DNA from: a virus
Length of the DNA stretch: 64,000 bases
Virus record (IMG/VR): IMGVR_UViG_3300010149_000010
Reading direction: 5' to 3' (one strand)
Made by a program: the position numbers and the translations under genes
Shown: positions 1 to 64,000 of the stretch, in pieces
Position numbering within the stretch: position 1 is the first letter of the stretch
Layout: each line of letters begins with the position of its first letter
Notes under the pieces: model-generated
Seen by the model: the letters and a program-made list of their open reading frames with translations, nothing else
Databases searched by the model: none
What the model was told of the DNA's origin: nothing

Positions 1-2
1 TT

Positions 3-3000
3 GTTCATACTAATATTTCTGTTGGCTCTAAATCTTAAAGTTTCAATTTGATCCCCGAACTTAGATAGATGCGGAGACCAATCGTTAGGGCTTAGACCCT
101 CTTGACTCCCATCCAGGTCTTTTCTATTGTTTATGAAGTTTACACTTACTGCATTTATCATGTTATGTGAGGAAACAATAACATTATTAGACACAAGGTT
201 TCTCTTTGAAGAAACCAAATGGAACTGCCTAAAAGGCACAAATCTATCTTTTGTCTTTTTTATAAAATAATCGTACGCTTTTTCAGTAAAGAATTTTTTT
301 AATTTATCACCATTACTGCTATCTGTGTCATTAGACAAGGCCAATTCTCTTGGAAAGAGCTCGCCTATATTTTTCATACTTAAAGCGCCACCGTTTGCTT
401 CTTTCAAAGCCACATAGATAGCGTTGAGCTTTCTTATTTGGTTATTTGATATTTTTTTAGACCAGTAACGTTGACTTGGAACTCCAAAGAAAACTCTGTA
501 TTCAAGGCTATTCCCATATGGTCGAACCCCATAAATGTACCCAGGATGTCGCAAAGTGCATTCATGCAATATGTCCCATATTGTTTGTCCATTTACTATA
601 AACGTGTTTTCGTACTGAGCGACATCTAGCCGCTTATCTACCAAACTAAAAGGACTCAATTTTAAATCTTTCAGCTTGGAATCATTTGTTATGTTAATCA
701 TTCCCCATGTACTGTTGTTTATGAGTTTTTTACTTTCTTTGCTCATTGCTTCGACCCACTCTGAACCAGCAGAAGCCAATGAATCCCAGTATGAGTACGT
801 GGTGCTTGGTACATTTATCATATATTGTTTAGGGTGCGGAGAGAAAATATTGTCATCTTGTGGAGATAGAAGTTTCTTTTTCTTCAATTTATTCTTGTCT
901 TCGCTAAAGCTTCCTAGCATGCTGTAATACATAAATTTAGCAGAATCTATTATTACGTCTGCCCCTGCCAACATTACTGAAGTGACAAGCCCTCCTGTAA
1001 ATCCAACCGCAAGCGGCAAGGTAATACTACTGTAACCTCTTGCAAGAATATCAACGCCAATCTTTGACCCTAACCAAGTCTTTGACATTAAAGATGGTCC
1101 CAACCCACTCATTCCTAAAGCGCCAAAACCTCGCTGCTTTACGATTACTTGCTTTAAAAACTCTTCTCCAAGCTTATTCCCAGCCTGATATTTACCCGCT
1201 GTAAGTATCTGCGCAATCTTTTGGAATAATGTAACTACAGAGCCATTTAAGTAGCCATGCGCAATAACATTAGATCTTAAAGCTGCAAACCTCCCTCCAG
1301 TATTTACTACTAAGCTATTAAGCCCTCCAATGGAATTCAATTTAAGTGCTTCCATACCAAGCGGACCAAAAGTTCCAGGAGCTAAGTTGTACCTATTTGC
1401 GCGTATTAGATATTCTAACGCGTCATCAAAAGTATTTATAACTGGAGCGTATCCCGCTAGTTGTGCTGCTAAGGGATTTTTTGTTGAAGATCGCGCTACA
1501 AGATTAGATAAGTTTTGCGCTCGTTTAATAATTAAATCTTTAGCTCTTTGGCTTATTCCAAATGGGTTAATAAAGCTAATAGGCTTTACAAAAACAGCAT
1601 TAACGTAACGCCCAACACCCCTAGCAAAAGCTGCACCTTTTCCTGCACCAGCATACCAGCTTGTTATCTTTGTAACAAACGTTGTCTTGGCTCCCATTTT
1701 TAATAATGGCATGCCAAAAGTAAGCAATCCAACACCAATACCAATACCAAAAGTATTATCTGATACCCAATCAAAGAAGTTTCTACTTAAACTAAAATTA
1801 AAACTACTTTCTTTTTTATATATATCTAAATCTAAAGAAAAGTCTTTGTATTCGCCAAATTGAAATACTGCACCCACCTTAGATCTTCCGAAATGCTTCA
1901 ACTCATCGCTTAACATCATGCTACCTAATAATTGATGTGTACTATAAAAAGCATGTGCACTATTTTTATTTTTATTTCCGTTGCCTTTCCTCAAGGCCGT
2001 GAGCTCAACACCAAAACTTTGTACAGTGATATTACATATACTATTATTCTGCGCGTAATTTATGTCTGCAATCTTGCCTGAGATAAGCACGTCCAGCTCG
2101 TTAGTGTTGCTTTCATAACCAGCTCTAAGTTGAACAGTTACTCCTGGTCGAAGCACTATACTATCAATAAAGTTGCCTTCTTTTTTGAAGTTTTCTTCTT
2201 TTACATTTGGGTCTAGATCAACGTCTCTTAAAGCTCTTTTTTTAGTCCCATCTAGCACTCCGGAAATGTTTTGTAATTGTATAGTGGCTGTAGAGGCTGC
2301 TAGCTCTCTTGAGTTGTGAACATTAAAGCTAATTACAGAGTTGTAGTAAAAAAAATCATCGAAAGCAGTTAATCGATCTGTATAGATTTCGTCCTCTTCA
2401 ATTAGATACAGTCTGAATGTTGGAAAAGCATTTTTCATGGTTTTTAATTTGTAAATATTTTTACTGCTATCTTCAGACAGCCCCATAATGCTTTCTTTTC
2501 CGTAATCCTGCTCTATCTGCTCGCCTAATGTACGGTTGAGTTCTTTGTCTCCAGATTTTTTAATCTCTTTTAAGAAATCGTCTTTAATTTTAAAACCAAG
2601 ACTACTGCCAAAAGCGCTACTGAGCCTGCTAAGCTCCTTATTATACCTAGAATCAATCGCTTTGTTTGTTTCGGCTACTGTCTTCGTTACGGTTTTTATT
2701 ATTGCAGGTACAGCATTACTACTTGATGAGACCATGCTTTCACTCACAGTTACATTTATTTGAGCTTCTTCACTTACTTTTTCCGTGTTGTCAAACACAC
2801 CAATTTTAATTGGCGCTCCATAAGCCATCTTTTTCTCGTCTGATTCTCCAGTAATCATAAACTCAGAGATAGATCTCAAAACCTCTGTGCTATCCACAAG
2901 CTCGTTCACTATTTTTGTAGCAGATTCATTTCCTTCAAGCTTACTTTCAGGGCCAGTAAATATTCCATTTCTCAATCCTTTTTGAAACTGAATTGAGCTA

Positions 3001-6000
3001 TTTAATATTTTGTCTGCAGCTGCAAATTCTTTTTCTTTTGCAGACTTAACCATTGTGTCTAATATGTCATTACCGTCATGGTAGTAGAAACATGGAGACA
3101 AATTGGAATTGCTATAAAGATTATTAGGATCTTGAGGCAAGTCAATATCTGGGTAAGCATTTTCTTCTAGAAGTTCAAAAACGGTACTTCCATCAAGTAC
3201 TTTTAATAAAGTTGCATCTCTTGAATTTTCTACTATTTTTGGGTTTAAAGACATGTGCTCTTCTAAAATTGCGCTCAGAAGTTTCCTTAAGTAAGCAATT
3301 TTAAATCTATTCTCATTCTTTAAAGCTTCTTTCCCTTTGATTGTATTGAAATATTCTTTTAAGCCGTTTTTATTTTTTATTTGATAAGTGACTAGATATG
3401 GAAATCTATTCTCATTCTTTAAAGCTTCTGGATCCGATTTAATTTGAGCAGGATTCCTTGTATTAGGCCAGTAATATGGATCACTCTCTGATTGTTTTAA
3501 ATAAGAGATAGTCTTATTTGTTTTATCTATTTTTAAAATGTGATGATGATCTTCTTCATCAGGACCGGTCGTATTTACAGCTGGAAAAGTGAATAAAAAT
3601 CTTAAGTAATTTTTCATTTCTTTTAAAGTTAGTTCTTCTGCAAGCGCAAAGTTGGCCAACTTTGCATTTATATTTCCATTTTTATCATAAATGCCTTCGC
3701 TGTCTTTAAGGCTTCGTCTTATTAAATTTAGAGCTCTGCTTGATGCATCTAATTCAGACGCTACTTTGTTGAATTTTTCAAATATACTGAGTTCAGAAAA
3801 TATTGGTTTGACGTGATTGTTGATTCCGCTGCGGACCGTATCCGCACGACCTATCTCAGTTAAAAAATCTCCAATCTTTCGCCCGCCCTTAACACTTATA
3901 TTTACTCCTTCTCCAATAAGAAAATTCTTATTTTCTTCAAAGTATTTAATATAGAGTTTAAAGCTCTCTTTATCCTTTAAGAATTTTCCATGGGAGGCCA
4001 TGCCTGCAGTCACTCGTTCTAATTGCGATTTACCTTGACTATCTAAATTGCCTCCTAAAGCATCCCAAACACCATACATTTCAAGTGCTAAAAATACGCC
4101 ACTAATAACCCACCCTGCAGGGTTAATCTTGGTACCAGCAAAAAACAACGCTTGACTAATTCTATGGAGTGTTATTCCGGTGCCTATAGCACTTGCAGTT
4201 AGTGCAACTCCTTTTGTTGATTTTGAGATGTTGTTCGCTTCGCTCAGTATGGCTCCTGTGCTTAAACTTGTAACTCCCGTGAAAAGCCGCTCTGTGGAAG
4301 TATAAAAAGCAGGCAATACAGGAAAATTGTATAGTTCTTTTTGAATGAACTTCATTTCATCTTCAAATTCTTTGGCAGAATCTGTGTAGAGGTAAGGCTC
4401 CGTCAACATTAACGACGCCAACTCAGTAAAGCTTTTTAAAAGCTTATTGTTATTTAATTTAGCTCTAGTTAATGCATCTCTCTGAGCGCTCTTTGCATTT
4501 ACTTCTCCTACATTAAAGAATAATGATTTTGATTTTAAATCACTTTTATCTGTTATTACCCTGCTAGCAAACTGAGTTTTGGCCACTCCACTGAATCTAT
4601 CCATTCCTAGAGAGCCTGGAACTACGCTTTGAACTGTTTTAGTGCCATACTCAGTTGATGTTTGTATGTTTACTTTTAGCTCTTTCCCGTAATAACGGGT
4701 TACAGCTTTTATTACAGCCTTTTGTTCTTCACTTAGTTTCTTTTTGCCTTTGGGTGGAAAGAATTTTATCTCATACTTATTACCTGCTTGGGATATTTCA
4801 AAGTTGTATCTTCTCACTTTCCTCTCAGGTATCACTGCTTGAAAAGTAATCGATGCAGGCGTTACTGTTTCTTGATAAAGACTCTTTATTGCATTAGTAT
4901 CTACTAGATTATTATCTGACAGGAAAGTAATAAAATCTTCAGGCTTTGTAGAGGTTAGCTTGTATGCTTCTATATCTGCACTCTCTCTTGTGTCCTCCTT
5001 TAAAGCGGTTTTATCTTCTTTAGCTAAATCCCCTTCCTCTATTTCTTCAGCTTCATCATTGTCTAAATCACTTGATTCTTCAACTGCATCATCATTTGTT
5101 GGTAAATCGCCACTATCGAATACTTCATATATTCTTGGGAGCAAATATTGCACATCGTATTTAGTTCCATGACTGTGACTGTGACTTACTATAGTATAAC
5201 TGCCATCAATTACTGTCGCTAAAGGTACATCTCTAGAGTTAAGATTAGGTTCATCAGTCAAATCGTTGCTAAACATTTTTGGGACACTAGGAATCCCTGG
5301 AACAATCCTATGAAGCTCATTAATAAAGTGGCATGCAGCTTCAATTAGCTTATCTGGGAACTTTAATATCTGCCTTGGCCCGTCTGGGCCTGGATTATCA
5401 ATTACCTCAAACCCATATCTTTTTGCATTAGACGTTACAGGAGACAAAGCAAAATCAAAACCTATTGAGTTTGCATTAAAATTCCCCGCATGATTTGCTT
5501 GGTAGGCTGCGTCTACCATTTGGCTAGCAATTATAGTTCCATCTTTTTTATAACTTATACCAAAGTGACTACTTGTCGTGGTACCGGCCCATGTTCTTTT
5601 TAGAAACTCTGCGTTATGTCCACCATGGTGCAACATAATAAACTTGATATCATCGAGATCCCTCGGAGCTCGGCCAATCTGACCATCTGCATGATCTGTC
5701 TGTATGTTTATCTTTTCGTTTTGAGTGAAGTTTTCAAACTCAAATAAACCTCTAGTGTCTATTTCATAGCCTTTACCATTTATTATGACGCCTTTTTGGT
5801 CTTGTTGCTTGTAATACTCTTTTAAAGCGTCGTCAAAGCCACTTTTTCTTATATAAGCTTTAATAATAGCTATGTCTTCGTTCCAAAACTTCTTTTGATC
5901 AATAAACCGATACGGATCTTCTTTACCTCCCCATCGTCTTCTACTATCTCTCACATTCCAAGAAGAACCAATTTTATTTGCATGGTTAACAACAAAGTTT

Positions 6001-9000
6001 ACGTCTAAATGTATAAAACTACCTGCAGTGTTGGGCATAAGGTTATCATTAAAAATAGCTGCAGTGGGACCGGCGTTAGCGCCGGTCCCACTAATCCTGC
6101 CGCTTTGTCCCCCAATAGCACTACCGTAAATACCTATTCCAAAAATCCTTCTTCTGTTTCTTTTACCTTTTCTTTTGCCTATGCTGTCGAAGAAGAATCT
6201 TCTTTCTTCCAAGAGTTCAATTATTGCAGCTGCTTCACAAACATTCATATTATTTATGTATATGTCTGCAGCCCCACCTGTGAAGTGATTAGAAGCTGTA
6301 TCTCTGCTTCGTCCATCTAACTGTCTATCTAATGTAGAAAACGCATTGATAGCAAAATTCTTAGGGTTTGTTCCACTTATAGCTCTATGCTTTAAATAAA
6401 TATTTAAAAACTTCTGTAACGGGTCTAGGTAATCCTTACAAAATTCAAAAGCATTCTTATCTATATCCCCTACGAGTATTTTTTCAAGTCCTTGATTTTT
6501 AATCTGCGTCCTTAAATGCTTTTTTGAATGTGCATAGAAAGACTTCGCACCGAAATATATAGTATTCCAGTAATGATTTACATATTTGGCCGTAGAGTAC
6601 GACCTGGCATTACTGCTAACTGCACTTCCTCCTTGAGGACCAATATTAATGCCGCTTTGCTGAATTACTGAAGCGTACCTGCTTAAATAATTCTCATCTA
6701 CTTCGGAGCTTTTTGCCGCCCTTACTTCCTCTTCATCATAACACTTACTTTCACTAAAGCGTAAATTCAATCCAACCGCTCCCGGTGAACCTTCAATAGT
6801 AAATGTATCTACAGAAGAAATTAAAAATCTGGGTTTTATATCTCTGATTACAGCTTCTTGCTTGTTGTTAAACTCGACGACTTTTTCATCATTGTCAGCA
6901 TATTTAAAAGATCCTACAAGTTTTGTTATTAATGACTCAACGACAATATTTGCAGCGTCAGGTATTTGAGGAAAATTCTTAGCCATGTAAGCGGTATGCG
7001 CTCTGACGTTTTCTAATTCTTTGATTTTCGGAGGAAGCCCGTCACCAATTCCAGTGTACCCGATAAAATTAAACTGATAGCTAGGTTCTATGCTACCTAG
7101 AAACTGATGCGTAGGGTATTCATAACCAAGTACAGGAATAGAGCTGATAATGTTTCTCAAGCTACAAGAAACGTTTGTTATATCTTGCTCAAACTTTGGA
7201 AAAGAATCGCTGTTTACTCCGAAAGTATCCTTACCTGTGATCGCTTTAACATCTTCTTCAAACAAGTTAGAGTCGAATGAAAGTATCAGTGCTTTTTGAA
7301 AAACATTCTCTAGGCCACTTCGATACTGGTACTGAGAAAACCCTTCTTCTTCAATTACTCTTTTAATGGAGTTAATGTAAGGTAGATCCTTTTCAGTTAA
7401 ATATGTTTCGTTATCATTGCCTAATGAAACTTTAGAAACAGACCTTTTAACGACTTTACTGCTTTTTACATATTTTTCTTCTAAAGCTTTCCCAGTTAGT
7501 GTTAAGCAAAGATCATTTATTAATTGTCCACTTGCATTTATTGTAAACTCATTGTTCGTGTCAAAGTATCCAACTATTGTTCCCGCAGGAAAAACCTTTC
7601 CTTCTTGAGCCTTAATCCAATAACGCAAGTTCTCTTGCTCTTGTACTCCGCTGTATACTATCTTTTCTTCTTTTACACCACTTCCATTTGTAATAATTAT
7701 TTCCCCATTATTACTGTATGTGATCTTACCAGCTCTGATAGTCATTACTGCAAAAGCTAAATTGCTTGAATTGTTTTCATCCCATTCCTGAGTATTTTGA
7801 ACTTTATAGCCAGCGTTTGAAGTGCCTGTTATAAAAACATTACTACCAGGAGAATAATACCCAAAAGCTTGTAAAGATCTTTGTATTGGTAAAGAATATT
7901 CTTGAGAAATCGGGTCTATAGCTAGCCTTAAGTCTCTATCTTGTGGCGCACTTAAAGTTAAACCAGAGGTTACTGGTTTTGCTTCATTAATTACAGCTTC
8001 TTTTTTAGCTTCGTAGTCTTTGAAAAGTTTAAAGATTTTCTGTTTATTTTTTTTTATAACTTCATTTTGACTTTTTTCATTCATCCCTTTCACAATGCCT
8101 TTACGCAGACTTTTTCTGTGCCTGAATAGGAAGTTCCCCCCTAAGTTTAAAGACTTGTATTCCTTTGTCACAATTCTCGTATTAAGTCCACTCAACAGTA
8201 TCGAATGCGTCAGGTCTTTTCTGAACTTTAAAAGTTTATCATTTTTAATTCCATTAACTTTTAATTCGTGAATCCCTACTACGCTTGGTCTTTTAATGTT
8301 GCCTTCATACGCAGTACCCTGAAATAAATTGTAAACCTCTTCGTCTACAAATACCTCGTTTGGAACAAACTCTTCAATATTTTCCGTCCCTTTAACTACG
8401 TTTATTCCAAAACTTTCGTTTAAATATTTCAATTGCAAGAAGTTCGAATACCGTTTGTAAGCATTCGATTTTCTTGGGTCCGTAACAACACTTCTGCTTC
8501 TCGAAATAGCTTGTCTTGATAAGCTAAGAGGATTGTTACCATTAGGAGGGCTTAAGTCTCTTATTGTATTATTGCTACGTTTTAAATTTTTGCTGTATTT
8601 TAAAAGCGGCTTTCTTTGATCGGGCGTGCCTTTATATGTTGGGAAAATGGAATGCACATATTCTTTCACGCTTCCCTTATCTTCGACTTTCACTGTGTAG
8701 TCTTTTCTAAAGGTCAAAGATCTTCCAAAAGGTTTGTAGTTGAAATACCTTAGATCTAATTCTACTAAAAAAGCACCTGGCGAGCTAGGGTGGTTTGCAA
8801 TGTTCAAACCAAACACAGTAAAATAGTTAATTTGTGTAGCTACTGCATGGGTGTCTGATATGCTTTGCTGTATGAAACTATTTTGAATAGACACAAAAGG
8901 GTTGTTTCTTACTTGAGAAATCAATCGGTGCAAAAGTAGCAATGAGTCTGGTGCAAAAGTAATGCTAACCTGCGCGTGATAGTTACCATTTCCTGAAGCT

Positions 9001-9161
9001 ATTTTTGTGGAAACTCTAGATCTTAAAGTTTTCCACGCATATTCCAACCCCTCTTTATGCACTGATATTGCTGTAGGTGGAATATGAAGCTCAATATCGT
9101 TAATTACAAAATTAGCTTCTTGAGAATTAAACAGATCAGGAATGTTATTCAATTCACGCAT
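3..9161 (-). CDS. Giant baseplate hub / tail-tip protein (>3053 aa, runs off window start) with Peptidase M15-like and Amidase_2-like peptidoglycan hydrolase domains
   Basis: ATG at 9161 directly after the stop of the 2395-aa gene (MRELNNIPDLFNSQEANFVINDIELHIPP...). Frame checked open at 9161, about 6285, 6009, 5628 and 3-60, and the track lists no stop-terminated minus ORF here. SNHFTGGAAD...GIGIYG...FIHLD at about 6000-6370 (M15 HxxxxxxD/HxD). IMLHHGG...SSHFGI...HAGNFNANSIG...IVSH...KYD at about 5150-5660 (amidase Zn ligands). AFPTFRLYLIEE...LRPGVTVQLRAGY...ITVQSFG at about 2010-2435 resembles a hub domain. Confidence 0.8.
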   Translation of the reverse strand, partial: MRELNNIPDLFNSQEANFVINDIELHIPPTAISVHKEGLEYAWKTLRSRVSTKIASGNGNYHAQVSITFAPDSLLLLHRLISQVRNNPFVSIQNSFIQQSISDTHAVATQINYFTVFGLNIANHPSSPGAFLVELDLRYFNYKPFGRSLTFRKDYTVKVEDKGSVKEYVHSIFPTYKGTPDQRKPLLKYSKNLKRSNNTIRDLSPPNGNNPLSLSRQAISRSRSVVTDPRKSNAYKRYSNFLQLKYLNESFGINVVKGTENIEEFVPNEVFVDEEVYNLFQGTAYEGNIKRPSVVGIHELKVNGIKNDKLLKFRKDLTHSILLSGLNTRIVTKEYKSLNLGGNFLFRHRKSLRKGIVKGMNEKSQNEVIKKNKQKIFKLFKDYEAKKEAVINEAKPVTSGLTLSAPQDRDLRLAIDPISQEYSLPIQRSLQAFGYYSPGSNVFITGTSNAGYKVQNTQEWDENNSSNLAFAVMTIRAGKITYSNNGEIIITNGSGVKEEKIVYSGVQEQENLRYWIKAQEGKVFPAGTIVGYFDTNNEFTINASGQLINDLCLTLTGKALEEKYVKSSKVVKRSVSKVSLGNDNETYLTEKDLPYINSIKRVIEEEGFSQYQYRSGLENVFQKALILSFDSNLFEEDVKAITGKDTFGVNSDSFPKFEQDITNVSCSLRNIISSIPVLGYEYPTHQFLGSIEPSYQFNFIGYTGIGDGLPPKIKELENVRAHTAYMAKNFPQIPDAANIVVESLITKLVGSFKYADNDEKVVEFNNKQEAVIRDIKPRFLISSVDTFTIEGSPGAVGLNLRFSESKCYDEEEVRAAKSSEVDENYLSRYASVIQQSGINIGPQGGSAVSSNARSYSTAKYVNHYWNTIYFGAKSFYAHSKKHLRTQIKNQGLEKILVGDIDKNAFEFCKDYLDPLQKFLNIYLKHRAISGTNPKNFAINAFSTLDRQLDGRSRDTASNHFTGGAADIYINNMNVCEAAAIIELLEERRFFFDSIGKRKGKRNRRRIFGIGIYGSAIGGQSGRISGTGANAGPTAAIFNDNLMPNTAGSFIHLDVNFVVNHANKIGSSWNVRDSRRRWGGKEDPYRFIDQKKFWNEDIAIIKAYIRKSGFDDALKEYYKQQDQKGVIINGKGYEIDTRGLFEFENFTQNEKINIQTDHADGQIGRAPRDLDDIKFIMLHHGGHNAEFLKRTWAGTTTSSHFGISYKKDGTIIASQMVDAAYQANHAGNFNANSIGFDFALSPVTSNAKRYGFEVIDNPGPDGPRQILKFPDKLIEAACHFINELHRIVPGIPSVPKMFSNDLTDEPNLNSRDVPLATVIDGSYTIVSHSHSHGTKYDVQYLLPRIYEVFDSGDLPTNDDAVEESSDLDNDEAEEIEEGDLAKEDKTALKEDTRESADIEAYKLTSTKPEDFITFLSDNNLVDTNAIKSLYQETVTPASITFQAVIPERKVRRYNFEISQAGNKYEIKFFPPKGKKKLSEEQKAVIKAVTRYYGKELKVNIQTSTEYGTKTVQSVVPGSLGMDRFSGVAKTQFASRVITDKSDLKSKSLFFNVGEVNAKSAQRDALTRAKLNNNKLLKSFTELASLMLTEPYLYTDSAKEFEDEMKFIQKELYNFPVLPAFYTSTERLFTGVTSLSTGAILSEANNISKSTKGVALTASAIGTGITLHRISQALFFAGTKINPAGWVISGVFLALEMYGVWDALGGNLDSQGKSQLERVTAGMASHGKFLKDKESFKLYIKYFEENKNFLIGEGVNISVKGGRKIGDFLTEIGRADTVRSGINNHVKPIFSELSIFEKFNKVASELDASSRALNLIRRSLKDSEGIYDKNGNINAKLANFALAEELTLKEMKNYLRFLFTFPAVNTTGPDEEDHHHILKIDKTNKTISYLKQSESDPYYWPNTRNPAQIKSDPEALKNENRFPYLVTYQIKNKNGLKEYFNTIKGKEALKNENRFKIAYLRKLLSAILEEHMSLNPKIVENSRDATLLKVLDGSTVFELLEENAYPDIDLPQDPNNLYSNSNLSPCFYYHDGNDILDTMVKSAKEKEFAAADKILNSSIQFQKGLRNGIFTGPESKLEGNESATKIVNELVDSTEVLRSISEFMITGESDEKKMAYGAPIKIGVFDNTEKVSEEAQINVTVSESMVSSSSNAVPAIIKTVTKTVAETNKAIDSRYNKELSRLSSAFGSSLGFKIKDDFLKEIKKSGDKELNRTLGEQIEQDYGKESIMGLSEDSSKNIYKLKTMKNAFPTFRLYLIEEDEIYTDRLTAFDDFFYYNSVISFNVHNSRELAASTATIQLQNISGVLDGTKKRALRDVDLDPNVKEENFKKEGNFIDSIVLRPGVTVQLRAGYESNTNELDVLISGKIADINYAQNNSICNITVQSFGVELTALRKGNGNKNKNSAHAFYSTHQLLGSMMLSDELKHFGRSKVGAVFQFGEYKDFSLDLDIYKKESSFNFSLSRNFFDWVSDNTFGIGIGVGLLTFGMPLLKMGAKTTFVTKITSWYAGAGKGAAFARGVGRYVNAVFVKPISFINPFGISQRAKDLIIKRAQNLSNLVARSSTKNPLAAQLAGYAPVINTFDDALEYLIRANRYNLAPGTFGPLGMEALKLNSIGGLNSLVVNTGGRFAALRSNVIAHGYLNGSVVTLFQKIAQILTAGKYQAGNKLGEEFLKQVIVKQRGFGALGMSGLGPSLMSKTWLGSKIGVDILARGYSSITLPLAVGFTGGLVTSVMLAGADVIIDSAKFMYYSMLGSFSEDKNKLKKKKLLSPQDDNIFSPHPKQYMINVPSTTYSYWDSLASAGSEWVEAMSKESKKLINNSTWGMINITNDSKLKDLKLSPFSLVDKRLDVAQYENTFIVNGQTIWDILHECTLRHPGYIYGVRPYGNSLEYRVFFGVPSQRYWSKKISNNQIRKLNAIYVALKEANGGALSMKNIGELFPRELALSNDTDSSNGDKLKKFFTEKAYDYFIKKTKDRFVPFRQFHLVSSKRNLVSNNVIVSSHNMINAVSVNFINNRKDLDGSQEGLSPNDWSPHLSKFGDQIETLRFRANRNISMN

Positions 9162-9164
9162 ATT

Positions 9165-12100
9165 TTAATCTCTCATCATTTTATTAATATAGGCATTACC
9201 TATCGGCCTTCTATTGTCGTTGACAGTCAGTGACGCCTGCCCTCCAGCCGATACAAAGTGCTTGCCCATAGTTTGAGCTGCAGAAAGGCTTGGAGCCTCT
9301 CCGTACATCTTAATTGAACGATTCAATGATACAGTACTCACTCCGCTATTGATAGGTCTTTCATAAAAATTATCAATCCCATTTATCTTACCTGGGCTTA
9401 CGTTTCCGTGCTCTCTACTAAAACTTTGTTGCAAAGCTCTATTGCTTAAACCTTGCCCCGCTTTTAAAGCTTCTTTAGAGATAGAATCGGAAAATTTACC
9501 TCCAGGTTCAAGCGAGCTGCTTGGCGAATTTGCTCCCACAGCATACGAAGCCAAAAGCGAACCTGCAATTACTCCAGCCAAACCCTTGCTCCTGCTAACG
9601 GTTTCGCTAAAAGCACTTCTAGCAGAATCTACTTTAGAAAAAATCGATTCTATTTCATCAAGCTCGCCAGTAATCACTCCACCTTCCATTGAAAAACCCT
9701 TGTTCATTAGTTGGAACAATTGCTGGCTGTTAAACCTAGAAGAACCTTCTAATTTTCTTCCAAGTGCCTTGTTAGATGTAAAATCGTTAAATCCATATTT
9801 TTTTACATTTCTAGCCATAACATCAAAAGAGTCAAATATTTCTTGGACATTTAAATTTACGTCTCCTAGAGCTTCTCTAAACTTTTTCGTTGCATTACCT
9901 TCTCCTAAGTTATGGAACTCAATTGACTTTGCATCTATTTTTAAGTTGCCTTCAGCATTTTCCAACAAAGTTCCTTTGAATATCTTGTCCTGGAAAAAGC
10001 TTTTTAGAGCATCGCCCTTACCCGTATTAAAAGATGTTTTTAAAGCACTTAGGTATTCCCTAGAAATGTTAGCAGCAATCGGAAGCTTCTTGCCTTTAAT
10101 TCCTAAAACTTCTTGAGCCACTGATATTAAAGCTGCTCCACTTTGAATTTTTTTAAATTGAGCTGCAAAATCTCCACTAGTATCATCTGCAGCAGACTGT
10201 GCAAGTCCCAGCATTCCTGCTTTAACTTGCACATCTAGACCACCAATTCCCTTTACTATTTGTTCTTTCTGGTACTCGTCTACAATGGACTGAGCAACTG
10301 TCATTTGTGAGGCTCCCATGCGCTTCCCTAGCTTCTCTACACCTTCCCCAAGCAGGCTCATGTTAGTTAGAAACTCTGCACCATAAGTGTACATTTTTTT
10401 TGCGTCGATCCCTTGGTTTTTCATTTTATTTTTTAAAGTCTTGTCTACATCAAAAAATACCTGATAAGGATCCGCGTCAAAGTCTCCAATGCCAAACCTT
10501 GCAAAATCCATGCGCCCAGAAAAGGCAGTCCTTTTACCTGTATTTACATCTTCTATTTGCATGCTCATGTCTATTTGAGGAAACCTTACAGTCCCTCCTC
10601 CATGCTCGCCTTTCTCTAAGTGCTTGTTAAGCATATCTTTATATATACCACCATAAGCACTAACTTGCTCTTCGTTTAGTTTTCCGCTTTCTTTCAACAA
10701 TCTTAGTTCAGCCAAATCGGCACCTGTTTTAACTTCTCTTCCCAAAACATCGTCTAGGATTTTTAAAGGCCTGCTTATACCAGGCGCTCTTGGCTGAGTT
10801 TTGTTTCCTTGAAAATCTGTATCTAAACCGCTTACTTCAGGAGCGTTGTTCATTATTTTTTCATCTATATCTTTTATAGTTATATCACCTTCATTTTCTA
10901 TTGATTCTTTTTGAGCATTTTCTATTAATTGTTTTTGAGCTTTGATTTCGTCTTCTTCTTGATTTAATCTTTCTATTTCTTCGAAAAGCGCTTTTCTGCG
11001 TTTTTGTTTACCCCTAAAAGGGTTTTTTTCCATTTCGTTAAGATCGCGCGTTGCTCTTTGTGAAATTTCTCTTTGTGAATAGAAATTTGACGCTCTATCT
11101 TTCACCTCTGACATTTTTACTTCTTCTCCTCTAGCTTCTCTTCTGATTACATCGTAGGCGTCTATCTTTGTAGCTTGAGGCGCAAGAGTGTAATTGCTGT
11201 TTTCATTAAGGACTTTTCTTACCCTTCCTCTGTTTCGAGAACTTATCCTCTCTAAGAACGGTTCGAGACTTTCTTCTGTAACCATGCCTTTTTTTCGTGC
11301 CGCTATAATTTCTTCAGAAACTGCTGGCCCCACTCCTTTTAGCTGCATCAATTCCTCTTTTGTTGCTAAGTTTAAATTCACAACACTCGCTCCACCACTT
11401 CTTACTTCTTTTATCCTCTGCGATATTTGCTCCCTATTCATATTGATTTTGCTCCGACCCTTGTTGTCAGGTTGAGCTAGTTCTTCTAAAGGGTTCAATT
11501 TACTCCCCGTTTGATTTCCATACTCATCAAGTAAGGGTACGTTTTTTCCAGAAAACTTTCTTGCTAAAAACTCGTTTTCAAAGCCTTCCAAGCTTCTCAA
11601 GTGAGTTTTATTGTCAGCATTAAAACCAAAAAAAGGTCCCATTTCGTTTATGAATCCAATAGCCTCTTTTTTATTTTCGAAATGCCTAAAAGAAGATGTC
11701 AACCTACCTTCATCTACACTCCTTCCATATGCTCCAACGTCTTCTATAGTTTCTGTGAACTCTCTTTCTAAACTACGTCTTATGTTTCCTTCAGAGACAT
11801 CACCGCCTCCAAGAACAGCCCTTCCGTAAACGTCTTTATTTTTATCAGCAGCGGTAATTTGTTCGTTAATTTTATGTATTTTATTATCAATAATTTTTGC
11901 TTCTTCATTAAGACCTTTAAGTTCCTCTGCCTTTTTGCTATATTCTGTAGTTTTTGTTGAACCAGCTTTATTAAACTTCTTAATTTGTTCAATTATCGGC
12001 TCGGCCTTTTTTTTTATTTTTGAAAACTGATCTTGCAAAAGAGCTACTTTACTATGACGTTTAGCTTGTGCTGCACCTACGTCTTCAGCAAGAAGGTTCA

Positions 12101-15100
12101 AATTACTTTCTTGAGGTAGGTTTCCTGAAAATACACCATGCCGCCTCTCTATAAACCCTCCAGGTTCTTCTAAAATCTTTGAAGCATCTCGCCTTTTGTT
12201 TAAAAGGGACTCCCTTTCAGCAACAAACTTTTCGTAACCTTCTTCACCTTTTATACTGGCTCTTTCTTGTTTGATTTCTTGCCTTTTGGCATAAACTTCT
12301 TGCCCCCTAGTATAAACAGCATCTCTTTCATCAAGTTTTTCTAAACCAGTAACCCCTTTTAATATTTCCGAAACTTTATCTTGGTTTAATGATTTTCTAA
12401 TCTTTTTAAGATGCTCTACATAATCCGGTGTAAACTCTTCTCCTTTTTCTACATTTCTTAAAAACTGTAGTGGTTTTAGCTCTTTTTCAAAATCGTATTG
12501 ATAAATACCCATGCTTGCAAAAATGTGTGAAAAACCTATGAGAGGATTTCTTTGTATCGTTCCAGAAATTCCTTCTTTTTTGCTTCGATGCATGCCAGTA
12601 AAAAAGGCTTCCAAAGTCTCTTCCATTATTTTGTTTGTTTCTTTTTTGGTAGAGACTTTACCTTGAGAAGCTAAATGTTTATTTATTGCTGATTCGTAGG
12701 TACCCATTCCATCTAGGAAAGCCTGTTGATCCATAAATGCAACATAGCCCATTTCTTTGTTTACCACTTCAGACAAAGAGTCTACAATTTGCTTTTGAAC
12801 ATTCAGATCATCGCTAAAGATTGTAGCTCCAACGCCTTTTTTTCCTAAAGTGAACCCACCTCCCATATAAGAGCCTGATCCTAAGATTTTACCACTTAGT
12901 GTACTCCTGATCGCTGTACCCGTTATTTTGCTTAATCTTTTTCTAACTTCAGTAAAGCCTGAAATTGATTTTTCGATTTCATCTTCATCAGTTCCAGCAT
13001 CCTTCAACGAAGATAAAGATGATAGCAAGTCTGTAATATTTCTTCCGTATTCAGCTTCTACTTTTATGACTTCATCACTCGACCTGATCTCATGGCCTAA
13101 AAACCCTTGAAAGGTATCTTCTCCTGGGAGAAATATTTCTTTTTTGCCTCCAGTAAATTCGTACAGCCTATCCAGCCCCTCTTTAGAGAGGCCCATTTTT
13201 TCTAAATCAAGTATGTTCCCTCCTTTCCTGGCAGACAGTTTTTCAACGACTTCTTTCTCTTTGCCTTGCCCAAGGTCTAAAAGTTCAGTTACCTCTTCTT
13301 CGGTTAGTTTACCAACATCGCTTAAACCTGATATCTGCTCTTTTATATTTGTTGCATCAAGCTTTCCAAGAGATTCTTGTGTCAGCTTCATTCCCATCAA
13401 GCCTCCAGCGCGACTTTCGAATCCTTCCATTCTGGTTATCATTGAAGAAACGTATCCCGTCGCTTCTTTTGAATCCATCCCCCAAAAGGATCTTAAAGAA
13501 GAATAAAGATAGTTCGCAAACCTTGGTTCAGCCTTAGCTACGCTTCTGCCCAGGTCTGTATGTGGAGTACCAACAGTTCCAAACGCAGCACCGATTACCA
13601 CACCTCTTTTTGCTGTCTCTTCGATTTTACTTAAATAGGGATCAACATCAACTACACCCGCGTCTTTTAAACCCGCAGCTATTTTTCTTTCAAAATATTC
13701 TAAGTTTAAACCAAACTTTTTATTGCTTGCTTGGTTTCTAGCATAAGACATTACCATTCCAAAATGATCAGCACTTATTCCTTCATCACCAGCCCTTTTT
13801 GCAATTGTTTGAAAGAACTTCCCTAAAGTTGAAGCGCTTTTTTGCTTTGCAGACACTTGGTCTACATTTGTTAGCGTGCTTTTAAAATCACCCAATTGGT
13901 TGTCATTTATTTCGGTAAGCAATTCATCTGCATTGTCTAAAGACCCCATACTAGTATTTAATGCTTTGTCCATTGCTGCTTCATCCAACCCGAGCATCTT
14001 CATACCTCCGTGTATCTGCGTACGCAGATACCCAGCAGACTTTCCCAATTGAGCTGTTGTGGTAAGCAAGGTGTTCTCTATCCTTCCCCCAAAACCGTCT
14101 TTATTGAAAAACACCTCTCCAATGTCACGAACACCCAACTCTTCCAGTTTCTTCAACATAGAAGATTCATTAATTGTAAGCGTTGTGTCTTTGGCTAAAG
14201 AAGAGAATAGTTTGCTATAATCAACGTCTTGCAACACTTGGCCTTTAAGATGGTAGCGGTCCCTTCCTGTTTCCATGCTTTTTTCAGAAAGCCCAAGCGT
14301 AAATCTTTTCATACCTTTGTGACGTTTGATGTGCACAATTCTGTCGTCTTGTTTTCCTAAAACAGCACGCCCTTCAGAATCTCCAAATTGTTTGAAAAAA
14401 TCATCAATATCGTAATCGTCACCATCAACGAGTGAACCTATAGTTAAAAACTTTCTGTTATTGTCTTTTGAAGCATTTAAAACTTCCGTCAATAACTTGC
14501 TCTGGTTAATACCTTCTTTGTTTATGGTTTTTGTATAACCTTTTTTAACCTGAATGGTGCCCCCCATATAACTCATCCCTTCACCAAGGCCTAATTGAGC
14601 AGCAGGGTTTTTTATTTTTTTTGCTCCGTGTTGTGCTTCTTCAAGTTTTTCAAAAATCATAATAGCGCCAAAGTTTACGCCTCTGATATTTTTAGATACT
14701 TCCTTATCACTGGTGATTCCAATCAATTCATTGCTTGCCCCAGATATTTTAATGTCTCCCTTTTTTCCAAAAGTAGCGTCTCTTTCAACACCTGCAAACC
14801 CTGCTGCTAATTCGGGTCTTCCGTAAACTTGACCAGCACGCGCTGTTTGAGGCACTAAACTGCGGTCCAGTCGCCCATACCTTTTCATCGCATTGAAGGC
14901 CGTTTTTGTTTTTGTTCCAGAATCATTCTCCAGTCGCTCAATATGACCTACTATCATTTCTCTTTTTAAATCAAATGGATCCTTAAATCTAGAAGTCAAA
15001 GTTTGCGAACCTGAAGTACCTCCATAAATTTCTGACTCATATTGAAGTATTTTTTTCGTTACTTGCTCCCTGTCTTTTTGTGCAAATTTTTCCAGTCCAG

Positions 15101-16352
15101 CAATTCTATGTATTGATGATTGAAAAGCTCGAGAATCTATAAGTGTAGACATCAAGTCTTTGTCGATTAAATTTATTTCTTTTCCACCATTAATTGTTCT
15201 GCTTGAATTCAATCCTTCAATCATTGTTCTTGGGGTCTCTATTGACATCGACCTAATATAGTCATTGTACTCATTTATATTTGTCACGCTAAAATTTTGA
15301 AAAGACTGTTTGTTTTCTTTTATCAATCCAAATAAATGATCTTCTAAGCTCATTGTAGCGTCTTTTAGCGCAGCTGCTGCCCCAGTCCCCTTTGGGGTTG
15401 CTAACTGATTCAAATCTAAACTAGGGAAAATTTTTGCAGCGTCTATTACACCCCCACTAGTAGTGTACCGTGTAGACATATTCTCCGTCCCTCTTATTAT
15501 TGTCATTCCAGATCTTGGGTCTTTAGCCAGGTCTAAAGCTACGTTTTGAAACCTCCCACTGCTATGCTCTACTCTCGCATAAGTAGACTTACCTTCACCT
15601 GGTCCATACTCTTCTAAAGATACTAATTGTATATTCTTTCCTGAAGCCATGGATTTAAGTTCCCCATATTTCTTCGTCGCTTTTCTACTCAGATCACTTG
15701 TCGATGCTGACTTCCACTCTACAGTGGAGGTTCCTTCTGTTGTGAAATCTTTGAAGGTGGTATTGAATTGGCCTTTTGTTTTCATCATTGAAGAGTGTCT
15801 TTTTTTGAATTCTTGCAACTTTGGACCGCTAGTACTTACACTACTTTTATAAAAATCAATAGCAGTCCGCATATCAACCTGTTCGATGTTTCCTGTTTCA
15901 ACACCTTGGTACAGTTTTTCTAACGATGCTTTTAGTGATCCCGAATCATCAATCATGCTTTCGCTAGCAGTATCAAAAAGTGCTGACAAAAAAGCCCTTG
16001 CTTCATTTGCGGAAGATGTTTCATTAAACATTCTTTCTAGGTTCTCACTACTTAAAATCTCCTCTTTAAAAGTTTTAAGTGCTACTTTCCTGCTTTCGTT
16101 TACAACACTCTTTAACCTTTCAGCATCTTTTCTAATTATGCTTCCTGCCCGACCTAACTCATTTTGCGAAGCAGAAGAGTTCTTTAAAGCCCCTAAGCTC
16201 TTCTTTACACCTGATGTTAAATTTACATTCTCGTTTAACAGGTAGGCTGTCCCAGCCACAGCAGCGGCTCCTATTACTGTGCGTCCAGTGTTTTTTATAT
16301 TCGACACTTCTTTATCTTTTTGCTGCTCATTTAATAGATTTATTAAAGACAT
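9165..16352 (-). CDS. 2395-aa tape-measure-locus protein, candidate virion (tail-delivered) two-barrel RNA polymerase with ComEA-like HhH insert
   Basis: GIGDFDADPY (10470-10484, D1957/D1959/D1961); QRNP (12543-12551); upstream GLGEGMSYM and KLFSSLAK; downstream KGIGGLD and AQEVLGIKGK; HhH VNLNLATKEELMQLKGVGPAVSEEIIAAR (about 11290-11382); lies between the tape measure and hub genes. Confidence 0.65.
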   Translation of the reverse strand: MSLINLLNEQQKDKEVSNIKNTGRTVIGAAAVAGTAYLLNENVNLTSGVKKSLGALKNSSASQNELGRAGSIIRKDAERLKSVVNESRKVALKTFKEEILSSENLERMFNETSSANEARAFLSALFDTASESMIDDSGSLKASLEKLYQGVETGNIEQVDMRTAIDFYKSSVSTSGPKLQEFKKRHSSMMKTKGQFNTTFKDFTTEGTSTVEWKSASTSDLSRKATKKYGELKSMASGKNIQLVSLEEYGPGEGKSTYARVEHSSGRFQNVALDLAKDPRSGMTIIRGTENMSTRYTTSGGVIDAAKIFPSLDLNQLATPKGTGAAAALKDATMSLEDHLFGLIKENKQSFQNFSVTNINEYNDYIRSMSIETPRTMIEGLNSSRTINGGKEINLIDKDLMSTLIDSRAFQSSIHRIAGLEKFAQKDREQVTKKILQYESEIYGGTSGSQTLTSRFKDPFDLKREMIVGHIERLENDSGTKTKTAFNAMKRYGRLDRSLVPQTARAGQVYGRPELAAGFAGVERDATFGKKGDIKISGASNELIGITSDKEVSKNIRGVNFGAIMIFEKLEEAQHGAKKIKNPAAQLGLGEGMSYMGGTIQVKKGYTKTINKEGINQSKLLTEVLNASKDNNRKFLTIGSLVDGDDYDIDDFFKQFGDSEGRAVLGKQDDRIVHIKRHKGMKRFTLGLSEKSMETGRDRYHLKGQVLQDVDYSKLFSSLAKDTTLTINESSMLKKLEELGVRDIGEVFFNKDGFGGRIENTLLTTTAQLGKSAGYLRTQIHGGMKMLGLDEAAMDKALNTSMGSLDNADELLTEINDNQLGDFKSTLTNVDQVSAKQKSASTLGKFFQTIAKRAGDEGISADHFGMVMSYARNQASNKKFGLNLEYFERKIAAGLKDAGVVDVDPYLSKIEETAKRGVVIGAAFGTVGTPHTDLGRSVAKAEPRFANYLYSSLRSFWGMDSKEATGYVSSMITRMEGFESRAGGLMGMKLTQESLGKLDATNIKEQISGLSDVGKLTEEEVTELLDLGQGKEKEVVEKLSARKGGNILDLEKMGLSKEGLDRLYEFTGGKKEIFLPGEDTFQGFLGHEIRSSDEVIKVEAEYGRNITDLLSSLSSLKDAGTDEDEIEKSISGFTEVRKRLSKITGTAIRSTLSGKILGSGSYMGGGFTLGKKGVGATIFSDDLNVQKQIVDSLSEVVNKEMGYVAFMDQQAFLDGMGTYESAINKHLASQGKVSTKKETNKIMEETLEAFFTGMHRSKKEGISGTIQRNPLIGFSHIFASMGIYQYDFEKELKPLQFLRNVEKGEEFTPDYVEHLKKIRKSLNQDKVSEILKGVTGLEKLDERDAVYTRGQEVYAKRQEIKQERASIKGEEGYEKFVAERESLLNKRRDASKILEEPGGFIERRHGVFSGNLPQESNLNLLAEDVGAAQAKRHSKVALLQDQFSKIKKKAEPIIEQIKKFNKAGSTKTTEYSKKAEELKGLNEEAKIIDNKIHKINEQITAADKNKDVYGRAVLGGGDVSEGNIRRSLEREFTETIEDVGAYGRSVDEGRLTSSFRHFENKKEAIGFINEMGPFFGFNADNKTHLRSLEGFENEFLARKFSGKNVPLLDEYGNQTGSKLNPLEELAQPDNKGRSKINMNREQISQRIKEVRSGGASVVNLNLATKEELMQLKGVGPAVSEEIIAARKKGMVTEESLEPFLERISSRNRGRVRKVLNENSNYTLAPQATKIDAYDVIRREARGEEVKMSEVKDRASNFYSQREISQRATRDLNEMEKNPFRGKQKRRKALFEEIERLNQEEDEIKAQKQLIENAQKESIENEGDITIKDIDEKIMNNAPEVSGLDTDFQGNKTQPRAPGISRPLKILDDVLGREVKTGADLAELRLLKESGKLNEEQVSAYGGIYKDMLNKHLEKGEHGGGTVRFPQIDMSMQIEDVNTGKRTAFSGRMDFARFGIGDFDADPYQVFFDVDKTLKNKMKNQGIDAKKMYTYGAEFLTNMSLLGEGVEKLGKRMGASQMTVAQSIVDEYQKEQIVKGIGGLDVQVKAGMLGLAQSAADDTSGDFAAQFKKIQSGAALISVAQEVLGIKGKKLPIAANISREYLSALKTSFNTGKGDALKSFFQDKIFKGTLLENAEGNLKIDAKSIEFHNLGEGNATKKFREALGDVNLNVQEIFDSFDVMARNVKKYGFNDFTSNKALGRKLEGSSRFNSQQLFQLMNKGFSMEGGVITGELDEIESIFSKVDSARSAFSETVSRSKGLAGVIAGSLLASYAVGANSPSSSLEPGGKFSDSISKEALKAGQGLSNRALQQSFSREHGNVSPGKINGIDNFYERPINSGVSTVSLNRSIKMYGEAPSLSAAQTMGKHFVSAGGQASLTVNDNRRPIGNAYINKMMRD

Positions 16353-16353
16353 T

Positions 16354-19300
16354 TTAACCTCTTATCGCTAAACTTAACATTGACAGGATCTCAGTGCTCC
16401 TATCGTCGTTGTAATGTATTTCCGCTCTACTATTTTCATAAGGAGCGTGAGAAGTGTTTATTAAGGATTTACTAAAATCTATTCCCGTAGAATTCTTCAT
16501 TCCTCTTATAAGCCTGTTTCTTGCAGAGCTTCTTGATGGGCCTGGGCTCTCGTACATGAACATGTCAGAACCTTCCAAGTATGGCCTTCTCGAGGCTCTT
16601 CTAACTTGGCTATTCCAGACGTCATAATCGTGTGTCTCTTGACTGCTATTGTCTATGTATTTTACTTTAACATCTTCGATATCGACATCTTTGTGCCATC
16701 CGATCCAATCAGGCCCAGGTAGAGGTTTATTTATAAAGTACTTTTCAACCTCTTGCAATTGCTGACTCATATAGCCAGGATCTATGTTTGCTTTAGCACC
16801 TGCACCCATTAATGTCAATTTTTCACCGCTATCAACTCTGCCCCATACAGCTTTATAAAGATGCACTTGGTCTTCAGGTACAAGCTCTAGTATTTTTTCT
16901 CGATCAGCTTCTCTTGCATTTGCAAAAGCGTCAAAAAATCTTTTTTCTGCATTCGGAAGGGATAAGTACATGCTTAAAGCATCTCCATTAGGATTCACTC
17001 CCGTCCTAGTTTGAGCTGCCATCTTCATGTATCTTTGACGGTCCTTGCCATTCTCTGCACCTTGTGCAAGCTGCATAAACTTTAAAAATTGTAATTTATC
17101 AAAATGGCTGTCTAATTCTTCTCTTTTAGTTACATGTAATGGTTTTCCGCCCCACCCCATTAGGTTAGCTGCACTATACAAAGCTGGTCTGAACCAGTCC
17201 CTTACGTGCTTGTCCCAAAAAGCGTTTGTCGTACCGTAAACTCTTTCCTGCTCGTAAGCTTCTATTGCGGACCTTGTTTTACCCAAAAGTTTTTGCGTTG
17301 GTCTAAACCCGCCTGGAATTAAATATTCCGCAGGCGCACTCACTTTTCTAATTATGCTTTCTGCACCTTGATATAAACTTTTGGTGATATCTGATACTAC
17401 AGGAATTTTAATAGCATTTTTCGCATACTCAAAGTCCCTAGTAGGTGCGAGCTTTTTTCTATGTGCTTCAGAAGCGTTTTCTAAAATTCTATTTTCTAAA
17501 TCAGTTGTAAGCCCAGCGACTCTTCTTTCCATTAGTTGATTTCTTAACCGAATAGTCTCTCTCGATTTAGGCGACAAATCAGAGAGTATCTTGTACTTAT
17601 GTATGTCCGGATAGTCTTCTGGATCTAGACCTTCTACCTCTGGGTTTAAAGCTTCATAAGCTTTTCCAGGCATTCTAGAAAACCCATTTGGAATCGATCT
17701 GTATGGGTCTCCCCTCCTGTATCTTGCAGGCATCCATGAAGGCATTGTGTTGGCAATTGGGTTGTACTTTTCAATTGTAGATCTTGGTCGAGGAAGAATT
17801 CTTCTTATTGGCTCTGAAGTAAAACCTAGCCCACCCAAATCCATATCCCAATAATCTAGCACTCCAGAATCCATGTCTGAAGAAGAGGCCATTTGAAAAT
17901 CTCTTGTACCTATTGTTTCCCTACCGGTTACCAGTTTTTGCAAATAGTTTTTTGTATAACCAGTAAGACCCTCTATTTCTCTGAACTGATACTGCACTTC
18001 TCCTAAAAGCGAAGACGTAGAGTAGGGGCTTTTTGGAACTCCTGGCCCCATTTGGCCTAAAGCTTTACTAGATCCAAACTCTTGCAAGTAGGTGTGCTCG
18101 ACTTGCCCTTTGTCGTTGATTTGCATCAACTCTTCTTCATGCATTAGCCTTGGGGGTTTTATTAACCGACCAATTGTATTTGAAAGTATGCTCCCAATAA
18201 CGGGCACATCTTCAAAAGCAGAGCCACTTATTGGGTAAGGCCTATCATAGTAATTTTTCTCTTCCAAATGGTAAGTAAAATTCTTCAACATAAAACGGCT
18301 TAAAGGAGAGTATTCTTCTGTTTCATCTCCCCAAACAGCTTTCTCTTTTGCTTGCGTCATTAAAGATACATAAGCATGCGGCCTAAAATAACTAGTTTCA
18401 TTCCCTCCCAAAGGCGTCCCGCCACCTTCCCACCATCTTCCTTTTTTAATTTCTACAAGCTTTTTACCAGAATAAATTTCTTTTAGTTCATCTGGGTTTT
18501 CCATTGTACCAAAAAGGCTTCCCGTTAAAAGCTGATGTGTTGCTGCAACCCCTAAAAATAAAGCTCCAAATCTTCTTAAAATAGGTGAAGCATTTAAACT
18601 TTTAGCAAACTCATCGTAAGTCTTAGTTACTTCTTCACCGTTAACCATTCTTGTTACGTCCCCTTTCATCGGGGCGCCCAAGAATGAATGAAATATTTCT
18701 GCTCCAAGTATCTCAGTACGCCTTAGCGTGTTGTCTAAAATGCTTCCGGATTTATATTTACTGTTTATTATTTCAATTCTATCTAATAAAGATCTATTTA
18801 AATCATTGGATTTGTAATTATTATCATAAACGTCTGATCTAATTTTTGCATTTATATTATATTCAAAATCTAAGATTTCTTTCTCTCTTTTCGACACATC
18901 TGTAATGTTTCCGACAATTTGAAATAGATCTTTATTTTTATTAAAAAAAGTACCTAACTTTTTTATTTCTGAATTCTCTAAATCTCCTGCCCCTTTATTT
19001 TTAATTATTTCGTCAATACGCCTCGTATACTCTTTTATTTCCGGCGAGCCCGCATGTAGATTTGAAATCTCCTCACCAAGAGGGTTGTATTTCATAAAAT
19101 TTTCGCTGTAATTGCCACTTCCAGATTTTATTGGTACTAATGCATCATATAACGCTGATGCTTTTACTTGCTTACTTGTTAGAGGTATATCTACTTTTCC
19201 AGTTTTGGCGGAAGCAACTAAACCCACCCTGTCTTTTATAAAATCTGGCACAACTTTTTTTGCAATCTTATCTATTGCACTCAAATTATTGTCTGCGCTC

Positions 19301-20751
19301 TTTCTTAAATATTCACTTCCGTATCCTGAATATGACAAAGCAGCAGCGCCTAAACCTAAAAACAAACCAGTAGTTGCATCTGTGAAGCCAGGCATTATCC
19401 CTTCTATGCCTCTCTTTACATAAGACATTCCTGTGATTTGCCCTAGGTAAGATCGACCTATGTCCAGGTTTACAGCTGTAGTTGCTACCCCCTCTATGAT
19501 ACCTTTATCAAAACCTGGAGCCAGTAGTTGCGCTAAAAAAGCTGCCCCGCCGACTTTTGTTGGCGTGAATTTTCCTCCACCTTTGGACATCTTATCATAC
19601 AAATAAGCAAATCCAACGCTTGTGCCTGCTGAAGCAATTAAGTTACCTGCACTGCCATGATTCCTTCTGTAGTGGTCAATTGTAGCTAGCCCAATACTAG
19701 CTGCGCCAATCTTGCTGGCCTTGTAACCTATTTCAAAAAATTGCTTATAAAACGGCCCAGGCTTGGTAGTAAGGCCTAAGCCTGTAGCGTCTGCAAAAGC
19801 ACTAAGATGTTTTCCTAAAATAGGTATCTGCTCTTTTGTAGCTGATATAACTCTATTGAATCTATTTAAACCTGCTGACAAGTAAGCCGTTGGGTAGGCA
19901 GTTCTTCTTCTTAAATCTTCTAATGAAGAAAAACTACCTTTCGCTGAAGCTATTAAACCTAACCTCTCTACGCTACCGTCAGAACCTTTAAAAATATCTT
20001 CAAAGACTACTCCTGGCACGTCCATGTTCTGTACAGAGCCTTGATAAGCAGGATTGATTTTTCCTGAAAGGTTTAGTTCCTCTATCAAATCATAAGGGTC
20101 TGCTGAGTAACGTAAATTTTGCACGGCCACATCGCTAGACAAAAGTTTTGATGCGCCTTTTTTCGTCTTTAGTTTAGTTTCAATTCCAGTTTGCTTGCCA
20201 GTTGAATCAACAACTGGCTCTTGAAACTCTTCAAGCTCTTCAAAGATTAATCTCCCCCGACCCCTTTGTTTAGATTCTTGCTCGTAAACAAGCCTGAACC
20301 TATCGTCATCAGTAGAGAAATGAGTGGCTATGTCTGAATAAGAGTCCTCGCCAATAATACCCTTAACTAGGTTCCTTGTACTTTCTTTGCTTAAGGAGTC
20401 TGAAGAAAAAACATATTTGTGCATTTCCTTAGAGTCTAAAGATGAGACTCCCTTCTCCATGCCCAACGCTTCTGGAGAAAGATATGGGCTCATGAATTCA
20501 GGTAACCTAAAAGTATTTGCAAACCCAAAAGGAGTTTTGTTTGCTAAGTTTCTTATCTGCCGCTGCAAGATATCATATTTAGTATAAGTGTTTTTACTAC
20601 CACCATACTGGCTATTCATTAAGAAATGTGCCCCAGCAAGTCCTGCTGCATATGGTGTCAAGGATAGCGCCCCTTCTATTAGAGGGTGCATATCAGGTTC
20701 AGCCGCTACAGCTGAATAAAAAACACTACCAGGACCTTGTTGAGTAAACAT
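16354..20751 (-). CDS. Tape measure-like protein (1465 aa)
   Basis: Immediately follows two tail chaperone genes; helical, with several Gly/Ala-rich hydrophobic segments (e.g. GLFLGLGAAALSY, FGALFLGVAATHQLL). Confidence 0.65.
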   Translation of the reverse strand: MFTQQGPGSVFYSAVAAEPDMHPLIEGALSLTPYAAGLAGAHFLMNSQYGGSKNTYTKYDILQRQIRNLANKTPFGFANTFRLPEFMSPYLSPEALGMEKGVSSLDSKEMHKYVFSSDSLSKESTRNLVKGIIGEDSYSDIATHFSTDDDRFRLVYEQESKQRGRGRLIFEELEEFQEPVVDSTGKQTGIETKLKTKKGASKLLSSDVAVQNLRYSADPYDLIEELNLSGKINPAYQGSVQNMDVPGVVFEDIFKGSDGSVERLGLIASAKGSFSSLEDLRRRTAYPTAYLSAGLNRFNRVISATKEQIPILGKHLSAFADATGLGLTTKPGPFYKQFFEIGYKASKIGAASIGLATIDHYRRNHGSAGNLIASAGTSVGFAYLYDKMSKGGGKFTPTKVGGAAFLAQLLAPGFDKGIIEGVATTAVNLDIGRSYLGQITGMSYVKRGIEGIMPGFTDATTGLFLGLGAAALSYSGYGSEYLRKSADNNLSAIDKIAKKVVPDFIKDRVGLVASAKTGKVDIPLTSKQVKASALYDALVPIKSGSGNYSENFMKYNPLGEEISNLHAGSPEIKEYTRRIDEIIKNKGAGDLENSEIKKLGTFFNKNKDLFQIVGNITDVSKREKEILDFEYNINAKIRSDVYDNNYKSNDLNRSLLDRIEIINSKYKSGSILDNTLRRTEILGAEIFHSFLGAPMKGDVTRMVNGEEVTKTYDEFAKSLNASPILRRFGALFLGVAATHQLLTGSLFGTMENPDELKEIYSGKKLVEIKKGRWWEGGGTPLGGNETSYFRPHAYVSLMTQAKEKAVWGDETEEYSPLSRFMLKNFTYHLEEKNYYDRPYPISGSAFEDVPVIGSILSNTIGRLIKPPRLMHEEELMQINDKGQVEHTYLQEFGSSKALGQMGPGVPKSPYSTSSLLGEVQYQFREIEGLTGYTKNYLQKLVTGRETIGTRDFQMASSSDMDSGVLDYWDMDLGGLGFTSEPIRRILPRPRSTIEKYNPIANTMPSWMPARYRRGDPYRSIPNGFSRMPGKAYEALNPEVEGLDPEDYPDIHKYKILSDLSPKSRETIRLRNQLMERRVAGLTTDLENRILENASEAHRKKLAPTRDFEYAKNAIKIPVVSDITKSLYQGAESIIRKVSAPAEYLIPGGFRPTQKLLGKTRSAIEAYEQERVYGTTNAFWDKHVRDWFRPALYSAANLMGWGGKPLHVTKREELDSHFDKLQFLKFMQLAQGAENGKDRQRYMKMAAQTRTGVNPNGDALSMYLSLPNAEKRFFDAFANAREADREKILELVPEDQVHLYKAVWGRVDSGEKLTLMGAGAKANIDPGYMSQQLQEVEKYFINKPLPGPDWIGWHKDVDIEDVKVKYIDNSSQETHDYDVWNSQVRRASRRPYLEGSDMFMYESPGPSRSSARNRLIRGMKNSTGIDFSKSLINTSHAPYENSRAEIHYNDDRSTEILSMLSLAIRG

Positions 20752-20757
20752 TGTGAG

Positions 20758-21468
20758 CTACCTTTTATCTAGAGATCTAAGCTGCGAAGCGCTCAATTTC
20801 TCCTTATTCAGTCTGTTCATTTCTTCTTTTAAAAATTCCTGTTCGACTTCTTGCAATTCCCAGTAACCCAACTCTTTTTCTAGAAGCTGAGAATCGTTTA
20901 CATAGTGCGTTTCACTTTCAGGTTCTTTTGCACCCGCGTCAGGATCTTCATCTTGAATATTATACATTTCCTTATATATATTTTCTAGATTGATTCTTTC
21001 AAATCCTGATTTAGTTTTAGACAATAAATTTTCAGCTGCAACAAAATTTTTCAAAAATTGTTTTTCTGTCATATTCTCAATATCAATTGGAGCGATACTG
21101 TTAAACGCAGAAAAAATAGTACAACGCATATGCTCGTATATGCTGTCTATAGGGTTCAGTTTTCTTTCATTGGCAATTGCCAATAAAAATTCTTCTCCAC
21201 TATTGTCCCCCGACAACTTGTATATAAGCTCGCCAGTGCTAATTCCATAACCAGCAGGTAAAGAATTAGGTAAATAAGCAGTATTCACCAAACAGCACAA
21301 GTTGAATATTTCATCGTAAAGCAAATAAGGTGGTACGTTGCTATTTAACAATTTATTGAATAGATTAAACTCTTTTATTTTAAGTAATCTAAATTCAAAA
21401 GTGCAGAACTCATCAAATGCAATGCAATATAAATCACAGTCTGATTCTAAGACTTTTTTTAAATCCAT
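20758..21468 (-). CDS. Tail assembly chaperone-like protein (236 aa)
   Basis: Position before the tape measure gene; FEFRLL...C.L...LPAG...IYKLSG pattern mirrors the C-terminal domain of the upstream 303-aa protein. Confidence 0.55.
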   Translation of the reverse strand: MDLKKVLESDCDLYCIAFDEFCTFEFRLLKIKEFNLFNKLLNSNVPPYLLYDEIFNLCCLVNTAYLPNSLPAGYGISTGELIYKLSGDNSGEEFLLAIANERKLNPIDSIYEHMRCTIFSAFNSIAPIDIENMTEKQFLKNFVAAENLLSKTKSGFERINLENIYKEMYNIQDEDPDAGAKEPESETHYVNDSQLLEKELGYWELQEVEQEFLKEEMNRLNKEKLSASQLRSLDKR

Positions 21469-21482
21469 TGCAGCGCCCTATT

Positions 21483-22394
21483 CTAAAGCTGAGTAGTCAG
21501 TAACATTGACTGTTGCGGTGTTAAAAATCCAGAATTCAACAAAATCATCTGATAAAGAGAATCTAGTATACCCGCTTTGCAATACTCTAACCACCGCTCC
21601 TCTAAAGATGGCCACAGCACGCAGTAAAGAACTACTTTTTCTTTTAACTTTTCTTCAACTTCGTCAGGGTTTTGGCTCTCTTTTAATTTGTTCATTAACT
21701 CTTTTATTTTTCTCCACTCACCCCGAGTGAGGTGGTGATAGATATAAACCTCACCTTCTCCAAACGCCATTACATGGATTCCATTTTTCCCGTAAGCTTC
21801 TTTCCATGAGGATATCAAGTCTAAACTAGGTGGGTTTTTTTCACTACTCAACAACTCAAGAATCTGGTCTTTAAGGTCCACCTGCCCGCTGACTTCAGCT
21901 TGTGGCATTTCCTCCATAATTTCTTTCTCTTCTGATGCGATTGAATCTTCTAATGCTTTGAGTTCTTCTTCTAAGTTCATAGTTATAATCTCCGGTTCTG
22001 GTGTTGATTCTATTAATGCTTTAATGATGGTTGGTTCTTCTTCAGTTACTTCAACTTCTTTAGCAGGGGCAATTTTCACTTTTGCTTTTTTTTCAAGTTG
22101 ACGCTCTTTACTTTTTTCTAAAGCGGCCGCCTTTTTCTTTTCAAGCCTTTTTCTTTTCAATTCTTTTGCATTAGAAAGCTTTTCTTTTTCAGCTTCCACT
22201 TTTAACATTTCCGCTGTCGCGACTTTTTCAGCTTCTGTAAGCTTTGGCGCTGGTATGAAAGCGCTAGGCGGTAAGCTTTGAATGATTTGGTCGGCTGTAG
22301 GAGAGCCCCTTTCAAGGGCGTTTTTAGCCTTATCATTTAAAGGCTCTCCAAACATTACTAGATTTTGATTAAGCTTTTTACCTTTTATAGCCAT
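21483..22394 (-). CDS. Tail assembly chaperone (303 aa) with long charged N-terminal extension
   Basis: C-terminal IYHHLTRGEW...CVLWP...KAGILDSL...ILLNSGF; located between tube genes and tape measure. Confidence 0.6.
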   Translation of the reverse strand: MAIKGKKLNQNLVMFGEPLNDKAKNALERGSPTADQIIQSLPPSAFIPAPKLTEAEKVATAEMLKVEAEKEKLSNAKELKRKRLEKKKAAALEKSKERQLEKKAKVKIAPAKEVEVTEEEPTIIKALIESTPEPEIITMNLEEELKALEDSIASEEKEIMEEMPQAEVSGQVDLKDQILELLSSEKNPPSLDLISSWKEAYGKNGIHVMAFGEGEVYIYHHLTRGEWRKIKELMNKLKESQNPDEVEEKLKEKVVLYCVLWPSLEERWLEYCKAGILDSLYQMILLNSGFLTPQQSMLLTTQL

Positions 22395-22412
22395 TACTTA
22401 CCTTTTCAAAGT

Positions 22413-22877
22413 TTATTTAAGATTCTTAAATTCTATTGATCTACTTAAGAAACTATATTCTTCTAAAAGCACTTGTTCAGATATTTGAACTGTTTGCCCT
22501 CTAGAAATAATATAACAAGTTTTTAACACAATGTAACTTTGATCTCCAAATCTTATTTTAATATCAAACGCCTCTGTTAAAAAACCATTAAATGACATCA
22601 TCTCCGCCCGGCTTGAGACGGTAGAAAGAATGTCATTTATTATATAATCTGGTTTTACATAATTTACAACAAAATTACCTTGCACGATTTCTCTTCCTGG
22701 GAGCATTGCATCGAATTTTGTAGATGCGTATCCGTAAACAGGTTGTTGAGAGTTCTGTATGCTATAACTTATCCCTGCACACTCCAGCACCTCTTTGTAG
22801 CCAAGTTCTTTATCTGCATTTTCGAATGCAATAGATACATTTGCTCCAGAAAAATATTCGTAATTATAAAAACTCAT
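22413..22877 (-). CDS. Tail tube-like paralog (154 aa), possible tube initiator
   Basis: FSGANV / ISYSIQNSQQPVYG / GREIVQG / FDI motifs align with the tube protein motifs YSGVDI / LSYAIQREKAPIY / GKRGIAG / FDV. Confidence 0.6.
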   Translation of the reverse strand: MSFYNYEYFSGANVSIAFENADKELGYKEVLECAGISYSIQNSQQPVYGYASTKFDAMLPGREIVQGNFVVNYVKPDYIINDILSTVSSRAEMMSFNGFLTEAFDIKIRFGDQSYIVLKTCYIISRGQTVQISEQVLLEEYSFLSRSIEFKNLK

Positions 22878-22880
22878 AAT

Positions 22881-23798
22881 TTATCTTTCATATCCATCGA
22901 TCTCTACGCTTGTAGTTCCGAATTGATTTGGTTGAGCAGCTGGTTGCTGACTTTTATGACTGTTAATCAATTGCCTATAATACGGTTCATATAAGTCTTT
23001 GCCTTTGTGAGCATTATATGCATTGATAATTTCTTGAGAGGTTTGTTTGTTTAAATCAGTAAATGGTCTTACGTCTTGCGCTACGAACTGACAAACGACT
23101 TCAGTCACCATGTCATTTACAGAAGTAACAATACCTTCATTTACAAACTCTACACCTTCTAGCATCATAGATGCACCAGCGTCAGCAACCCCATTCCTAG
23201 CTACTTCAGTTTGATATCTAAGCATAATATTCACTGGTGATATTAATGTAGATATTTTATTATCAAATCTAATTTCACCGTACCCTGATCCAACCCCTTT
23301 CGTTTCTAAGTCTCTGGACCAGCCAATTAGATTGTTGTAAATGTTAGCAGGATCTTTTGCGGCCAACATTCTTAATGGATGGTCTTCTATTACTAAAAAC
23401 ACTATAGTTCCAGCAATAGTTCTAATACCACGAGTGTATCCAGAGACACCTCTTTCGCCAATCCTCCTTACGGGGGACTTGGCTTCATGTATCGAAATGG
23501 ATATCGTAGCCATTTGTGTTAAATGCACTGGAGTGAAAAAATTAGGGTTTGCCACTTCCTTGCTTGTGTCGTAAGTAGGGTCCAATTTTGGAACTCTACC
23601 AAAAGGGTTTTGGCCTCCTAAATAATGTCGCGTGGTATTTTGGAATAGCGTCCAACCAGCAACCTTAGTTTGATTAGCTGCTGCATTCTCCACTGCAATA
23701 GCTTCTATCCCTTCCCGCAACCCATCACTTCCAGGAAAAAAAGCAAACGCATCACAGTCTGATCCAGAATAGCTATATGTGTAATTAGCGCTACTCAT
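22881..23798 (-). CDS. Tail tube-like paralog (305 aa)
   Basis: YSGSD, ISISIHEAKSPV, RGIRTIAG, LEGVEFVNEG...SVND match motifs of the 290-aa tube protein. Confidence 0.65.
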   Translation of the reverse strand: MSSANYTYSYSGSDCDAFAFFPGSDGLREGIEAIAVENAAANQTKVAGWTLFQNTTRHYLGGQNPFGRVPKLDPTYDTSKEVANPNFFTPVHLTQMATISISIHEAKSPVRRIGERGVSGYTRGIRTIAGTIVFLVIEDHPLRMLAAKDPANIYNNLIGWSRDLETKGVGSGYGEIRFDNKISTLISPVNIMLRYQTEVARNGVADAGASMMLEGVEFVNEGIVTSVNDMVTEVVCQFVAQDVRPFTDLNKQTSQEIINAYNAHKGKDLYEPYYRQLINSHKSQQPAAQPNQFGTTSVEIDGYER

Positions 23799-25487
23799 TT
23801 ATACTCCTATTACGGTCGGGTCATTGTCATCAGGATCTGAGTTTGCACCCGAACCATCTTGATCATTATCAACGCTTTCATTTGCGTCTAAGGGGAAAGC
23901 GTCCCCAGGGTCAGTTACCCCGTCATTGTCATCGTCGTCGTCGTCAAAATTTGGAACTCCATCCCCATCAGTATCTACTGCTTCATGGAACCCTGAGCTA
24001 TCATCCCCAAAGTTAGGCGCTGGATCATCTCCATCTGGTATGCCGTCATTATCGTTGTCAGGGTCAGCTATATTGGGCACACCGTCATTATCTGTATCTT
24101 GGAATGTTCGCTCAACTTCGTCTTCTGTAAGTTCATCTACTTGAACGTCCTCTGCTTCTTCTATCCTCTCCTGTTCAAAAACAGCAGGGTCATCCATAAT
24201 ATCGGGGTTTGGATCATTTTCATTTAAGATACCGTCATTATCTCTATCTTCATCAAAATCTAATGGCTCATCTAACAAATCATCTGCTATATCTATTTCT
24301 TCGTCATCTATTAAGCTACCCTGATCTTTAACTTTAATACCACCACCGAATTCGCTTTCTTGGCTTGCACGTTTATCAAACCTTGCGGCGGTCTGTTTTG
24401 CTTCATTACTTTGCGGCGTAGTTTTACCCCGTTCGTCGCCCAAATCAAAACTACGCCAAGGCAAAATTGCTCTAGCAGTAAAGTTCAAAGAGTAAGGTAC
24501 TGTCATAGAATCTATGCTAAGCTCAGAGTTAGCAGACATAATTTCGCAACCATACAGTCTCATTTGAGCTGATTGACCGTATTCATTTACAGCTATTATT
24601 GTTATATCAAAAGGCAGTATTTGATCCAAATACTCAGCTTTACTTACTGTGTAATTCGAACCTAAATTATCTAAATTGTATTCATGGTTTAAAGCATAAT
24701 TCGAGTTTTGCCCAACTCTTTTCTCAACGATTGTTTCTTCAATTTTTACTGTAGGCTTGGCCCTTCTTCTTCTTATTACATTATTATTAATAATAAGTTG
24801 ACGCCTTTCTACTGCTTCATCATATGCAACATAATATGTAAAAGTGGGGGCCATTAATGCTAGGTCCATCGCGAGCTGACTAGCCCCGCCCCTGTAAACA
24901 ACGCCTTCAAAACCAGCACCAGCACACGATACTGCTGCCTGGATCAAAGCTCTAGCAATACCAGCAGCACCCAACCAAAAAGACTTAGCGAGGGTTTTAA
25001 GAGCACTTTCAAAAGCCGACTCTAAGCAATTATAAGCAGTGTCCTTTAGGGAAACACCAGGAAAAAAATTAGGTTTTATATATTCTTCATAAATCCATGT
25101 ATAACGTCCAGACAACGGCTCAGGGTCTTTTACTAAAGGCGCGGCAATATGTGTTTTCCGAGTCTGTTTTATTTTTTCTATTTTTTCTGAATAGAAAAGC
25201 TCATCTCTGTCTAACAGCGCTTTTTCATTTTCAAAAGACTTCGAATACAAAAGATCCAAATCTAAAAGCAAGCCTCTAATAACCCCGTTGATACCTCTCT
25301 TCCCCCTACCAAAAGAGATTGGATCAACAGAGCCCATAACATAATTAGGCGTCTTTTCACGCTGTATCATGTAACTTAACTGTTGAATACTTCCACATTC
25401 GTGACCATTGATTATCACCCTGATATCAACTCCAGAAAAAGAGCTATATGATTGTGATAAAGATGTAGAGGCATCTACTCTTGACAT
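23799..25487 (-). CDS. Tail tube paralog (562 aa) with C-terminal thrombospondin type-3-like Asp-rich Ca-binding repeats
   Basis: N-terminal FSGVDIRVIING and DQILPFD...NEYGQSAQMRLYGCEI nearly identical to the 290-aa tube; C-terminal DxDxDGxP repeats (DTDNDGVPN, DNDNDGIPD, DTDGDGVPN, DAFPLD). Confidence 0.75.
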   Translation of the reverse strand: MSRVDASTSLSQSYSSFSGVDIRVIINGHECGSIQQLSYMIQREKTPNYVMGSVDPISFGRGKRGINGVIRGLLLDLDLLYSKSFENEKALLDRDELFYSEKIEKIKQTRKTHIAAPLVKDPEPLSGRYTWIYEEYIKPNFFPGVSLKDTAYNCLESAFESALKTLAKSFWLGAAGIARALIQAAVSCAGAGFEGVVYRGGASQLAMDLALMAPTFTYYVAYDEAVERRQLIINNNVIRRRRAKPTVKIEETIVEKRVGQNSNYALNHEYNLDNLGSNYTVSKAEYLDQILPFDITIIAVNEYGQSAQMRLYGCEIMSANSELSIDSMTVPYSLNFTARAILPWRSFDLGDERGKTTPQSNEAKQTAARFDKRASQESEFGGGIKVKDQGSLIDDEEIDIADDLLDEPLDFDEDRDNDGILNENDPNPDIMDDPAVFEQERIEEAEDVQVDELTEDEVERTFQDTDNDGVPNIADPDNDNDGIPDGDDPAPNFGDDSSGFHEAVDTDGDGVPNFDDDDDDNDGVTDPGDAFPLDANESVDNDQDGSGANSDPDDNDPTVIGV

Positions 25488-25490
25488 AAT

Positions 25491-25545
25491 ATTACCCCAG
25501 GCTAAAAAGTTATTACTATTTATAACATTTATAGCTTGGGGTAAT
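25491..25545 (-). promoter_or_regulatory. Long intergenic stem-loop occluding the RBS of the 562-aa gene; TATAAATA within it
   Basis: ATTACCCCAGGCTA...TAGCTTGGGGTAAT inverted repeat (14 bp, 1 mismatch, plus inner GTTAT/ATAAC) ending 3 nt before the ATG at 25487. Confidence 0.6.
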
Positions 25546-25562
25546 CTACAATTAAGTTTAAC

Positions 25563-26435
25563 TTACTTGCTGTAAGTAAACCGTGAATCTGCATTAGCCT
25601 CCTTACCCGGTTGACCTTCCCTTACTGCATCTTTATCGTGGTGGTCATATAGTTCATCTCTTGCAGATTTTCCTGAGCTACCATTCAAAGCGAAACTTCT
25701 CCAAGGTAGAATCGTTCGACAAACATAAGTCATTTGATTCTCTATTACAATGTCGTCTATAGAAAAACCTGAACCCTCATTAAGAATTTCACATCCATAA
25801 AGACGCATCTGCGCAGATTGACCATACTCATTCGCAGCAACAATAGTTACATCAAACGGTAAGATCTGGTCTACATAAAATACTTTTGCAACAGAATAAT
25901 TGTTACCTAAGTTATCTAACTCATATGAACGTTGAGGATCAAAGCGTTGAGTTGGTCCGCCACTAAATTCTACGCTCGCGGGATCATTACCAGGAAGTGT
26001 CCGAAGTAATCTTCCTGCAAGATTACCATCAACATCTTTAAGGCTAACGGTAGAAGTTTCATTATTTGCATTATTCAAAGCGCTTGTGTTGTAATTAGTG
26101 ATGCTTTGATTATTCGTGCTAGACCCCCCCGCTTCACCACTGTAGCTAGGGAAAATTTCGTCTTTGTCAAGGAGAGCACGCTCACCAGTAAACGATGGCG
26201 TGTAAAGCATATGCACGTCCATCATAAGTGAGATCATCGTACCAGCAATACCACGCTTACCACGAGAGTAAGAAACGGGGTCTACTGATCCCATAACATA
26301 GATGGGTGCTTTCTCGCGCTGGATAGCGTAAGACAAAGCTTGCATACTGCCTGCTTGTGCACCGTTAATAATAACTCTAATATCAACACCTGAATAAGAT
26401 GTATAGGTTCTACTTAAGTCTAATGAAGTTGCCAT
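25563..26435 (-). CDS. Major tail tube protein (290 aa)
   Basis: Directly downstream of the sheath gene; strong RBS (AAGGAG); tube-type motifs YSGVDI, REKAPIY, RGKRGIAG, LPFDV. Confidence 0.75.
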   Translation of the reverse strand: MATSLDLSRTYTSYSGVDIRVIINGAQAGSMQALSYAIQREKAPIYVMGSVDPVSYSRGKRGIAGTMISLMMDVHMLYTPSFTGERALLDKDEIFPSYSGEAGGSSTNNQSITNYNTSALNNANNETSTVSLKDVDGNLAGRLLRTLPGNDPASVEFSGGPTQRFDPQRSYELDNLGNNYSVAKVFYVDQILPFDVTIVAANEYGQSAQMRLYGCEILNEGSGFSIDDIVIENQMTYVCRTILPWRSFALNGSSGKSARDELYDHHDKDAVREGQPGKEANADSRFTYSK

Positions 26436-26459
26436 TATTCAATCTCCTTTGTTTTTAAA

Positions 26460-29384
26460 TTAAATGCCGCTTGCAGGTGGTTCAAGAGTAAGATCAATAC
26501 TAATAGCTTCGATAGATAATGGCGGAATAAATGTTACAGAAAGTCTAACAATGCCATTAATTCTATCAAGCTGAGATCCACGCAATTGCGCGCTGAGCCT
26601 CTGAGCATACCCCAGTTGCACCAAGCTTCTACAAACACCATCTAGCCGTTGAGCCAAACTTGAAATCTGCTGATCAGTATAAGCAGAACCAATAATCTGC
26701 ATGCACTCATTTCGCATTCTTGTAAGGATGGCATTTCCCGCTAGAATAGACGAAACCTTACTGTAATCAGATGTTCTCAAAGCTGCAGTGTAAATCGAAG
26801 AAATCACTCCAGTTTGATCAATCATGCAAATTCTAAGTGCAGCAAGGTTATCTAAAACAGCTCTCGGCGTTCTTTGCTGCGCATCAAAACCAGCAATTCT
26901 ACCTCGAATCGGCCCAATAGGCTCCGTTCCAGGCTCTAGAACTGAAAGTAAGCCAGCAATCATTGGCCCAGCATTCCCAATATAAGGATTTGTTCTGCCA
27001 ATATTGATCTTCCTGCCGTTTGTTGAAATGCTTGATTGCGGGTCTTGAATCAAGCCATAAGCACCTACAACGATAACATGTTTTCCTAAATCAATAGGGT
27101 TGCCAAGCGAATCAATTGCCTCATCGGTATCATCAATCCCATATGGAATCCCATTAGGTAGCAAATCTCCATTGGTAAGGATTACACCGCCAAAAGCAGC
27201 TCCCCCTCTGTAATCGACTGCTCCAGCCAAAAGCTTTGTACCTAGAACACCACTACCATTCTGGATTACCTTAACATCACCATTACTTTCTACTCGATAA
27301 GTTGCGGGATTTCCTGCCCAAGCAGAAACTCCGTTTCTGCTTCTAGAAGGGGGTGAGCATGGCACTACCGCAATAGTCTGAGAGTAATTCGTAGACGCTT
27401 TGTAGGCTGCAGTAGCAGACTGATGTAAGAAAGATACTTCCCTGACTTCAACGTTTGAAGCTACCAAAGCAATACTTCCTTTAAGCGCTCCATCGATTAA
27501 GTTGCCATTGTAAACTGGATCCGTGAACGTTAGAATCCTTGACATAACTGCTTCTGGAATAACGTTTCCAGTAAGCTCAAAGTGACTCATGAAAAACGGG
27601 TCTACCTCAATTCTCTCTGGAGACTGAAGCGCGTACAAGCTTAAAGCCCTGCTACCATCAACCATTGAAGGTCGAAGTCGAACAACATTTACAAGGTCGC
27701 CCTCATCGAATCTTTGACCATCAATTTCCAAGGTTGCAAATGGTGTTTGAACCTCAATAGTTCCTTGGTAATCTGCAGCTTTGTAAATATCATACTCTGC
27801 TTCACTTTGACCCTCAACATTTACTTCCGTCCATGCAGCACCAATATAACCAGCATGGTCTTGCTCATTTAATGAAGTACGGTCATCAAAACCGTTACCT
27901 GCACCGTCGTTTTCGTTATTGTCACTAAATACACCAGCACCATCAGCTTTTAAAGCATCGTATTGAGCTTCACTAAATCCAATAGCGTCTACACCGTTTC
28001 CTGCAAAAGCGCCTAGTGCTTCAAATTCAACTTCATTCCTACCAAAAGTGTCATCAATGTCAGCTCTATCACAATCGAAAGAAACATGGCACTGGATTAA
28101 ACCTTTTTCATCAAAGAAAGATTCAACTTCAGTACTAGAGCCTGAAGCTTTTGGATGCATATGAAATTCTACAAGATTTAAAACGTCACCCACGCTTGCT
28201 TGCTTACTGCTGATTTTGTATTTCACACCATCATAAATGTATTCAGGGGCAACATTTGAATCACTGAAAGGATTTTTCCTGGCACTCATAAAGACGTGTG
28301 GGCGGCCATTGAACTCATATTTCCACATGTAGCCAAGGCTATTTTTCTGCCATGAAGCTTGAGCTCTCAAATCCATGCTGTTCGAAAGCTCAACTGCGCC
28401 AACATCTGCATAACATTTATCACAGTGTAAGAATGCAAGGTTTTCAAACTCAAGCTCATCGTAAGCTACCTCATTAGCAGCATATCTTTCACAATGATTA
28501 ATAAAATCGCCATTAGTACCTCCAAGGCCTCTAACCTTAAGCTCTCCACCAACATTTTCAGCGTTAAAGTCTGAAAGACTTTTGCTCTTTAACGCAAATT
28601 CATCAACAATTTTAATCTTGCTTAAATAACCGTCAAGAACTTCAACACCATTTAATGAAGAGGTTCCGTTTAAGTTAATTGAAGAGTTGCTTTGCATGCC
28701 AGCTTTAATGTCTGCCAATCTGTAAATTTCTTCAAGACTTGGATCAGTAGCATTCAAAATATTATCTTCGAATGTATCTGGAGTGTAAAGGAAATAACCT
28801 GCAGGAACGTTTAGCTCAACATCAAAAAGAGCCTCTGCAACGCTAGGTATCAAGATTCCTTCACTGTCAAAAACAGGCCTAGCGCTATCAGTGTTAAAAA
28901 TGATTGCTCTTTGACGTATCAGAGATCCCTCCCTGAAAGGCATTAGAATCAAACCCAATTGATCTTGAGTTGATTTTAAACCCTCTTCTGTTTTCGTTTC
29001 TCGAGTGGCAAAAGGTGTAATTCTGATCCACGCTTCTTTTTCTTGCATGCCTGCAGTGCTTTTTTCAAAGAACATGTGGTAAGGTTTAGCGCCAATCCTC
29101 ATCACGCTAAGCGGGGTCCGGTCGCCAGCAATGCTTTGTGCAGCTGCAACAACCTTTGTTACATCACTTTTTACGTTAAATTCTCTTGCAGCGTCTTGAA
29201 CTGCCACGACAGAAGATGCAGCTCTGTAAGCTTGTACGTCAAGGCCTGATTGGGCAGTAGCCGTCATCATCAGTCCAGGGCCAGTTGCAGGAGAATTTGC
29301 TGCTTGCCTCCGCATATTGTTGTCATTATAGGTGGCTGTCATTTCACCTGCAATGTTTGTATAAGTTAAATTTTCGTATGCCAT
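26460..29384 (-). CDS. Contractile tail sheath protein (974 aa)
   Basis: Size and position; sheath-like C-terminus (LDNLAALRI...IVRLSVTFIPPLSIEAISIDLTL); RBS CAGGAG. Confidence 0.8.
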   Translation of the reverse strand: MAYENLTYTNIAGEMTATYNDNNMRRQAANSPATGPGLMMTATAQSGLDVQAYRAASSVVAVQDAAREFNVKSDVTKVVAAAQSIAGDRTPLSVMRIGAKPYHMFFEKSTAGMQEKEAWIRITPFATRETKTEEGLKSTQDQLGLILMPFREGSLIRQRAIIFNTDSARPVFDSEGILIPSVAEALFDVELNVPAGYFLYTPDTFEDNILNATDPSLEEIYRLADIKAGMQSNSSINLNGTSSLNGVEVLDGYLSKIKIVDEFALKSKSLSDFNAENVGGELKVRGLGGTNGDFINHCERYAANEVAYDELEFENLAFLHCDKCYADVGAVELSNSMDLRAQASWQKNSLGYMWKYEFNGRPHVFMSARKNPFSDSNVAPEYIYDGVKYKISSKQASVGDVLNLVEFHMHPKASGSSTEVESFFDEKGLIQCHVSFDCDRADIDDTFGRNEVEFEALGAFAGNGVDAIGFSEAQYDALKADGAGVFSDNNENDGAGNGFDDRTSLNEQDHAGYIGAAWTEVNVEGQSEAEYDIYKAADYQGTIEVQTPFATLEIDGQRFDEGDLVNVVRLRPSMVDGSRALSLYALQSPERIEVDPFFMSHFELTGNVIPEAVMSRILTFTDPVYNGNLIDGALKGSIALVASNVEVREVSFLHQSATAAYKASTNYSQTIAVVPCSPPSRSRNGVSAWAGNPATYRVESNGDVKVIQNGSGVLGTKLLAGAVDYRGGAAFGGVILTNGDLLPNGIPYGIDDTDEAIDSLGNPIDLGKHVIVVGAYGLIQDPQSSISTNGRKINIGRTNPYIGNAGPMIAGLLSVLEPGTEPIGPIRGRIAGFDAQQRTPRAVLDNLAALRICMIDQTGVISSIYTAALRTSDYSKVSSILAGNAILTRMRNECMQIIGSAYTDQQISSLAQRLDGVCRSLVQLGYAQRLSAQLRGSQLDRINGIVRLSVTFIPPLSIEAISIDLTLEPPASGI

Positions 29385-29423
29385 TTGATAACTCCTGTGT
29401 CATAAGTTACGCGTAAAATAAAT

Positions 29424-30146
29424 TTATGAGGATAAGATTTTTAAATTAATAAGCGCTTTTTTTATTACTGAATAAGCTTTTGCATCGAATTCCCTGAATC
29501 TCAAAAAGAATCTTATGGGTCTTGAAAAAACTCTTTGACCATTTATACTCATATAATTGTCAGTTAGTCTTTCTTTCCAGAAAAATCTTTCTGCTCCTTT
29601 TAGCTCAAAAGCAAAAGCAGAGTTTACGAATAGCTTTTCCAACCATATTGCGCGTTTATTAGCCAGTTTGTTTGAGGTCGCCCAACAATTGAATTCTATT
29701 ACATGATCCACGGGTCTCGACTCCACTGTAATTATTTTGTTCGGCATGTTCGGTCGCATCTCTTGGTGCGAATATGTCGCTTTTCGATGCGGCCTATCTG
29801 TACCTTTAGTATTCATCATTCCTGGCTTTCTTTCGACCACCTTAAAAGTGATCACTTCACTACCATAGTCGTCCATGTTTTCAGGCGGATACTCTTCTAC
29901 TAGCCGAACTTTAGCTTTTTCCCTAACCCCGTCTTTGTTTTGAGAGTCTTCTATTATTTTTTGTGCTACATCAAAAAAACTATCAAGAGTTAAAGGCGCA
30001 GTATTTACCATAAAGACTCTATCCAAGTTTATGTTATATGGATTTCTTAAAATAAAATCTTCAGGAGCTAAAACCTCTGAAGATATATTTCCCAATCCGT
30101 CTACAACATGTATGAGTATTTGGTCGTTATTACGATAATCATGCAT
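29424..30146 (-). CDS. Tail terminator/completion protein (240 aa)
   Basis: Last neck gene before the sheath; VIEFNCWA...A...A..LE pattern typical of tail-terminator folds. Confidence 0.55.
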   Translation of the reverse strand: MHDYRNNDQILIHVVDGLGNISSEVLAPEDFILRNPYNINLDRVFMVNTAPLTLDSFFDVAQKIIEDSQNKDGVREKAKVRLVEEYPPENMDDYGSEVITFKVVERKPGMMNTKGTDRPHRKATYSHQEMRPNMPNKIITVESRPVDHVIEFNCWATSNKLANKRAIWLEKLFVNSAFAFELKGAERFFWKERLTDNYMSINGQRVFSRPIRFFLRFREFDAKAYSVIKKALINLKILSS

Positions 30147-30698
30147 TTAAATATTCTCTCTTATAGAACTGTCTTCTCTGCAATAAACGGCAATGTATTC
30201 AACCCGACCATTATCTGCTCGGTATTTCTGAATCGTTTCAGGTCTGTAAACTGTCTCTCTTTTGTATGGTACTAATAGCTTTCCTTCAATATCAAGAGAC
30301 AACTGAATTATTTTATCTCTGTAAGATAATTTTTCGTCATATCTTAAATAAAATATTTTATAATCAGTTCTTATTTCACCTGCAGCTATTCTTTTCATCC
30401 TGTTACCTTTCCCACCGTCTGCTCCTACTAGACTAGAATAACAGCGAGAAAATCTTTCATCCCAGATGTATCCCTCCCCCAAGCAGTGCTTACACTCAGT
30501 CTCCCCATCCGCTTCATCTGTCAACTGAGATACGCAAGCACATTTTATTAATTCATTTTCACTGTTTTTCCGAGCCGCTCTTATTAAAATTAAATGGTTG
30601 TGTGGTTTGCAGCCTCCAATACCAAAAACTATGTTATCGAATTCTTTGCGCAAATCTATTTCGCACCCATGAGATTCATCAAAGCTTCTAATGCTCAT
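30147..30698 (-). CDS. Head closure / neck protein (183 aa) with Cys motifs
   Basis: Neck position; CAC...CKHCLGEG zinc-finger-like motif; C-terminal RADNGRVEY. Confidence 0.5.
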   Translation of the reverse strand: MSIRSFDESHGCEIDLRKEFDNIVFGIGGCKPHNHLILIRAARKNSENELIKCACVSQLTDEADGETECKHCLGEGYIWDERFSRCYSSLVGADGGKGNRMKRIAAGEIRTDYKIFYLRYDEKLSYRDKIIQLSLDIEGKLLVPYKRETVYRPETIQKYRADNGRVEYIAVYCREDSSIRENI

Positions 30699-31759
30699 TT
30701 CCTGTTGCCTCGTTTTATTTGAGTGTACTCAAGATCAGTAAAAGGAGTGAAACCATGCTTATATTTGTTTTCTCCAAAAGCCCTGTATTTTGAATTTTGG
30801 CTAGGCTGAACATATCCTTCCACCCAAGGGTCGTGCCATTCTCTCGAAGTTTGGTACCCCCTTGATTTTCTGCTTTTTTCCGCAAATGCAGGCCCCAGAC
30901 CCTGTCCATTTACAATACACCCTCCTGCATTTACGACCCTCCACCATTCATCTCTTTCAGCTTTTAGCTCTTTGATTAAATCTTTAAGTTCAAAGTCTAA
31001 GCTATCTTTGTTTTGAATCATCAAATCTCCAAGTTGTTTCTGCTTGCCATCGGAACCTGCAGTTCCTATTGGCATACTAAACAACCTCAAAGCCGCATCG
31101 TACATCACAAACCTGCTTCTTGCAAAATAGTACCTCTCAGAATTTGGCTTTCTTCCTGTTATGTTGTCTGCCTCTAGGGAAGACCAGTGAATCGATAACG
31201 CTATTGTATCGTCAGGCACACTGTTAGCCCAGCCACCCATTTCCATTCTTAACATCTCTACTGATGCATAAAACGGATTGTACTCTGTAGTGAAGAATAG
31301 GTTGTAATCTTTCAGTAAAGCGTTTCCGTCTACATCTTTTATGTCTTTCAAATTGATCAACACTAGGCTGTTAAAATCTAAACCGCATTTAGGTTGGATT
31401 ACATTGCCTCCTCCAATTACTTGTAGCTCGCTTTCAAAAACAATGTTTTCTCCCAAAAGGCCTACAGTCCAAAAATCTTTCCAAGTTCCCTTTTGGTTAA
31501 AAGAAAAAGCTACATAATAGAATCCAACATCTATTTTCGTCACTTGCAATCCGGGATCAACAACGTTTCCATCTGGATCTTCAAAAATAACTGTGGCCCC
31601 GTTTATATCGCTGGGCTTCCCGCAACTGTCAGTAAAAAGCATTTTTAATTTTACTTCCTCACCAACAGTGAAGCATTGACGTTCACATTTAATCTTTTTA
31701 GTTTTTTTTGGAACTTGAATAGGGGTTCCGCAATTTTCATTTTTGTTAGAGCAGCTCAT
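30695..31759 (-). CDS. Head-tail adaptor (neck) protein (354 aa) with N-terminal Ig-like domain
   Basis: Position after capsid genes; GFYY...F...GTWKDFW beta-rich N-terminus; helical C-terminus with KQLGDL. Confidence 0.5.
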   Translation of the reverse strand: MSCSNKNENCGTPIQVPKKTKKIKCERQCFTVGEEVKLKMLFTDSCGKPSDINGATVIFEDPDGNVVDPGLQVTKIDVGFYYVAFSFNQKGTWKDFWTVGLLGENIVFESELQVIGGGNVIQPKCGLDFNSLVLINLKDIKDVDGNALLKDYNLFFTTEYNPFYASVEMLRMEMGGWANSVPDDTIALSIHWSSLEADNITGRKPNSERYYFARSRFVMYDAALRLFSMPIGTAGSDGKQKQLGDLMIQNKDSLDFELKDLIKELKAERDEWWRVVNAGGCIVNGQGLGPAFAEKSRKSRGYQTSREWHDPWVEGYVQPSQNSKYRAFGENKYKHGFTPFTDLEYTQIKRGNRK

Positions 31760-31772
31760 GATACACCTTAGC

Positions 31773-32969
31773 TTATATTTCCAAAGTTATAGTGTCTCCA
31801 GACACCGAAATGATTTTAAAAACTTTCTGCGGCCGATTAGATCTAGTCCCACCAGATCCGTCAAAAACACCACTGACAGAATGTGACTCAAGGGTTACGC
31901 TTTCTTGGGTCACACTTGCTGGGTCTATTTCTTTGTTAAATTTAATAAAGATTTTATTTAAATCTAACCTGACATTTACTTCTCCATCCGCAGGATTCAT
32001 AGATAAGACCTCAACCCTTTCTTCAGCTGGAGCGCCAATCGAGTCAGGTAGAAGTAATCCGCCAGGAGCAATAGGGCTTGTAGAGCTGTGCTCCGGATAT
32101 TCAAAGATTGAATCAGTGCCTGTGTTAAACTGTATGGTAAAAGATTGTTCTAATAATTCTTTACCGTGACAATCCACTTTAAATCTCTCACCTACTTCGT
32201 ACTCAGCAAGCTCAAATTTTATTAGAACCCCTTTTGAAGTCACTCTCCACCTTTGAACGCACCTACTCAGCCTAGAGTTCCATAAACTGTGAGCTGGGTT
32301 GTTAGGTTCTTCTTCTCCATCAAACCACCAAACGTACTTGGCTGAAGACCCGTTTCCAGGAGTTACAATCTTTATGTTTAGCTTAGCTTCATTCTCACCA
32401 CTCAAGGGTTCAAAAGACCCTTTTGATCTTAACCTTTTTGATTCAGATTTTTGTAAACCATCAAAATAGTAAGCATCAAATACTGTTCTTTCTGATATGC
32501 AATTGCTTTGACTGTATGCTGCTAATTCAGCAGGTACATTTTCTAAGTTGTCTAAGTTTTCTCCACAAATAAATAAATTATAACTTGTATTAATTTTAAG
32601 CGGATTTTTCGGTGTAACCACTAAGACTGTAAATGAATCGACCTCAACTTTTGATATTAATTTTTGAGAATCTATTACTTTTAATTCTTCCAGGTTGTTT
32701 ACTAAAAAGCTTTCAAACTCACACTCAACAAATCCTTTGAAACCTGGAGAATTCAAGAAGAACGGATTGGTACCATCAGAACGATTCAACCACAGCCCAT
32801 TATCAGGACCAGAAGTTTTATCACTATCAGGACCGTAAAGTATCACGCTTTCTTTAGCGGCCTTAAGGTCTAAAGGTTTATTAAATACTAATACTATTTC
32901 TTGACCAATAGGAAACTGATTCTCGTTATTTGTTGGGTAACTTTGGTCTGGATGGAATGTTATTCCCAT
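31773..32969 (-). CDS. Virion protein with bacterial Ig-like (Big_5-type) domains (398 aa)
   Basis: YPTNNE..FPIGQEIVLVFNKPLD and SMNPADGEVNVRLD..IFIKFNKEIDPASVT Ig-like motifs. Confidence 0.6.
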   Translation of the reverse strand: MGITFHPDQSYPTNNENQFPIGQEIVLVFNKPLDLKAAKESVILYGPDSDKTSGPDNGLWLNRSDGTNPFFLNSPGFKGFVECEFESFLVNNLEELKVIDSQKLISKVEVDSFTVLVVTPKNPLKINTSYNLFICGENLDNLENVPAELAAYSQSNCISERTVFDAYYFDGLQKSESKRLRSKGSFEPLSGENEAKLNIKIVTPGNGSSAKYVWWFDGEEEPNNPAHSLWNSRLSRCVQRWRVTSKGVLIKFELAEYEVGERFKVDCHGKELLEQSFTIQFNTGTDSIFEYPEHSSTSPIAPGGLLLPDSIGAPAEERVEVLSMNPADGEVNVRLDLNKIFIKFNKEIDPASVTQESVTLESHSVSGVFDGSGGTRSNRPQKVFKIISVSGDTITLEI

Positions 32970-33132
32970 TGTCTTCTCCTTCAGTGGTTACTTCTGTTAC
33001 TACAGGTATTTCAATTTTAACAAATTTTCCTTCTGTCTCTATTTCAAAATTATACTCCTCCTTATCTTCAAAATTAAAGCTCTCTTTAATAAGGATTTCC
33101 AATTCAGTTAGCCCGTTTTTAAATAAACCCAT
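32926..33132 (-). CDS. Small acidic hypothetical protein (68 aa; start re-assigned from the track)
   Basis: GGAG RBS 9 nt before the ATG at 33132; the longer track start would run through the terminator at 33150-33192. Confidence 0.45.
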   Translation of the reverse strand: MGLFKNGLTELEILIKESFNFEDKEEYNFEIETEGKFVKIEIPVVTEVTTEGEDNGNNIPSRPKLPNK

Positions 33133-33149
33133 TATTACAAACTCCATAA

Positions 33150-33192
33150 ACAATAAAAGGGAATGAAAGCCTTTGAGCTCCCATCCCCTTTT
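33150..33192 (-). terminator. Intrinsic terminator after the major capsid gene
   Basis: Minus strand AAAAGGGGATGGGAGC-TCAAAG-GCTTTCATTCCCTTTT then ATTGTTT; long stem with G-U pairs and a U-rich tail. Confidence 0.7.
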
Positions 33193-33239
33193 ATACAAAA
33201 GTAACCTTACCAAATCAATGGTAGTCAAAAAGCCTTTGA

Positions 33240-34586
33240 CTAGAGGTTAGACTTTACATCACTTTCTTCGATGTCAAGAAGATCTCCAACCTGAGCGTTA
33301 ACCGACCCATCATACTCATTGAGAGCACGCTTGACGTTCTTGAAGACGCCAACGCCTTGACCCTCATGCGCTACTGCAAAACCGTAACGCTCACGAATCT
33401 TTACCTTTACGGTCTCGGTGCCCTCATCGCGCCACTCAACAGTAGTAGCGTCTTCATCAACAAGGTGGAAACCAACATTTCCACTAGAGAGAAGGAAGAT
33501 GTCGCCAGTCTCAGTCTCAGGATCATAAGGACAGAGAGGAGACACAATGATCTGGAAGCCAAACGGGAAATATGACGGAAGCTTAGGGGCAGAAGTCATC
33601 TGCTGGCTGCGCTCAAGTACAGAGGTAACTGCACCGCCATTAGAGCCTTGACCGCTACTGCCAATGCCGCGAGGATTGACAACGCGAGTACCGTTGCTAG
33701 GTCCTCGTGCACCAAGAGCACCGTTACTATAGGGGTCGCGAGGACCTGGATCACCAGTGTAAGGGTTGAAGATAGAACCACCACCATGTGCAAGCATCAT
33801 AGTCTTCATTACGGGATCTTGAATAAAGGTGTAGTAAAAGAGTGGATGCATAAGTAGGGTATCAGGGGTGAAACCTTCCTCGCTCATGTGAGCCATAGCA
33901 CGCATGAGGTTCTCCATAGTCATTGAACCATTAGCGACAAGCTTCGGAGTGCCAGCGACCTCTTTAACGCCGCGACCAGTGCATACACCATAAAGTGAGC
34001 TAGCAGGCTGGAGGTTGTCAAAAAGTGAAGTACCAAGCTGCTTAAGGAAAGCTACGGCCTTCTGCTCCTTGTGGCGAACCATCGCATTACCCATGAGCTC
34101 AAGATTCTTCGCCATAATATCAAACGTACTATAACGAAGAGCTTCGTCAGTAAAAGAAGCAGCAATACCACTCTTGCCGATGAATGCAGTCGAAACAGCG
34201 CCACCCATTTGGAAGTTTACTTCTGGGTAGGTGCCTGACTCTTGTACATCCGCAGCATAAACTGCACCCATAGCACCAGCAAGAATCTGAGTATTCAGCC
34301 CCTTAGCTTGGATTCGAGTGAACAGTGGCGTAATGTTCATCCGAGGCTCTACAGGCTCTCGTATGAGAATCTCCATAGACTGCTGGAGCAAAGGAGAGAT
34401 CTCTGAAGAAGAGATTGCATCACGATTCTTAGGAGAAATTACGTTTACAAACTCATTCCAAGTAACCATCTCTTCACTATCAGGAAGATGACCACGGTTA
34501 TGAATCATATCAGCTACGTAACGAGCAGCAGCTTTCTTATTGTTTGGAAGCTCTAGGGTGTTTCCATCTGTTAGTTTAAATGCCAT
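33240..34586 (-). CDS. Major capsid protein (448 aa, HK97-type)
   Basis: Position after the protease and a second head gene; KSGIAASFTDEAL, PDTLLMHP, KIRERYGF motifs; biased codon use; RBS AAGGA; followed by a terminator. Confidence 0.85.
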   Translation of the reverse strand: MAFKLTDGNTLELPNNKKAAARYVADMIHNRGHLPDSEEMVTWNEFVNVISPKNRDAISSSEISPLLQQSMEILIREPVEPRMNITPLFTRIQAKGLNTQILAGAMGAVYAADVQESGTYPEVNFQMGGAVSTAFIGKSGIAASFTDEALRYSTFDIMAKNLELMGNAMVRHKEQKAVAFLKQLGTSLFDNLQPASSLYGVCTGRGVKEVAGTPKLVANGSMTMENLMRAMAHMSEEGFTPDTLLMHPLFYYTFIQDPVMKTMMLAHGGGSIFNPYTGDPGPRDPYSNGALGARGPSNGTRVVNPRGIGSSGQGSNGGAVTSVLERSQQMTSAPKLPSYFPFGFQIIVSPLCPYDPETETGDIFLLSSGNVGFHLVDEDATTVEWRDEGTETVKVKIRERYGFAVAHEGQGVGVFKNVKRALNEYDGSVNAQVGDLLDIEESDVKSNL

Positions 34587-34611
34587 GATAAATATCCTTT
34601 ATATTAATTTA

Positions 34612-35937
34612 TTACTGAATCTTGACGTTAACAATTGCGATTTCGTCAGCAATAACTTCATCTGAAAGAGTAATCAAATCAGAGAAGCCCTTCGTAGCAG
34701 AACCAGGCATCTTAGCATCAGCGCCAAACTCCTCGCCCTTCCAACCAGTGCGAACGCGCTCAAGAAGACCACGAGGCTCCTTCTGGAGCTCAAGGAGTCG
34801 ACCAACAGTAAGCTCTTGCTCGCGTTGAAGCTTGCCAAGACCAGCCTCAATATCTCCCTCTGTGCCACCCGCTACAAGAGACAACCAGTTCAAACTTCGA
34901 GCAACAAAGTTAGAGTTCTCGTCAAATGTAACAAAATCACCAGGCTTGCAATCACCAACAAAGTGCATCATCTGCTCTTGAGCAGAAGCAGCACCTGCAT
35001 AATCAAATGCAGTAAGGGCAGTAAGGGCATCACCGTTAGCATCAATAGGAGCCTGTGCAGCGCCAGCAGCTTGGAAGAAAATTACTCGACCTGCGTCGCC
35101 ATCAAGATACCAGTCGCCAGCCTTCACTAAAAGGCCAATGTCGCTACGTTCACGGCCAGACCAGGCACCCTGAGCGGTCTCAGCAACAACTGGAGTTCTA
35201 GAAGTATGTGAAGCAAGCTTGCTGGTCCACTCGTAAGCCATACTTGCTGACATATCCAGATGCGAATAGCGATGAAGTGCACCAAGTTGCGCGCCTGACT
35301 TCAAAGTATTAGCTCCAAACACATCTTCAGCCGTTGCATCACAAACATGACCAACGCGCATTTGGATATCAGTAAAGAACTGAATGAGGTGTTGCTTCTG
35401 GTAGTTAGTGAAATGAAGGTTCGCTGGGTCATCACCAGCCCAAGCATAAACGTCATAAGCAGCCACACCAACAGGTGCGCTAATGAAAAGTGCGCCAACA
35501 GCTTGGCAAGACGCATCGTCGTCAGTGGGGACCTCGTCAGTTATAACCCAACCGTGACTAATAACAGCAACCATTGCGTCTTCGTTTTTGACAACTTTCG
35601 CAGCAGTAACGAAATCACCGGTTTCAATGTCAATCACTCTAGCCTTCACATCTTCAGCCGTGTACTCAATGAAAGTATCGCCTTTAGCGCCCTCAAGTCT
35701 GCGGAGCAGGCCTGCTGGAACGACTCGACCAGTTGAATCAAACGAAACAACCTTCCCAGAAGAAATAGTAAAGTAATCTTTAGAGGCTTCATTTTGCCAG
35801 ATTACAGGTAACCAAGAAGCAGGTTTCCATTCACCTGCAGGGACTGAAGCATTCATTTGAACGGTATTGTTAGGAGTGATGTTATCCATCATATCCGTTC
35901 TAACTTTAAATGCACTTTGGAATCGACTAATAGCCAT
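34612..35937 (-). CDS. Abundant head protein, probable capsid decoration/stabiliser (441 aa)
   Basis: Between protease and capsid genes; RBS AGGAG; same GC-richer codon bias as the capsid gene; GDFVTFDENSNFV motif. Confidence 0.55.
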   Translation of the reverse strand: MAISRFQSAFKVRTDMMDNITPNNTVQMNASVPAGEWKPASWLPVIWQNEASKDYFTISSGKVVSFDSTGRVVPAGLLRRLEGAKGDTFIEYTAEDVKARVIDIETGDFVTAAKVVKNEDAMVAVISHGWVITDEVPTDDDASCQAVGALFISAPVGVAAYDVYAWAGDDPANLHFTNYQKQHLIQFFTDIQMRVGHVCDATAEDVFGANTLKSGAQLGALHRYSHLDMSASMAYEWTSKLASHTSRTPVVAETAQGAWSGRERSDIGLLVKAGDWYLDGDAGRVIFFQAAGAAQAPIDANGDALTALTAFDYAGAASAQEQMMHFVGDCKPGDFVTFDENSNFVARSLNWLSLVAGGTEGDIEAGLGKLQREQELTVGRLLELQKEPRGLLERVRTGWKGEEFGADAKMPGSATKGFSDLITLSDEVIADEIAIVNVKIQ

Positions 35938-35968
35938 AATTCATCTCCTAAGTTTTGTGTTCTTTTAA

Positions 35969-38761
35969 TTAAAAGTTATTTGGGTTGAAACCACGAGGTA
36001 AGTAATTAGATTTAGAATAAAGATAGTTGTCTGCAGCATCTTTCCCATTGTCAGATAGAATAGTCTTGTAGTCCATTACGATCTTCTGCTCAAACGCACC
36101 TAATGCATCGTAGCTAGATCTGCTTGAATATTCCTCTTCGCTTGCATGGGCTGAAGGACTTGTTACTTTATCCATATTAGAGAGTACCTTTTCAGACATT
36201 GAAAAAACTTTTTCCGTTTCTTTTTCTAGTATTAATACTTTTTCATCTTCATTTTCAACTAAATCTTCATTTTTTTCAATAGTAACACTTAAATCACTGT
36301 CACTTCCAACTGAATTTAATTTATTATTTTCAATAAAAGCGACTACAGTTTTAAATTTATTTTCTAGATCGTAATACTGTTCTTTTAAATTGTCAATTTT
36401 TTTAAGTAGTTTCAATGTTTCTTCTGAAGCGTCGCAGTCCATTATCGATGCTTTCTCATCTACACTAAGAAGCACTCTCGCTTTGACATTTTCTGGAAAT
36501 TTAGATCTCTCAATTAAATCTCTTGCTGCAATAACGTGAGCACAGTCATGAATTGGAAATGATCTTTCTGGTCCACAAAAAGCAGAATCAGGCAAACTAT
36601 TCCTTGCTTCAGCAGTCAGCTGCAAACCCTCTTTCATTGTCAACGCGCTTAAGGCAAGATCAAGAATTTGCCAATCAATTTCAACTTTATCGTCTTGATC
36701 TAAAGTATCTTCTTCAAAGTAAGATTCGTCATGCTCTTCTTGTTCCTCTTCATTCGGTTCTGAAACTTCTTCTTCAAGGTCAAGTTCCAAGCCCACTTCT
36801 TCTTCACTTAATATCTTTTCACTCATGTTAAAGTCCTTTTTGGGTTTATCCATTTTTTCAGATGATTTTTTTGAATGTCCAGCAGGCAGCAAATCGTTGT
36901 CTTGCCTGTACTTTGGGTTTGAAGGGCTGCCACTCCTTACCAACTTTAAGAAAGCGTTAACTCTAGCAACACCCCACCCAGATCGCGACATGTTCGGTCT
37001 GTGAGTCGATGAGAAAGCACCAGCCCCTCTTCGATAAACTGCTTTTAGCATGCCTAGTGTAACTTTCTTACCTTTTTCTTTTCCATATTTTTCGTTATGG
37101 GCTTTTAGCTTTTCTTTTAAAGAATTTAAAACTGAGCCTACTTCAATCTTGGAACTCGCTTTAGACGCAGACCCTTCTTTGTTTTTCTTGGACCCTTTAA
37201 TTCTTTCACTAGGTTTTGCTGGAGTTTTGGCACCCTTACCCTTTGGCGAAGACTTATAAGCATCAAGATCGTAATCTCCAATCATAGTTACTTCACTTTC
37301 ATTATCGTTGGCTGCGCTTACCTTTATTGCCCAATCGATTCCTGAGGTCCCTCCCCAGCCCAACCACGCAACATAGCCTCTGTCTTTCCATGGTTCAGAC
37401 TTGAATTTTGGATCAACTGCTGCATTTTTTCTATGCCTGTTAAAAGCAGACATTCTTTTTACTGTAGACAAACCAATTTCGCTTTTGGTAGCAAGTTGTC
37501 TTGCTCTTGCCCAACCAACAGGCGTCATACCTTTTACTTCTGAGCCTTTCTCCTCTTTCCATTTTAGAACCTTTTGCGCATTCCCTCTTGCGCCAGAAGG
37601 TACTTTGAATGTTTTTTCATCCAGAAGCTCCTCCACGAGTTCTTCCAGTTGCACATACTCCTCTACAAAAGCTTCCTCATCTACGCTTCGCATGCTTCCA
37701 GAATACGTAACCTTGATGATCATTGTGTCTTTATCACCCTTTTGAGTGATGAAAGTTTCTCCACTTTTATGCAAATCATTCATTTGCTTTTCTGAAATGG
37801 CCATTTTGTGATCGTACTGCTTTTCTACTTTTTGACTTTTACTTTCTTCTTCTTCTTTTTCGGCTTCACCTTCGTAGGCATCGATTTGTTCGGTTGCTTG
37901 TAGCTCATTATGGTTCCTTAATGTATAAATAGAATCGCTCATTAAAATATCTTCTTTAAATGAATAGTTGTCTGCTAAGTTTTTATCATCTATATTGTCG
38001 GATAGTTCCATATTGACGATTTGAGATAGGTCGTCTGCAGGAGTATTTACTACTGAGCCTTCTAGGACTATGAAGTCGCCTGTTATAAATACGCAAGTCT
38101 CTCCGTCATATTTTTTGCCATGTCGATGCTCGCACATTCCATCCGTAACCCAATCTTGACTACAGATACTACAAACGTGCCTGTCTGTAGTGGACCCTGC
38201 GCTAAACGTCATGTAACGACCGTCTAAGAACTTTTTAATAGATTCTTCATCTAGTATATTAGCTTGAACTCTCATTCTTCCAAGACCGGGCCATTGCTTG
38301 TTGTCTATTAAGTTCAATTTTTTTAACGTGGTGTATATTTTGTCTGGCTCGTCGTCTACAAAAGCGTTATGTATATTCAACATTGCTTCGTTTGAATTTA
38401 AAAACGTAGAAGCATCTTCTGTTAAGCTCTGCCACTCCCCACCAACAAACCGACCTATTGGTTCACCTGATTGGTCGTGATTTTTTAATATTGGTTTGGG
38501 ATACGGATGGACTAACGAATCAATTCCTTTTTGCTGCCCTTTAGTAGAGTAAATCCTGTTGTTTATTCTACGTCCAGAGTGAGAAAGATCGTAAGTTATT
38601 ATAAGTCCTTTTTTATACTTGTCAGCGCTTTCTAGTAAATTATCAATAGCAATAATCTTCTCAGCTTTATTCAAAGACAGTATGTTTCTATCAGGATTTA
38701 TTTGTATAAAGTCGTTGTACTTGATAAATTTGTTCATTTTTAACCTCTCGGGATTAAACAT
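35969..38761 (-). CDS. Prohead protease-scaffold (930 aa) with three inserted small domains
   Basis: SHSG..NNRIY...KPILKNHD...PIGR...TFSAG...CSIC...CEH...C...EGSVVNTPAD protease domain; acidic coiled C-terminus; follows the portal gene. Confidence 0.8.
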   Translation of the reverse strand: MFNPERLKMNKFIKYNDFIQINPDRNILSLNKAEKIIAIDNLLESADKYKKGLIITYDLSHSGRRINNRIYSTKGQQKGIDSLVHPYPKPILKNHDQSGEPIGRFVGGEWQSLTEDASTFLNSNEAMLNIHNAFVDDEPDKIYTTLKKLNLIDNKQWPGLGRMRVQANILDEESIKKFLDGRYMTFSAGSTTDRHVCSICSQDWVTDGMCEHRHGKKYDGETCVFITGDFIVLEGSVVNTPADDLSQIVNMELSDNIDDKNLADNYSFKEDILMSDSIYTLRNHNELQATEQIDAYEGEAEKEEEESKSQKVEKQYDHKMAISEKQMNDLHKSGETFITQKGDKDTMIIKVTYSGSMRSVDEEAFVEEYVQLEELVEELLDEKTFKVPSGARGNAQKVLKWKEEKGSEVKGMTPVGWARARQLATKSEIGLSTVKRMSAFNRHRKNAAVDPKFKSEPWKDRGYVAWLGWGGTSGIDWAIKVSAANDNESEVTMIGDYDLDAYKSSPKGKGAKTPAKPSERIKGSKKNKEGSASKASSKIEVGSVLNSLKEKLKAHNEKYGKEKGKKVTLGMLKAVYRRGAGAFSSTHRPNMSRSGWGVARVNAFLKLVRSGSPSNPKYRQDNDLLPAGHSKKSSEKMDKPKKDFNMSEKILSEEEVGLELDLEEEVSEPNEEEQEEHDESYFEEDTLDQDDKVEIDWQILDLALSALTMKEGLQLTAEARNSLPDSAFCGPERSFPIHDCAHVIAARDLIERSKFPENVKARVLLSVDEKASIMDCDASEETLKLLKKIDNLKEQYYDLENKFKTVVAFIENNKLNSVGSDSDLSVTIEKNEDLVENEDEKVLILEKETEKVFSMSEKVLSNMDKVTSPSAHASEEEYSSRSSYDALGAFEQKIVMDYKTILSDNGKDAADNYLYSKSNYLPRGFNPNNF

Positions 38762-38778
38762 ATCTTAATATATTTATA

Positions 38779-40266
38779 TTAGTAGTTTTCAAGTATTTTC
38801 AATATATCAGATATATTATCTGTATTCTTTATCTTTTCGTATAAATTCTTATCACTTTCAGTAATCTTTGGACTAGTTTTCTGACCGTGTTGATTTTCTG
38901 GTTTAGAAATGTTGTTGCTGACATTTAATTGAGCATTACTTTTCTTTTTCGGATAAAGAATTTCATATAACTCTTCTTTATCTTTTTCTTGAATTGGCCT
39001 TTCACCTAGCTTGACTCTTGCTTCCGTTTCCGAAAGTAAATTGTTCAACCAAAGCTGAATTACTTGATTTTCTAACTTAATTTTTTCTTCTTTATCTACA
39101 GCGCCAAATTTTATATAAACCATTCTGTCAGGATTGACTATGGCATCTTGATATCCGCCCTCACATAGCAATTCGTTAATTATATACGTTTCAACAAAAG
39201 TCTTAACATTCCTTTGCAACGCTTCTACATCTTGAATTGCTATTTTTGAAAGTGCATTTGCAGTACTTCTATTGGCTGAATCTCCTTCACCCATATCCAT
39301 TGGAGTTACTCCTAGTCCTGCGTAAACTCTTTTTTTAAAATAATCTAAGTATTCTTTTATTCTTAGAGCTTTTCCTTCAGAACCAATAGCTGATATCTTA
39401 TGCCTATGGTCAGAAACAAAAATACCACCCGAAGGCATGTACTCTATTGTATTTCGGACAAGGTCTGATTCTTTTGTTCCGTCAGGACCGTACCTTTCTG
39501 GCATCGTATCACTTCCCACAGTATAGTGGTACAATGGATGAAGGTTCGAATCTATCATTTCTTCAATGTTTTCTTCTAGTCTTCTTAAAAGAGCAACATC
39601 TTCTAGAACTGGTAGTATTTCTGGCGTTCCCATAGTGAACCCAGGTTTTTTATTCGTATAAAAGTGTATGATATCGCTTGGCGAAAATTCTTTGCTTTCA
39701 GAATTACCTGGCTGCTTTTGTAAGATTTTTTTTAATTCTCCGTTTTTCTTTAATTTAAACCATAATGTTTCAAAAGGTAAAATGAAATAACCGGCCACAG
39801 GTTCTATTTCTTTTTCTCCTCGCTTAAGTACATTTCCAGAAGATGCATCTTTATTTCTAGTCTTTACCCAAGCACAATTACTATATCTGACTAAGTCATG
39901 CGCCAAGTCCGCCATTAACAAATTGAAAGGTACGCCTGAGACCGTTTCTATCTCTTTAATTCTATAATTAATATATTTAACAGTTTCTTTATCGTTACCT
40001 ACAAACTCCCACCCAGCTAAAATAAACCTTTGCACTTTTTTCTGTATCGCTTTAAATAAAAAAGCGTCAGTGTCTTGCGCTATCTGTATTTCTGTAAGAT
40101 CGTATTCAGGTTTAAACCAACGTCCCCTATGCCTATCTGCATATGACATTGCTCTGCCGTTAATTTTTTTAACTTTAACGCCGGAAAGTTTTGCACCTTG
40201 AATCGGTACATTTCGATCTTTGTTAGATATAGCGTTCAACATGTTTTCAAAATCGACTGCTTTCAT
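38779..40266 (-). CDS. Portal protein (495 aa)
   Basis: DLVRYSNCAWVK, FSPSDIIHF, GTPEILPVL, VYAGLGV..MDMG, LLSETEARVKLG portal-type motifs; position upstream of the protease. Confidence 0.85.
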   Translation of the reverse strand: MKAVDFENMLNAISNKDRNVPIQGAKLSGVKVKKINGRAMSYADRHRGRWFKPEYDLTEIQIAQDTDAFLFKAIQKKVQRFILAGWEFVGNDKETVKYINYRIKEIETVSGVPFNLLMADLAHDLVRYSNCAWVKTRNKDASSGNVLKRGEKEIEPVAGYFILPFETLWFKLKKNGELKKILQKQPGNSESKEFSPSDIIHFYTNKKPGFTMGTPEILPVLEDVALLRRLEENIEEMIDSNLHPLYHYTVGSDTMPERYGPDGTKESDLVRNTIEYMPSGGIFVSDHRHKISAIGSEGKALRIKEYLDYFKKRVYAGLGVTPMDMGEGDSANRSTANALSKIAIQDVEALQRNVKTFVETYIINELLCEGGYQDAIVNPDRMVYIKFGAVDKEEKIKLENQVIQLWLNNLLSETEARVKLGERPIQEKDKEELYEILYPKKKSNAQLNVSNNISKPENQHGQKTSPKITESDKNLYEKIKNTDNISDILKILENY

Positions 40267-40281
40267 TTTGTTTCCTTATAA

Positions 40282-42534
40282 TCAAGTAGATGCAATTGAT
40301 TGAGCTATCAACAGATTACCTTTTGCTAATTCAGGGGAATCTAACTCATCGACTACTATGTTGGGTATTTTCTTTAAAACTTCTTCTAGATCTGTGTCAG
40401 GCCCAGATTCGCTAAGACTCGTTAATCCTTCTGATTCATACTTTATTCTTGCATACATAATATGCTCTTCCTCTATAGATATAAAGTCTTCTTCAGGATT
40501 ATTAAAATCCCAAAAAGGCAATCTGGGAATAAAATCTGCATCTTCACTGGTAGAAAACAATACCACATAATAGATAATGGCTTTGTCATTTCTTTCCTTA
40601 AAAGAGCACATCTCTTTAGTTTTCTCTATAAAAGAACTCCCAAAAGAGTCCATTGCTATAAAAATGATCTGGTTCACATTCTTTGTTTTAATGATACCTT
40701 CATATCTCTTTTTTATGTTTCCGCCATTAAATCTTGCAGGCAGCCCAGCCCCAAAAAATATATTGTCTTCTACCATTACGTCATAATTAGGCAAATAATC
40801 TTTAGGGTCTCTTTGACCGCTATGTTCTATTGGCAATTCTAGAGTCGAAAAGAAACTGCTACCTAAAGCAGCATAGTCTTGTTTTGAATTCATGTTCGCT
40901 ATAAAGCCAGCAATTGTACTTTCAATCTCAGATATACACGCTGTCATTAATGCTATTCTTGCATTGTCGTAGTTGATTTTTTGATTGCCAATTTCCATTG
41001 GAAGTGCTAAAGGCAAATTTAACATATTTGCTAGTATCGTCATACTGCTATCTAGTACATTGGTATCAGTGCTGGTAATTTTATTATATACTGGCTTTAC
41101 AACAACATCTACGAAATTTGCAGTAGGGTTAATTTGTTTGTATTTTTTCCAAAACCATATCCAGAATGCTAAAGCTCCTCCATAAGAAAAACTTAAATTA
41201 TTAAAAGAATCTACTACTCTAAAAAACCCGCTTTTTATTTTCTGTTCATATACACTTTTTCGCGCCGCTGCTTTTTCAGCTTCCGTATCCACAAGCGCCG
41301 CTGCTTTTTCAGCTTCTGTAACGAACTCATTTAATTCATAAATATGATCAGAAATAGAAAAAACAGTCATACCTTCAACCATGAGTTTAAAACACCAGTT
41401 AGCTTTTCCAATTTGCTGATACTCAGCCGAATTAGTTATAACTCCGACTTGACTTAAATGATAGCACTCATGCCTAATGGTATTTTTGTACCTTTCATAC
41501 TTTTCATTACCTTCATAAGTTGGGCTTTTATAATCAAACAAATCAAAAAACATTATTTTTTCACTAGGGCTAACATGAGCAATAATGCCACTTTTTCTGT
41601 CTTTTATATACTTAAATTTTACTTCTATTTTATTAGGAATACCTTTTAAGTGGTCGAAACCACTGTAACTCGTTGCACTTCTAGTAGCAATTTTAAACCC
41701 ATCTGCAATTGTTTTTTGAAACAACTTATTGCTCATGATGAAAGTTAATTCACTCAGCCTTTGCTCAATAGAAACTATTGCACTGTATTTTTCTTCAAGG
41801 TAGTCGTCATTGAAATTATATTCTAGTAAAATAGTATTATCTGCACCCAGCCCCACTTGAACTAATTGCTTAAAAGAACAAATCCCTAATTTAAACTTTT
41901 CTGCTTTGCTAGTGTACCCTAATTCTTTAAAAACTTTGATATTAAGAAGAGTACTATCTAGTTTTTGATCCTCGTAACCAGTTAAGAAATTATTTATTCT
42001 TCTTAATTTTGCAAACTTCAAAGATGCGTTAGCTATTTTTCTTAAATCTCTTACATAGCCTTCTTTTCTTGAGATATCTGTATTTAACATATCGTCGTAA
42101 AAATGTATTAACGGTTTAGCTATAGTACTTGTAGACTTTGGTGCTGTCTCTCTTACTCTCTCTTGCTGAACTGGCTCTTTAGGTTGCTCTGTCCTAGGAG
42201 GAATCATTGTTGAACCAATTGCAGAACCTACAATCTCAGGTGCTGGTTCCAGAATCGGTTGAGCAGCGCCAACAGGCTTTGCCTCCTCCGTTGGCTCCAG
42301 TCCCTTGCTTGAAGCATCAGTACTATAAGGTACCTCAACGTCGCTATATCTTGGTTTTGGTAAAAAACCAAGAGAAGTTAACTCTTCTATTGTTTTTCCT
42401 GCAGGGACTTCTTTGGTAATAACTCTTACACTCTTTATACTTTCTTTACCTTTGTAAAGTTTTTTCAAGTAAAGGTCATAAGCTTTGGAAACGAACTCAT
42501 TTGAGCGTTTTTGCGGATCAAGCGTGTAGCCCAT
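40282..42534 (-). CDS. 750-aa protein with zincin metallopeptidase motif
   Basis: IRHECYHLSQ (41458-41472) and downstream MVEG third ligand (about 41374). Confidence 0.5.
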   Translation of the reverse strand: MGYTLDPQKRSNEFVSKAYDLYLKKLYKGKESIKSVRVITKEVPAGKTIEELTSLGFLPKPRYSDVEVPYSTDASSKGLEPTEEAKPVGAAQPILEPAPEIVGSAIGSTMIPPRTEQPKEPVQQERVRETAPKSTSTIAKPLIHFYDDMLNTDISRKEGYVRDLRKIANASLKFAKLRRINNFLTGYEDQKLDSTLLNIKVFKELGYTSKAEKFKLGICSFKQLVQVGLGADNTILLEYNFNDDYLEEKYSAIVSIEQRLSELTFIMSNKLFQKTIADGFKIATRSATSYSGFDHLKGIPNKIEVKFKYIKDRKSGIIAHVSPSEKIMFFDLFDYKSPTYEGNEKYERYKNTIRHECYHLSQVGVITNSAEYQQIGKANWCFKLMVEGMTVFSISDHIYELNEFVTEAEKAAALVDTEAEKAAARKSVYEQKIKSGFFRVVDSFNNLSFSYGGALAFWIWFWKKYKQINPTANFVDVVVKPVYNKITSTDTNVLDSSMTILANMLNLPLALPMEIGNQKINYDNARIALMTACISEIESTIAGFIANMNSKQDYAALGSSFFSTLELPIEHSGQRDPKDYLPNYDVMVEDNIFFGAGLPARFNGGNIKKRYEGIIKTKNVNQIIFIAMDSFGSSFIEKTKEMCSFKERNDKAIIYYVVLFSTSEDADFIPRLPFWDFNNPEEDFISIEEEHIMYARIKYESEGLTSLSESGPDTDLEEVLKKIPNIVVDELDSPELAKGNLLIAQSIAST
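41262..41316. repeat. In-frame tandem duplication, 33-bp period (TEAEKAAA x2)
   Basis: GCGCCGCTGCTTTTTCAGCTTC at 41262 and 41295. Confidence 0.85.
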
Positions 42535-44755
42535 TTAGAATCCCCTCGTATATAGCATCTAGATTGTCTTTTTTAACTTTTAACACTGAGCTCAATTCTG
42601 AACATTCATTCAAATTAATTATAGTCGTCGTATCTGTTACTTTATGCTTTATTTCAATGTATTCTTCAGGACTTAGACTTACTCCTCTGTAAGTCATTGG
42701 CAACGACTCTGTTTTTATTAAAATATTTTCATTGTTCGCTGCTATGATCTTTTCTATCGTTTCTTTATTTTGCTTTATATTTTTGCAACTCAACCCCTCT
42801 TCAAAGATCTTCATTATAAGTTTAATAAAACGCACTAAGTGGGCAATCATTTGAACTTCTCCAAGAAGCTTAAATTCAGACGCCACTGTATCTCCAATAA
42901 AAACTTGTAAAGCTTTTAATGTTTGAATAATTTTCCCCACCTGTTCATTCATCCAGAGTTTTGCTTTCATAAGATATGCAATTATTGTTTTTTCAACCCA
43001 TTGAAAGGGATCGCTAGATTCGATTTTTGCTACCCAGCCTTTAGGCCTGTAGTTAATTAAATCTTTTGGCTGCCTGTACTGGTTGCTTACATCAACTCCA
43101 TACTTGGCGAAAGCGTAATCTATCGCGTTCCAGTCGCTTTTCTTTATGCTTGAGTCTCTAGCTTCGATAGGGCCTATCAATGGTATCTTGCTGTTACTGT
43201 TTGGGTTAAAATCAAAATTTAATTTTTTATTTGGTTTTTTTGATTTACTAAAAAATGGTGTGGTTATTTCTTTTGTGTCTGCTACAAAATCAAAATTAAA
43301 AAAGTCTTTTTCGCTTTCTAGCTTTTCTTTTTTTTCTGCCGCTTCTATTTTTTTTTCATATGAACGTTTAAGCTCATCTCCTTGACCTTTGATTTCATTG
43401 CTTTTAGTTTTGTAACTATGGTTCAAGTAATGTTTCAAATCAGAGTTGTCTGGATCTTTCAAGTACTCCTCAAGCATTTTTTGAGTGTTACTCAAGGTAT
43501 ATGTTGGGGTGTTGTTTTGAATGGTTGTTTCTTTTAACCATTCAGCAAATTCTTCCAGCTCCTCTGGAACTTTCTTGCTACTGTATCCCTTCATATCACT
43601 TTCTTCTTCTTGGAGCTTGTCATTCATTTCTTCTATGAGATCATCGTACTCCTGTTTTAAGTCTACTGATGCGGGGTCAAACCAGCTGTTTGGTGTCACC
43701 TTTTGAACAGCATAACCCACTTGATTCACTGCACTTATTGTTTCCTTAGTTATTCTTTCCCCAGAAGCGACGATACTCTTAATTGCGCTCATGACGGTTC
43801 TCAAAGAGTTAATAATACAATCAATGAAAGGATTTACAATTTTAGGAACAGACTCTACCGCTTGTACTAAATAGTTTAATACGGCCTTGATCATACTTCC
43901 AAACATCGACGTCCAATCAAACCTAACCTTAGCTAAATCCATTGAATACTTTGCAAAAAGTGTTGGCAAGACTAGGTTTATGCCTATCAGGTTTGCTGGG
44001 CAGCTAAAGTTAGCTCCAAAGTTACCTAAGAAAGCACAAAGAGAGCCATACAACTGTGAAGGGTCCATTGCTTTCTTCATGAGCTTGAGGGTGCTCGCTA
44101 CTTGCTTTAACAGTTTATCTAAGTTAAACACAAATTCAAGTGAAGGTAGTGTCAGCTTGAAGTCGATGTCAATCATGCAGTTTAAGCATTCTTCTACGCT
44201 AAGCTTATAAGTTTTCCCACCTATATCTACGGTTGGCGCGTTTTTATCTATGTAATCTGTTACTTTAGCTCCGAAACTTTGATTATACTCGTTCGTGAAT
44301 TTCTTTCTATACTCATACCCTACATTTCCATCTTTCTCATTAAGCAGGTCCAAGTTCTTCTTTACAACAGCGTCTTGCGGATCCCACCACTCTTCAGTAG
44401 GCTCCCCTTTGCTGTCTGTAAAAGAGCATCTCGAATAAAAATGATCCACTTTTTCTTTCGCATTTAAGCTTGAAACTTTTGTTGTTACTGCTTCTCGTGG
44501 GTCGCTTCTCTGCTCATCTAAAACTACCGCGTTGACTATGTCTCCCATAGAGCTTTCTGCGGATAGTAATGAGAGTTCTATAGTTGATTGCATCCCAGTT
44601 AAGGGGTGCTGGTAAGCCGTCAATATAACTTCTTCTGAAGGGTCCCCCTTTCCAACCTCTTTAAACATGCCTTCTTCATACGCTTGTATCAATGCTATTG
44701 CATCGAAAAGCAATAAGTCGTCATCGTTTAAAATTTTACCTTCCATCAGAAACAT
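42518..44755 (-). CDS. Hypothetical helical protein (745 aa), probably virion-associated
   Basis: Long ORF in the structural operon with overlapping neighbours; no recognised motif. Confidence 0.6.
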   Translation of the reverse strand: MFLMEGKILNDDDLLLFDAIALIQAYEEGMFKEVGKGDPSEEVILTAYQHPLTGMQSTIELSLLSAESSMGDIVNAVVLDEQRSDPREAVTTKVSSLNAKEKVDHFYSRCSFTDSKGEPTEEWWDPQDAVVKKNLDLLNEKDGNVGYEYRKKFTNEYNQSFGAKVTDYIDKNAPTVDIGGKTYKLSVEECLNCMIDIDFKLTLPSLEFVFNLDKLLKQVASTLKLMKKAMDPSQLYGSLCAFLGNFGANFSCPANLIGINLVLPTLFAKYSMDLAKVRFDWTSMFGSMIKAVLNYLVQAVESVPKIVNPFIDCIINSLRTVMSAIKSIVASGERITKETISAVNQVGYAVQKVTPNSWFDPASVDLKQEYDDLIEEMNDKLQEEESDMKGYSSKKVPEELEEFAEWLKETTIQNNTPTYTLSNTQKMLEEYLKDPDNSDLKHYLNHSYKTKSNEIKGQGDELKRSYEKKIEAAEKKEKLESEKDFFNFDFVADTKEITTPFFSKSKKPNKKLNFDFNPNSNSKIPLIGPIEARDSSIKKSDWNAIDYAFAKYGVDVSNQYRQPKDLINYRPKGWVAKIESSDPFQWVEKTIIAYLMKAKLWMNEQVGKIIQTLKALQVFIGDTVASEFKLLGEVQMIAHLVRFIKLIMKIFEEGLSCKNIKQNKETIEKIIAANNENILIKTESLPMTYRGVSLSPEEYIEIKHKVTDTTTIINLNECSELSSVLKVKKDNLDAIYEGILNGLHA

Positions 44756-45059
44756 CCTTGTATTTCGATCGTTTAGAGCGCGGTTTTTCTAAATTACTTT
44801 TGTATTCCATAGCTTTTAAAACCGCAGTTTCTCTTTCTGAAATTATGTCACCTTCAAGATCATCTAAGATTTCTGGATTCAATCTTTTAATCACAGTCAT
44901 CAAAAGATTCAGTCGAGAAACAAGATTGTCAAGATCTTCTATTGTAGCAAAATCTCTTGCTATTTTTTTAAACATCTTTTGATATTGCTCTTCAAGCTCA
45001 TTTTCCCCACTGTCGAAATCGTTATCATAGCCTTTTTGCATGTTTTTAAATACTCCCAT
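44736..45059 (-). CDS. Hypothetical protein (107 aa)
   Basis: Co-oriented and translationally coupled ORF. Confidence 0.6.
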   Translation of the reverse strand: MGVFKNMQKGYDNDFDSGENELEEQYQKMFKKIARDFATIEDLDNLVSRLNLLMTVIKRLNPEILDDLEGDIISERETAVLKAMEYKSNLEKPRSKRSKYKDVSDGR

Positions 45060-45531
45060 TTTCTGCTATCCCTTCTACTATTTCTAACGTTTCTGAAAGT
45101 TCGATAACGCGCTTCAATTCCACTAATGTCATGTAATCGTTATAGGTTATTTCGTTTTTAATCCCACCAAAAGTATTTGTTGCGCAGGTTTTTAACCTTG
45201 TATTTCTCGAAATGTCTAACGTGAAACTGTTACTTGACTCCCTGACAGATCTGTCTATTTCGCTTTTTCTATCTTTTATGTTCTTTATGAGCATTCGTGA
45301 TTTTTGTTTGAGCTGGGTTAACTTTTCTTTTAATACTCTCGATTCTTTTTCAGTAAAAGCTCTTTCAGGATTTTCTCTAAGGCTCTTCATCATTGTTTCT
45401 AAAGCTGGATCTGACATGTCTTCTTTAGAGAGTTTTTGCTCTTCGTTCAGCTTACTACTAAAACCTTTTAGCAGCTCTTCTTTTTCGAAAAGTATCTTGT
45501 TATCAAACACGTCATCAAAAAAATCAGACAT
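45046..45531 (-). CDS. Hypothetical coiled-coil protein (161 aa)
   Basis: Co-oriented ORF, TAATG-coupled to the upstream gene. Confidence 0.6.
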   Translation of the reverse strand: MSDFFDDVFDNKILFEKEELLKGFSSKLNEEQKLSKEDMSDPALETMMKSLRENPERAFTEKESRVLKEKLTQLKQKSRMLIKNIKDRKSEIDRSVRESSNSFTLDISRNTRLKTCATNTFGGIKNEITYNDYMTLVELKRVIELSETLEIVEGIAENGSI

Positions 45532-45968
45532 TAAATTACCCCATCGACCAACTTTTTGAAGTATTTTAAACTTAAGTTTATGTCCGTCTTGTATTGCGGA
45601 TCTGTATGTCCAGGGCAGAAAACTCTAACCCATACAGGGAATAAAGATTCTGTATTGGCAACTTCGGAAGAGCCTATGTTGGCGGGTAATGTAATCTCAT
45701 TATTTACTATTACATCGCCCCACTCTTTTTCTGTTGGTTGCTCAGATCCAAATTTTAATTTAACAGACCACCCAGAAGCGCTAAATATACCACCCAACTC
45801 AAGATCTGCCATTTCTATTTTTAATCTTATGTTTTCGTAATAAAACTCAGGAAATTGATTTTTAAAGTAAAAAACAAATTCTTGTTGCCCACCTGTGAAA
45901 CCATTGTGCTCTGTTACAAAAGGGCCGGTTATAGGCTGTAACTCAGAATCCAATATAATTAAACTCAT
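45531..45968 (-). CDS. Hypothetical beta-rich structural protein (145 aa)
   Basis: Co-oriented ORF, ATGA overlap; PVWVRVFCPG motif. Confidence 0.6.
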   Translation of the reverse strand: MSLIILDSELQPITGPFVTEHNGFTGGQQEFVFYFKNQFPEFYYENIRLKIEMADLELGGIFSASGWSVKLKFGSEQPTEKEWGDVIVNNEITLPANIGSSEVANTESLFPVWVRVFCPGHTDPQYKTDINLSLKYFKKLVDGVI

Positions 45969-47704
45969 ATTCTGTTTCCTCTGTGTGCATTGAAGCCACG
46001 ACGATAATCACGTCTATCTGCATTGCCAGTAAAAGCTACTCCTGATAACATACCACCACCAAGAACTAAAGCTCTATTGTTCATTGCAACATTCTTTTCT
46101 TTATTAGGGTTCAACATGTCTCTCATCTTCTTTTTGCCAAACCCTTTTAAACGTTCATCATCGTCACTCATCTTTTGAATCGCAGTTAAGTTTTGGCGTC
46201 TAGCTTGACCCCCTGTTAATGGGTCTGTCTCTATGGCGGTTCTTGTTTTTAAATCGCCAGCGTTGTTTGAACCAGTATATAGATCATCAACAGTTTGTCC
46301 TGCGTTCTTTTTATTTGGCAATCCCAAATCTGAAACTTTTAAATCCCCTCTTCCACTATTAGCTAATTCTTTTATTGTTGTTCCTTTTGCAGCAATTGTT
46401 CTTCTTGCACCTTCTTCTGCCATATCATCTCCAAGTATGTTTTTCATCATAGCACCTTCTATATCGCCCATAGAGCCAGCAACACCCTTAGCTATACCCT
46501 TTACACTTAATGCACCAAGACCGCCCACTGCTGCGCCTTCTGTGAAGTCACCGCCCATAGCAACGTTAGCACCACCAGCTAAACCTGCTACTGCAGCAAT
46601 ACCCATTACGCTTTCCATCCCAGTGCCTTCACCAGCCATACCTCTTAGAAGAGCATTGGGGCTAGCTGTAGCTCCTGCACGACTAAAACCACCGTACATG
46701 TTGCCAATCTCACTCTGGTTCTTAAGCATGGACTGCATGCCTTCTTCGCTGAGTTGCCCACCTTCATCACCAACTCTTTTTACTTCACCTCTAAAGGCTT
46801 CAAGTCCTTTAACCCCTTCCTCATCCAATCCGCCTTTTTTTAACACCCCTGCGAATTCATCACCACTTTTACCGAAAGCATCTTTTAGTACACTTGACTC
46901 AACGCCAAATGCTTCTGCCGTTGCTTCCGAAGAAAATACGTTCTTGTAACTTTGTTCAAAGTTTTGTCCAGCTTCTGCCGCAGCTCTCCCTGAGGTATCT
47001 CCTGCAAGGCCTCTTGTTACAGGGTTGTTGCTTACTGCATCCATTGTCGCTCCTGCTGCTTTTCTTACAGCGTCTGGCCCTTCAGTCACAAGTCGGCCAA
47101 CCAACCCTTGAACACCCGTATTTGGGTTTCCCAGCCTCTCAGCAACACTTTCGATAGAATCAATGCCACTTTTAGCAACATCACCAAGGCTATCAAGTCC
47201 GCTTTTAGCGGCTCCACCTACTCTTTCACCAACATGAGTAGCAAAACCTGCCACACTTTCAGCACCAGATTTTAAATCACTTTTAACTGCATCAAATATT
47301 ATGCCGCCACCTTCATTTAACGCCCCACCTATATCAGAAACACCCTGCTTTGCAGCCCTTGCAGCGTTTACTGTAGTATCTACTGCGCCTCCAACCCTAT
47401 CTCCAAGCAATAGTCTTGGTATTGTTGTCGGCTTTATATCTCTTCGATAGCTGGTAACAGCTTCGTCAGCTCGAATCTTTCTTGCAGCGTGTGTGTTTGA
47501 ACTACTTATAAACTCCCTTTGTTGCGCTGCATTCATCTGTTCGAAGCCAGCATCACCACCAACATCACTTCTTTTAGCGCTATTTGCAAAGTTTTGAACT
47601 TGCCTAGCAGTTTTTTTTCTACCACTTCCTAAAAAAGTTCTTACTGCAGCTAAATCTACAGCCTCCGTAGCCTCGCCTGCTAAAAGTCTTGGGATTATAC
47701 TCAT
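45965..47704 (-). CDS. Gly/Ala-rich protein (579 aa), candidate internal/ejection protein
   Basis: Amphipathic repeats (AKSGLDSLGDVAKSGIDSIESVA), hydrophobic Gly-rich segments, basic C-terminus. Confidence 0.5.
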   Translation of the reverse strand: MSIIPRLLAGEATEAVDLAAVRTFLGSGRKKTARQVQNFANSAKRSDVGGDAGFEQMNAAQQREFISSSNTHAARKIRADEAVTSYRRDIKPTTIPRLLLGDRVGGAVDTTVNAARAAKQGVSDIGGALNEGGGIIFDAVKSDLKSGAESVAGFATHVGERVGGAAKSGLDSLGDVAKSGIDSIESVAERLGNPNTGVQGLVGRLVTEGPDAVRKAAGATMDAVSNNPVTRGLAGDTSGRAAAEAGQNFEQSYKNVFSSEATAEAFGVESSVLKDAFGKSGDEFAGVLKKGGLDEEGVKGLEAFRGEVKRVGDEGGQLSEEGMQSMLKNQSEIGNMYGGFSRAGATASPNALLRGMAGEGTGMESVMGIAAVAGLAGGANVAMGGDFTEGAAVGGLGALSVKGIAKGVAGSMGDIEGAMMKNILGDDMAEEGARRTIAAKGTTIKELANSGRGDLKVSDLGLPNKKNAGQTVDDLYTGSNNAGDLKTRTAIETDPLTGGQARRQNLTAIQKMSDDDERLKGFGKKKMRDMLNPNKEKNVAMNNRALVLGGGMLSGVAFTGNADRRDYRRGFNAHRGNRI

Positions 47705-47707
47705 GTT

Positions 47708-49915
47708 TTATCTCCAGCTTCTTTTTTTACGACCAAAGCGGCCACGTTTCGGAGCGCGATGCAATTCGCTTATCGGTGTCATACCTTGCTCAGTACCTCT
47801 ATAAGAGTTAATACCTTCTAGTATGGAAATAGGTTTTTCTTCTTTTATACTACGAGAACGGCTACTTTTTCCATCTTCTGGCCACAAACCTTGCGATTTG
47901 TATTTTTCTTTTATCATTCTATCTTCTTCGTCTGAACCACCACCTCTCATAATATTTAAAACATTTAAATCGCCCGAAGAGCCTTGTTTCTTTTTCGCCT
48001 CGTATAAGTCTCTAACTTGTTCACTCGGAGATCTGTAAATATTTCTTATTGTTTCCGCTTTATGAAAGCTGGGAGCGCTTATTTGCATTTGGCTACCCGA
48101 GTAGATAGACTCTTCTAACACCAAGCCGCCAAGAGCAAGCATGAAAGCGTCAAGCCTGTGGTCTCCCACTTTTTCATTTTGCTTCCCGTATACAGGCTTA
48201 TTGTTTTGCTTGTTCCGTTTTTCAATAATAAAATTGAAGAACTGGTTTTTTAAAACTTCTTCTTCTACTGGAAATTTGAACAAACCATCTTGAAGTATTC
48301 TTACTGCGTTCTCCACAAGAAAATGCTTGCCGGATTTTTTTATATCAGCATTTGTTATAGGGTCTTTTAACTTTATGTTACTGCTGAAATTAAAAGCTAC
48401 CAACCTGTCAGCTATGAGTACTGTTTCTTGCTCTTTGGCAGTTTTGTTCTTTTTAGCTCGAAGTGTATATGATTGGTATTTTATGTCTTCAATTATTGTA
48501 TGCCCATATCCTTCATCTGCGTAAATGTGATCTGGTTTCCACTTGTAGTTTAGATCTACCAGCTCTCTAATCCATCTTTTAGCGCTAAACTCTGAGTGCG
48601 GCACATTAACAGCATCTAAAGCCAGCCAAATTTTACTGCCAGGAAAATACCCAATTACATAAAATTCCGTTCCTGCATTTTTATTCCAGTCGATACCAAT
48701 AGCTATTGTTCTTTCACTTGCATTTCTTAACCCTAGTTTTCTCTCTAGTACTTGGGGCGAGTAAGCCTCGTCATAGGTATAATCTATACGTGCGTTATAA
48801 ACCCAATCCTTTTTAAATACACCTTGTTGGTCTTCTATGAAAACAGCCATATATTCTGCCATAAAGGACTCTTGAGTAGAATCTCTTAGGATCTCTTCTT
48901 TAATCTGCTCCCAATGAGGAATAACTGAAGAGGGTAAAAAGTCTTCCCTAAAATCATCTCTAGACAAGCACCATTCATGAAACTTGCCCTTCTTGCCAAT
49001 CGGAGTGGAAGTAGCTATAAGAATCGTATCAGGCGTTGTAGCTAAAATTGGATTGATGACTTTGTCCAACACCTCTTCTGGAATCATGTCCATCTCATCC
49101 AAGTAAACAATAGAAGCGGACTGACCACGCATAGTGCCACCACCACTACCATCAGATCTCATGCCTATACCCGATACAAAACCTTGCACCACTGCACCAT
49201 TTTTGAATTCCATCTTATACGTTGGGGTTTTTATGTACAGGCTATCTCCAGTGCCAGAAGAAACTTCGTTCATTAACTCTAAATTTCTTTTTAAAAGTTT
49301 TTCCATCTCTTCAAACAAGTTTGTTAATTGTGCCTGATAAGGAGTAACAATCATTATCGCAGGCCCCATATAAACTATGTTACCTTGTGAGTCTCTACCT
49401 CTATCTAGTTTTAAATTGTACGCGTAATATAAAAGTTTCAACGCTATCGCAAATGATTTTCCTGAGCGACGACCCTCTCTTACTGCCATCCTTTTGGAAG
49501 TGCATCGAATCTGCTCTTTCTGATAAGATCTCAAAAACCATTTATCATCTTTGTCCGAAAAACCAAACATTAGCTCCACCCAAGCAGCAGGGTCTATTGA
49601 TGCTTTTAGTATTTTTCGCGCTTGATCTTCAGGGATTTCAGCCTCTTTAGAAATCTCTTTTATTCTTGACGCTGCACCATCAGGTAATTTTCTTGGTATA
49701 TAAGTGCATTTTATCCTGTTCGAGCCGTATTTATTTATTTGTCTTATCTGGCAGGTTACGCAGGTTTTGTGGACATCTGTTTTTAAAGAAAATTCTCTCT
49801 TGAAATAAGTCAGCAATTCTTCTGGAATTGTTGCGTCTGGATCTTGATGACTTACACCATACTCGTTTGTAACATAAAGCTCACTCTCTATTAGCTTTTT
49901 AAGTTTAGGATGCAT
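47708..49915 (-). CDS. terL: Terminase large subunit (735 aa)
   Basis: Q-motif YQKE, Walker A GRRSGKS, Walker B VYLDEMD, motif III ATSTP, RNase H-like GIDWN...ADEG...DHRLDA. Confidence 0.95.
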   Translation of the reverse strand: MHPKLKKLIESELYVTNEYGVSHQDPDATIPEELLTYFKREFSLKTDVHKTCVTCQIRQINKYGSNRIKCTYIPRKLPDGAASRIKEISKEAEIPEDQARKILKASIDPAAWVELMFGFSDKDDKWFLRSYQKEQIRCTSKRMAVREGRRSGKSFAIALKLLYYAYNLKLDRGRDSQGNIVYMGPAIMIVTPYQAQLTNLFEEMEKLLKRNLELMNEVSSGTGDSLYIKTPTYKMEFKNGAVVQGFVSGIGMRSDGSGGGTMRGQSASIVYLDEMDMIPEEVLDKVINPILATTPDTILIATSTPIGKKGKFHEWCLSRDDFREDFLPSSVIPHWEQIKEEILRDSTQESFMAEYMAVFIEDQQGVFKKDWVYNARIDYTYDEAYSPQVLERKLGLRNASERTIAIGIDWNKNAGTEFYVIGYFPGSKIWLALDAVNVPHSEFSAKRWIRELVDLNYKWKPDHIYADEGYGHTIIEDIKYQSYTLRAKKNKTAKEQETVLIADRLVAFNFSSNIKLKDPITNADIKKSGKHFLVENAVRILQDGLFKFPVEEEVLKNQFFNFIIEKRNKQNNKPVYGKQNEKVGDHRLDAFMLALGGLVLEESIYSGSQMQISAPSFHKAETIRNIYRSPSEQVRDLYEAKKKQGSSGDLNVLNIMRGGGSDEEDRMIKEKYKSQGLWPEDGKSSRSRSIKEEKPISILEGINSYRGTEQGMTPISELHRAPKRGRFGRKKRSWR

Positions 49916-49916
49916 A

Positions 49917-51017
49917 TTACCTCCTGTGGTGAGAGAACATGTCTCTATTCATGTGTACTATTGAAGCTTCCTGACCGAAAGCAGACCTAGCGTTTGTATG
50001 CGACTTATGCATTGATTGTATAGCTCTTTGTCTCATAGTGACAGCATTTTGTGTAAAGTGTGCAGAAACATCTGAAGCAAAATTCAAACCCCTTCCTTTT
50101 TCTTCATGCTTGAAGCCTGCTTCCAAAGCCGAATAGGTTGACTTAAATAGCATTGTCCCGGCCATTATACCTATCCCAGCAACGCCCGCTTTTAAAGGCG
50201 TGCCAAACATATAAGATCCAAGCTTTGCACCTCCAGCAGCGCCGAATATACTACCCACCATCCCTGTTACGCCTTCATTTATGTTTAGGTTATATGCCGT
50301 ATTGACGAATCCGGTAGCAGTTTCCGCTGCAGCTCTACCTGCAGCCATACCGGCCATAGCACCAACGTAACCTCCCATAATTGGCATCATCCTACCAACC
50401 ATTGGAGATCCCAGCACGCTTCTTTGTGTTGACGCGCTCTTTACGTCTTTCAGAGCGTTTTCCTTTGTGTTGAAAAACGTTTCCGCTTTTTTCGAATCTG
50501 TTATGTCGTAAAGTATGTTACTTTCTCTCATGCCATGGTAGTTTGCGAAAACATCTTGAATCATGTAATCTCTTAGCCCTACTGCACCTTCTGTTGAAGC
50601 TGCATGAACAGCTCCGAAAGCTGTCATGGCTATAGGTAAACCAATTGATTTTTTCGTTAACTTTTGCAAACCTCCAGCTTTTATAGTTCCATCATTAGCT
50701 CTCGTAAATACATCCCCAACATCATCCGTAAAGTTTACCATTGCTTCTTTATTAAAAAGCCCGCCTCCAGTGGTGAAACGTGCGTTGCTCTGCCCGCCCC
50801 TAACCGTGGTTGCAAAACCAGCCTCACCGCCTGTCTTTTTTGAAAAAACGGGTCCAAAATGATTTTCAGCTGCAAACGTTTCTGCACCAGCTGAATAAAA
50901 CATACCTTGCATAGCTTTAGGTCCAAGCAAGAAAGCGGCGGTTAGCGCTGGAGCAACATTGCCAAAAGTTGTTAAACTCGATTGTCTAAAAGTTTCTAAA
51001 TCTCCAGTATCAAACAT
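49917..51017 (-). CDS. Gly/Ala-rich membrane-like protein (366 aa), candidate ejection protein
   Basis: Glycine-zipper-like GGYVGAMAGMAAG and GSIFGAAGGAKLG segments; C-terminal TMRQRAIQSMHKSHTNARSAFGQEA. Confidence 0.5.
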   Translation of the reverse strand: MFDTGDLETFRQSSLTTFGNVAPALTAAFLLGPKAMQGMFYSAGAETFAAENHFGPVFSKKTGGEAGFATTVRGGQSNARFTTGGGLFNKEAMVNFTDDVGDVFTRANDGTIKAGGLQKLTKKSIGLPIAMTAFGAVHAASTEGAVGLRDYMIQDVFANYHGMRESNILYDITDSKKAETFFNTKENALKDVKSASTQRSVLGSPMVGRMMPIMGGYVGAMAGMAAGRAAAETATGFVNTAYNLNINEGVTGMVGSIFGAAGGAKLGSYMFGTPLKAGVAGIGIMAGTMLFKSTYSALEAGFKHEEKGRGLNFASDVSAHFTQNAVTMRQRAIQSMHKSHTNARSAFGQEASIVHMNRDMFSHHRR

Positions 51018-51019
51018 GA

Positions 51020-54000
51020 TTACATCCTATGGTGTGAGATTGGCGAATTAAACATATTGTGATTTGCTGCTACCTGCAAACTTTCCATCGCCACTTGCCG
51101 TTTATATTTTTGAATCTTTTTCATTTCATTAGACTCTTGGTTTTGAATCTTGTTTGCTTCATGAACCTTTTTAGCAGAAAGAGTGTCTTTGACTAAATGG
51201 TAATTATTTTCCCTTAAAGATCTACTGTTGAGTTTAGCACCAGACCCTTTAGAACCTCTATTCTTCACCATTCCGCCTAAATCACTTTTCATTTCGTCCA
51301 TATGTGAAAGTATAGAATTAGTATTATAGCCAAAGCTTTGGAGATCTAAATCGTGCGGTAACGAATATTTCCTGTCTGGTTTAAAAACACTTACGCTATT
51401 TTTACTTTGACCTGCTTTAAGTTTTTCTGACACCCCTTTAATGTCGTCCATTATCTGATCAGTTACCCCACCTGAAGATTGAGCTTGATTCATTAAGGAT
51501 CTAATAGACATTAAGTTTGCATTTTTTGCAACTTTTCTAACATTTGCTAAAGTGTTAAAAGTTGTAGTTTCACCACTGGCTCTGACTATCTCTTTGTAAG
51601 CTTGGAAAAAACCTGTCTTCCACATTCCTCTTTTTGAATCTTGCGCATACTCTTGTGCGCTTTCAAAAGCTTGCTGGTTATATATCGGGGGTTTACCCTT
51701 AGATTTGTAGGGTAAGTATGCTGCCGCGCCTCTTCTTACTAACTCTAAGTTTAGATTTTTTCCATCGACGTAAATCATACCAACTTGGCGACCATATGTC
51801 GTGTCATCCGGACTCGTTACTAATCTTACATCTTTAGCTTTGTTGATCAAATCTCTTGCTATAGCTTTTGCTTTTTCCGCATACGGCTGTGCCTTTCTAT
51901 CTGCATGCGCAGTCTCAGGAGCATCAATACCAGCCAAACGTATTGACATTGACTCTTGCTTTCCAGTACCCATAAAATCAGACAAAGGTGAATTTACATT
52001 TCCTTTCCTTTGAATAGATATTGTGTCTGCATCCTGTACGTTTAAATTAAAACGTTTCTTATCAAATTTATACTCTATTAGATTCTTACCTCTCAAAGAC
52101 CCGCCATATGCATCTTCTGAAAGTCTTTCAGCTCCGCTGAAAATAATGTTTTTACTTTCTTTTGAAATACCCATTTGGCGTCTAAAAGCAGTAGAAATAA
52201 ATTTTTTAAAGAAAAATCCTATATCACCTTTTTCGCTAAAGTGCCTCTGTCCAAATTTCTGCTGAATATATCTGTGGCGCTCCCTTCTCATTTGGTGGTC
52301 TTCAAGCACTCCTTGAGTATAAGCAGGGCCTTGATATGGAGATCCAAAATCAGTCAAGGCTTTTCTCATTAACGAGCCAAGCCCCGATTCTTGCATACCT
52401 TCTATACGACCGTACTTTGCTTTTATGCTTTTGACATAAGACTCCTGGTTCCCTCCGTAAAATTGACTTTGCGCTTCAAGAAACTTGCTTAAATCAGGGG
52501 CTATTAACTGTCCTGACTTTTCGTCTTCGTAGCTCGTCTTCGTTGACAGTGCAGCTAACCCTCCAGCAATTGCTGCGTACTTGCCTAAGTGCATTTTTGC
52601 AATTTCTCTAATGCTCTTATTTAAGTATAATGAACTCTTTCTTTTTGCTGACCGACTCACGCTTTCCGCAGCGCTGCTAACTGGAGGGAGCTTCTTGGAG
52701 CCACTACCCCCTTCCAAAGCTTTCGGCACAACCTCTGAAAGATTGCTTTGAGGTTTTGGTTTACTCAAGCCATCAGATATTGTTTCTTTATTTATATGAC
52801 TTCCTAAAGCTTTTGTTGGAACTTCAATTTGCTTTTGCCTAGGCGCCTCTGACCCCATAAAACGCTGTATGTTCCTTAAAAAATCTTCGCTAAACTGCCC
52901 TCCAGACAAGCGCTCTTTAAACATCCGATGCACTTCAGGCGCAGCTTCTGATTGCTGCAAAGCAGCTTTTCTCATTCCAGGGCTATCAGCGATATCGCCT
53001 TCAGAATCTAAAAAGCGCCCGTAAGTTTTTTTTGCCTCTTCTAGTATTTCAGCTTTATCAACATTCTTATAGGTGTCTAAACCATTTAGATGGTCAAAAA
53101 TTTCATCAAAACTCGTTATTCGAACCTGCTTGCTTTGCGGACCTACAGTTATCTTTTCTTTAGATGTGATATCACCAATCTTTTTAGCTTGCTCCACTAC
53201 TCTAAAACCAGGTTTGGACTCTCTAATGGTTACTGCACCTCTATCTATTCTCTCCAGCATGCTTTTTCCTACACGCTGCCTAAAGCCTATCTCGTCCAAA
53301 CCTTTAGAAACTGTTCCGTCTACTAACCTTGCTTCTTGATTGTAATAGTTGCTTAAATGACCATAAGTCATGAATCTGAAATAAGCCCCTTTGCCAGCTT
53401 TAGCTTGAGCAAGGAGTTCTTGTCCCTCACGTCCTCCTATGTCGACTAGACGTTTTGCCTCCAGTTGATCTAAACTTTCTTTGAGTACTTTGTCCTCTGT
53501 TATGGCTACGTCACCTAAAGCCATATGTGATTCAGCTTCACGCATAGCTTTAACTGCATCGTCAATCGATGCAATCTCTCCAGAGTCTTCAGCTAATCTT
53601 AATTGCTCTGTAAATCCAAAAAGACGGCCCTGAACTTCCATTGATAATGAGGTCGGCCCTTTTTGATCTATTATGCCTTCGTTTATCAATTGCGATTGTT
53701 GAGCCTTTACCATATCTATAATATCTCTGACATCGCCCTCTTGAGTGTGTTCTAGTAAGGCTTTATACATTCCTGAAAAATCGCCACTCTTTAAAGCTAA
53801 GGATCTTTGCTTATTGTATTCAACTCCAGTCGTGTAAAAGGGATCTCCTGAAGTAGAAGATACTCCCTCAATAACACCATAGAATGGGTTTTGCGTCAGT
53901 AAATTTTTATTTTCTGCTAGATTTAAAGCAGATAGTTCACTTTGGTATCTTCCATACTGAAAGCCTTCAAAGAATTGCTTCCTGTCTAAGGGTACCAGAC

Positions 54001-55105
54001 CTTGAGACGCCCTATGATCTTTTAATGCTTCGAAAGATCTTTCTGCGCCAGCATCTATTTGTGCACCGAACTGCTTGGCTTCAAAAGATGCATTTGCAAT
54101 CCATGTTATTTTGCCTTTTATTGCATTCGCTAAATCCTTAGTCATCAAGTCTTCAATAGAGTCAGTGCTTTTGAAAACTAAACCACCCTTGAACTTTTCA
54201 GAAAGTTCACCCCTAGAACGACCTGTGGTTTCATGTATGAAATCTATCAGATCGTCGCTCGTAGCTTTGCCCGTTGATATCGCGTCAAACATCTTCCTTT
54301 TAGTTACAGTTTCTGGACTTAACGCTTTTCCTGCTTCATCTACCCCTATGCCGGCTTTAATTAATTTGTCTTCATCAGCTAATAAGAGCGCTTGAAACCT
54401 ATCCGTCTCTATTAAATAATCTTGAATCGAAGATTTTAAAGCGACGTCTGTCTCGACTAAAGGCTTTACTTCTTCAGCTAGCTGAAAAACGCTAATTTCA
54501 TTTTTGGCAAATTTATCTCTAATTTCAGCTAGCTCCGTGCTCAAGCTACCAGGCTCTTCTCCAATCTTCAACATGTCGACTAGAGTAGATATAAACTTAC
54601 CTTCTCTGTGACTTCTTACGTCTTGCTTTTTTCCTACTAATCTTCTTGGACCTCTTCTCGAAAGCGCTTCCTCCCCACCTGCTTTGTCTTGTGTTATCAA
54701 CTCAGGCTTAGGGCTAAACATATACCCCTTTTGCTCTGCAGGGTTGTATACAGCGACCTGGTGGATTATGTCACCACCTTTAAGACCTGTAGTTTCGATG
54801 TCCATTAAAATTGATTTTTTTAATATTTCATCTTTAGAAAGTTTTGTAGCAGGGCCTATTTTTTTTACATCATATTTTACTTCTCCAGAGCTCGTAACTC
54901 CAGTCGCTTCAGTAGCAGCAACAGAAATTATTTTGGCGTTTTTACCATAAGCAGCTTTCACTTTTTGAAGTATGTCGGCTTCTACTTGTTTCGGTTTTAA
55001 AGGAAACCCATATTCTTGTTTTACGCCGTCTACTTCTAACTCAACAAATATTATTTGGGTTGCATCTGTCGTATTAATATAGCTGTAATACTTATTCTTA
55101 ATCAT
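51020..55105 (-). CDS. DEDDh-type 3'-5' exonuclease fused to staphylococcal nuclease (SNase) domain (1361 aa)
   Basis: ExoI MDIETTG (about 54785-54805), ExoII ANASFE, ExoIII HMALGD (about 53510-53527); SNase DADT...IRLAGIDAPE...YGR...LNLELVRRG...RGMW (about 51620-52040). Confidence 0.8.
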   Translation of the reverse strand: MIKNKYYSYINTTDATQIIFVELEVDGVKQEYGFPLKPKQVEADILQKVKAAYGKNAKIISVAATEATGVTSSGEVKYDVKKIGPATKLSKDEILKKSILMDIETTGLKGGDIIHQVAVYNPAEQKGYMFSPKPELITQDKAGGEEALSRRGPRRLVGKKQDVRSHREGKFISTLVDMLKIGEEPGSLSTELAEIRDKFAKNEISVFQLAEEVKPLVETDVALKSSIQDYLIETDRFQALLLADEDKLIKAGIGVDEAGKALSPETVTKRKMFDAISTGKATSDDLIDFIHETTGRSRGELSEKFKGGLVFKSTDSIEDLMTKDLANAIKGKITWIANASFEAKQFGAQIDAGAERSFEALKDHRASQGLVPLDRKQFFEGFQYGRYQSELSALNLAENKNLLTQNPFYGVIEGVSSTSGDPFYTTGVEYNKQRSLALKSGDFSGMYKALLEHTQEGDVRDIIDMVKAQQSQLINEGIIDQKGPTSLSMEVQGRLFGFTEQLRLAEDSGEIASIDDAVKAMREAESHMALGDVAITEDKVLKESLDQLEAKRLVDIGGREGQELLAQAKAGKGAYFRFMTYGHLSNYYNQEARLVDGTVSKGLDEIGFRQRVGKSMLERIDRGAVTIRESKPGFRVVEQAKKIGDITSKEKITVGPQSKQVRITSFDEIFDHLNGLDTYKNVDKAEILEEAKKTYGRFLDSEGDIADSPGMRKAALQQSEAAPEVHRMFKERLSGGQFSEDFLRNIQRFMGSEAPRQKQIEVPTKALGSHINKETISDGLSKPKPQSNLSEVVPKALEGGSGSKKLPPVSSAAESVSRSAKRKSSLYLNKSIREIAKMHLGKYAAIAGGLAALSTKTSYEDEKSGQLIAPDLSKFLEAQSQFYGGNQESYVKSIKAKYGRIEGMQESGLGSLMRKALTDFGSPYQGPAYTQGVLEDHQMRRERHRYIQQKFGQRHFSEKGDIGFFFKKFISTAFRRQMGISKESKNIIFSGAERLSEDAYGGSLRGKNLIEYKFDKKRFNLNVQDADTISIQRKGNVNSPLSDFMGTGKQESMSIRLAGIDAPETAHADRKAQPYAEKAKAIARDLINKAKDVRLVTSPDDTTYGRQVGMIYVDGKNLNLELVRRGAAAYLPYKSKGKPPIYNQQAFESAQEYAQDSKRGMWKTGFFQAYKEIVRASGETTTFNTLANVRKVAKNANLMSIRSLMNQAQSSGGVTDQIMDDIKGVSEKLKAGQSKNSVSVFKPDRKYSLPHDLDLQSFGYNTNSILSHMDEMKSDLGGMVKNRGSKGSGAKLNSRSLRENNYHLVKDTLSAKKVHEANKIQNQESNEMKKIQKYKRQVAMESLQVAANHNMFNSPISHHRM

Positions 55106-55862
55106 CTAAAAGTATCTCTTCTGCGCCTTCTGGCGCTTCTATAGAATACAGAGCCTCTCTCAAACGAGATATCTCTTCTAGTACTCTCGAGTTATTATTA
55201 GACTCGCCCATCTTAATCATGAACTCTGCTTTGGTCTTTCTAGTTTGAACCAACTTGTCCAACCACTTCTCACGTCGCTTCTCCAATCTATCAATCATTT
55301 CTATGATTGGGTGTAGCTTAGTTGTTTCAGCTCTATCTCCATTCTCATTAAAACCAGTAATATCTGTCATCATAAAATCACGTCCATCACCTTTTTTATC
55401 GCCTTGAGATAAAACCATTAAGCTGCGGTTTTTATACAAGTCTATTAAAGCTAACTCATTCACTATAGACATTTCTACAGGATCATTAGGATCAACATCT
55501 AAGTGCTGCAAGTAGTCTATAATTTTTTGTTCTACAAAAAACTTTTCCATGACGCATTCGCGTCCAACAGGATAATTAGATATCGGCCCAAAGTCCAGAT
55601 TCCCTTCCACGTCCATATCCGGTATAGGGCAACGTTTAACGAACGGACATTTTTCAGGGCCTAGGCAGACTAAAGGCGCAGAAGCATGCACACCACTTTT
55701 TATTGCGCTAACAGACTGTTTGACGCGCGTTAATTTTTTACTGTCTAATCTTGCTAGATAACTGGAATACTCATCACTAGATTTTGTTATAGTTTCGAAA
55801 AATTTGCCTTGGCGCAATTCTTTTGAATCATCTTTTTCAATTTTTACAAGTGAGTCTTTCAT
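55098..55862 (-). CDS. Probable terminase small subunit (254 aa)
   Basis: First gene of the packaging operon; Cys cluster then helical region ending HPIIEMIDRLEKRREKWLDKLVQTR; RBS AAGGA. Confidence 0.55.
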   Translation of the reverse strand: MKDSLVKIEKDDSKELRQGKFFETITKSSDEYSSYLARLDSKKLTRVKQSVSAIKSGVHASAPLVCLGPEKCPFVKRCPIPDMDVEGNLDFGPISNYPVGRECVMEKFFVEQKIIDYLQHLDVDPNDPVEMSIVNELALIDLYKNRSLMVLSQGDKKGDGRDFMMTDITGFNENGDRAETTKLHPIIEMIDRLEKRREKWLDKLVQTRKTKAEFMIKMGESNNNSRVLEEISRLREALYSIEAPEGAEEILLDD

Positions 55863-56184
55863 GCAATCTTTTCCTTATATTTTATGTTTAATAATAGCAT
55901 ATTCCATTTTCTGGTTTAAAGGCAACGCCAGAATAGTATTTGATATGCATTTGACACCATTCAGGTGGTGGCTTTACACCAGCTTGATAACCAACTACCT
56001 CATGCTTTGGTCCTGGTGGCATTTAGTAGCAAGGTATAAAATATGGGGAGCTATGGCAATAACTTATTGTTTGCATGCTATCATTGAGTTAAGTTTGAAT
56101 TCTTACTTTTACAGCCCGCCCGCCATGAAACAGATTGCAGGTATCTTTTTACTGCTATCTGGCACTTATTTAATAATGAGGTGA
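55861..56184 (+). CDS. Small four-helix membrane protein (107 aa), SMR/DMT-like
   Basis: About four hydrophobic segments, C-terminal KQIAGIFLLLSGTYLI; start re-assigned to ATG 55861 (in frame with the track ORF). Confidence 0.5.
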   Translation: MQSFPYILCLIIAYSIFWFKGNARIVFDMHLTPFRWWLYTSLITNYLMLWSWWHLVARYKIWGAMAITYCLHAIIELSLNSYFYSPPAMKQIAGIFLLLSGTYLIMR

Positions 56185-56187
56185 TAC

Positions 56188-56556
56188 ATGAATTCTACAG
56201 TAACCCTACCCAAAACCAAAAATTATCAACATGTCAGACACTGGGACTTGGTTGACATTTGGAAAGACTCAGCTTCGCTTCAACCAATAGAAGTTAAGGT
56301 AGATACGCTTTGGAAGGAATATGAAGGGATTTATTGTTGGCTGGAAGTTGGTGACAAAGTTACTCATGCTCATTTTTTGCACCATCTAGACAGGATAATG
56401 AGCGCTGACCTAAGTTACCCTATAATACTCTCTGAAGAAAACTACATTATGGATGGCGTGCATAGGCTTATGAAATGTAAGTACCTAGGTATAACGTCTA
56501 TTCATTGTTTAAAATTTAAAAAAGACCCTGTGTCAAAAGGAAAAATTAATGCTTAA
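56188..56556 (+). CDS. ParB-N/sulfiredoxin-like domain protein (122 aa)
   Basis: ADLSYPIIL...IMDGVHRL...LG signature; RBS GAGGT. Confidence 0.7.
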   Translation: MNSTVTLPKTKNYQHVRHWDLVDIWKDSASLQPIEVKVDTLWKEYEGIYCWLEVGDKVTHAHFLHHLDRIMSADLSYPIILSEENYIMDGVHRLMKCKYLGITSIHCLKFKKDPVSKGKINA

Positions 56557-56758
56557 AAGGCAGAAAATATCTAAACTACCAATACAAGAGATAAACCAAC
56601 ATATCTCAGCATACGAAAGGATGCTTGATTTTTATCAAGATTATTTAAATACTAAAGGTGATTACATTTACGTCAATGAGAGAGTCCAGTATTTAAATGG
56701 TAAATTAGCAGAATGTCTAATTGCGCGAGAAATCCATATAGAAGAAAACACCCAATAG
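56549..56758 (+). CDS. Hypothetical protein (69 aa)
   Basis: Overlaps the upstream gene end; RBS AAGGA. Confidence 0.55.
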   Translation: MLKRQKISKLPIQEINQHISAYERMLDFYQDYLNTKGDYIYVNERVQYLNGKLAECLIAREIHIEENTQ

Positions 56759-56896
56759 GGCCAGCCTTAGTTTAAAATTAAAAAATTTAAATTTGAGCTT
56801 TTTAATATTAGCCGAAATAAAACAGGCACCTTTTCTATAAAAGCAAAAGATTGATTGATGAATCGGGGGAGAGTAGTTGGGTGATGTGTACGAATG

Positions 56897-56954
56897 ATAT
56901 AAATTATATTTAGAAAAGGCCCTATGGTTGGATCGAAATATATAAATTATATTT
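56897..56954. repeat. 15-bp direct repeat ATATAAATTATATTT x2 (near-palindromic)
   Basis: Copies at 56897-56911 and 56940-56954 in the largest non-coding gap. Confidence 0.8.
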
Positions 56955-57097
56955 GGGGGTATTTATATTAATGGTGTTTTTGCACTCTTAGAGTTGCGAG
57001 CCCACCCCCGTTTGAGCATGGGTTAAGCTTCCCCCCTACACATCAGTGATAAATCACACACCTACATCACTGATTTTTGCCCCAGAAGGACATTATT

Positions 57098-57568
57098 ATG
57101 GATACTTGGCAAATCATCGCCATCATCTTCACAACCCTTCACCTTGCTTTCTTTTCACAATACTTTATCTTGGGATGCTCTATCTTAGAGCATATTGAGA
57201 ATAAGAAAATTGAAGCAGGTAACCGAGCATACGCTGCTTGGAAGCTTGGGTTTATCGCCCCTCGCAACCTTGCTTATATAAATGCAATCGCCTCTCAGCC
57301 TTTCTACCTCTTTGAGGTGGCAAAGTGGGAGAACCTTCAGGTCTATCATCATGTTGATGGAACCTGGTATGACATTGATTCTGGTAACTTAAGGGGTTAC
57401 GTCAAGATCAATAGGGAAGGCCAGATTGGTTTCAGTAAAAATCGGCATCTCGTAGAGAGTAAGTGTCGTATCATGCTCAGAGTTAGTGAGGGTGGGCTTT
57501 GCTATATCTTGGATCCTTCACTCAGAAAGAGTGAGAGAAACAGGTGGCATGAGCGCTGGTCCATCTAA
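57098..57568 (+). CDS. Hypothetical early membrane protein (156 aa)
   Basis: RBS GAAGGA before ATG 57098; N-terminal TM WQIIAIIFTTLHLAFFSQYFILG. Confidence 0.65.
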   Translation: MDTWQIIAIIFTTLHLAFFSQYFILGCSILEHIENKKIEAGNRAYAAWKLGFIAPRNLAYINAIASQPFYLFEVAKWENLQVYHHVDGTWYDIDSGNLRGYVKINREGQIGFSKNRHLVESKCRIMLRVSEGGLCYILDPSLRKSERNRWHERWSI

Positions 57569-57599
57569 ATTTTATCCTAGAAAAGTGCTATGTTTTCGG

Positions 57600-57622
57600 A
57601 AGCCCCCTTCGGGGCTTTTTTT
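57600..57622 (+). terminator. Intrinsic terminator
   Basis: AAGCCCC-CTTC-GGGGCTT followed by a T run. Confidence 0.85.
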
Positions 57623-57660
57623 AATTTACCCTACTTCAATGGATGCTTAAGCACATCCAT
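57617..57660 (+). promoter_or_regulatory. Repeated AATTT-N10-AATGG-hairpin element, copy 1 (candidate phage promoter)
   Basis: TTTTTTAATTT ACCCTACTTC A ATGGATG-CTTAAGCA-CATCCAT. Confidence 0.55.
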
Positions 57661-57732
57661 CTCTCATGTTGAGGGTAAAGCGCACCAGTGCAATGCTTCT
57701 ACGCAATTCTTCGTTGTCGGAAGGACATCATC

Positions 57733-59022
57733 ATGCGTAACTTATCTATCCTTGCCTTTATTGGCTTCCTATTCTTATTCACTGGCTGCGGCGTTGTGCG
57801 CAATGTGGCCTCAACCCTCAACCACGAGATCTGCGAAAAGAGCTACAACAAGTTTGTATGCCCAACCGTATCTGAACCAGCACATACACCCCTCTGCTAT
57901 GGGGTAAGTGTACGCACCACTGCCGGAGTCGATAACTTTGCCCATACCGATCAGGGGCCATTTTGCAAGAAACTCCAAAATGAGGCTACGCGTAAAGCCT
58001 TCCAATCAAAGCCAGGGACAACCTGCGCCATCAAAGGCAAGGGTAAATTTCAGAAGGTTGTATGTGCCGGCTTCCATCACGCTGGCGGCATCTTACTCAT
58101 CCTCTTGACGCTTCTTTGGGGGCGTGGTTTACGCGATCTTATGGTCGCTAGTGTAGAGAATGAAGATACCCGTCGCCCCTTTGATGGAATGTGGGAGGGG
58201 TGCAGAGTGATGATTATCGCCTGCATTGGGGCTGTGGTTTTACTAGCGTTAACCACAAACGCTTATAGCCAGCCTTGTGTCAACAAGGCTTATACAATAA
58301 GTCAACCGTCTGACATCTTGGAGTGCGAGATGACCCTCTCCACTCCAGAGAGCAACATGAGGTATACTTTAACGGCCCTAGATTTGGCTCAAGATAAAGT
58401 CTGCAATATACACCATCCGAACATGGGCATTGTAGCTTGCTACGACCTCTATGACGAGGCCCGCGCCCTCTTTAAGGCGAGGGCAGCCTTGTTGATGCTG
58501 AAAGAAGCGACACGAATCGTTGATATCAATGAAAGCGTCACGACCCCCACGCCATGTGGGGCAAATAAGCACTTGTGTGCTTCAGTGGGATGGGATAAGG
58601 CAAGTGGAATCGGCCTATTCTTTTCCTTCATCATTTCTTTACTCCTCTCTCGTCGCAAGACGAGAGAGGAGTGGTTCGGTTTTGAAACACTCCTGTACAG
58701 GGAGACGAGGAACGCCGTTTGGGCAATCGAGGACGAGCTATACAAAGCTCGTTGGATCGAGCGTGTGATTGAGGCTGCAATCACTCTCGCAGCCTTCTCT
58801 TTTGGGGGGCTCGTATTAGGGATTACATCCACCTTCTTGGCCCAGAAGAGATACGGGTGGGCGAGCATCTTCTGTGTGTTCGTATCAGTTCTCCTCTGGG
58901 GCTCTGCCCTGGAATGGATCCTTTTTGTACTCAAAGCATTAACGTGCTTCCTCTCAAACACTGAGGAGGGGTTCCGTTTCGTTAGGTGGGCGCTCCATCA
59001 GCGATGGAAACGTCAACTGTAA
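57733..59022 (+). CDS. Cys-rich multi-pass membrane lipoprotein (429 aa)
   Basis: RBS GAAGGA before ATG 57733; MRNLSILAFIGFLFLFTG-C lipobox; two Cys-rich regions each followed by TM segments. Confidence 0.65.
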   Translation: MRNLSILAFIGFLFLFTGCGVVRNVASTLNHEICEKSYNKFVCPTVSEPAHTPLCYGVSVRTTAGVDNFAHTDQGPFCKKLQNEATRKAFQSKPGTTCAIKGKGKFQKVVCAGFHHAGGILLILLTLLWGRGLRDLMVASVENEDTRRPFDGMWEGCRVMIIACIGAVVLLALTTNAYSQPCVNKAYTISQPSDILECEMTLSTPESNMRYTLTALDLAQDKVCNIHHPNMGIVACYDLYDEARALFKARAALLMLKEATRIVDINESVTTPTPCGANKHLCASVGWDKASGIGLFFSFIISLLLSRRKTREEWFGFETLLYRETRNAVWAIEDELYKARWIERVIEAAITLAAFSFGGLVLGITSTFLAQKRYGWASIFCVFVSVLLWGSALEWILFVLKALTCFLSNTEEGFRFVRWALHQRWKRQL

Positions 59023-59056
59023 GTAAAACAATCAAAAAAGTATTTATGTTTTTTGG

Positions 59057-59080
59057 AGCTCCCTTTTGGGAGCTTTTTTT
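59057..59080 (+). terminator. Intrinsic terminator
   Basis: AGCTCCC-TTTT-GGGAGCT followed by T6. Confidence 0.85.
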
Positions 59081-59115
59081 AATTTACTCCTTTTAATGGG
59101 GGTTTAACATCCTCC
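59075..59115 (+). promoter_or_regulatory. Repeated AATTT-N9-AATGG-hairpin element, copy 2
   Basis: TTTTTTAATTT ACTCCTTTT AAT GGGGG-TTTAACAT-CCTCC. Confidence 0.5.
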
Positions 59116-59175
59116 TTTGTAATTCTGCATAAAAAAAAGTGTAACCTAAATGTAGCCAAATACAGGAGTATTACT

Positions 59176-59814
59176 ATGGCTTATAAAATCTTTAACAACA
59201 CAGGGCGAGCCCTGTGCAGCGAAAGAGAGAATGGTTTTATTGTTCTCTTCTCAGAAAAAAGAGATTTCAAAGACTACCAATTCAACGACCTCGACGGAAA
59301 AGCGATAGTAGAGGCGATCTGGAGTCCAAGCGGTTTTGTTGACGCTCACTATTTCTTCTTCAGCAAAGTCTGGTTTTCTGCAGACAAGGTGAGATCATTC
59401 AACGATCTGTGCATCGTAAAGCGTGATCCAGCGTACCCAGAGCGCTTCATCGAAACACCTGTCAAGGAACTTAAAGAGAGCGTATTCCAGGCAATTCTTT
59501 CATGTTCATTTGACGGTGTTTCTGATGACGAGCTTCAAGACCTTGCTAATCTTCGATCCACATTTGAAGATGATCTTCGTCGCGCAAGAGACGAGGTAGA
59601 GAGATTCGCGCATTCGTGGAGATGCAGGGATGGGAGCGTTCTCCCAGCACACGATCAAAAGGTCATTATCCAGCTCCGTGAAGAAGAAAAGAAGAGGGTC
59701 GACCCATCACTGTTGCTCCATTCCTATCACCACCTTATGATGGAGTTCAGAAGAGAGCTCCATCGCAGAGGACTAATTCTGAGAATGGGGAACATCGTTC
59801 CTTTTCAATATTGA
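59176..59814 (+). CDS. Hypothetical early protein (212 aa)
   Basis: RBS CAGGAG; bounded by terminators on both sides. Confidence 0.7.
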   Translation: MAYKIFNNTGRALCSERENGFIVLFSEKRDFKDYQFNDLDGKAIVEAIWSPSGFVDAHYFFFSKVWFSADKVRSFNDLCIVKRDPAYPERFIETPVKELKESVFQAILSCSFDGVSDDELQDLANLRSTFEDDLRRARDEVERFAHSWRCRDGSVLPAHDQKVIIQLREEEKKRVDPSLLLHSYHHLMMEFRRELHRRGLILRMGNIVPFQY

Positions 59815-59853
59815 TCGCTAAAAGAGCCAACTGAAGATTAAGAAACACCTAAA

Positions 59854-59891
59854 GCCCTGGAGTGCACCACCGCACTTCGGGGCAGTTTTTT
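59854..59891 (+). terminator. Intrinsic terminator
   Basis: GCCCTGGAGTGC-ACCACC-GCACTTCGGGGC (12-bp stem, 2 G-U) then AG and T6. Confidence 0.8.
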
Positions 59892-59931
59892 AATTTGTTT
59901 CCTTTAATGGAGAGATTATAGCAACTCTCCA
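59886..59931 (+). promoter_or_regulatory. Repeated AATTT-N9-AATGG-hairpin element, copy 3
   Basis: TTTTTTAATTT GTTTCCTTT AA TGGAGAG-ATTATAGCAA-CTCTCCA. Confidence 0.55.
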
Positions 59932-60002
59932 GCCTTCAGAATAGAAGGTGCCATTAGGCTTCGTGGTATACACACAACCCCCTACAGAAAGGGACTGAGA
60001 CA

Positions 60003-63000
60003 ATGCGTAAAGCAATTTTCTCACTTTTCCTTGGCCTGCTGTGGGCAGCTAGCTGTTATTCAGTCTATGTTGCTCCTCTAGCATTGCCTGCGTCCGCCGT
60101 GGATGCAGCGCCAATTGTTCATCCTTCAGCAGAGGTCGCAAAACCTCTTGCTACCAACCGCACTGACAACGCAACTGCTGAGATTGACCATCTTCGCAGT
60201 ACTACTATTAACAGTGGAAGCTCTACCCCTAGTCAAGGTACCTTCCCCATTAATAACCCTAACGCATTACGTCCTCGTCGTAGAGGTATTATGCGTCGCA
60301 GAAAGCTGAAGTCACGAAAGGGCAACCGCCTTGTTAGTGATGCCTTTATCAAATTTGTCTTTGGTTACCACCGTGTAACTTACATGAGTGGCAATTGGCT
60401 GTGTTACGAAGAGACGCCTTACACAGAGGCAGACTTCAAAGTGAGTAAACCAGCTAAAGCTCGTAAGAAAGCGAAGAAATCCTGGCGTCAGCTAAAGGGT
60501 GAGGCAACACGTCTTTACCAGAAGGCTGCAAAGCTTCGTAAGCGCAATCCAGAATATCCGCCTGCAATAGCCTGTGCGGTGTTTGCCAAAGCACAAAAAC
60601 TTCATCATAAAGCCAATGATATGAAGAAGGCATTAAAAGAGGCTCAACCGACAGCACGTCAACAGCGTTCATTCCGACGCTCAGTGTTGAGAGCGGAAGC
60701 CAAAACTTGCGAGCAGTTTATCAAAGCTGAGTTAGTGAGCAATGTGGACCAAGCTAAAGAGCTGATTCAAAAGGTCCTCAGTGGTGACACTAATGGAGCT
60801 GCATTGAGACTATTACAAAAATCTCAATTAGGGCGCATTTACGTAAAATATGGTATCCTCCAGGCGCCGATGAAAGAGGAAGAAGTCGAGAGACCTACGA
60901 ACCCAGTAGTCAGACACATCAAAGTAGCAGAAACCCCTGCAAGGGTATGGACCCCATTGATGCGTGCAGCGATTATAGTTATTGCACCACTCATGCTAGG
61001 TATGGATGCGGATGTAGGTACCGTCGCAGAAGTCACTTATGCTAGTGCTTCTGGTGGTATTTTAATGATGACCCTGAAGAACGTCTTGAATACTCCAGCC
61101 CGTAAGCGTGAAGCAGCGCAAGACGGGTACAATCGTTACGCAGAGCAGTCGATCAAAGCTGCAAAGGGTAGTGAATGGGATGTTTTCTCCCTCATGCGAT
61201 TCAGTCGCAGTGGTAAAGGTGCGCCGATCACCAACGGCAAAGCCCACGATACTGACAAGCAGAAGGGTCGTGCTGTCCGTATTATTCAAGATAGCATCGG
61301 CGGGGCGTACTGCCCAAAGGTAAAGTCATTCGCCAGGATGCTTGGAATTGAACTCGGCGTGGACAACTGTCTCCGTTATGAAGTTGACGACCAAATGGAT
61401 GAGGTACTAAAAGCTGACGTCGTCGAGATCTTAATGGCAGCCAGCTTTGTTATTCTTTGTGACGGCTTTGCTGTTCACAAGAGCATTGCTCGCCCCTTCA
61501 TTGAGTACGGGGAGACTATGTTCGGCAATGCTGTAGCTGTGCGCTCTTACTTCCGCAGTCTAATCACCACACCAGAGCTCTACACGGTCAACCAGGACTT
61601 ACCTATCTTCTTGGGTGACCTCGATGAGCTTATGGGATGGGCGGAGAACGATGGTGGCGCTGTGCATACCAATCGCCTGAGCGTGAGCATGCAGTTCCGA
61701 GGGATCGCGAAAGTGCTTGAGGCGAAGTACCGCATCTTGTCCAAGGGCATCACAACTTCTGCTAAGGTTATTGCTGACATCACTGATGACGTCGACAAGC
61801 CTGTCTTCGTCAACTATGAAGGCGATGAGGAAGGCCACATCAAGGGTGAGGTTCGCCTAAGCAAAAAGGTTGACGAGTGCATCCGTGTTGCAGTAGAGGA
61901 AGAATTCAACGCTCTGCATGCTGTTAACACGGCGACTAAAGAGCAGCTTTGCTTAGTTGCAGGAATTGGCCCTAAGACCGCTGAAAAGATCGTTGAAGCT
62001 CGTAATGCTGCAGGTGGGGCATTCGCTGACATGGATGCGTTCTACAACGTGTCAAGGCGCCTTGATCCCAGCAACCCGGACGCGCTTCGCGTCTTGCGTT
62101 GGTCTTTTGGCCACAAGGGCCGTGTTTACTCAGTGGGCCTATTCCTTGACAAGGGTTGTCTCAAGGGAGAAGACAAGAATGCTTGGGACTGGAACAAGCT
62201 CAACTTCTTCGGCGTCAACGGCCAAAATGTCGACTTCTGGTCTATCGCTATCGACCAGATTGGCGGCAAGATCAGCTTGGGCTGGCAGGTAGTCCAGTTA
62301 TTAGACGCTGACTTCATCGGCGGTTTGTTCAAGAACACTGATGGTAGTCTTGGAATCGCGGCCCAAAAGTTAGCGCGCCAGATCGACAATGCAATCGAGC
62401 AGGAACACCCTCTTTGTAAGCATCTCCTTGATGCAATTGAAGACAAGGGCGGTGACATTGAAAACTTGATGTCAGCCGTAAAAGCTATTTCCGTGCTTCA
62501 GGGCCTCGGGAAGACCGCCTCTAAGCGCATCAGCAATGGTCTCGGTGCGAAGGCAGGATCTTACTATGTTCAGATGATCGACATGGGTGGCGACTGGGTA
62601 ATTATCAAAACACCCAAGGCCAAGGATGGCAAGGGTTACAAGCGATGGGCTACTTGCTTCTTCGGTCGTACACCGAACCAGGGGCACGAGACCGTCCGCG
62701 CACCTATGGCGCTATCACCAACTTATGTCGGTGGATTCTTGAGGGATTATCTTGATAATGGCTTTGACGCTGTAGAGAAGCACGGCAAACAAGCCGTAAA
62801 ATTCGTTATGGGTCTCAATGATGCTTGTGGTCATGATACCGATGTAGTACGTCTTCGCTGCCGTGCGATCTTGACGATGCTCCCAGCTGTAATTGATGGA
62901 ATTGCTTTAGTCGACTCAACTCTACAACAAAAGGTATGCGGCGACAATGATGGCGACCGTAACATGATCAGCTTCGACAAGATGCTCGTTGCAATCGCCA

Positions 63001-64000
63001 AGCATATCACCCGTAAGCATCCTACTACATTCCCTGCGCGCGAGCAGTCAAAGAAGTTCGTTCTCAATACCTTTGATGATGTGGTCTTGGAGAAGGGCGG
63101 CTGGCTTCGTAGCTTTAACAAGTACATGAAAACAGGTGACTCTTCGGAGTTGCTTCTCATTTCCAAGTTCCTTTCTGCCCCCGGTGGGACTCCAGGGCAA
63201 GGGAACGTGGGTGGTGTGACGCAATGTGCTGCTGCACCAATGCTTTTCTGTGACTGGCACTGGGTCAAGAAGGATGGCAAAGATGTCTACGAGCCAGTCA
63301 ATCCAGCCGCTCGCAAGTTGGTCAATTATCTTTACTTGTGCCAGCAGATCGCCATTGACCGCCAAAAGTATTACTATTTGGCGCCTTCGCTGCTGCATTG
63401 GTTCTTTGCTGACCTTGAGGTTGGTGACGCAGTCATCAAAGAGTTGAAGGCAGGCGGCCATGCGGACACTAATTGGCTTCACAGTCACTACCCAATTCAG
63501 GGTGCTGCTGATATGTCGTTCGAAGAATACCAAGCCGCTTGGAAAAATGGTACATTGCCTGTGATCTCAGAGATCATCCCAGGCATGGGTAAAGGCGCTA
63601 TGGGCGGTCAATCTGTCGCTCCGATGATGTACTCCAACGGCCCGCTTTACGTGTGGACCGCGTGGCAGGTTAACGGTATTAACCTCGGCTTTGATTACTT
63701 CGATAAAGACAGGATGGTTGAGCTTTCTGGGTTCTTTGACGAAGAGATTGCTCAGACTGCTGACTGGCAGGGTATCATTGACCACCTCAATCTCAGTGTC
63801 TCAGCTGAACAGCTCGAGGAAAGCTGGGTGTGGCCTGGCTACATCACGGGTTGGGTCAACACCAACTTCCGTGAGTCTCAAGATCTCTCTCCAGAGACCT
63901 TCCAGTCTGCTCGCATCCATGCCAACAATGTGTGGCTCGAGAAAATGGAGCAGGCAGGTATCGATGCTGACCCAGCCGTAACTCTCGTTGAGAGTGGGTT
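60003..64000 (+). CDS. Single-chain two-barrel RNA polymerase of the YonO / cellular-RdRP-like type (>1332 aa, runs off window end) with hydrophobic N-terminus and HhH insert
   Basis: Hand translation from ATG 60003 gives an uninterrupted frame with ordered motifs NDGG (61647), QFRG (about 61692), SKG (61740), KGCLK, SLGWQVVQLL, GRTP (62664-62675), GDNDGD (D981-D985, 62943-62957), GNVGGVT, QQIAIDRQK (63342-63368). Confidence 0.85.
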   Translation, partial: MRKAIFSLFLGLLWAASCYSVYVAPLALPASAVDAAPIVHPSAEVAKPLATNRTDNATAEIDHLRSTTINSGSSTPSQGTFPINNPNALRPRRRGIMRRRKLKSRKGNRLVSDAFIKFVFGYHRVTYMSGNWLCYEETPYTEADFKVSKPAKARKKAKKSWRQLKGEATRLYQKAAKLRKRNPEYPPAIACAVFAKAQKLHHKANDMKKALKEAQPTARQQRSFRRSVLRAEAKTCEQFIKAELVSNVDQAKELIQKVLSGDTNGAALRLLQKSQLGRIYVKYGILQAPMKEEEVERPTNPVVRHIKVAETPARVWTPLMRAAIIVIAPLMLGMDADVGTVAEVTYASASGGILMMTLKNVLNTPARKREAAQDGYNRYAEQSIKAAKGSEWDVFSLMRFSRSGKGAPITNGKAHDTDKQKGRAVRIIQDSIGGAYCPKVKSFARMLGIELGVDNCLRYEVDDQMDEVLKADVVEILMAASFVILCDGFAVHKSIARPFIEYGETMFGNAVAVRSYFRSLITTPELYTVNQDLPIFLGDLDELMGWAENDGGAVHTNRLSVSMQFRGIAKVLEAKYRILSKGITTSAKVIADITDDVDKPVFVNYEGDEEGHIKGEVRLSKKVDECIRVAVEEEFNALHAVNTATKEQLCLVAGIGPKTAEKIVEARNAAGGAFADMDAFYNVSRRLDPSNPDALRVLRWSFGHKGRVYSVGLFLDKGCLKGEDKNAWDWNKLNFFGVNGQNVDFWSIAIDQIGGKISLGWQVVQLLDADFIGGLFKNTDGSLGIAAQKLARQIDNAIEQEHPLCKHLLDAIEDKGGDIENLMSAVKAISVLQGLGKTASKRISNGLGAKAGSYYVQMIDMGGDWVIIKTPKAKDGKGYKRWATCFFGRTPNQGHETVRAPMALSPTYVGGFLRDYLDNGFDAVEKHGKQAVKFVMGLNDACGHDTDVVRLRCRAILTMLPAVIDGIALVDSTLQQKVCGDNDGDRNMISFDKMLVAIAKHITRKHPTTFPAREQSKKFVLNTFDDVVLEKGGWLRSFNKYMKTGDSSELLLISKFLSAPGGTPGQGNVGGVTQCAAAPMLFCDWHWVKKDGKDVYEPVNPAARKLVNYLYLCQQIAIDRQKYYYLAPSLLHWFFADLEVGDAVIKELKAGGHADTNWLHSHYPIQGAADMSFEEYQAAWKNGTLPVISEIIPGMGKGAMGGQSVAPMMYSNGPLYVWTAWQVNGINLGFDYFDKDRMVELSGFFDEEIAQTADWQGIIDHLNLSVSAEQLEESWVWPGYITGWVNTNFRESQDLSPETFQSARIHANNVWLEKMEQAGIDADPAVTLVESG

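Follow-up and report, generated by a model that had tools for sequence, protein, structure and literature searches.

A contractile-tailed marine phage encoding a single-chain two-barrel RNA polymerase and a candidate polymerase in its tape-measure slot

The 64,000-nucleotide stretch of DNA analysed here (the window) represents the late operon in the genome of an approximately 159-kb contractile-tailed phage, an uncultured marine myovirus to which Bacillus phage 0305phi8-36 is a distant relative. Two large genes of the window were studied together. The reading that we prefer, to which we assign a probability of roughly one half, is that the 2395-aa product of the tape-measure slot acts as a polymerase delivered through the tail, that it transcribes genes preceded by a composite hairpin element, including the gene of a second, 2174-aa polymerase, and that the latter serves later transcription. 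An earlier note, made from the sequence, had proposed such a two-polymerase system; the ORFs, motifs, helix-hairpin-helix (HhH) segments and elements that it described were all present where it had placed them. Its proposal was borne out in part: the second enzyme is supported at the level of the predicted fold and the candidate slot enzyme by its slot and motifs, and the cascade linking them is drawn by analogy. The features are listed in Table 1.

Table 1. Features of the window (coordinates are counted from its first nucleotide)
Feature	Coordinates	Strand	Remarks
Baseplate hub counterpart, ORF >3053 aa	3..9161	-	Amidase_2 (Pfam); BLASTP to gp147
2395-aa protein P0001, candidate virion RNA polymerase	9165..16352	-	intact ORF; flanked by gp145 and gp147 homologues
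GDFDAD, aa 1956-1961, candidate Mg-binding loop	10470..10487	-	three Asp invariant in 25 homologues
Charged, coiled-coil-like, length-variable stretch, aa 1300-1900	10653..12455	-	not conserved among homologues
HhH motif of P0001, aa 1656-1689	11286..11387	-	Pfam HhH_3, E 6e-7
QRNPLIGFSH, aa 1267-1276, candidate R-x-P...H strand of catalytic barrel	12525..12554	-	R1268, P1270, H1276 invariant
SKLFSSLAK (K714...K721)	14190..14213	-	lysines invariant in 25 homologues
1465-aa tail-module protein P0184	16354..20751	-	homologue of gp145 (0305phi8-36 virion protein), BLASTP
Tail sheath	26460..29384	-	PHROG tail sheath, E 8.6e-9
Element copy 1	57598..57658	+	box TTTTTAATTTACCCTACTTCAATGG, second hairpin GGATG...CATCC; upstream of gene 57733-59022
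Element copy 2	59055..59115	+	upstream of gene 59176-59814
Element copy 3	59854..59930	+	box end 93 nt upstream of RNA polymerase start codon
RNA polymerase P0002/P0003, first 1332 of 2174 aa	60003..64000	+	open to window end
HhH of 2174-aa enzyme, aa 641-685	61914..62057	+	HhH_3, E 4e-9
RTP of 2174-aa enzyme	62667..62675	+	GRTPNQGHE, aa 888-896
DNDGD of 2174-aa enzyme	62943..62957	+	GDNDGD, aa 980-985

The window gave PHROG matches to tail sheath, portal, major head protein and large terminase, and the presence of the sheath gene means that the tail is contractile, in agreement with the earlier proposal. Phage 0305phi8-36 was among the nearest cultured relatives (24-28% identity of the large terminase) and shares the gene order sheath, tube, tube paralogues, two chaperones, giant, slot giant and hub. 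Its gp145, gp146 and gp147 constitute a tail module (Iyer et al. 2021, PMC7824862), and gp145 and gp146 are virion proteins by mass spectrometry according to the database record. P0184, which lies upstream of the 2395-aa protein P0001, produced collinear BLASTP matches to gp145 (E 2e-20, 1e-17 and 1e-16), and the hub ORF, which lies downstream, matched gp147 (E 2e-10) and carries a peptidoglycan amidase domain (Amidase_2) at aa 1171-1283. The order of the three genes was identical in relatives. Synteny with both flanking giants thus confirms the tape-measure locus suggested for P0001, whose gene follows the tail chaperones, precedes the hub and encodes an extended helical region that differs in length between homologues. 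By its slot, P0001 would be placed among the virion proteins of the tail lumen. The slot itself does not imply a polymerase, because the protein occupying it in 0305phi8-36, gp146, is devoid of a DxDxD motif.

Evidence at the level of the fold was obtained for the 2174-aa protein. The AlphaFold2 model of aa 380-1400 was of good quality (pLDDT 80.4, pTM 0.80) and is predicted to contain two double-psi beta-barrels arranged as in the solved members. All 19 Foldseek matches in the PDB at E <= 0.001 were single-chain two-barrel RNA polymerases, led by QDE-1 (E 8e-7 to 1e-6) and followed by RDR2, phi14:2 gp66 and gp64-type enzymes; the weaker rows immediately after E 0.001 (QDE-1, RDR2 and gp64-type) belonged to the same class, and the BFVD matches were phage RdRP-like proteins and P23-45 gp64. 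Among 26 homologues, the proline of RTP, DxDGD, GQ..G and Q..ID.QK (AIDxQK; QQIAIDRQKY at aa 1114-1123 of this enzyme) were invariant, and R889 was kept in at least 90%. Pfam searches, RdRP (PF05183) included, returned no polymerase family at E <= 1 for the part of the enzyme within the window, nor at E <= 0.1 for the 26 homologues. Judged by its modelled fold, the protein belongs, together with QDE-1, YonO, crAss gp66 and P23-45 gp64, to the clade of single-chain two-barrel RNA polymerases, as had been claimed for the gene at 60003, and its HhH motif forms a DNA-binding insert.

Such an enzyme might itself be packaged and injected to start transcription in the manner of crAss gp66, with the slot protein being no polymerase. 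Its size is close to that of gp66 (2180 aa), which its fold matches, it bears long additional segments of about 380 aa at the N-terminus and about 770 aa at the C-terminus, and the conserved hydrophobic start of the chain could help it to cross a membrane. We consider this arrangement unlikely, since the gene lies among small genes outside the structural operon and is read in the opposite direction, with a G+C content of 49-51% versus 35-40% in the late operon. Moreover, in the stretches of the 0305phi8-36 record that were covered, the positional analogue gp99 carries no note of virion mass spectrometry, whereas dozens of structural proteins do. The 2174-aa protein and phi14:2 gp66 (a crAss-like virion RNA polymerase, PDB 6VR4) are single-chain two-barrel enzymes of about 2180 aa that have R-x-P-N-Q-G in common (Foldseek E 5e-4). 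The gene of gp66 belongs to the structural block of a podovirus, whose head contains the packaged enzyme, whereas the fold-confirmed enzyme of the window is encoded outside the structural block. As for gp99, a YonO/RdRP-like RNA polymerase assigned to Pfam PF05183 (Iyer et al. 2021, PMC7824862), its gene is likewise oriented opposite to the late operon near the operon start. It differs in having 1218 aa and a Pfam RdRP match (E 1e-18), in contrast to the 2174 aa, the lack of any Pfam polymerase match and the HhH insert of the window's enzyme.

For P0001, the evidence comes from motifs and their conservation. A total of 47 residues, mostly charged, were invariant among 25 homologues with identity down to about 22%. 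They included R505, K714, K721, K771, R1268, P1270 and H1276, as well as D1957, D1959, D1961, K2029, E2030, K2034, E2081, K2086 and K2088; K714 and K721 may represent the basic pair of a second barrel. The RNPLI segment resembles FRNPVMGH of gp96 and FRSPLIH of 0305phi8-36 gp99. Within the P0001 subfamily the acidic loop reads DFDAD, with alanine at a position occupied by glycine in nearly all polymerases; phi14:2 gp66 has a non-glycine residue in this loop as well (DFDID). In the compact homologues (1708-1994 aa) the loop takes the canonical form GD[FYH]DGD-x-Y-Q and follows R-x-P...H by 122-186 aa. Every polymerase signature motif is kept in the correct order, and P0001 looks like an enzyme and a candidate polymerase as far as its sequence goes. 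No significant alignment of P0001 to any polymerase was obtained, as would be expected if the resemblance had arisen by chance and carried no shared functional meaning. We regard such a coincidence as highly improbable: the Asp triad, R-x-P...H and the lysines are invariant among the 25 homologues, down to about 22% identity, which places the motifs beyond chance, and the loop turns into canonical GDFDGD in distant members.

The R-x-P and DxDxD motifs are separated by about 690 residues in P0001 and by 92 aa in the 2174-aa polymerase. The short gap of the compact homologues, which is comparable to that of the 2174-aa polymerase, identifies the long one as a lineage-specific insertion, and its site corresponds to that of a helical insert in the model of the 2174-aa enzyme (residues 527-585 of the modelled slice). 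The stretch at aa 1300-1900 was not conserved, ranged from about 250 to about 1200 aa across the homologues and matched SMC and dynactin coiled coils in searches with the family profile. Both proteins carry an HhH motif, as the earlier note had stated, and the two align over 27 aa with 48% identity (E 4e-4). The coiled-coil stretch of about 600 aa, with its HhH motif, may act as a tail ruler. A diverged polymerase core would be built jointly by the conserved blocks aa 1-1300 and aa 1900-2395, and this length-variable coiled coil would break up the putative catalytic barrel after the R-x-P...H strand (aa 1268-1276) and before the DFDAD loop (aa 1957-1961).

Fold prediction for the P0001 family was less informative. 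The sole model spanning R-x-P and DxDxD, that of a short-linker homologue (aa 840-2031), was mostly helical and unreliable (pLDDT 47.7, pTM 0.29), unlike the good model that the 2174-aa polymerase gave from a similarly shallow alignment; it showed no barrel and found no meaningful match in a structure search. A model of this quality speaks neither for nor against a double-psi beta-barrel around the acidic loop. The claim that P0001 is a polymerase was upheld as regards its slot and its ordered, conserved motifs, and its polymerase fold is putative. Comparison of the P0001 profile with the second polymerase family, gp96 and the PDB gave hhalign probabilities below 1%, a method that is blind for this superfamily: in the control, the fold-confirmed 2174-aa enzyme also missed gp64, gp66, gp96 and gp99. 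The mutual similarity of two-barrel RNA polymerase families is restricted to the DxDxD region (PMC10770324).

These results bear on a competing explanation, which we consider a serious possibility though a doubtful one. The 2174-aa enzyme would be the sole phage RNA polymerase, made early by the host polymerase from the three conserved promoter-like boxes described below and then transcribing middle or late genes in a T7-style take-over. P0001 would be a tape-measure or ejection protein, and its conserved acidic loop and basic residues would have another use, for instance in metal binding, a different enzyme activity or assembly contacts. Consistent with it, the fold evidence is confined to the 2174-aa protein, the middle of P0001 is ruler-like in being coiled-coil-like and variable in length, and gp146 of 0305phi8-36, which lacks DxDxD, carries a tape-measure annotation. 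BLASTP detected no match between P0001 and gp146, but their extreme C-termini aligned weakly end to end, over the last 62 residues only (E 0.099). However, 47 invariant and mostly charged residues are unexpected in a purely structural ruler, as is canonical GDFDGD or GDYDGD following R-x-P...H at a polymerase-like spacing, and a tape-measure role does not account for the DNA-binding HhH motif.

Upstream of the polymerase gene and two preceding genes, a composite element was identified, consisting of a terminator-like hairpin with a T-run, a box (TTTTTAATTT...TTYAATGG) and a second hairpin. The window contains exactly three copies, and none was expected by chance. Exactly three copies likewise occur in a complete relative (G001, about 50% protein identity), where they share the strand of the polymerase gene; one of them aligns closely with copy 3 of the window and is located just upstream of the start of the homologous polymerase gene, as estimated from match coordinates. 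The first hairpins sit 30-40 nt past the preceding stop codons (57568, 59022 and 59814) and, in the 20 kb that were scanned for terminator-like sites, make up three of the four with the longest stems. From their sequence they have the form of intrinsic terminators, namely a G+C-rich stem-loop with a T-run just after a stop. The conserved hairpin element of the earlier note thus held up with respect to its three copies, including the one ahead of the second polymerase, but its first hairpin proved terminator-like. Ordinary terminator-like hairpins opening the elements would also suit a sole phage polymerase, and a host-polymerase promoter is an equally good reading of the AT-rich box; against this, the elements show no conspicuous sigma-70-type consensus.

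The preferred reading, tail delivery of P0001 as a polymerase, draws its support from analogy with P23-45 (PMC10770324), from the rarity and conservation of the elements and from the lack of matches to PF00623 (one beta-prime domain model) and sigma-70 region 2 in either of two complete relatives (161,781 and 158,462 bp), in which the 2395-aa and 2174-aa families co-occur. P23-45 encodes gp96, a virion RNA polymerase fused to the tape measure, and gp64, a non-virion RNA polymerase (Chaban et al. 2024, PMC10770324); structures are available for P23-45 (PDB 8H2M/8H2N) and for the gp64 type (8F72/8F5M). Similarly, the phage studied here would possess two single-chain two-barrel enzymes, the slot one being a candidate, one encoded at the tape-measure slot and one outside the structural operon, and R-N-P precedes DxDxD in both slot proteins. 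P23-45 differs in being a siphovirus, and its protein has 5002 aa, whereas the phage of the window is contractile-tailed. A compact N-terminal polymerase module is followed by the ruler in gp96, whereas in P0001 the candidate motifs lie on either side of the coiled coil, R-x-P at aa 1268 and DFDAD at aa 1957, which leaves 440 aa to the C-terminus. Sequence and profile comparisons of gp96 with P0001 detected no similarity.

A second analogy is offered by coliphage N4, which has a virion RNA polymerase and three hairpin early promoters, although its enzyme is T7-like and not of the two-barrel type. The window resembles N4 in the three hairpin-containing elements located before the first genes, those for the second polymerase included, and differs from it in that the first hairpin has terminator form and the elements, known from sequence, are putative promoters. 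By analogy with P23-45 and N4, P0001 would leave the particle through the tail tube together with the DNA and would transcribe the few genes behind the three box-plus-hairpin elements, among them that of the second polymerase, which would then take over later transcription, putatively including that of the late operon as the earlier note proposed. In a more general form, which we put forward tentatively and with less confidence than the reading for this phage, a widespread lineage of large contractile-tailed phages, marine and other, may use as slot protein a combined RNA polymerase and ruler, its catalytic barrel split by a coiled coil of 100 to 1300 residues with a DNA-binding HhH motif. Extruded with the genome through the tail tube, this protein would fire three hairpin-flanked pre-early promoters, one of which would drive the second two-barrel polymerase, unrelated to it in appearance. 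If true, myoviruses would possess a second version of the P23-45 strategy, independent of the first.

The earlier note had placed an RNA polymerase with a DNDGD loop at the plus-strand gene that runs off the window end, and this assignment was borne out. The full-length product of the gene comprises 2174 aa, and the AlphaFold2 model of aa 380-1400 was confident (pLDDT 80.4, pTM 0.80). A Foldseek search of this model against the PDB returned 19 matches with E <= 0.001, all of them single-chain two-barrel polymerases, including QDE-1 (E 8e-7), plant RDR2 and gp66 of the crAss-like phage phi14:2. The gp64-type enzymes of the Thermus phage P23-45 group were next in the list (E 1e-3 to 1.5e-3), and the BFVD matches were uncultured-phage "RdRP" proteins and P23-45 gp64. 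An exhaustive profile search identified approximately 25 true relatives (cluster representatives at 50% identity), which are 1200-2300 aa long; many further matches were due to the HhH motif alone and were not counted as relatives. The residues Q762, P891, D981, D983, G984, D985, G1065, Q1066, G1070, Q1115, I1118, D1119, Q1121 and K1122 were invariant in the 26-sequence alignment (slice numbering + 379). The fold and the motifs therefore identify the protein as an RNA polymerase. No Pfam or PHROG model detected the family beyond its HhH motif. The enzyme is a new deep-branching, HhH-bearing family within the known single-chain RNAP clade and carries approximately 770 additional C-terminal residues. 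Its N-terminus contains a conserved signal-peptide-like hydrophobic stretch (IFSLFLGLLWAASCYSVYV) and a second hydrophobic stretch is located at aa 315-341, both of which are odd for a cytoplasmic enzyme.

The G+C content is 35-40% in the late operon versus 47-51% beyond 58 kb; the rise extends over small genes of the plus strand and the gene for the polymerase. Because of this higher G+C content, we considered whether the polymerase gene could be a host rpoB/rpoC carried by a chimeric contig; this was ruled out by the fold, by homologues located on complete phage contigs and by the conserved placement of the gene. The rise in G+C suggests a different origin of, or different constraints on, the plus-strand block. 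The minus strand from approximately 55.9 kb down to position 1 forms a single long late operon, and the plus strand from 56.2 kb carries small genes ahead of the polymerase gene. One of them encodes a 429-aa protein that has a lipoprotein-type signal (LFLFTGC) as well as several hydrophobic segments. Metagenomic contigs of 158-162 kb, of which several are marine (Tara), also encode proteins of the window. The nearest cultured phages, according to the large terminase, were Moorella MTATph1, Acinetobacter ME3 and Bacillus 0305phi8-36 (24-28% identity), and INPHARED contained no phage matching either candidate polymerase protein.

Coordinates of the features discussed in the text
Feature	Coordinates	Strand	Remarks
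Hub-like giant, >3053 aa	3-9161	-
2395-aa slot protein	9165-16352	-	R-x-P at aa 1268-1270, DFDAD at aa 1957-1961
Last 62 residues of slot protein	9165-9350	-
DYDID of slot protein	14403-14417	-	aa 646-650
Four adjacent paralogues	22413-26435	-	154, 305, 562 and 290 aa; all match phrog_9206, labelled major head protein
Tail sheath	26460-29384	-
Major head protein	33240-34586	-
Portal	38779-40266	-
Large terminase	47708-49915	-
1361-aa protein	51020-55105	-	staphylococcal nuclease domain (aa 1055-1163, E 1.5e-21); near late-operon head, upstream of terminase
254-aa ORF	55098-55862	-	precedes 1361-aa nuclease-domain protein
Composite element, copy 1	57598-57658
429-aa protein	57733-59022	+	between two repeated elements
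Perfect 14-bp inverted repeat	58641-58672		inside 429-aa protein gene
Composite element, copy 2	59055-59115
Composite element, copy 3	59854-59930		precedes polymerase gene
2174-aa polymerase	from 60003	+	DNDGD loop
Polymerase N-terminus, aa 1-32	60003-60100	+	hydrophobic stretch

The location of the 2395-aa ORF at the tape-measure locus, also claimed earlier, was corroborated by synteny with phage 0305phi8-36. The record of this phage gives the order sheath, tube, tube paralogues, two chaperones, gp145, gp146, gp147 and gpV-like spike, in which gp146 is labelled "hypothetical tape measure protein" and gp147 is a hub with peptidoglycan-degrading domains; gp145 and gp146 were, according to the record, detected in virions by mass spectrometry. 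In the late operon of the window, the four paralogues are followed by two small proteins and then by giants of 1465, 2395 and >3053 aa. The 1465-aa protein is homologous to gp145 (E 2e-20, collinear matches), and the >3053-aa giant contains an amidase domain and a match to gp147. The 2395-aa protein is flanked by homologues of gp145 and gp147, which places it in the tape-measure slot, and the order of the tail-module genes around it is kept in relatives. The slot protein itself showed no significant similarity to gp146, which has no DxDxD motif. Its last 62 residues align end to end with the gp146 C-terminus (IN.GE...D.R....Y..K...D; weak, E 0.099), and the aligned segments may represent a docking tail common to slot proteins. 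By position, the phrog_9206 paralogues are the counterparts of the 0305phi8-36 tail tube and its paralogues. The hub-like giant is represented by two genes in relatives (1288 and 1904 aa in L007, 1447 and at least 2188 aa on another contig).

Homologues of the slot protein conserve aa 1-1300 and aa 1900-2395, and the two blocks are separated by a charged, coiled-coil-like stretch of approximately 250 to 1200 residues. An IMG/VR contig and an additional search led to a more distant, compact branch of 1708-1994 aa, including an 1807-aa homologue. Six of the seven compact homologues carry a canonical loop (GDFDGD, GDYDGD or GDHDGD) followed by Y-Q, with R-x-P...H located 122-186 residues upstream of the acidic loop. 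The combined alignment of the family (n = 25) contains 47 invariant residues, among them K714, K721, K771, R1268, P1270, H1276, D1957, D1959, D1961, K2029, E2030, K2034, G2037, E2081, K2086 and K2088. The R-x-P context is similar to that in P23-45 gp96 (FRNPVMGH) and in the 0305phi8-36 RNAP gp99 (FRSPLIH). A second DxDxD motif of the slot protein, DYDID, is not invariant across the family, unlike the one at the DFDAD position, and the RFP at aa 1923-1925 is a less likely R-x-P than that at R1268, because R1923 is not conserved. In the model of the confirmed polymerase, the R-x-P and DNDGD strands are separated by a helical insert; the 600-residue coiled coil and the HhH of the slot protein would be situated in the same topological place.

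The sole slot-family model spanning both R-x-P and DxDxD was mostly helical and unreliable (pLDDT 47.7), and structure searches with it, including the PDB, gave helical-bundle noise only. Searches of Pfam, PHROGs, PDB sequences and phage databases with the 2395-aa and 2174-aa proteins returned the HhH motif only. The hhalign comparisons of the slot and second polymerase families, run on whole alignments, with the coiled coil removed, on sub-windows and with the compact homologues, gave probabilities of approximately 0.4% or less; with the compact homologues, the best local alignment coincided with the two acidic loops (E 0.17). Nothing was found against gp96. The profile negatives carry little weight, because the fold-confirmed 2174-aa polymerase also fails in the same comparison with gp64, gp66, gp96 and gp99. 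In addition, the P23-45 paper (PMC10770324) states that the families have little in common outside the DxDxD region. The earlier reading of the 2395-aa protein as an RNAP is supported by its conserved motifs, and a two-barrel fold of the protein is putative. We regard the slot protein as a candidate polymerase, with a probability of roughly 0.6.

The earlier note had also described a conserved hairpin element preceding early genes, including the second polymerase gene. The element and its placement were confirmed; its first hairpin turned out to be terminator-like. Each copy begins with a G+C-rich hairpin and a T-run, 30-40 nt past the stop of the preceding gene, and all three hairpins rank among the four longest-stemmed terminator-like sites of the 20 kb scanned. 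A box, TTTTTAATTT(A/G), follows and, approximately seven bases after it, TT(T/C)AATGG, from whose GG a second short hairpin begins (GGATG/CATCC, GGGGG/CCTCC or GGAGAG/CTCTCC). The next start codons are located 77-93 nt further on, and a 10-kb stretch downstream contained no additional copy. G001, a complete relative of 161,781 bp with terminal repeats, likewise contains exactly three copies, on the strand that carries its polymerase gene. One of them aligns closely with the polymerase-proximal copy of the window and is estimated from match coordinates to sit just upstream of the G001 polymerase gene start. The other complete relative, G002, had zero copies under a strict pattern. RNAalifold analysis of six copies indicated weak covariation for the second hairpin. 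We conclude that the repeated element exists and is conserved. A terminator is the best reading of its first part, and the box with the second hairpin is a candidate promoter with a 5' stem-loop.

Both protein families are present in the two complete relatives, and searches of both for beta-prime domain 2 and sigma-70 region 2 were negative. The T7-type model gave no signal anywhere, controls included, making that test void. The initial observation was confirmed and its interpretation partly supported: the 2174-aa protein is an RNA polymerase, and the 2395-aa slot protein is likely to be another. We infer a cascade in which the putative slot enzyme, delivered via the tail, would transcribe the element-preceded genes, including that of the second RNAP, which would then perform later transcription.

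CrAss-like podoviruses are known to deliver two-barrel RNAPs with the virion, and so is one siphovirus lineage, the P23-45 group, whose enzyme is a fusion with the tape measure. In having both a slot-encoded candidate and a second enzyme, the window phage resembles P23-45 (PMC10770324); it differs in its contractile tail, split architecture and HhH inserts in both proteins. A YonO-like enzyme in 0305phi8-36 was already noted by Iyer et al. 2021 (PMC7824862); the literature searched contained no description of such a paired system in myoviruses. If the slot protein is a polymerase, the P23-45-type solution also exists in contractile-tailed phages of the ocean, in a different architecture with the ruler placed inside the catalytic barrel. 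This would raise the question of how so large an enzyme is threaded through the tail tube and refolded, and many "hypothetical tape measure" giants of metagenomic phages would be transcription enzymes.

What the first reader, a model, noticed from the sequence alone, without database searches (positions are those of the whole stretch)
9165..16352. Tape-measure-locus giant with split RNAP motifs and a variant DFDAD catalytic loop
R1268 (RNP) and D1957-F-D-A-D are about 690 residues apart, versus about 90 in the other polymerase, implying a large coiled-coil plus HhH insertion within the catalytic barrel. All three Asp are kept but Gly is replaced by Ala; the phi14:2 virion RNAP has DFDID, so variation at this position is precedented. 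GEG and KLFSSLAK upstream may be the second barrel's acidic and two-lysine motifs (weaker evidence).
Basis: partly seen in the sequence, partly recalled or inferred. Interest (0 to 1): 0.82.

Follow-up and report, generated by a model that had tools for sequence, protein, structure and literature searches.

The report
Giant tail-module RNA polymerase, split barrel
A 2,395-residue protein encoded among the tail genes of a large marine-type phage is a single-chain RNA polymerase of the cellular (two-barrel) type. About 630 extra residues of helical, DNA-binding sequence sit between two conserved parts of its catalytic domain, and the phage probably carries the enzyme in its particle to switch on its first genes.

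Summary
As bare motifs they are chance-level: 0.39 DxDxD and 2.1 RxP are expected in this protein, and 2 and 5 are seen.

Conservation and fold make them real. Across 80 full-length relatives (17-72% identity):
- D1957, D1959 and D1961 are 80/80.
- P1270 is 80/80 and R1268 is 79/80.
- K714 is 80/80, and K721 is K or R in 80/80.
- The fourth loop position is Gly in 44 and Ala in 34.

Nearly all length variation in the family (1,647-3,265 aa) lies at one site, between the RxP strand and the DxDxD loop (75-1,452 aa). In this protein the site holds helical hairpins and a ComEA-like HhH domain.

Virion delivery is inferred from gene position only. The nearest precedent is Thermus phage P23-45 gp96. 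This scan had already noted a relative on other DNA.

The parts
9165..16352 (-). Whole gene, 2,395 aa (P0001): single-chain two-barrel RNA polymerase homologue
   Evidence: ORF; family of 115 relatives; fold
14913..16352 (-). N-terminal region, residues 1-480; conserved within the family, function unknown, not modelled
   Evidence: Alignments A1 and A3; no Pfam or PHROG hit
13548..14897 (-). Beta/Rpb2-like module with the second barrel (DPBB-B), residues about 486-935
14577..14585 (-). GEG 590-592: conserved Gly; the acidic residue is only partly conserved
   Evidence: G592 77/80; E591 is E in 48 and D in 5 of 80
14190..14213 (-). KLFSSLAK 714-721: two-lysine motif of the second barrel
   Evidence: K714 80/80, F716 77/80, K721 76 K + 4 R; it lies on strands 203-215 of the model
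12903..13547 (-). Helical connector between the two barrels, residues about 936-1150
   Evidence: Helices 428-634 of the P0016 model; K-to-R distance is stable at 475-650 aa in 78 of 80 relatives
12489..12899 (-). First part of the catalytic barrel (DPBB-A), residues 1152-1288, starting with LSGKILGSGS and ending with the R-N-P strand and the strand after it
   Evidence: Strands 20-28, 123-129 and 138-146 of the P0001 model; the designed double-psi barrel 7dww_A aligns to the equivalent P0016 range 642-913
12543..12551 (-). R1268-N-P1270: the family's conserved RxP
   Evidence: R 79/80, P 80/80, H1276 is H 53 + N 24
10608..12488 (-). Lineage-specific insertion inside the barrel, residues 1289-1915: helical hairpins plus HhH
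   Evidence: Absent in about 75% of relatives; this site spans 75-1,452 aa across the family; the model shows helices of up to 44 aa; antiparallel coiled-coil matches
11259..11399 (-). ComEA-like helix-hairpin-helix DNA-binding domain, residues about 1652-1698
   Evidence: Pfam HHH_3; ComEA chains by sequence and by fold (8dss_B, probability 1.00)
10449..10607 (-). Second part of the catalytic barrel, residues 1916-1968: GGG, F-P strand, beta-hairpin, DFDAD loop, last strand
   Evidence: G1918 78/80, G1920 79/80, P1925 64/80; strands 782-828 of the P0001 model
10470..10484 (-). D1957-F-D-A-D1961: metal-binding loop
   Evidence: All three Asp 80/80; fourth position G 44, A 34
9603..10448 (-). 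Helical module after the barrel, residues 1969-2250, with a long helix that may be the bridge helix and two conserved motifs, KEQIVKGIGGLDV and AQEVLGIKGKKLP
   Evidence: Helices 845-872 and following; K2029 76/80, E2030 78/80, G2037 79/80, E2081 78/80, K2088 79/80; beta'/Rpb1 chains align to P0016 model 482-1175
9168..9602 (-). Conserved C-terminal tail, residues 2251-2395; low model confidence, function unknown
   Evidence: High conservation; pLDDT below 50

Best explanation
The gene encodes a single-chain, two-barrel (double-psi beta-barrel) RNA polymerase. Shown by computation: a beta-like module carries an invariant Lys pair (K714, K721). A helical connector follows. Then comes a beta'-like catalytic barrel whose invariant R1268-x-P strand and invariant D1957-x-D-x-D1961 loop are separated by about 630 lineage-specific residues of helical hairpins plus a ComEA-like HhH domain. 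A bridge-helix-like module follows the barrel. Ala in place of Gly in the loop is a normal family variant, not a sign of decay. Inferred: the Asp triad binds the catalytic Mg ions. The Lys pair and R1268 contact the substrate and the RNA 3' end, as their counterparts do in cellular enzymes (from memory: beta' R425 and beta K1065/K1073 in E. coli). The inserted arm adds non-specific DNA binding. Inferred from gene position and from precedents: the protein is made late, is built into or carried with the contractile tail together with its two giant neighbours, enters the cell at infection and transcribes the earliest genes. Those genes would include the second polymerase gene at 60003 on the other strand.
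Confidence: 0.7

Rival explanations
1. It is an active RNA polymerase but is not packaged. It is made late and works inside the cell, for example on late or middle genes, while the polymerase at 60003 or the host enzyme handles early genes.
For: Nothing here shows virion association. Gene position in a structural operon is only circumstantial.
Against: The gene sits between two other giants, one of which carries a cell-wall hydrolase and hydrophobic segments. This order is kept in distant relatives. Known phage polymerases encoded within virion modules (phi14:2 gp66, P23-45 gp96) are packaged.
Confidence: 0.12
2. It is a structural tail or ejection protein (tape measure or inner-tail cargo) that kept only the shell of a polymerase fold and no longer catalyses anything. 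The variable helical insertion would be the part that matters, for example as a length ruler.
For: It lies in the tape-measure neighbourhood. One site varies from 75 to 1,452 aa of mostly helical sequence, which recalls tape measures. BFVD relatives are labelled 'minor tail protein'.
Against: Every residue expected for catalysis is invariant or nearly so across 17-72% identity, while the residues between the Asp vary freely. That is the pattern of an active site under selection. The modelled insertion is made of short hairpins, with a longest helix of 44 aa, not one long rod. The neighbours' lengths are constant and the next gene is more tape-measure-like.
Confidence: 0.08
3. The barrel is not split. 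The true RxP is R1923-F-P1925, 34 residues before D1957, the spacing I recall for bacterial beta', and R1268 belongs to something else.
For: The spacing matches the cellular enzyme as I remember it. P1925 is fairly conserved, at 64/80.
Against: Position 1923 is Arg in only 11/80 (Tyr 24, Phe 13), whereas R1268 is 79/80 and P1270 80/80. Even the shortest relatives keep 110 aa or more between the conserved Arg and the first Asp.
Confidence: 0.03
4. It is a two-barrel enzyme with another chemistry: an RNA-dependent RNA polymerase like its best structural matches, a primase-like enzyme or a DNA polymerase like archaeal PolD.
Against: The genome is a dsDNA tailed phage. Phage members of this clade that have been tested (YonO, gp66, gp96, gp64) copy DNA (abstracts). 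PolD is not among the listed matches, which does not exclude it.
Confidence: 0.05

Closest known systems
Thermus phage P23-45 gp96 (tape-measure-fused virion RNAP) with gp64 (non-virion RNAP); Chaban et al. 2024, PMC10770324
   Different: gp96 is a siphovirus protein whose polymerase is the N-terminal ~1,100 aa of a 5,002-aa chain that also holds membrane and metallopeptidase domains. Here the polymerase core spans about residues 486-2250 of its own 2,395-aa chain. The phage has a sheath. The hydrolase and hydrophobic segments lie in the next gene. The loop is DFDAD rather than DFDGD. The catalytic barrel carries a 630-aa insertion. RDR2 and QDE-1 are better fold matches than gp96.
Cellulophaga phage phi14:2 gp66 (crAss-like virion RNAP, PDB 6VR4)
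   Same: Both are giant (2,180 aa) virion-module, single-chain two-barrel RNAPs with a non-Gly fourth loop position (DFDID) and are QDE-1-like.
   Different: gp66 belongs to a podovirus. There is no sequence relation, and 6VR4 is not among the 50 rows listed, which is inconclusive. gp66's connector between the barrels is about 140 aa, against about 500 aa here, and no large insertion between RxP and DxDxD is described in the text I read.
Eukaryotic RNAi polymerases RDR2 (7w84) and QDE-1 (7y7p), and the phage/prophage YonO clade
   Different: Sequence identity is 9-10%. This protein has a much longer N-terminus, a longer connector and the intra-barrel insertion, and it sits in a phage structural operon.
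The window's own second polymerase (ORF from 60003; full length 2,174 aa in P0133)
   Same: It has R-x-P...H followed by DxDGD, and a ComEA-like HhH (48% identity over 27 aa).
   Different: There is no significant profile similarity (hhalign E 0.2, loop only). Its HhH lies before the RxP, not after it. The R-to-D distance is 92 aa. It lies on the opposite strand in a region of higher G+C.

Membership tests
Two-barrel (double-psi beta-barrel) RNA polymerase superfamily | Barrel carrying a DxDxD metal-binding loop | tested here: met
   D1957, D1959 and D1961 are 80/80. The loop sits between a short helix and the last strand of a barrel region that a designed double-psi barrel matches (7dww_A, 82 of 86 aligned, rmsd 2.4).
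Two-barrel (double-psi beta-barrel) RNA polymerase superfamily | Second barrel supplying two basic residues | tested here: met
Two-barrel (double-psi beta-barrel) RNA polymerase superfamily | Overall fold similarity to solved members across both barrels | tested here: met
Two-barrel (double-psi beta-barrel) RNA polymerase superfamily | Bridge helix and trigger loop after the catalytic barrel | tested here: inconclusive
   A 35-residue helix follows the barrel and beta'/Rpb1 chains align through model 482-1175, but no residue-level equivalence could be read.
Two-barrel (double-psi beta-barrel) RNA polymerase superfamily | Conserved Arg of the RxP strand next to the Asp triad in space | tested here: inconclusive
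   R1268 is 79/80 and its strand lies in the barrel region of a confident model.
Two-barrel (double-psi beta-barrel) RNA polymerase superfamily | Template-dependent RNA synthesis | not testable with these tools
   Needs biochemistry.
Tape-measure-fused virion RNAP (P23-45 gp96 type) | Polymerase and tape-measure features (membrane segments, peptidase) in one polypeptide | tested here: not met
   P0001 has no hydrophobic segment above threshold and no hydrolase domain. Both are in the next gene, 3-9161.
Tape-measure-fused virion RNAP (P23-45 gp96 type) | Presence in virions and transcription of pre-early genes | not testable with these tools
   Metagenomic sequence with no cultured relative.
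crAss-like virion RNAP (gp66 type) | Sequence or profile similarity to gp66 orthologues | tested here: inconclusive
   No 6VR4 hit by profile and 6VR4 is not among the listed VIA rows. Absence from a list does not exclude it.
Tail tape measure protein | Long, mostly helical protein directly after the tail chaperone genes, with length as the key variable | tested here: inconclusive
   It is the second of three giants after the sheath and small genes. Most of the chain is a globular polymerase fold. One helical site does vary 75-1,452 aa.

The most novel reading that the evidence does not exclude
The hypervariable helical insertion between the RxP strand and the DxDxD loop is not decoration. It is a functional arm that differs between phage lineages, for example by holding incoming DNA through the HhH, by docking the enzyme inside the tail tube, or by contributing to tail-length measurement. 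On that reading a contractile-tailed phage would carry a polymerase that also acts as a structural element of the tail.
Probability: 0.12. Interest if true: 0.85.

Novelty: new variant of a known kind. Interest (0 to 1): 0.62.

Why it matters
Virion RNA polymerases let a phage start transcription without the host enzyme. Only a few kinds are known to me: N4, phiKZ/AR9, crAss-like gp66 and P23-45 gp96. This gene defines a further family of two-barrel polymerases, at least 115 clusters at 50% identity, all from metagenomes, that no Pfam, PHROG or GenBank-phage search recognises. It sits in the tail module of sheath-bearing phages and is paired with a second, unrelated-looking two-barrel polymerase. 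It extends the 'tail-module polymerase plus second polymerase' scheme from one thermophilic siphovirus to a wide group of aquatic phages. It also shows that this catalytic region tolerates insertions of up to about 1,450 residues at one site. The natural short forms, such as P0016, are ready-made constructs for biochemistry and structure work.

Tried and rejected
- **Sequence searches with no polymerase signal:** Pfam and PHROGs on the three giants; phmmer and profile searches of PDB sequences, which hit only ComEA; tblastn of two parts of the protein against 50,697 phage records; a profile search of the ME3, 0305phi8-36 and MTATph1 genomes.
- **hhalign against the other polymerase's family** aligned only the DxDGD loop, at E 0.2.
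- **Foldseek against the PDB** with the P0016 model gave only weak E-values of 0.02-0.1, although mostly to Rpb2/beta chains.
- **Both structure searches with the P0001 model** were swamped by coiled-coil and SMC-like matches and say nothing about its barrels.
- **R1923-F-P as the true RxP** was rejected on conservation.
- **DYDID 646 as a second active site** was rejected because the site is mostly gaps in relatives.
- **Shared terminal signatures among the three giants:** BLASTP found no similarity.
- **HhH as a family-wide feature of the insertion:** it was not found in ten other insertions.
- **A single long coiled-coil 'ruler':** the model shows hairpins with helices of at most 44 aa.
- **The 'moraphage' lineage paper** describes a different, T4-like group.
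- **Technical failures:** an 80-sequence sub-range alignment failed internally and was redone with 60 sequences. No whole genome is held for this window. Model coordinates are not exposed to scripts.
- the protein atlas, the atlas fold library and the sequencing-run search.

Full report
**What is there.** The window is a large tailed phage. On the minus strand it encodes a terminase (47708-49915), a portal (38779-40266), a capsid protein (33240-34586) and a 974-aa sheath-like protein (26460-29384). A run of smaller genes follows, and then three tightly abutting giants of 1,465 aa, 2,395 aa and more than 3,053 aa. From about 56 kb the genes switch strand and the G+C content rises. The finding is the middle giant, P0001.

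By composition one expects 0.39 DxDxD and 2.1 RxP in such a protein, and it has two and five. The bare motifs therefore prove nothing. Pfam sees only a helix-hairpin-helix domain at 1656-1689. PHROGs sees nothing. Searches of PDB sequences hit only ComEA.

**Homologues.**
- A word-indexed search gave nine relatives of 30-72% identity.
- In these relatives RNP and the Asp triad are invariant, and residues 1300-1900 are poorly conserved.
- An exhaustive profile search with the C-terminal 516 residues found 115 clusters. The domain always lies at the C-terminus of proteins of 1,650-3,265 aa.
- Every full-length member has DxDxD at the same place. Close relatives have DFDAD or DYDAD. Distant ones mostly have DxDGD, with F, Y, W, M, H, Q, N, S, V or A in second place.

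| Position in P0001 | Count over 80 full-length sequences |
|---|---|
| D1957, D1959, D1961 | 80/80 each |
| Position 1960 | Gly 44, Ala 34 |
| P1270 | 80/80 |
| R1268 | 79/80 |
| H1276 | His 53, Asn 24 |
| K714 | 80/80 |
| K721 | Lys 76, Arg 4 |
| G592 | 77/80 |
| E591 | Glu 48, Asp 5 |

I had considered R1923-F-P as the true RxP, because it lies 34 residues before D1957, the spacing I recall for bacterial beta'. It fails the conservation test: position 1923 is Arg in only 11/80. DYDID at 646 is a decoy, since that site is mostly gaps in relatives.

**One variable site.**
- The Lys motif to R1268 distance is 475-650 aa in 78 of 80 sequences.
- The first Asp to C-terminus distance is 410-457 aa in 79 of 80 sequences.
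- The distance from R1268 to the conserved GGG before the loop runs from 75 to 1,452 aa.

Almost all of the family's twofold length range therefore sits at a single site between the RxP strand and the DxDxD loop. P0001 has 650 aa there.

**Fold.**
- P0016:480-1679, folded with a 60-sequence alignment, gave pLDDT 88.7 and pTM 0.88.
- A Foldseek-independent comparison with 48,161 chains put two-barrel RNA polymerases in 14 of the first 17 rows.
- Beta/Rpb2-type subunits align to model 1-420.
- Beta'/Rpb1-type subunits align to model 482-1175.
- A designed 86-residue double-psi barrel aligns 82 residues at rmsd 2.4 within model 642-913. That range contains both the R-N-P strand (752-759) and the DxDxD loop (902-906).

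In the model the invariant Lys pair lies on strands 203-215. The strand ending in the Arg is followed by a second strand and then five helices, which are the short insertion. After them come GGG, an F-P strand, a hairpin, a short helix, the Asp loop and the last strand.

**P0001 itself.** P0001:1140-2339, folded with 75 sequences, gave pLDDT 82.9. Its pTM was 0.57, as expected for a flexible arm. The strand order around the insertion is the same as in P0016. The insertion is made of helical hairpins, with a longest helix of 44 aa, plus the HhH domain, which matches ComEA by fold (8dss_B, probability 1.00). Structure searches with this model were swamped by coiled-coil proteins. The polymerase assignment for P0001 therefore rests on its collinear homology to P0016. 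I could not read coordinates, so the R1268-to-Asp distance remains unmeasured. The HhH is specific to P0001's close subgroup.

**Context.** The order 'sheath, five or six small genes, a giant of about 1,400 aa, the polymerase giant, a giant of about 3,000 aa with Peptidase_M23 or Amidase_2' recurs in four relatives whose insertions range from 75 to 1,452 aa. The neighbours' lengths stay constant. In the window, the third giant carries Amidase_2, an endolysin-family match and two hydrophobic segments. It is the more tape-measure-like gene. The three giants share no sequence similarity.

On the other strand lies a second polymerase-like gene with R889-T-P, DNDGD 981-985 and its own HhH. It is 2,174 aa in full. 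Profile comparison of the two families aligns only the loop (E 0.2). A conserved element, made of a G+C hairpin with a T-run, a conserved box and a second hairpin with compensatory stem changes, precedes three + strand genes, including that polymerase.

**Comparison with what is known.**
- The concept has a precedent. Thermus phage P23-45 fuses a two-barrel virion polymerase to its tape measure and encodes a second, non-virion two-barrel enzyme (PMC10770324).
- crAss-like phi14:2 gp66 is a 2,180-aa virion enzyme with DFDID.
- This family differs in three ways. It belongs to sheath-bearing phages. The polymerase is a separate chain next to, and not fused with, the hydrolase-bearing giant. Its catalytic region carries a hypervariable insertion.
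- By fold it is nearer to RDR2 and QDE-1 than to gp96.
- BFVD holds fold relatives in uncultured Caudovirales, in a 'minor tail protein' of a siphovirus, in Acinetobacter phage ME3 and in Microcystis phages LMM01 and MaMV-DC. No cultured phage has a sequence-detectable homologue.
I reached my reading from my own tests.

**Verdict.** I put the chance that this is a two-barrel polymerase homologue with an intact active site at about 0.9. I put the chance that the insertion lies between the RxP strand and the Asp loop of the catalytic barrel at about 0.8. Delivery with the virion and early transcription are inference, at about 0.55-0.6.

Noticed in passing
window 57607-57643, 59065-59101, 59875-59911 (+ strand): A three-copy element sits upstream of the + strand genes at 57688, 59176 and 60003 (the second polymerase). 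It consists of a G+C hairpin with a T-run, a conserved AATTTAC...TTTAATGGAG box, and a second hairpin whose stem changes in a compensatory way (GGATG/CATCC, GGGGG/CCTCC, GGAGAG/CTCTCC). It looks like a terminator followed by a promoter-like signal.
   Followed up: partly
window 3-9161 (- strand): The third giant (more than 3,053 aa, cut by the window end) has Amidase_2 at residues 1171-1283, an endolysin PHROG match at 2193-2400 and hydrophobic segments at 2471-2491 and 2713-2738. Relatives carry Peptidase_M23 instead. It is the best tape-measure candidate of the three giants.
   Followed up: partly
window 16354-20751 (- strand): The first giant (1,465 aa) has no Pfam, PHROG or PDB match and no hydrophobic segment. 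A gene of 1,360-1,465 aa precedes the polymerase gene in four relatives (a fifth copy is cut by the contig end).
   Followed up: partly
window 56000-64000 versus 1-56000: G+C rises from 0.34-0.43 in the minus-strand structural block to 0.47-0.51 in the plus-strand block, and the GC skew changes sign. One phage genome has two compositional compartments.
   Followed up: no
window 60003-63998 (+ strand): The second polymerase-like gene is 2,174 aa in full (P0133). Its ComEA-like HhH (residues 636-685) is 48% identical over 27 aa to the one in P0001 but lies before its RxP, not after it.
   Followed up: partly
window 22413-26435 (- strand): Four consecutive genes after the sheath (290, 562, 305 and 154 aa) all match the same PHROG (9206, labelled major head protein). 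They are probably paralogous tail or decoration proteins.
   Followed up: no
window 51020-55105 (- strand): A 1,361-aa protein with a staphylococcal-nuclease domain (residues 1055-1163) is encoded directly upstream of the 366-aa ORF (49917-51017) and the terminase gene.
   Followed up: no
window 14403-14417 (- strand), residues 646-650: A second DxDxD (DYDID) is conserved only among the closest relatives and is mostly gaps in the wider family. It is a decoy for motif-based polymerase calls.
   Followed up: yes

What the first reader, a model, noticed from the sequence alone, without database searches (positions are those of the whole stretch)
9165..20751. Two adjacent tape-measure-like giants share terminal signatures, suggesting a heteromeric tape
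The C-termini are LTV-NDNR-RPIGNAYINKMMRD and IHY-NDDR-STEILSMLSLAIRG: ND[ND]R followed by exactly 14 residues with penultimate Arg in both. Both also have one hydrophobic segment near the N-terminus (AAVAGTAYLLN; AAGLAGAHFLMN). Inference: both chains dock in the baseplate by the same C-terminal motif, so the candidate RNAP is loaded through the tail tube. The two chaperone paralogs upstream may each serve one chain.
Basis: partly seen in the sequence, partly recalled or inferred. Interest (0 to 1): 0.7.

Follow-up and report, generated by a model that had tools for sequence, protein, structure and literature searches.

The report
Two tail giants share end signatures
Two huge neighbouring tail proteins of an uncultured marine phage carry the same kind of short signature at both ends, conserved in over a hundred related phages, which suggests (but does not prove) that both are loaded into and anchored in the tail in the same way, one of them probably being an injected RNA polymerase.

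Summary
P0002 (16354-20751, 1465 aa) and P0001 (9165-16352, 2395 aa) both end in strand / ND-x-R / 14 residues. ND[ND]R occurs nowhere else in the window's 43,066 aa of six-frame ORFs.

The window is a contractile-tailed phage of the Bacillus phage 0305phi8-36 lineage. The two giants are the gp145-like and gp146-like ("hypothetical tape measure") proteins, lying between a split chaperone pair and a giant hub.

The C-terminal D-x-R signature is kept in 113/116 gp145-like and 121/126 gp146-like homologues. Profiles of the two families align in register (P=7e-4). Its length and last residues tend to change together between lineages, but that trend is weak (P about 0.04). The N-terminal likeness is only a shared Gly/Ala-rich apolar segment.

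Neither protein looks like a classical ruler. The C-terminal half of P0002 folds as a conserved globular domain. P0001 carries an invariant DxD(G/A)D loop and an RxP motif separated by a helix-rich insertion that explains 79% of family length variation. Its closest precedent is the tape-measure-fused RNA polymerase of Thermus phage P23-45; the polymerase fold itself was not shown here. This scan reached the polymerase reading before on another genome (e1-2797372, same family).

"Heteromeric tape" and hub docking remain untested. The chaperones fit a G/GT-like pair better than one per chain.

The parts
16354..20751 (-). Giant 1 (P0002, 1465 aa), gp145-like virion protein
   Evidence: ORF, translation. 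tblastn matches 0305phi8-36 ORF145, ME3 gp035, WH1 gp096 and Moorella MTATph1. Synteny. 299 homologues of nearly constant length.
20617..20667 (-). Giant 1 N-terminal Gly/Ala-rich apolar segment (residues 29-45)
   Evidence: present in 111/116 homologues.
19315..19377 (-). Giant 1 internal Gly-rich apolar segment (residues 459-479)
   Evidence: The N-terminal HMM also hits 467-502.
18502..18570 (-). Giant 1 internal apolar segment (residues 728-750)
16432..18504 (-). Giant 1 conserved globular, mostly helical region (about residues 750-1440)
   Evidence: Alignment A2 has 56% mean column identity and many invariant W/P/G/Y/R. AF2 gives pLDDT 75.6 and pTM 0.71. No solved-structure match. Only uncharacterised phage relatives in BFVD.
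16357..16425 (-). Giant 1 C-terminal signature: alternating strand, ND-D-R, then a 14-residue amphipathic tail (residues 1443-1465)
9165..16352 (-). Giant 2 (P0001, 2395 aa), at the position of 0305phi8-36 gp146 ('hypothetical tape measure'); candidate tail-delivered two-barrel RNA polymerase
16236..16277 (-). Giant 2 N-terminal Gly/Ala-rich apolar segment (residues 26-39)
   Evidence: present in 116/120 homologues.
12540..12554 (-). Conserved R-x-P motif (QRNPL, residues 1267-1271), followed by G/S-H; resembles the RxP of the catalytic barrel of two-barrel polymerases
   Evidence: The resemblance to beta-prime/RdRP motifs is recalled from knowledge, not tested.
10803..12485 (-). Variable, helix-former-rich insertion between the RxP and DxDxD motifs (about residues 1290-1850)
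   Evidence: The RxP-to-DxDxD distance ranges 110-1493 aa in 101 homologues, r=0.92 with protein length, 79% of length variance. Composition.
11286..11387 (-). ComEA-like helix-hairpin-helix inside the insertion (residues 1656-1689)
   Evidence: Pfam HHH_3 E=6e-7. ComEA chains in the PDB, E=0.017.
10470..10487 (-). GDFDAD loop (residues 1956-1961), candidate metal-binding catalytic loop
   Evidence: The three Asp are kept in nearly all of about 90 distant representatives, mostly as DxDGD, always 411-501 aa from the C-end.
9531..9584 (-). Giant 2 C-proximal Gly/Ala-rich apolar segment (residues 2257-2274)
   Evidence: Hit by the family's own N-terminal HMM. Equivalents in ME3 gp036 and 0305 gp146.
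9168..9236 (-). Giant 2 C-terminal signature: strand, ND-N-R, then a 14-residue tail (residues 2373-2395)
21483..22394 (-). First tail chaperone-like gene (303 aa)
   Evidence: Position as 0305phi8-36 gp143. Its residues 206-289 align with residues 13-87 of the next gene (hhalign P=0.021).
20758..21468 (-). Second tail chaperone-like gene (236 aa)
   Evidence: Position as gp144.
3..9161 (-). Giant baseplate hub/lysin (first 3053 aa lie in the window), gp147-like
   Evidence: Matches phrog_20474 in three separated pieces, plus Amidase_2. Same position in all loci.

Best explanation
The two giants are the conserved gp145-like (P0002) and gp146-like (P0001) virion proteins of the 0305phi8-36 lineage of contractile-tailed phages. 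They are translated back to back (1 nt apart), between a split G/GT-type tail chaperone pair and a giant gp27-like hub.

Their shared ends are most likely a common tail-interior loading and anchoring code. The extreme C-terminus (a short strand, an acidic-x-Arg turn, then a 13-16-residue amphipathic tail) would anchor each chain at equivalent or pseudo-equivalent sites of the hub, where tail assembly starts. The Gly/Ala-rich apolar segments are glycine-zipper-like elements that would be shielded by the chaperones during assembly and would insert into the host membrane after ejection.

The two proteins are not two strands of one uniform ruler. P0002 contributes a constant-size chain with a conserved globular domain of unknown activity. 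P0001 is a probable two-barrel RNA polymerase whose catalytic barrel is split by a variable helical insertion. That insertion is the only ruler-like, length-variable part.

On contraction both would leave through the tube ahead of the DNA. The polymerase would then refold and transcribe the first genes, as proposed for Thermus phage P23-45 gp96.

Shown here: synteny, conservation of the signatures, in-register profile similarity, the globular fold of the P0002 C-terminal half, invariance of the DxDxD loop, and the single variable insertion.

Inferred: location in the tail lumen, docking to the hub, membrane insertion, and polymerase activity.
For: - Synteny (chaperone, chaperone, giant 1, giant 2, hub) holds in every locus examined: six IMG/VR loci, five isolates, five further metagenome loci and two gene tables.
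- Both 0305phi8-36 orthologues are annotated as found in virions by mass spectrometry.
- The C-terminal signature is conserved in both families. Profiles align in register with P=7e-4, and there is one-way HMM cross-detection at the exact C-end with E=0.02.
- Hardies 2007 found that only the last 60 residues of gp146 are conserved with BtI1/BwK1.
- Tail length after the Arg is equal in the two proteins in 17 of 21 pairs, after correcting two double-Arg cases by eye. Both change to 15 residues ending in Tyr in L013 and L014. Cognate tails are more alike than shuffled pairings, P=0.02 for 13 pairs and 0.044 for 8 lineages.
- The N-terminal apolar segment is present in over 95% of both families with matching position, length and composition.
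- The P0002 C-terminal half is globular.
- In P0001 the DxD(G/A)D loop is invariant, the RxP motif is conserved, one insertion explains 79% of length variance, and an HhH lies inside it.
- Precedent: the P23-45 tape-measure-fused virion polymerase plus a second non-virion polymerase. This window also encodes a second polymerase-like protein with a GDNDGD loop.
- Geometry: three copies of each 0305phi8-36 giant would fill about 29% of a 486 nm x 4 nm lumen. The 486 nm length and 4 nm bore are taken from memory.
Against: - There is no direct evidence of location, stoichiometry or binding.
- The profile similarity of the ends is short and only moderately significant (hhalign probability about 26-27%). 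The reverse C-terminal HMM and both N-terminal HMMs fail to cross-detect.
- The covariation test is borderline and not independent of phylogeny. It is not significant for the last 8 residues or for tail length in the 8-lineage subset.
- The motif is degenerate or absent in ME3 gp035 and in giant 2 of WH1, KLEB27-3 and Moorella. The tails differ in 0305phi8-36 (16 vs 24 residues).
- A roughly 780-aa globular domain would not fit a 4 nm bore unless it is elongated or unfolded.
- The polymerase fold of P0001 was not demonstrated. The AF2 model of residues 1836-2395 is poor (pLDDT 57). There are no fold hits. hhalign to P23-45 gp96 and to the window's YonO-like family puts motif on motif but with P=0.19 and 0.26.
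Confidence: 0.45

Rival explanations
1. True heteromeric tape measure. Both chains run the full length of the tube side by side, jointly set tail length, and dock by the same motif.
For: Shared signatures at both ends. Adjacent, tightly coupled genes behind the chaperones. Both orthologues are virion proteins.
Against: Giant 1 length is nearly constant (about 1370-1495 aa) while giant 2 ranges from 1644 to 3265 aa within the same clade, so the two cannot be co-linear. Half of giant 1 is a compact conserved domain. The stretch before the conserved domain is about 620-700 aa both in 0305phi8-36 gp145 and here, although 0305phi8-36 has an exceptionally long tail, which Hardies 2007 correlates with gp146.
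Confidence: 0.1
2. Relic of common descent without a common site. The two genes arose by an ancient duplication of a tail-interior gene and kept similar ends for protein-specific reasons, for example each forming its own trimer. They sit at different places: giant 1 inside the hub/baseplate and giant 2 in the tube.
For: The likeness is confined to short terminal stretches with low profile probability. There is no cross-detection in three of four HMM tests. Paralogous domains are common in this lineage's tail module (Hardies 2007; four tube paralogues).
Against: The register to the very C-end is the same, and changes of tail length and end residues are partly coordinated between lineages. That fits a shared constraint better than independent drift. 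No similarity exists between the bodies of the two proteins.
Confidence: 0.2
3. The ends are processing or export signals rather than anchors. The C-terminal D-x-R stretch would be a maturation cleavage or chaperone-release site (lambda gpH is trimmed at its C-terminus). The apolar segments would be only membrane-insertion elements used after ejection.
For: The signature lies at the extreme end. Gly/Ala-rich apolar segments recur inside both proteins, as expected for membrane-active ejection proteins. Tape measure proteins commonly carry such segments (PMC10770324).
Against: No protease specificity of this kind is known to me for this lineage. The residues after the Arg are themselves conserved and amphipathic, which is unusual for a discarded peptide.
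Confidence: 0.1
4. Chance or compositional resemblance of no functional meaning.
For: The motifs are short. The pattern was picked after looking at the sequence.
Against: ND[ND]R occurs only at these two C-ends in 43,066 aa. It is conserved over more than 200 homologues. The profile alignment is in register.
Confidence: 0.03

Closest known systems
Bacillus phage 0305phi8-36 gp145 (virion structural protein) and gp146 (hypothetical tape measure protein), with chaperonins gp143/gp144 and hub gp147 (Thomas et al. 2007; Hardies et al. 2007, PMC2147016)
   Same: Identical gene order. P0002 is homologous to gp145 (about 30% identity over residues 742-1388). P0001 sits in the gp146 slot and shares its C-proximal apolar segment and a terminal (S/N)D-D/N-R element. 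The hub matches the gp147 PHROG.
   Different: No detectable similarity between the bodies of P0001 and gp146. gp146 lacks the DxDxD loop. The papers do not mention a signature shared by gp145 and gp146, or any function for gp145.
Thermus phage P23-45 gp96, tape-measure-fused virion two-barrel RNA polymerase, with non-virion polymerase gp64 (Chaban et al. 2024, PMC10770324)
   Same: A giant protein at the tape-measure locus with a conserved DFDGD-type loop and otherwise no sequence similarity to known polymerases. Apolar segments are present. A second polymerase-like gene lies elsewhere in the genome.
   Different: gp96 belongs to a non-contractile tail, has its polymerase at the N-terminus (DFDGD at 779 of 5002), and has no gp145-like partner gene. 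Here the loop lies about 435 aa from the C-end and the putative barrel is split by a 110-1493-aa insertion. Similarity is not significant beyond the motif (P=0.19). The gp96 C-terminus shows no D-x-R signature.
Classical tape measure proteins (lambda gpH, T4 gp29), whose distal end is held in the tip or hub
   Same: Locus behind the chaperones and before the hub; terminal anchoring as the proposed role of the C-end; apolar segments (textbook knowledge).
   Different: No Pfam or PHROG tape-measure family matches. There are two proteins instead of one. Large globular or enzymatic parts are present.
Lumen cargo of extracellular contractile injection systems (Serratia Afp18, Photorhabdus PVC payloads), loaded beside the ruler by N-terminal packaging signals (from memory)
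   Same: It works alike in concept: a large non-ruler protein is carried inside a contractile tube next to the length-determining protein and is selected by a short terminal signal.
   Different: These are bacterial particles, not phages. The signals are unrelated in sequence as far as I know. No homology was tested here.
Lambda gpG/gpGT tail assembly chaperones
   Same: Two genes just upstream that share one domain (C-part of the first with the N-part of the second) (Hardies 2007).
   Different: No frameshift. The shared domain is supported only weakly here (P=0.021).

Membership tests
Tail tape measure protein (ruler) | Gene lies between the tail chaperone pair and the hub/distal tail genes | tested here: met
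   Met for both giants. P0002 is directly behind the chaperones and P0001 is one gene further on.
Tail tape measure protein (ruler) | Protein length scales with tail length | not testable with these tools
   There are no tail measurements for the metagenomic phages. Hardies 2007 assigns gp146 by this criterion. Thomas 2007 is not held.
Tail tape measure protein (ruler) | Extended, mostly helical chain without large compact domains | tested here: not met
   P0002 residues 690-1465 form a confident compact model (pTM 0.71). In P0001 only the 1290-1850 insertion is rich in helix formers. The remainder of P0001 is inconclusive.
Tail tape measure protein (ruler) | Match to a curated tape-measure family model | tested here: not met
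   No Pfam or PHROG hit for either protein.
Two-barrel RNA polymerase (P23-45 gp96 / YonO / QDE-1 type) | Conserved DxDxD metal-binding loop | tested here: met
   DxD(G/A)D is present in nearly all representatives, at a fixed distance from the C-end.
Two-barrel RNA polymerase (P23-45 gp96 / YonO / QDE-1 type) | Two double-psi beta-barrel domains forming the active site | tested here: inconclusive
   The AF2 model of residues 1836-2395 has pLDDT 57 and shows only a hairpin before the loop. No significant fold hits. hhalign places motif on motif but is not significant. The upstream half, with the RxP and GK motifs, was not folded.
Two-barrel RNA polymerase (P23-45 gp96 / YonO / QDE-1 type) | Template-dependent RNA synthesis; presence in the virion | not testable with these tools
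   Needs biochemistry and proteomics.
0305phi8-36 gp145 family | Sequence homology over the conserved C-terminal region, and the same locus | tested here: met
   tblastn E=2e-14 to 1e-49 to ORF145, ME3 gp035 and WH1 gp096. Foldseek BFVD hit to A7KUR9 and relatives. Synteny.
Lambda G/GT-type chaperone pair | Two products sharing one domain, encoded just upstream of the tape measure | tested here: inconclusive
   hhalign aligns residues 206-289 with 13-87, P=0.021, probability 2%. BLASTP E=0.37. The geometry agrees with Hardies 2007.

The most novel reading that the evidence does not exclude
Contractile-tailed phages of this widespread, mostly marine lineage load two different giant proteins into the tail interior by one shared bipartite terminal code: an N-proximal glycine-zipper segment plus a C-terminal strand/D-x-R/helix anchor that fits pseudo-equivalent sites of the trimeric hub. 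One protein is a split-barrel RNA polymerase whose ruler is inserted inside its catalytic barrel, which keeps it inactive until ejection. The other is a constant partner that builds the membrane conduit. If so, the code would be a general, transferable address for putting cargo into a phage tail.
Probability: 0.2. Interest if true: 0.75.

Novelty: new variant of a known kind. Interest (0 to 1): 0.5.

Why it matters
How proteins other than the ruler get into a phage tail, and how a 250-kDa polymerase can be delivered through a 4-nm tube, are open questions. At present there is one published example, P23-45.

A short terminal code shared by two co-encoded tail giants, conserved in hundreds of uncultured phages, gives a concrete and mutable handle. 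Swapping or deleting about 25 residues would test tail-interior loading.

It also re-opens the question of which protein measures the tail in the 0305phi8-36 lineage. And it shows that gp145-like proteins, which have been unannotated since 2007, form a large and strongly conserved family.

Tried and rejected
- Complex prediction of three copies of each C-terminal 60-mer (collected) gave no verdict (score 0.04). It counts neither for nor against binding.
- I did not try the hub with the C-termini. The hub's gp27-like part is split into pieces at residues 18-145, 2193-2400 and about 2960-3020 and would exceed the chain and size limits.
- Sequence searches of P0001 and P0002 against the PDB found only the ComEA-type HhH.
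- Pfam and PHROGs gave no family for either giant or for the chaperones.
- Foldseek and VIA-align searches of both models against the PDB gave nothing above noise. Two plant RNA polymerase IV/V largest subunits appear at Z 4.4-4.6 among many unrelated helical hits, and I do not count them.
- hhalign of the giant 2 family against P23-45 gp96 1-1200 and against the window's YonO-like family was not significant.
- Pfam on giant 2 of 0305phi8-36, ME3, WH1 and KLEB27-3 gave nothing, so the DnaQ-like motif I saw by eye in gp146 is unconfirmed.
- The tail-length comparison failed. Thomas 2007 is not held. BpSp is an unrelated phage. The papers on phage G, the moraphages and Aeromonas giant phages gave nothing usable.
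- The supplements of PMC10770324 do not list ME3 or 0305phi8-36.
- No whole genome is held for this window.
- One full-length MAFFT run timed out and was redone on a subset.

Full report
What is in the window. All genes from about 55,000 down to 1 run on the minus strand and form a phage structural module. It holds a large terminase, portal, major capsid protein, sheath and four tube paralogues, then two small genes, then three giants of 1465 aa, 2395 aa and more than 3053 aa.

tblastn of the 1465-aa protein (P0002) finds Bacillus phage 0305phi8-36 ORF145, Acinetobacter phage ME3 gp035, Bacillus phage WH1 gp096 and Moorella phage MTATph1. The annotated records show the same order everywhere: sheath, tube paralogues, two 'tail chaperonins', gp145-like giant, a second giant (gp146, 'hypothetical tape measure protein'), and a hub/lysin giant.

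So the 'two adjacent giants' are a known, conserved feature of the 0305phi8-36 lineage. The GenBank notes say that both gp145 and gp146 were detected in virions by mass spectrometry. Hardies et al. [quoted passage not shown] They found only its last 60 residues conserved in the prophage-like relatives, and they read gp143/gp144 as a lambda G/GT pair without a frameshift.

The observation. The quoted C-termini are exact. ND[ND]R occurs twice in the 43,066 aa of all six-frame ORFs of the window, and both occurrences are 18 residues from the ends of these two proteins. The genes are 1 nt apart, and the hub gene starts 3 nt after giant 2.

Conservation of the C-terminal signature. Six IMG/VR loci, 37 close and about 140 distant homologues of giant 2 and 299 homologues of giant 1 were collected.
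- In giant 1 the end reads: alternating strand, (N)D-x-R, two residues, Glu, then an amphipathic tail.
- In giant 2 it reads: Gly-Gly, alternating strand, (N)D-x-R, x-Pro-Ile-(Ser/Thr), then an amphipathic tail.
- D-x-R or DR is present in 113/116, 37/37 and 84/89 sequences.
- The two last-70-residue profiles align over 27 columns in exact register, P=7e-4.
- The giant 1 HMM, built without the window's sequence, picks the extreme end of P0001 as the best non-self hit among 341 ORFs (E=0.02). The reverse HMM does not find P0002.

In cognate pairs the number of residues after the Arg is the same in 17 of 21. This count follows my correction of two double-Arg cases. In two distant lineages (L013, L014) both proteins switch together to 15 residues ending in Tyr. 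In L017 both proteins end in Met-Gly-Tyr, followed by one extra residue in giant 2.

A permutation test shows cognate tails to be more alike than shuffled pairings: P=0.02 for 13 pairs and P=0.044 for 8 lineages. The test is not significant for the last eight residues or for tail length alone, and the pairs are not phylogenetically independent. I therefore treat covariation as suggestive only.

Outside the marine/metagenomic clade the signature decays. 0305phi8-36 keeps it, but with tails of 16 and 24 residues. ME3 gp035 lacks it, and giant 2 of WH1, KLEB27-3 and Moorella lack the Arg.

The N-terminal signature. More than 95% of both families have a run of about 15 residues, free of charged and amide side chains, starting near residue 25 and made of about 22% Gly, 22% Ala and 13% Leu. 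hhalign gives P=7e-4. The HMMs do not cross-detect the other giant. Instead they find further segments of the same kind inside the same protein (P0002 467-502; P0001 2242-2313). A loosely defined apolar run occurs in 13 of 37 long window ORFs. This is therefore a shared class of segment at a shared position, not a specific motif.

What the proteins are: giant 1. Giant 1 has a nearly constant length of about 1370-1495 aa. Its last 776 residues are very conserved (56% mean column identity, with dozens of invariant Trp, Pro, Gly, Tyr and Arg) and fold with confidence into a compact, mostly helical structure (pLDDT 75.6, pTM 0.71). That structure has no counterpart among solved structures. In BFVD it matches only uncharacterised phage relatives, one of which is labelled 'large polyvalent protein associated domain'. 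This half is not tape-like. The N-terminal half is less conserved, apart from the leader and a Gly-rich apolar block at 300-480.

What the proteins are: giant 2. Giant 2 has three conserved parts:
- an N-part of about 1100-1320 aa;
- an R-x-P...(G/S)-H motif (QRNPL at 1267);
- a C-part of 411-501 aa that begins with an invariant DxD(G/A)D loop (GDFDAD at 1956) and ends with the signature.

Between the RxP motif and the loop lies one insertion of 110 to 1493 aa. It accounts for 79% of the variance in protein length (r=0.92, 101 proteins) and is rich in helix-forming, charged residues. In this phage it contains a ComEA-like helix-hairpin-helix.

An RxP motif followed by DxDGD is the signature of the catalytic barrel of two-barrel RNA polymerases (Iyer et al. 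2021; the rest is my own knowledge). The DFDGD motif alone is how the tape-measure-fused virion polymerase gp96 of Thermus phage P23-45 was discovered. That phage also has a second, non-virion polymerase. This window likewise encodes a 2174-aa protein with a GDNDGD loop and a related HhH, and 0305phi8-36 has a YonO-like polymerase.

I could not show the fold. The model of residues 1836-2395 is poor (pLDDT 57). Fold searches are empty. Profile comparisons with gp96 and with the YonO-like family put loop on loop but are not significant (P=0.19 and 0.26).

An earlier follow-up in this scan (e1-2797372) reached the polymerase reading for a 3221-aa protein. My profile search places that protein in the same family (P0188, E=8e-74; identity confirmed). 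That is a lead that agrees with mine, not independent proof.

The chaperones. The two small genes share only the C-terminal third of the first with the N-terminal third of the second (P=0.021 with seven-sequence profiles; BLASTP E=0.37). The support is weak, but the geometry is the one Hardies described. It fits a G/GT-like pair acting together better than one chaperone per giant.

Reading. The simplest account of two co-translated virion giants that sit between the chaperones and the hub and share both an end-anchored C-terminal signature and chaperone- or membrane-type apolar segments is this: both are assembled into the tail interior by the same route and leave it together. The C-terminal element is the best candidate for the hub contact, because tail assembly starts on the hub and the distal end of known tape measures is held there (textbook knowledge). 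The pseudo-sixfold ring of a trimeric gp27-like hub could offer two sets of three similar sites; this is inference.

The data argue against a uniform two-stranded ruler, because one partner has constant length and is half globular while the other varies through a single insertion. In 0305phi8-36 the part of gp145 before the conserved domain is no longer than it is here (about 620 vs 700 aa), although that phage has an extremely long tail, so giant 1 is not the ruler there. If anything measures, it is the insertion in giant 2. That would place the ruler inside the polymerase's catalytic barrel and would keep the enzyme open and inactive while it is stretched in the tube. This is an attractive inference, but only an inference.

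A volume estimate shows that three copies of both 0305phi8-36 giants would fill about 29% of the lumen (the tail length and bore are from memory).

Novelty. The pair and its synteny are known from 2007, and tape-measure-fused polymerases from 2024. I found no description of the shared terminal signatures, the size and conservation of the gp145-like family, or the single variable insertion between RxP and DxDxD (searches; papers read). I class the finding as a new variant of a known kind, with moderate interest. The central mechanistic claim of common docking is plausible and testable, but it is not demonstrated.

Noticed in passing
window 60003-63998 (+), continuing beyond the window: This is the start of a 2174-aa protein (P0302) with a GDNDGD loop at residue 981 and an apolar, signal-peptide-like N-terminus. 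Its HHH_3 motif is 48% identical over 27 aa to the HhH of P0001. It is probably the second (YonO-like) polymerase of the phage.
   Followed up: partly
L001:18966-26579 (0305phi8-36 gp146): By eye the protein contains a DnaQ-type Exo I-like motif (D-I-E-T-T-G) where the marine giant 2 proteins have the polymerase-like core. Pfam finds nothing, so this is unconfirmed. If real, the giants in this slot carry different nucleic-acid enzymes in different clades.
   Followed up: partly
L011:7459-14612 (Bacillus phage KLEB27-3): The gp145-like gene is annotated as two CDS (gp031 of 1340 aa and gp033 of 677 aa) separated by a 211-aa gene (gp032). This could be a mobile insertion or intron splitting the gene.
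   Followed up: no
L009:17375-22888 (Moorella phage MTATph1): Giant 2 is short (1309 aa), lacks the C-terminal signature, and is followed by a transposase gene. It may be a disrupted gene.
   Followed up: no
window 9531-9584 and 19315-19377, 18502-18570: Gly/Ala-rich apolar (glycine-zipper-like) segments recur inside both giants. The C-proximal one of giant 2 lies about 120-140 aa before the end, and also does so in ME3 gp036 and 0305phi8-36 gp146. In the PDB search it weakly matched the apolar Ala/Gly-rich segment of prion protein.
   Followed up: partly
window 3-9161 (-): The hub giant matches the gp147-type PHROG in three widely separated pieces (residues 18-145, 2193-2400, about 2960-3020). 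The gp27-like hub domain therefore seems to be interrupted by very large insertions, including an Amidase_2 domain at 1171-1283.
   Followed up: partly
window 22413-26435 (-): Four consecutive genes all match the same PHROG (phrog_9206), which is labelled 'major head protein' there but annotated as tail tube/tube paralogue in 0305phi8-36. The PHROG label is misleading.
   Followed up: no
L014:1908-11226, L016:329-11631: In distant relatives the giant 1 and giant 2 genes overlap by 4-11 nt. This suggests translational coupling of the pair.
   Followed up: no

What the first reader, a model, noticed from the sequence alone, without database searches (positions are those of the whole stretch)
57600..59931. 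Three copies of a terminator-fused hairpin element in front of early genes
Each intergenic gap reads terminator hairpin, TTTTTTAATTT, 9-10 pyrimidine-rich nt, AATGG, then a 5-7 bp stem. The stem sequence varies but pairing is kept (ATGGATG/CATCCAT, GGGGG/CCTCC, TGGAGAG/CTCTCCA), around a conserved TTA..(G)CA loop (CTTAAGCA, TTTAACAT, ATTATAGCAA). Compensatory variation argues for a functional structure. N4 virion RNAP uses hairpin promoters, so these are candidate promoters for the virion RNAP; a transcript-stabilising 5' stem is an alternative. Weaker variants occur before the first early gene (AATGGTG-TTTTTG-CAC at 56970, ATGGG-TTAAGCTT-CCC at 57018).
Basis: partly seen in the sequence, partly recalled or inferred. 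Interest (0 to 1): 0.78.

Follow-up and report, generated by a model that had tools for sequence, protein, structure and literature searches.

The report
Phage pre-early terminator–promoter cassettes
Three short, highly conserved DNA cassettes (a terminator, a T-rich signal ending in AAT|GG, then a hairpin) separate fast-changing genes next to a phage's own RNA polymerase gene, and are most likely promoters for a phage-encoded polymerase that also serve as swap points for gene exchange.

Summary
Three co-oriented intergenic cassettes (57599-57660, 59055-59115, 59854-59931) each read: intrinsic terminator, TTTTTTAATTT, 9-10 pyrimidine-rich nt, AATGG, then a 5-7 bp hairpin. Chance predicts none.

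The window is an uncultured marine contractile-tailed phage, not N4-like. Relatives carry the same cassettes only in a ~10-kb island at the head of the rightward gene arm. Cassette 3 is 87-89% identical between phages whose downstream protein is only 27-31% identical, and the genes between cassettes differ between genomes.

Across 26 distinct cassettes in seven relatives, the constant core is a T-rich tract ending TTTAAY|G(G/A). A hairpin starts at that G far more often than by chance. In hairpin-less copies an SD and start codon mostly follow 24-50 nt later. No sigma-70 -10 box fits.

The gene after cassette 3 folds as a two-barrel RNA polymerase (tested here).

Best reading (~0.55): terminator-promoter cassettes for a phage-encoded polymerase, probably the virion one, starting at G and giving mRNAs a 5'-terminal hairpin. 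They resemble phage P23-45's pre-early promoter scheme in function and T4 PeSLs in evolution. The N4-type DNA-hairpin mechanism is not supported.

Other reports of this scan, on this same genome only, already mention these cassettes.

The parts
57599..57617 (+). Cassette E1: intrinsic terminator hairpin (GAAGCCCC-CTTC-GGGGCTT) ending gene g1
57616..57642 (+). Cassette E1: conserved T-rich motif TTTTTTTAATTT-N10-AATGG (putative promoter; putative start at G 57641)
57639..57660 (+). Cassette E1: 7-bp hairpin ATGGATG / CATCCAT, loop CTTAAGCA (putative 5'-terminal mRNA hairpin)
   Evidence: orthologues in G006 and L097
59055..59074 (+). Cassette E2: intrinsic terminator ending gene g2
59074..59099 (+). 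Cassette E2: conserved motif TTTTTTTAATTT-N9-AATGG
59098..59115 (+). Cassette E2: 5-bp hairpin GGGGG / CCTCC with central G.U, loop TTTAACAT
   Evidence: same stem in G001 copies A and C and in L190 copy 1
59854..59883 (+). Cassette E3: terminator GCCCTGGAGTGC-ACCACC-GCACTTCGGGGC ending gene g3
59886..59910 (+). Cassette E3: conserved motif TTTTTTAATTT-N9-AATGG
59908..59948 (+). Cassette E3: 7-bp hairpin TGGAGAG / CTCTCCA (59908-59931) plus a second small hairpin CCTTC/GAAGG (59933-59948) in the leader of the RNA polymerase gene
56935..57012 (+). P0: conserved block before the first island gene. AT-rich repeat ATATAAATTATATTT (56940-56954, also at 56897-56911), TATTTATATTAATGG, then hairpin 56973-57006 ending in AGCCCACCCC
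57098..57568 (+). g1, 156-aa ORF of unknown function (present in G006; replaced by other genes in G001 and L097)
57733..59022 (+). g2, 429-aa ORF with a lipoprotein-like N-terminus, mosaic between relatives
59176..59814 (+). g3, 212-aa ORF flanked by cassettes E2 and E3. Absent from G006 and G001, present in L190
60003..63998 (+). 5' part of a ~2175-aa single-chain two-barrel RNA polymerase gene (GDNDGD motif at aa 980-985), runs off the window
9165..16352 (-). 2395-aa ORF among the tail genes with RFPQ...GDFDAD (aa 1923-1961). Candidate virion RNA polymerase; checked here only at motif level
   Evidence: lead e1-5684254

Best explanation
Each element is a composite terminator-promoter cassette that makes the gene behind it its own transcription unit.

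1. The GC hairpin plus T-run ends the upstream transcript.
2. The T-rich motif ending TTTAAT|GG is a promoter that is not of the sigma-70 type. A phage-encoded two-barrel RNA polymerase reads it. The most likely enzyme is the candidate virion polymerase encoded among the tail genes, because one cassette drives the gene of the second, non-virion polymerase.
3. Transcription starts at or next to the G of AAT|GG, so the variable stem forms a hairpin at the very 5' end of the mRNA, probably protecting it from 5'-end-dependent decay.
4. The ~75-100-nt cassettes are much better conserved than the genes they flank, so they also act as homology patches through which pre-early genes are gained, lost and swapped.

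Shown here: the anatomy, conservation, distribution, hairpin enrichment, lack of a sigma-70 fit, and the polymerase fold of the downstream gene.

Inferred: promoter activity, the start site, which polymerase reads it, and the stabilising role of the hairpin.
For: 1. Real and non-random. Three copies against none expected; fold z-scores -3.4 to -4.0.

2. Conserved in relatives and confined to one island. G001 (complete, 161.8 kb, portal 88% identical) has 4 copies within ~10 kb and none elsewhere. G006, L097, L190 and L199 carry orthologues or paralogues.

3. Conserved beyond the coding sequence.
- Past position 56067, window against G001 leaves only two conserved islands: P0 (91%) and E3 (91.8%).
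- The E3 cassette is 89% identical to L199 and 87% to G001, while the downstream proteins are 27% and 31% identical.

4. Family-wide core. 26 distinct cassettes from seven genomes share a GC hairpin, a 0-12 nt C-rich spacer, and a T-rich tract ending TTTAAY then G(G/A). In four L070 copies the T-tract is separated from the hairpin, so it is not merely a terminator U-tract.

5. Position relative to genes. Among the hairpin-less and weak-stem copies of L070, 7 of 9 have an SD and start codon 24-50 nt after that G. G1_D, L073_1 and L074_2 have theirs at about +28.

6. Hairpin enrichment. A stem of at least 5, 6 or 7 bp starts within -3..+2 of the G in 14, 10 and 7 of 26 cassettes. The rates at 3177 background sites are 16%, 6.5% and 2.2% (P about 1e-5 to 1e-6). 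At least nine different stem sequences occupy this one position.

7. Not sigma-70. No A at -11 in any register shared by the family. The consensus scan finds no sigma-70-like site in the cassettes. No Sigma70_r2 domain is found in G001.

8. A phage polymerase is at hand.
- The ORF behind E3 has an invariant GDNDGD.
- With a 26-sequence alignment it folds at pLDDT 81.5.
- Foldseek matches it to QDE-1 (E 3e-6), RDR2, the non-virion RNA polymerases of phage P23-45 (gp64, PDB entry titled 'Phage P32 gp64') and its relative P74 (gp62), and the crAss phi14:2 virion RNA polymerase.
- The 2395-aa tail-module ORF keeps RFPQ-(30 aa)-GDFDAD.

9. Precedents.
- P23-45's tape-measure-fused virion polymerase uses a strongly conserved AT-rich promoter before pre-early genes, including the gene of its non-virion polymerase (PMC10770324).
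- phiKZ late promoters are a short TATG whose G is +1 (PMC4666361).

10. Gene shuffling at cassettes.
- g3 lies between E2 and E3 in the window and in L190 but is missing from G006.
- L190 has an extra cassette-flanked gene.
- g1 is replaced in G001 and L097.
Against: - There are no transcript data, so the start site and promoter activity are inferred from anatomy alone.
- The T-run directly follows a canonical terminator in the window's own copies. Part of the conserved motif could therefore be termination signal.
- P23-45 also has a conserved 26-nt motif at the termination sites of its virion polymerase, so a conserved ~26-nt block is not by itself a promoter.
- In compact phage DNA any intergenic element lies near a start codon.
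- The hairpin is missing in several family members (G1_D, L070_6, L074_2).
- Some relatives have no cassettes at all. G002, L197 and L198 show hammerhead-like CUGAUGAG elements in the same gaps.
- In L065 and G002 the polymerase gene has no cassette directly in front of it.
- The virion polymerase candidate was not verified structurally here, and hhalign between the two giant ORFs found only the shared HhH insert.
Confidence: 0.55

Rival explanations
1. The conserved block is a specialised termination or attenuation signal for a phage RNA polymerase: a hairpin plus an extended T-rich tract. All island genes would then be transcribed from the single upstream region P0, with graded read-through. 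The second hairpin would be incidental, or a back-up terminator or pause element.
For: - The motif begins as the U-tract of a canonical terminator in all three window copies.
- P23-45 has a conserved 26-nt motif at the termination sites of its virion polymerase near the genome end.
- P0 is a separate, very conserved AT-rich block at the head of the island.
Against: - Conservation runs 20-25 nt beyond the hairpin to a fixed AAY|G.
- In L070 the T-tract is 5-12 nt away from the hairpin in four copies.
- Copies next to P0 (L065_0, L073_0, L074_0) have no GC hairpin directly before the T-tract.
- Hairpins start exactly at the G.
- SD and start codons follow at 24-50 nt.
Confidence: 0.15
2. An RNA-level processing and stability module. 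A polycistronic transcript from P0 is cut (RNase E or III type) in the AU-rich linker between the two hairpins. This leaves a 3' hairpin on the upstream mRNA and a 5' hairpin on the downstream one.
For: - The layout is two hairpins flanking a single-stranded U/A-rich stretch.
- The G.U pair in the E2-type stem points to RNA-level pairing.
- Relatives without cassettes carry hammerhead-like self-cleaving motifs in the same gaps. Their cleavage would also leave a hairpin at the new 5' end.
Against: - A strong intrinsic terminator would stop most transcripts before the site.
- Host RNases do not need a 26-nt conserved sequence with a fixed AAY|G.
- Hairpin-less copies exist.
Confidence: 0.12
3. 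Ordinary host sigma-70-type early promoters fused to terminators, that is, true PeSLs. TAATTT would be the -10 box, preceded by a T-tract.
For: - TAATTT fits TAnnnT in the window's lineage.
- The PeSL architecture and its evolutionary behaviour are the same (PMC2839356, PMC4122927).
Against: - There is no -35, because a GC terminator stem occupies that place.
- The consensus scan finds nothing there.
- The TAATTT box is absent from L070 and L073 cassettes, which keep only T-rich...TTTAAY|G.
- The shared TTTAAT lacks the essential A at -11.
Confidence: 0.07
4. N4-type promoter: supercoil-extruded DNA hairpins recognised by an injected virion polymerase.
For: An inverted repeat is present, and a virion polymerase candidate exists.
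Against: - No T7/N4-like polymerase was found.
- Loops of 8-10 nt disfavour extrusion.
- The template-strand version of the E2-type stem has a central A.C mismatch.
- The hairpin is absent from several copies.
- In N4 the hairpin lies upstream of +1, has a GC-rich centre at -11, and is read on the template strand (PMC4496689).
Confidence: 0.02
5. Selfish or purely recombinational repeat with no regulatory role. The cassettes would be conserved only because they spread by gene conversion.
For: - Three near-identical ~45-nt terminator parts lie within 1.6 kb of L190.
- Cassettes coincide with gene-content break points.
Against: - Orientation is strictly with the genes.
- Position is always intergenic, between a stop codon and the next SD.
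- The core persists across lineages that have otherwise diverged to ~55% identity in the neighbouring 254-aa protein.
Confidence: 0.05

Closest known systems
Pre-early promoter system of Thermus phage P23-45: tape-measure-fused virion RNAP gp96 and non-virion RNAP gp64 (Chaban et al. 2024, PMC10770324)
   Same: - A two-barrel polymerase gene lies inside a small island of short genes.
- A strongly conserved A/T-rich motif stands before those genes, including the polymerase gene.
- A candidate second polymerase is encoded in the tail module.
- Conserved ~26-nt signals lie at unit boundaries.
   Different: - Different phage lineage: contractile tail, 0305phi8-36-like portal.
- The motifs cannot be compared, because the P23-45 logo is not in the text held.
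- Here the promoter-like motif is fused to a canonical hairpin terminator and is usually followed by a hairpin.
- The virion status of the 2395-aa protein is untested.
PeSL (promoter-early stem-loop) cassettes of T4-type phages (Arbiol et al. 2010, PMC2839356; Comeau et al. 2014, PMC4122927)
   Same: - Composite terminator/promoter motifs of ~100 bp.
- Clustered in a hyperplastic region and flanking ORFans.
- Better conserved than the genes.
- Gene indels are bounded by cassettes.
   Different: - PeSL promoters match the sigma-70 consensus with -35 and -10 boxes. These do not.
- There are only 3-4 per genome (up to 9 in one relative), against ~50 PeSLs.
- Mini-circle formation was not examined.
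phiKZ non-virion RNAP late promoters (TATG with G = +1; Yakunina et al. 2015, PMC4666361)
   Same: A short conserved motif abuts or overlaps the start site, (A/T)ATG with initiation at G, and is read by a non-canonical two-barrel polymerase without -35/-10 geometry.
   Different: - phiKZ's enzyme is multisubunit.
- It has no T-rich upstream tract, terminator fusion or 5' hairpin.
- The start site here is only inferred.
N4 virion RNAP hairpin promoters (review PMC4496689)
   Same: An inverted repeat with variable stem sequence lies at early-gene control elements, and an injected polymerase is postulated.
   Different: - N4 uses a T7-like enzyme and a template-strand DNA hairpin upstream of +1.
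- Its stem is 5-7 bp around a GC-rich centre at -11.
- It depends on gyrase and SSB.
- None of the testable features is met here.
5'-terminal stem-loop mRNA stabilisers (E. coli ompA leader, T7 phi10 leader; from general knowledge, not checked in the library)
   Same: The hairpin begins at, or within 1-2 nt of, the presumed 5' end of the mRNA. Stem sequence is free, but pairing is kept.
   Different: No half-life data exist, the 5' end is not mapped, and some cassettes lack the hairpin.

Membership tests
N4-type virion-RNAP hairpin promoter | Phage encodes a giant T7-like (single-subunit) virion RNA polymerase | tested here: not met
   - The 3053-aa ORF carries Amidase_2 and an endolysin-type PHROG.
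- PF00940 is absent from the complete relative G001 (weak test, because its control genomes gave no signal either).
- The polymerase that is present is of the two-barrel type.
N4-type virion-RNAP hairpin promoter | 5-7 bp stem around a GC-rich centre at -11, formed on the template strand upstream of +1 (PMC4496689) | tested here: not met
   - Loops are 8-10 nt and AT-rich.
- The E2-type stem becomes A.C-mismatched on the template strand.
- The hairpin lies 3' of the conserved motif.
- The hairpin is absent in G1_D, L070_6 and L074_2.
PeSL (T4-type promoter-early stem-loop) | Stem-loop terminator/attenuator fused to a promoter in one ~100-bp intergenic cassette | tested here: met
   Terminators are confirmed. 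A conserved promoter-like motif follows directly. Promoter activity itself is inferred, not shown.
PeSL (T4-type promoter-early stem-loop) | Promoter matches the host sigma-70 consensus (-35, -10, AT-rich UP region) | tested here: not met
   - No sigma-70-like site is found in the cassettes.
- A terminator stem fills the -35 position.
- The family core TTTAAY lacks A at -11.
PeSL (T4-type promoter-early stem-loop) | Cassettes flank variable ORFans and bound indels or replacements between related genomes | tested here: met
   - g3 is present or absent between cassettes.
- L190 has an extra cassette-flanked gene.
- g1 is replaced in some relatives.
- The cassette is 87-89% identical against 27-31% for the downstream protein.
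P23-45-type pre-early promoter of a tail-associated virion two-barrel RNAP | Conserved A/T-rich motif before a small set of genes that includes the non-virion RNAP gene | tested here: met
   - Cassette E3 lies directly before a gene shown here to fold as a two-barrel RNAP.
- Copies are confined to a ~10-kb island in the complete relative.
P23-45-type pre-early promoter of a tail-associated virion two-barrel RNAP | A virion-packaged two-barrel RNAP encoded in the tail or tape-measure region | tested here: inconclusive
   - The 2395-aa ORF 9165-16352 keeps RFPQ...GDFDAD in W and G001.
- It has no sequence hit to PDB or to phages.
- Presence in the virion cannot be tested with these tools.
P23-45-type pre-early promoter of a tail-associated virion two-barrel RNAP | Mapped transcription start sites and polymerase occupancy at the motif | not testable with these tools
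   This needs cappable-seq, ChIP or in vitro transcription.
Rho-independent (intrinsic) terminator | GC-rich hairpin immediately followed by a T-run, after a stop codon and co-oriented with the gene | tested here: met
   The stems are 57598-57619, 59055-59076 and 59854-59883, each with a T-run. The first stem lies 30-40 nt after the stop codons at 57568, 59022 and 59814.
Known RNA families (Rfam 15) | Covariance-model match at or near the gathering score | tested here: not met
   Window 55000-64000 gives only chance-level hits with E > 3.

The most novel reading that the evidence does not exclude
The cassettes define the first predicted promoter class for a new family of giant single-chain two-barrel phage RNA polymerases in contractile-tailed marine phages.

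- A tail-borne virion polymerase would start at the G of TTTAAT|GG on entering DNA.
- Every pre-early mRNA, including that of the second, membrane-anchored polymerase, would be born with a 5'-terminal hairpin.
- Sister lineages that lack the cassettes would reach the same end state (a hairpin at the mRNA 5' end) by hammerhead-type self-cleavage.
- The cassettes would double as portable recombination modules that shuffle host-takeover genes.
Probability: 0.3. Interest if true: 0.8.

Novelty: new variant of a known kind. Interest (0 to 1): 0.6.

Why it matters
Promoters of single-chain two-barrel phage polymerases are almost unknown. The YonO study left its promoter sequence undetermined (PMC5467207).

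This gives a short, well-delimited candidate promoter with a predicted start site and dozens of natural variants. Synthetic templates and recombinant enzyme could test it directly, even though the phage is uncultured.

It also extends the PeSL idea beyond T4-type phages and beyond host-polymerase promoters: regulatory cassettes serving as the joints of modular gene exchange. Finally, it provides a marker for finding pre-early 'host-takeover' islands in metagenomic phage contigs.

Tried and rejected
- Mini-ORF or leaderless-start idea (the ATG inside AATGG followed by TAA/TAG in the loops): rejected. Relatives have AACG, AGCG, AGTG and AATGC at this place.
- Sigma-54 reading (GG-N10-GC): the spacing is inconsistent between copies (read).
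- Bacteroidetes-type -7 box: rejected, because the genes have clear SD sequences and no -33 element fits.
- Rfam: no family matches the cassettes.
- blastn and tblastn against cultured phages: no match for the region, the polymerase or the 2395-aa ORF.
- Searches against PDB sequences (the 2395-aa ORF, the G006 polymerase orthologue, and a polymerase profile): only the HhH insert matched.
- hhalign between the two giant ORFs: only the HhH insert aligned.
- First AlphaFold run, with a 5-sequence alignment: unusable, pLDDT 31.5. It was repeated with 26 sequences.
- Covariance model of the hairpin: not built. MAFFT could not put stems of different length in register, so I used an anchored hairpin-enrichment test instead.
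- Collection scans with the full motif returned mostly chance hits. Only 2 of 28 viral hits were genuine. Of 119 metagenome hits, 2 were clearly genuine (L097, L190) and one (L170) was uncertain.
- No whole genome is held for the window, so genome-wide distribution was judged on the complete relative G001.
- G001's 'direct terminal repeat' is only a ~44-nt assembly overlap, so the distance of the island from a physical genome end is unknown.
- Co-occurrence of cassettes with the tail-module polymerase could not be tested, because the cassette-less relatives are fragments lacking that region.


Full report
**What is there**

The window is an uncultured phage with a contractile tail.
- Its portal is 35% identical to that of Bacillus phage 0305phi8-36.
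- It has hits to major head protein, tail sheath and large terminase.
- Genes 3-55862 run leftward. At about 55.8 kb a rightward arm begins.
- GC content rises from ~0.38 to 0.47-0.51 beyond 58 kb.

- a canonical intrinsic terminator;
- TTTTTT(T)AATTT;
- 9-10 pyrimidine-rich nt;
- AATGG;
- a 5-7 bp hairpin whose 5' arm starts inside AATGG.

The bipartite motif occurs three times where none is expected. nhmmer finds no further copy in the 64 kb. The two-hairpin folds are well beyond shuffles, and the terminator scan picks up all three terminators. No Rfam family matches.

**Relatives**

A portal search gave the complete 161.8-kb relative G001 (portal 88% identical).
- It has three full cassettes and one hairpin-less copy (TTTTAGTGG, 29 nt before a start codon).
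- All four lie within ~10 kb at the head of its rightward arm, and there are none elsewhere.

Beyond window position 56067, nucleotide similarity to G001 survives in only two places: P0 (56935-57012, 91%) and cassette E3 (59860-59955, 91.8%).

More relatives were found by motif and protein searches.
- G006 has orthologues of E1 and E3 with a single different gene between them.
- L097 has P0, then a different small gene, then E1.
- L190 has three cassettes that share one ~45-nt terminator. They flank the g3 homologue and an extra gene.
- L199 has an E3 cassette that is 89% identical over 103 nt, yet its downstream protein is only 27% identical beyond the first 85 residues.

All-against-all protein comparison confirms that the genes between cassettes are replaced or mosaic.

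**The family-wide core**

Loci found through the conserved 254-aa neighbour gene reach lineages down to 55% identity. Their early arms carry 3 (L065), 9 (L070), 3 (L073) and 4 (L074) co-oriented cassettes.

What persists across all of them is:
- a GC hairpin;
- a 0-12 nt C-rich spacer;
- a T-rich tract ending TTTAAY;
- then G(G/A).

The AATTT box and the ATG are lineage-specific. This rules out a mini-ORF.

In four L070 copies the T-tract is detached from the hairpin, so it is more than a terminator U-tract. Seven of nine L070 cassettes have an SD and start codon 24-50 nt after the G.

Among 26 distinct cassettes, a stem starts within -3..+2 of that G as follows:

| Stem length | Cassettes (of 26) | Background (3177 sites) |
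|---|---|---|
| at least 5 bp | 14 | 16% |
| at least 6 bp | 10 | 6.5% |
| at least 7 bp | 7 | 2.2% |

The enrichment is P about 1e-5 to 1e-6. At least nine unrelated stem sequences occupy this one position. Orthologues keep identical stems, so the 'compensatory variation' is between paralogues.

P0 has the same logic without a terminator. It reads AT-rich repeats, TATTTATATTAATGG, then a longer hairpin with some covariation.

**Which polymerase**

No register shared by the family gives a TAnnnT -10 box, and the shared TTTAAT lacks A at -11. The sigma-70 scan finds nothing in the cassettes, and G001 has no Sigma70_r2 domain.

Notes from this scan suggested two phage polymerases. I tested this myself.
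- The ORF behind E3 has an invariant GDNDGD.
- A first shallow model failed.
- Using 26 homologues from a library search, the AlphaFold model reached pLDDT 81.5.
- Foldseek matched it to QDE-1 (E 3e-6), RDR2, the non-virion RNA polymerases of phage P23-45 (gp64, PDB entry titled 'Phage P32 gp64') and its relative P74 (gp62), and the crAss phi14:2 virion polymerase.

So E3 precedes a two-barrel RNA polymerase gene.

The 2395-aa ORF among the tail genes keeps RFPQ-(30 aa)-GDFDAD in W and G001. This resembles the RxP...NADFDGD signature of the beta-prime subunit, a comparison I make from memory. I could not fold it.

The 3053-aa ORF is a lysin-bearing tail protein, not a polymerase.

**Mechanism**

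All cassettes share one motif, and one of them drives the polymerase gene itself. The enzyme that reads them must therefore be present before that gene is expressed. It is either an injected virion enzyme or the host enzyme, and the motif does not fit the host type.

This is the logic shown experimentally for P23-45. There a tape-measure-fused virion polymerase uses a strongly conserved AT-rich promoter at pre-early genes, including the gene of the non-virion polymerase. A separate conserved 26-nt motif marks its terminators (PMC10770324).

A start at the G of (A/T)ATG has a precedent in phiKZ late promoters (PMC4666361). Starting there would put the variable stem at the very 5' end of each mRNA.

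The G.U pair in the GGGGG/CCUCC stems recurs in W_E2, G1_A, G1_C and L190_1. It argues for pairing in RNA (or the non-template strand) and against a template-strand DNA hairpin as in N4 (PMC4496689).

I put this reading at about 0.55. The main rivals are:
- a dedicated terminator or attenuator signal (0.15);
- an RNA processing module (0.12);
- a host-type promoter (0.07).

**Evolutionary behaviour**

The cassettes behave like PeSLs of T4-type phages. They are composite terminator/promoter motifs that flank ORFans, are better conserved than the genes, and bound indels (PMC2839356, PMC4122927). They fail the defining sigma-70 criterion, so they are an analogue rather than a member.

**Limits**

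- There are no expression data.
- The virion polymerase is unverified.
- No whole genome is held for the window.
- Physical genome ends are unknown.
- Some related lineages (G002, L197, L198) lack the cassettes and show hammerhead-like CUGAUGAG elements in the same gaps.
- Other reports of this scan, on this same genome only, already mention 'conserved regulatory cassettes' around the polymerase gene.

Noticed in passing
window 58639-58674: A perfect 16-bp inverted repeat (TTACTCCTCTCTCGTC-GCAA-GACGAGAGAGGAGTGG) followed by TTCGGTTTT lies inside the 429-aa g2 reading frame. It may be an internal terminator or attenuator, or a recombination scar.
   Followed up: no
window 56897-56911 and 56940-56954: Two direct copies of ATATAAATTATATTT lie 43 nt apart, just upstream of the conserved P0 block. 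The second copy is conserved in G001, G006 and L063. They could be an operator or part of a distinct AT-rich promoter.
   Followed up: partly
L027:15964-16121, L027:17658-18239, L028:4427-4605 (G002); L197:246-403 and 1501-1976: Relatives without the T-rich cassettes carry GUC + hairpin + CUGAUGAG... elements in the equivalent intergenic gaps. One fits a type III hammerhead by hand and scores 24.8 bits against Rfam Hammerhead_3, below the gathering score. Cleavage would leave a hairpin at the new 5' end.
   Followed up: partly
L025:17626-18741 (G001, minus strand): A 371-aa protein matches phrog_1211 (PurZ-type adenylosuccinate synthetase, E 1.7e-56). This hints that this phage group may replace adenine by 2-aminoadenine in its DNA, which would bear on how A/T-rich promoters melt.
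   Followed up: no
G001 (g1rc 150218-153411), G006 26485-28329, G002 (g2part 25690-28300): An ORF-poor 2-3 kb stretch lies downstream of the polymerase gene. It has GC-rich hairpins, tRNA genes and a repeated TGACGAGACG motif. It lies beyond the window's end and is covered by another report of this scan (e1-5684277).
   Followed up: partly
window 57733-57800 and 60003-60070: Both g2 (MRNLSILAFIGFLFLFTGC...) and the RNA polymerase (MRKAIFSLFLGLLWAASC...) start with lipoprotein-like signal sequences. The polymerase N-terminus is the only part of the protein that stays ~50% identical in L199.
   Followed up: partly
L077:3668-6736 (minus strand), L024:3306-4925 and 5953-7407 (G001): The relative encodes a 1022-aa collagen-repeat protein and a DNA polymerase III alpha split into pieces, one with an intein-like segment.
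   Followed up: no
L190:1418-1476, 2273-2348, 2974-3050: Three cassettes within 1.6 kb share an almost identical 45-nt terminator (GCCCTGGAGTGCACC(AC)CGCACTYYGGGGC) but have three different downstream stems. This makes an ideal substrate for unequal recombination.
   Followed up: partly
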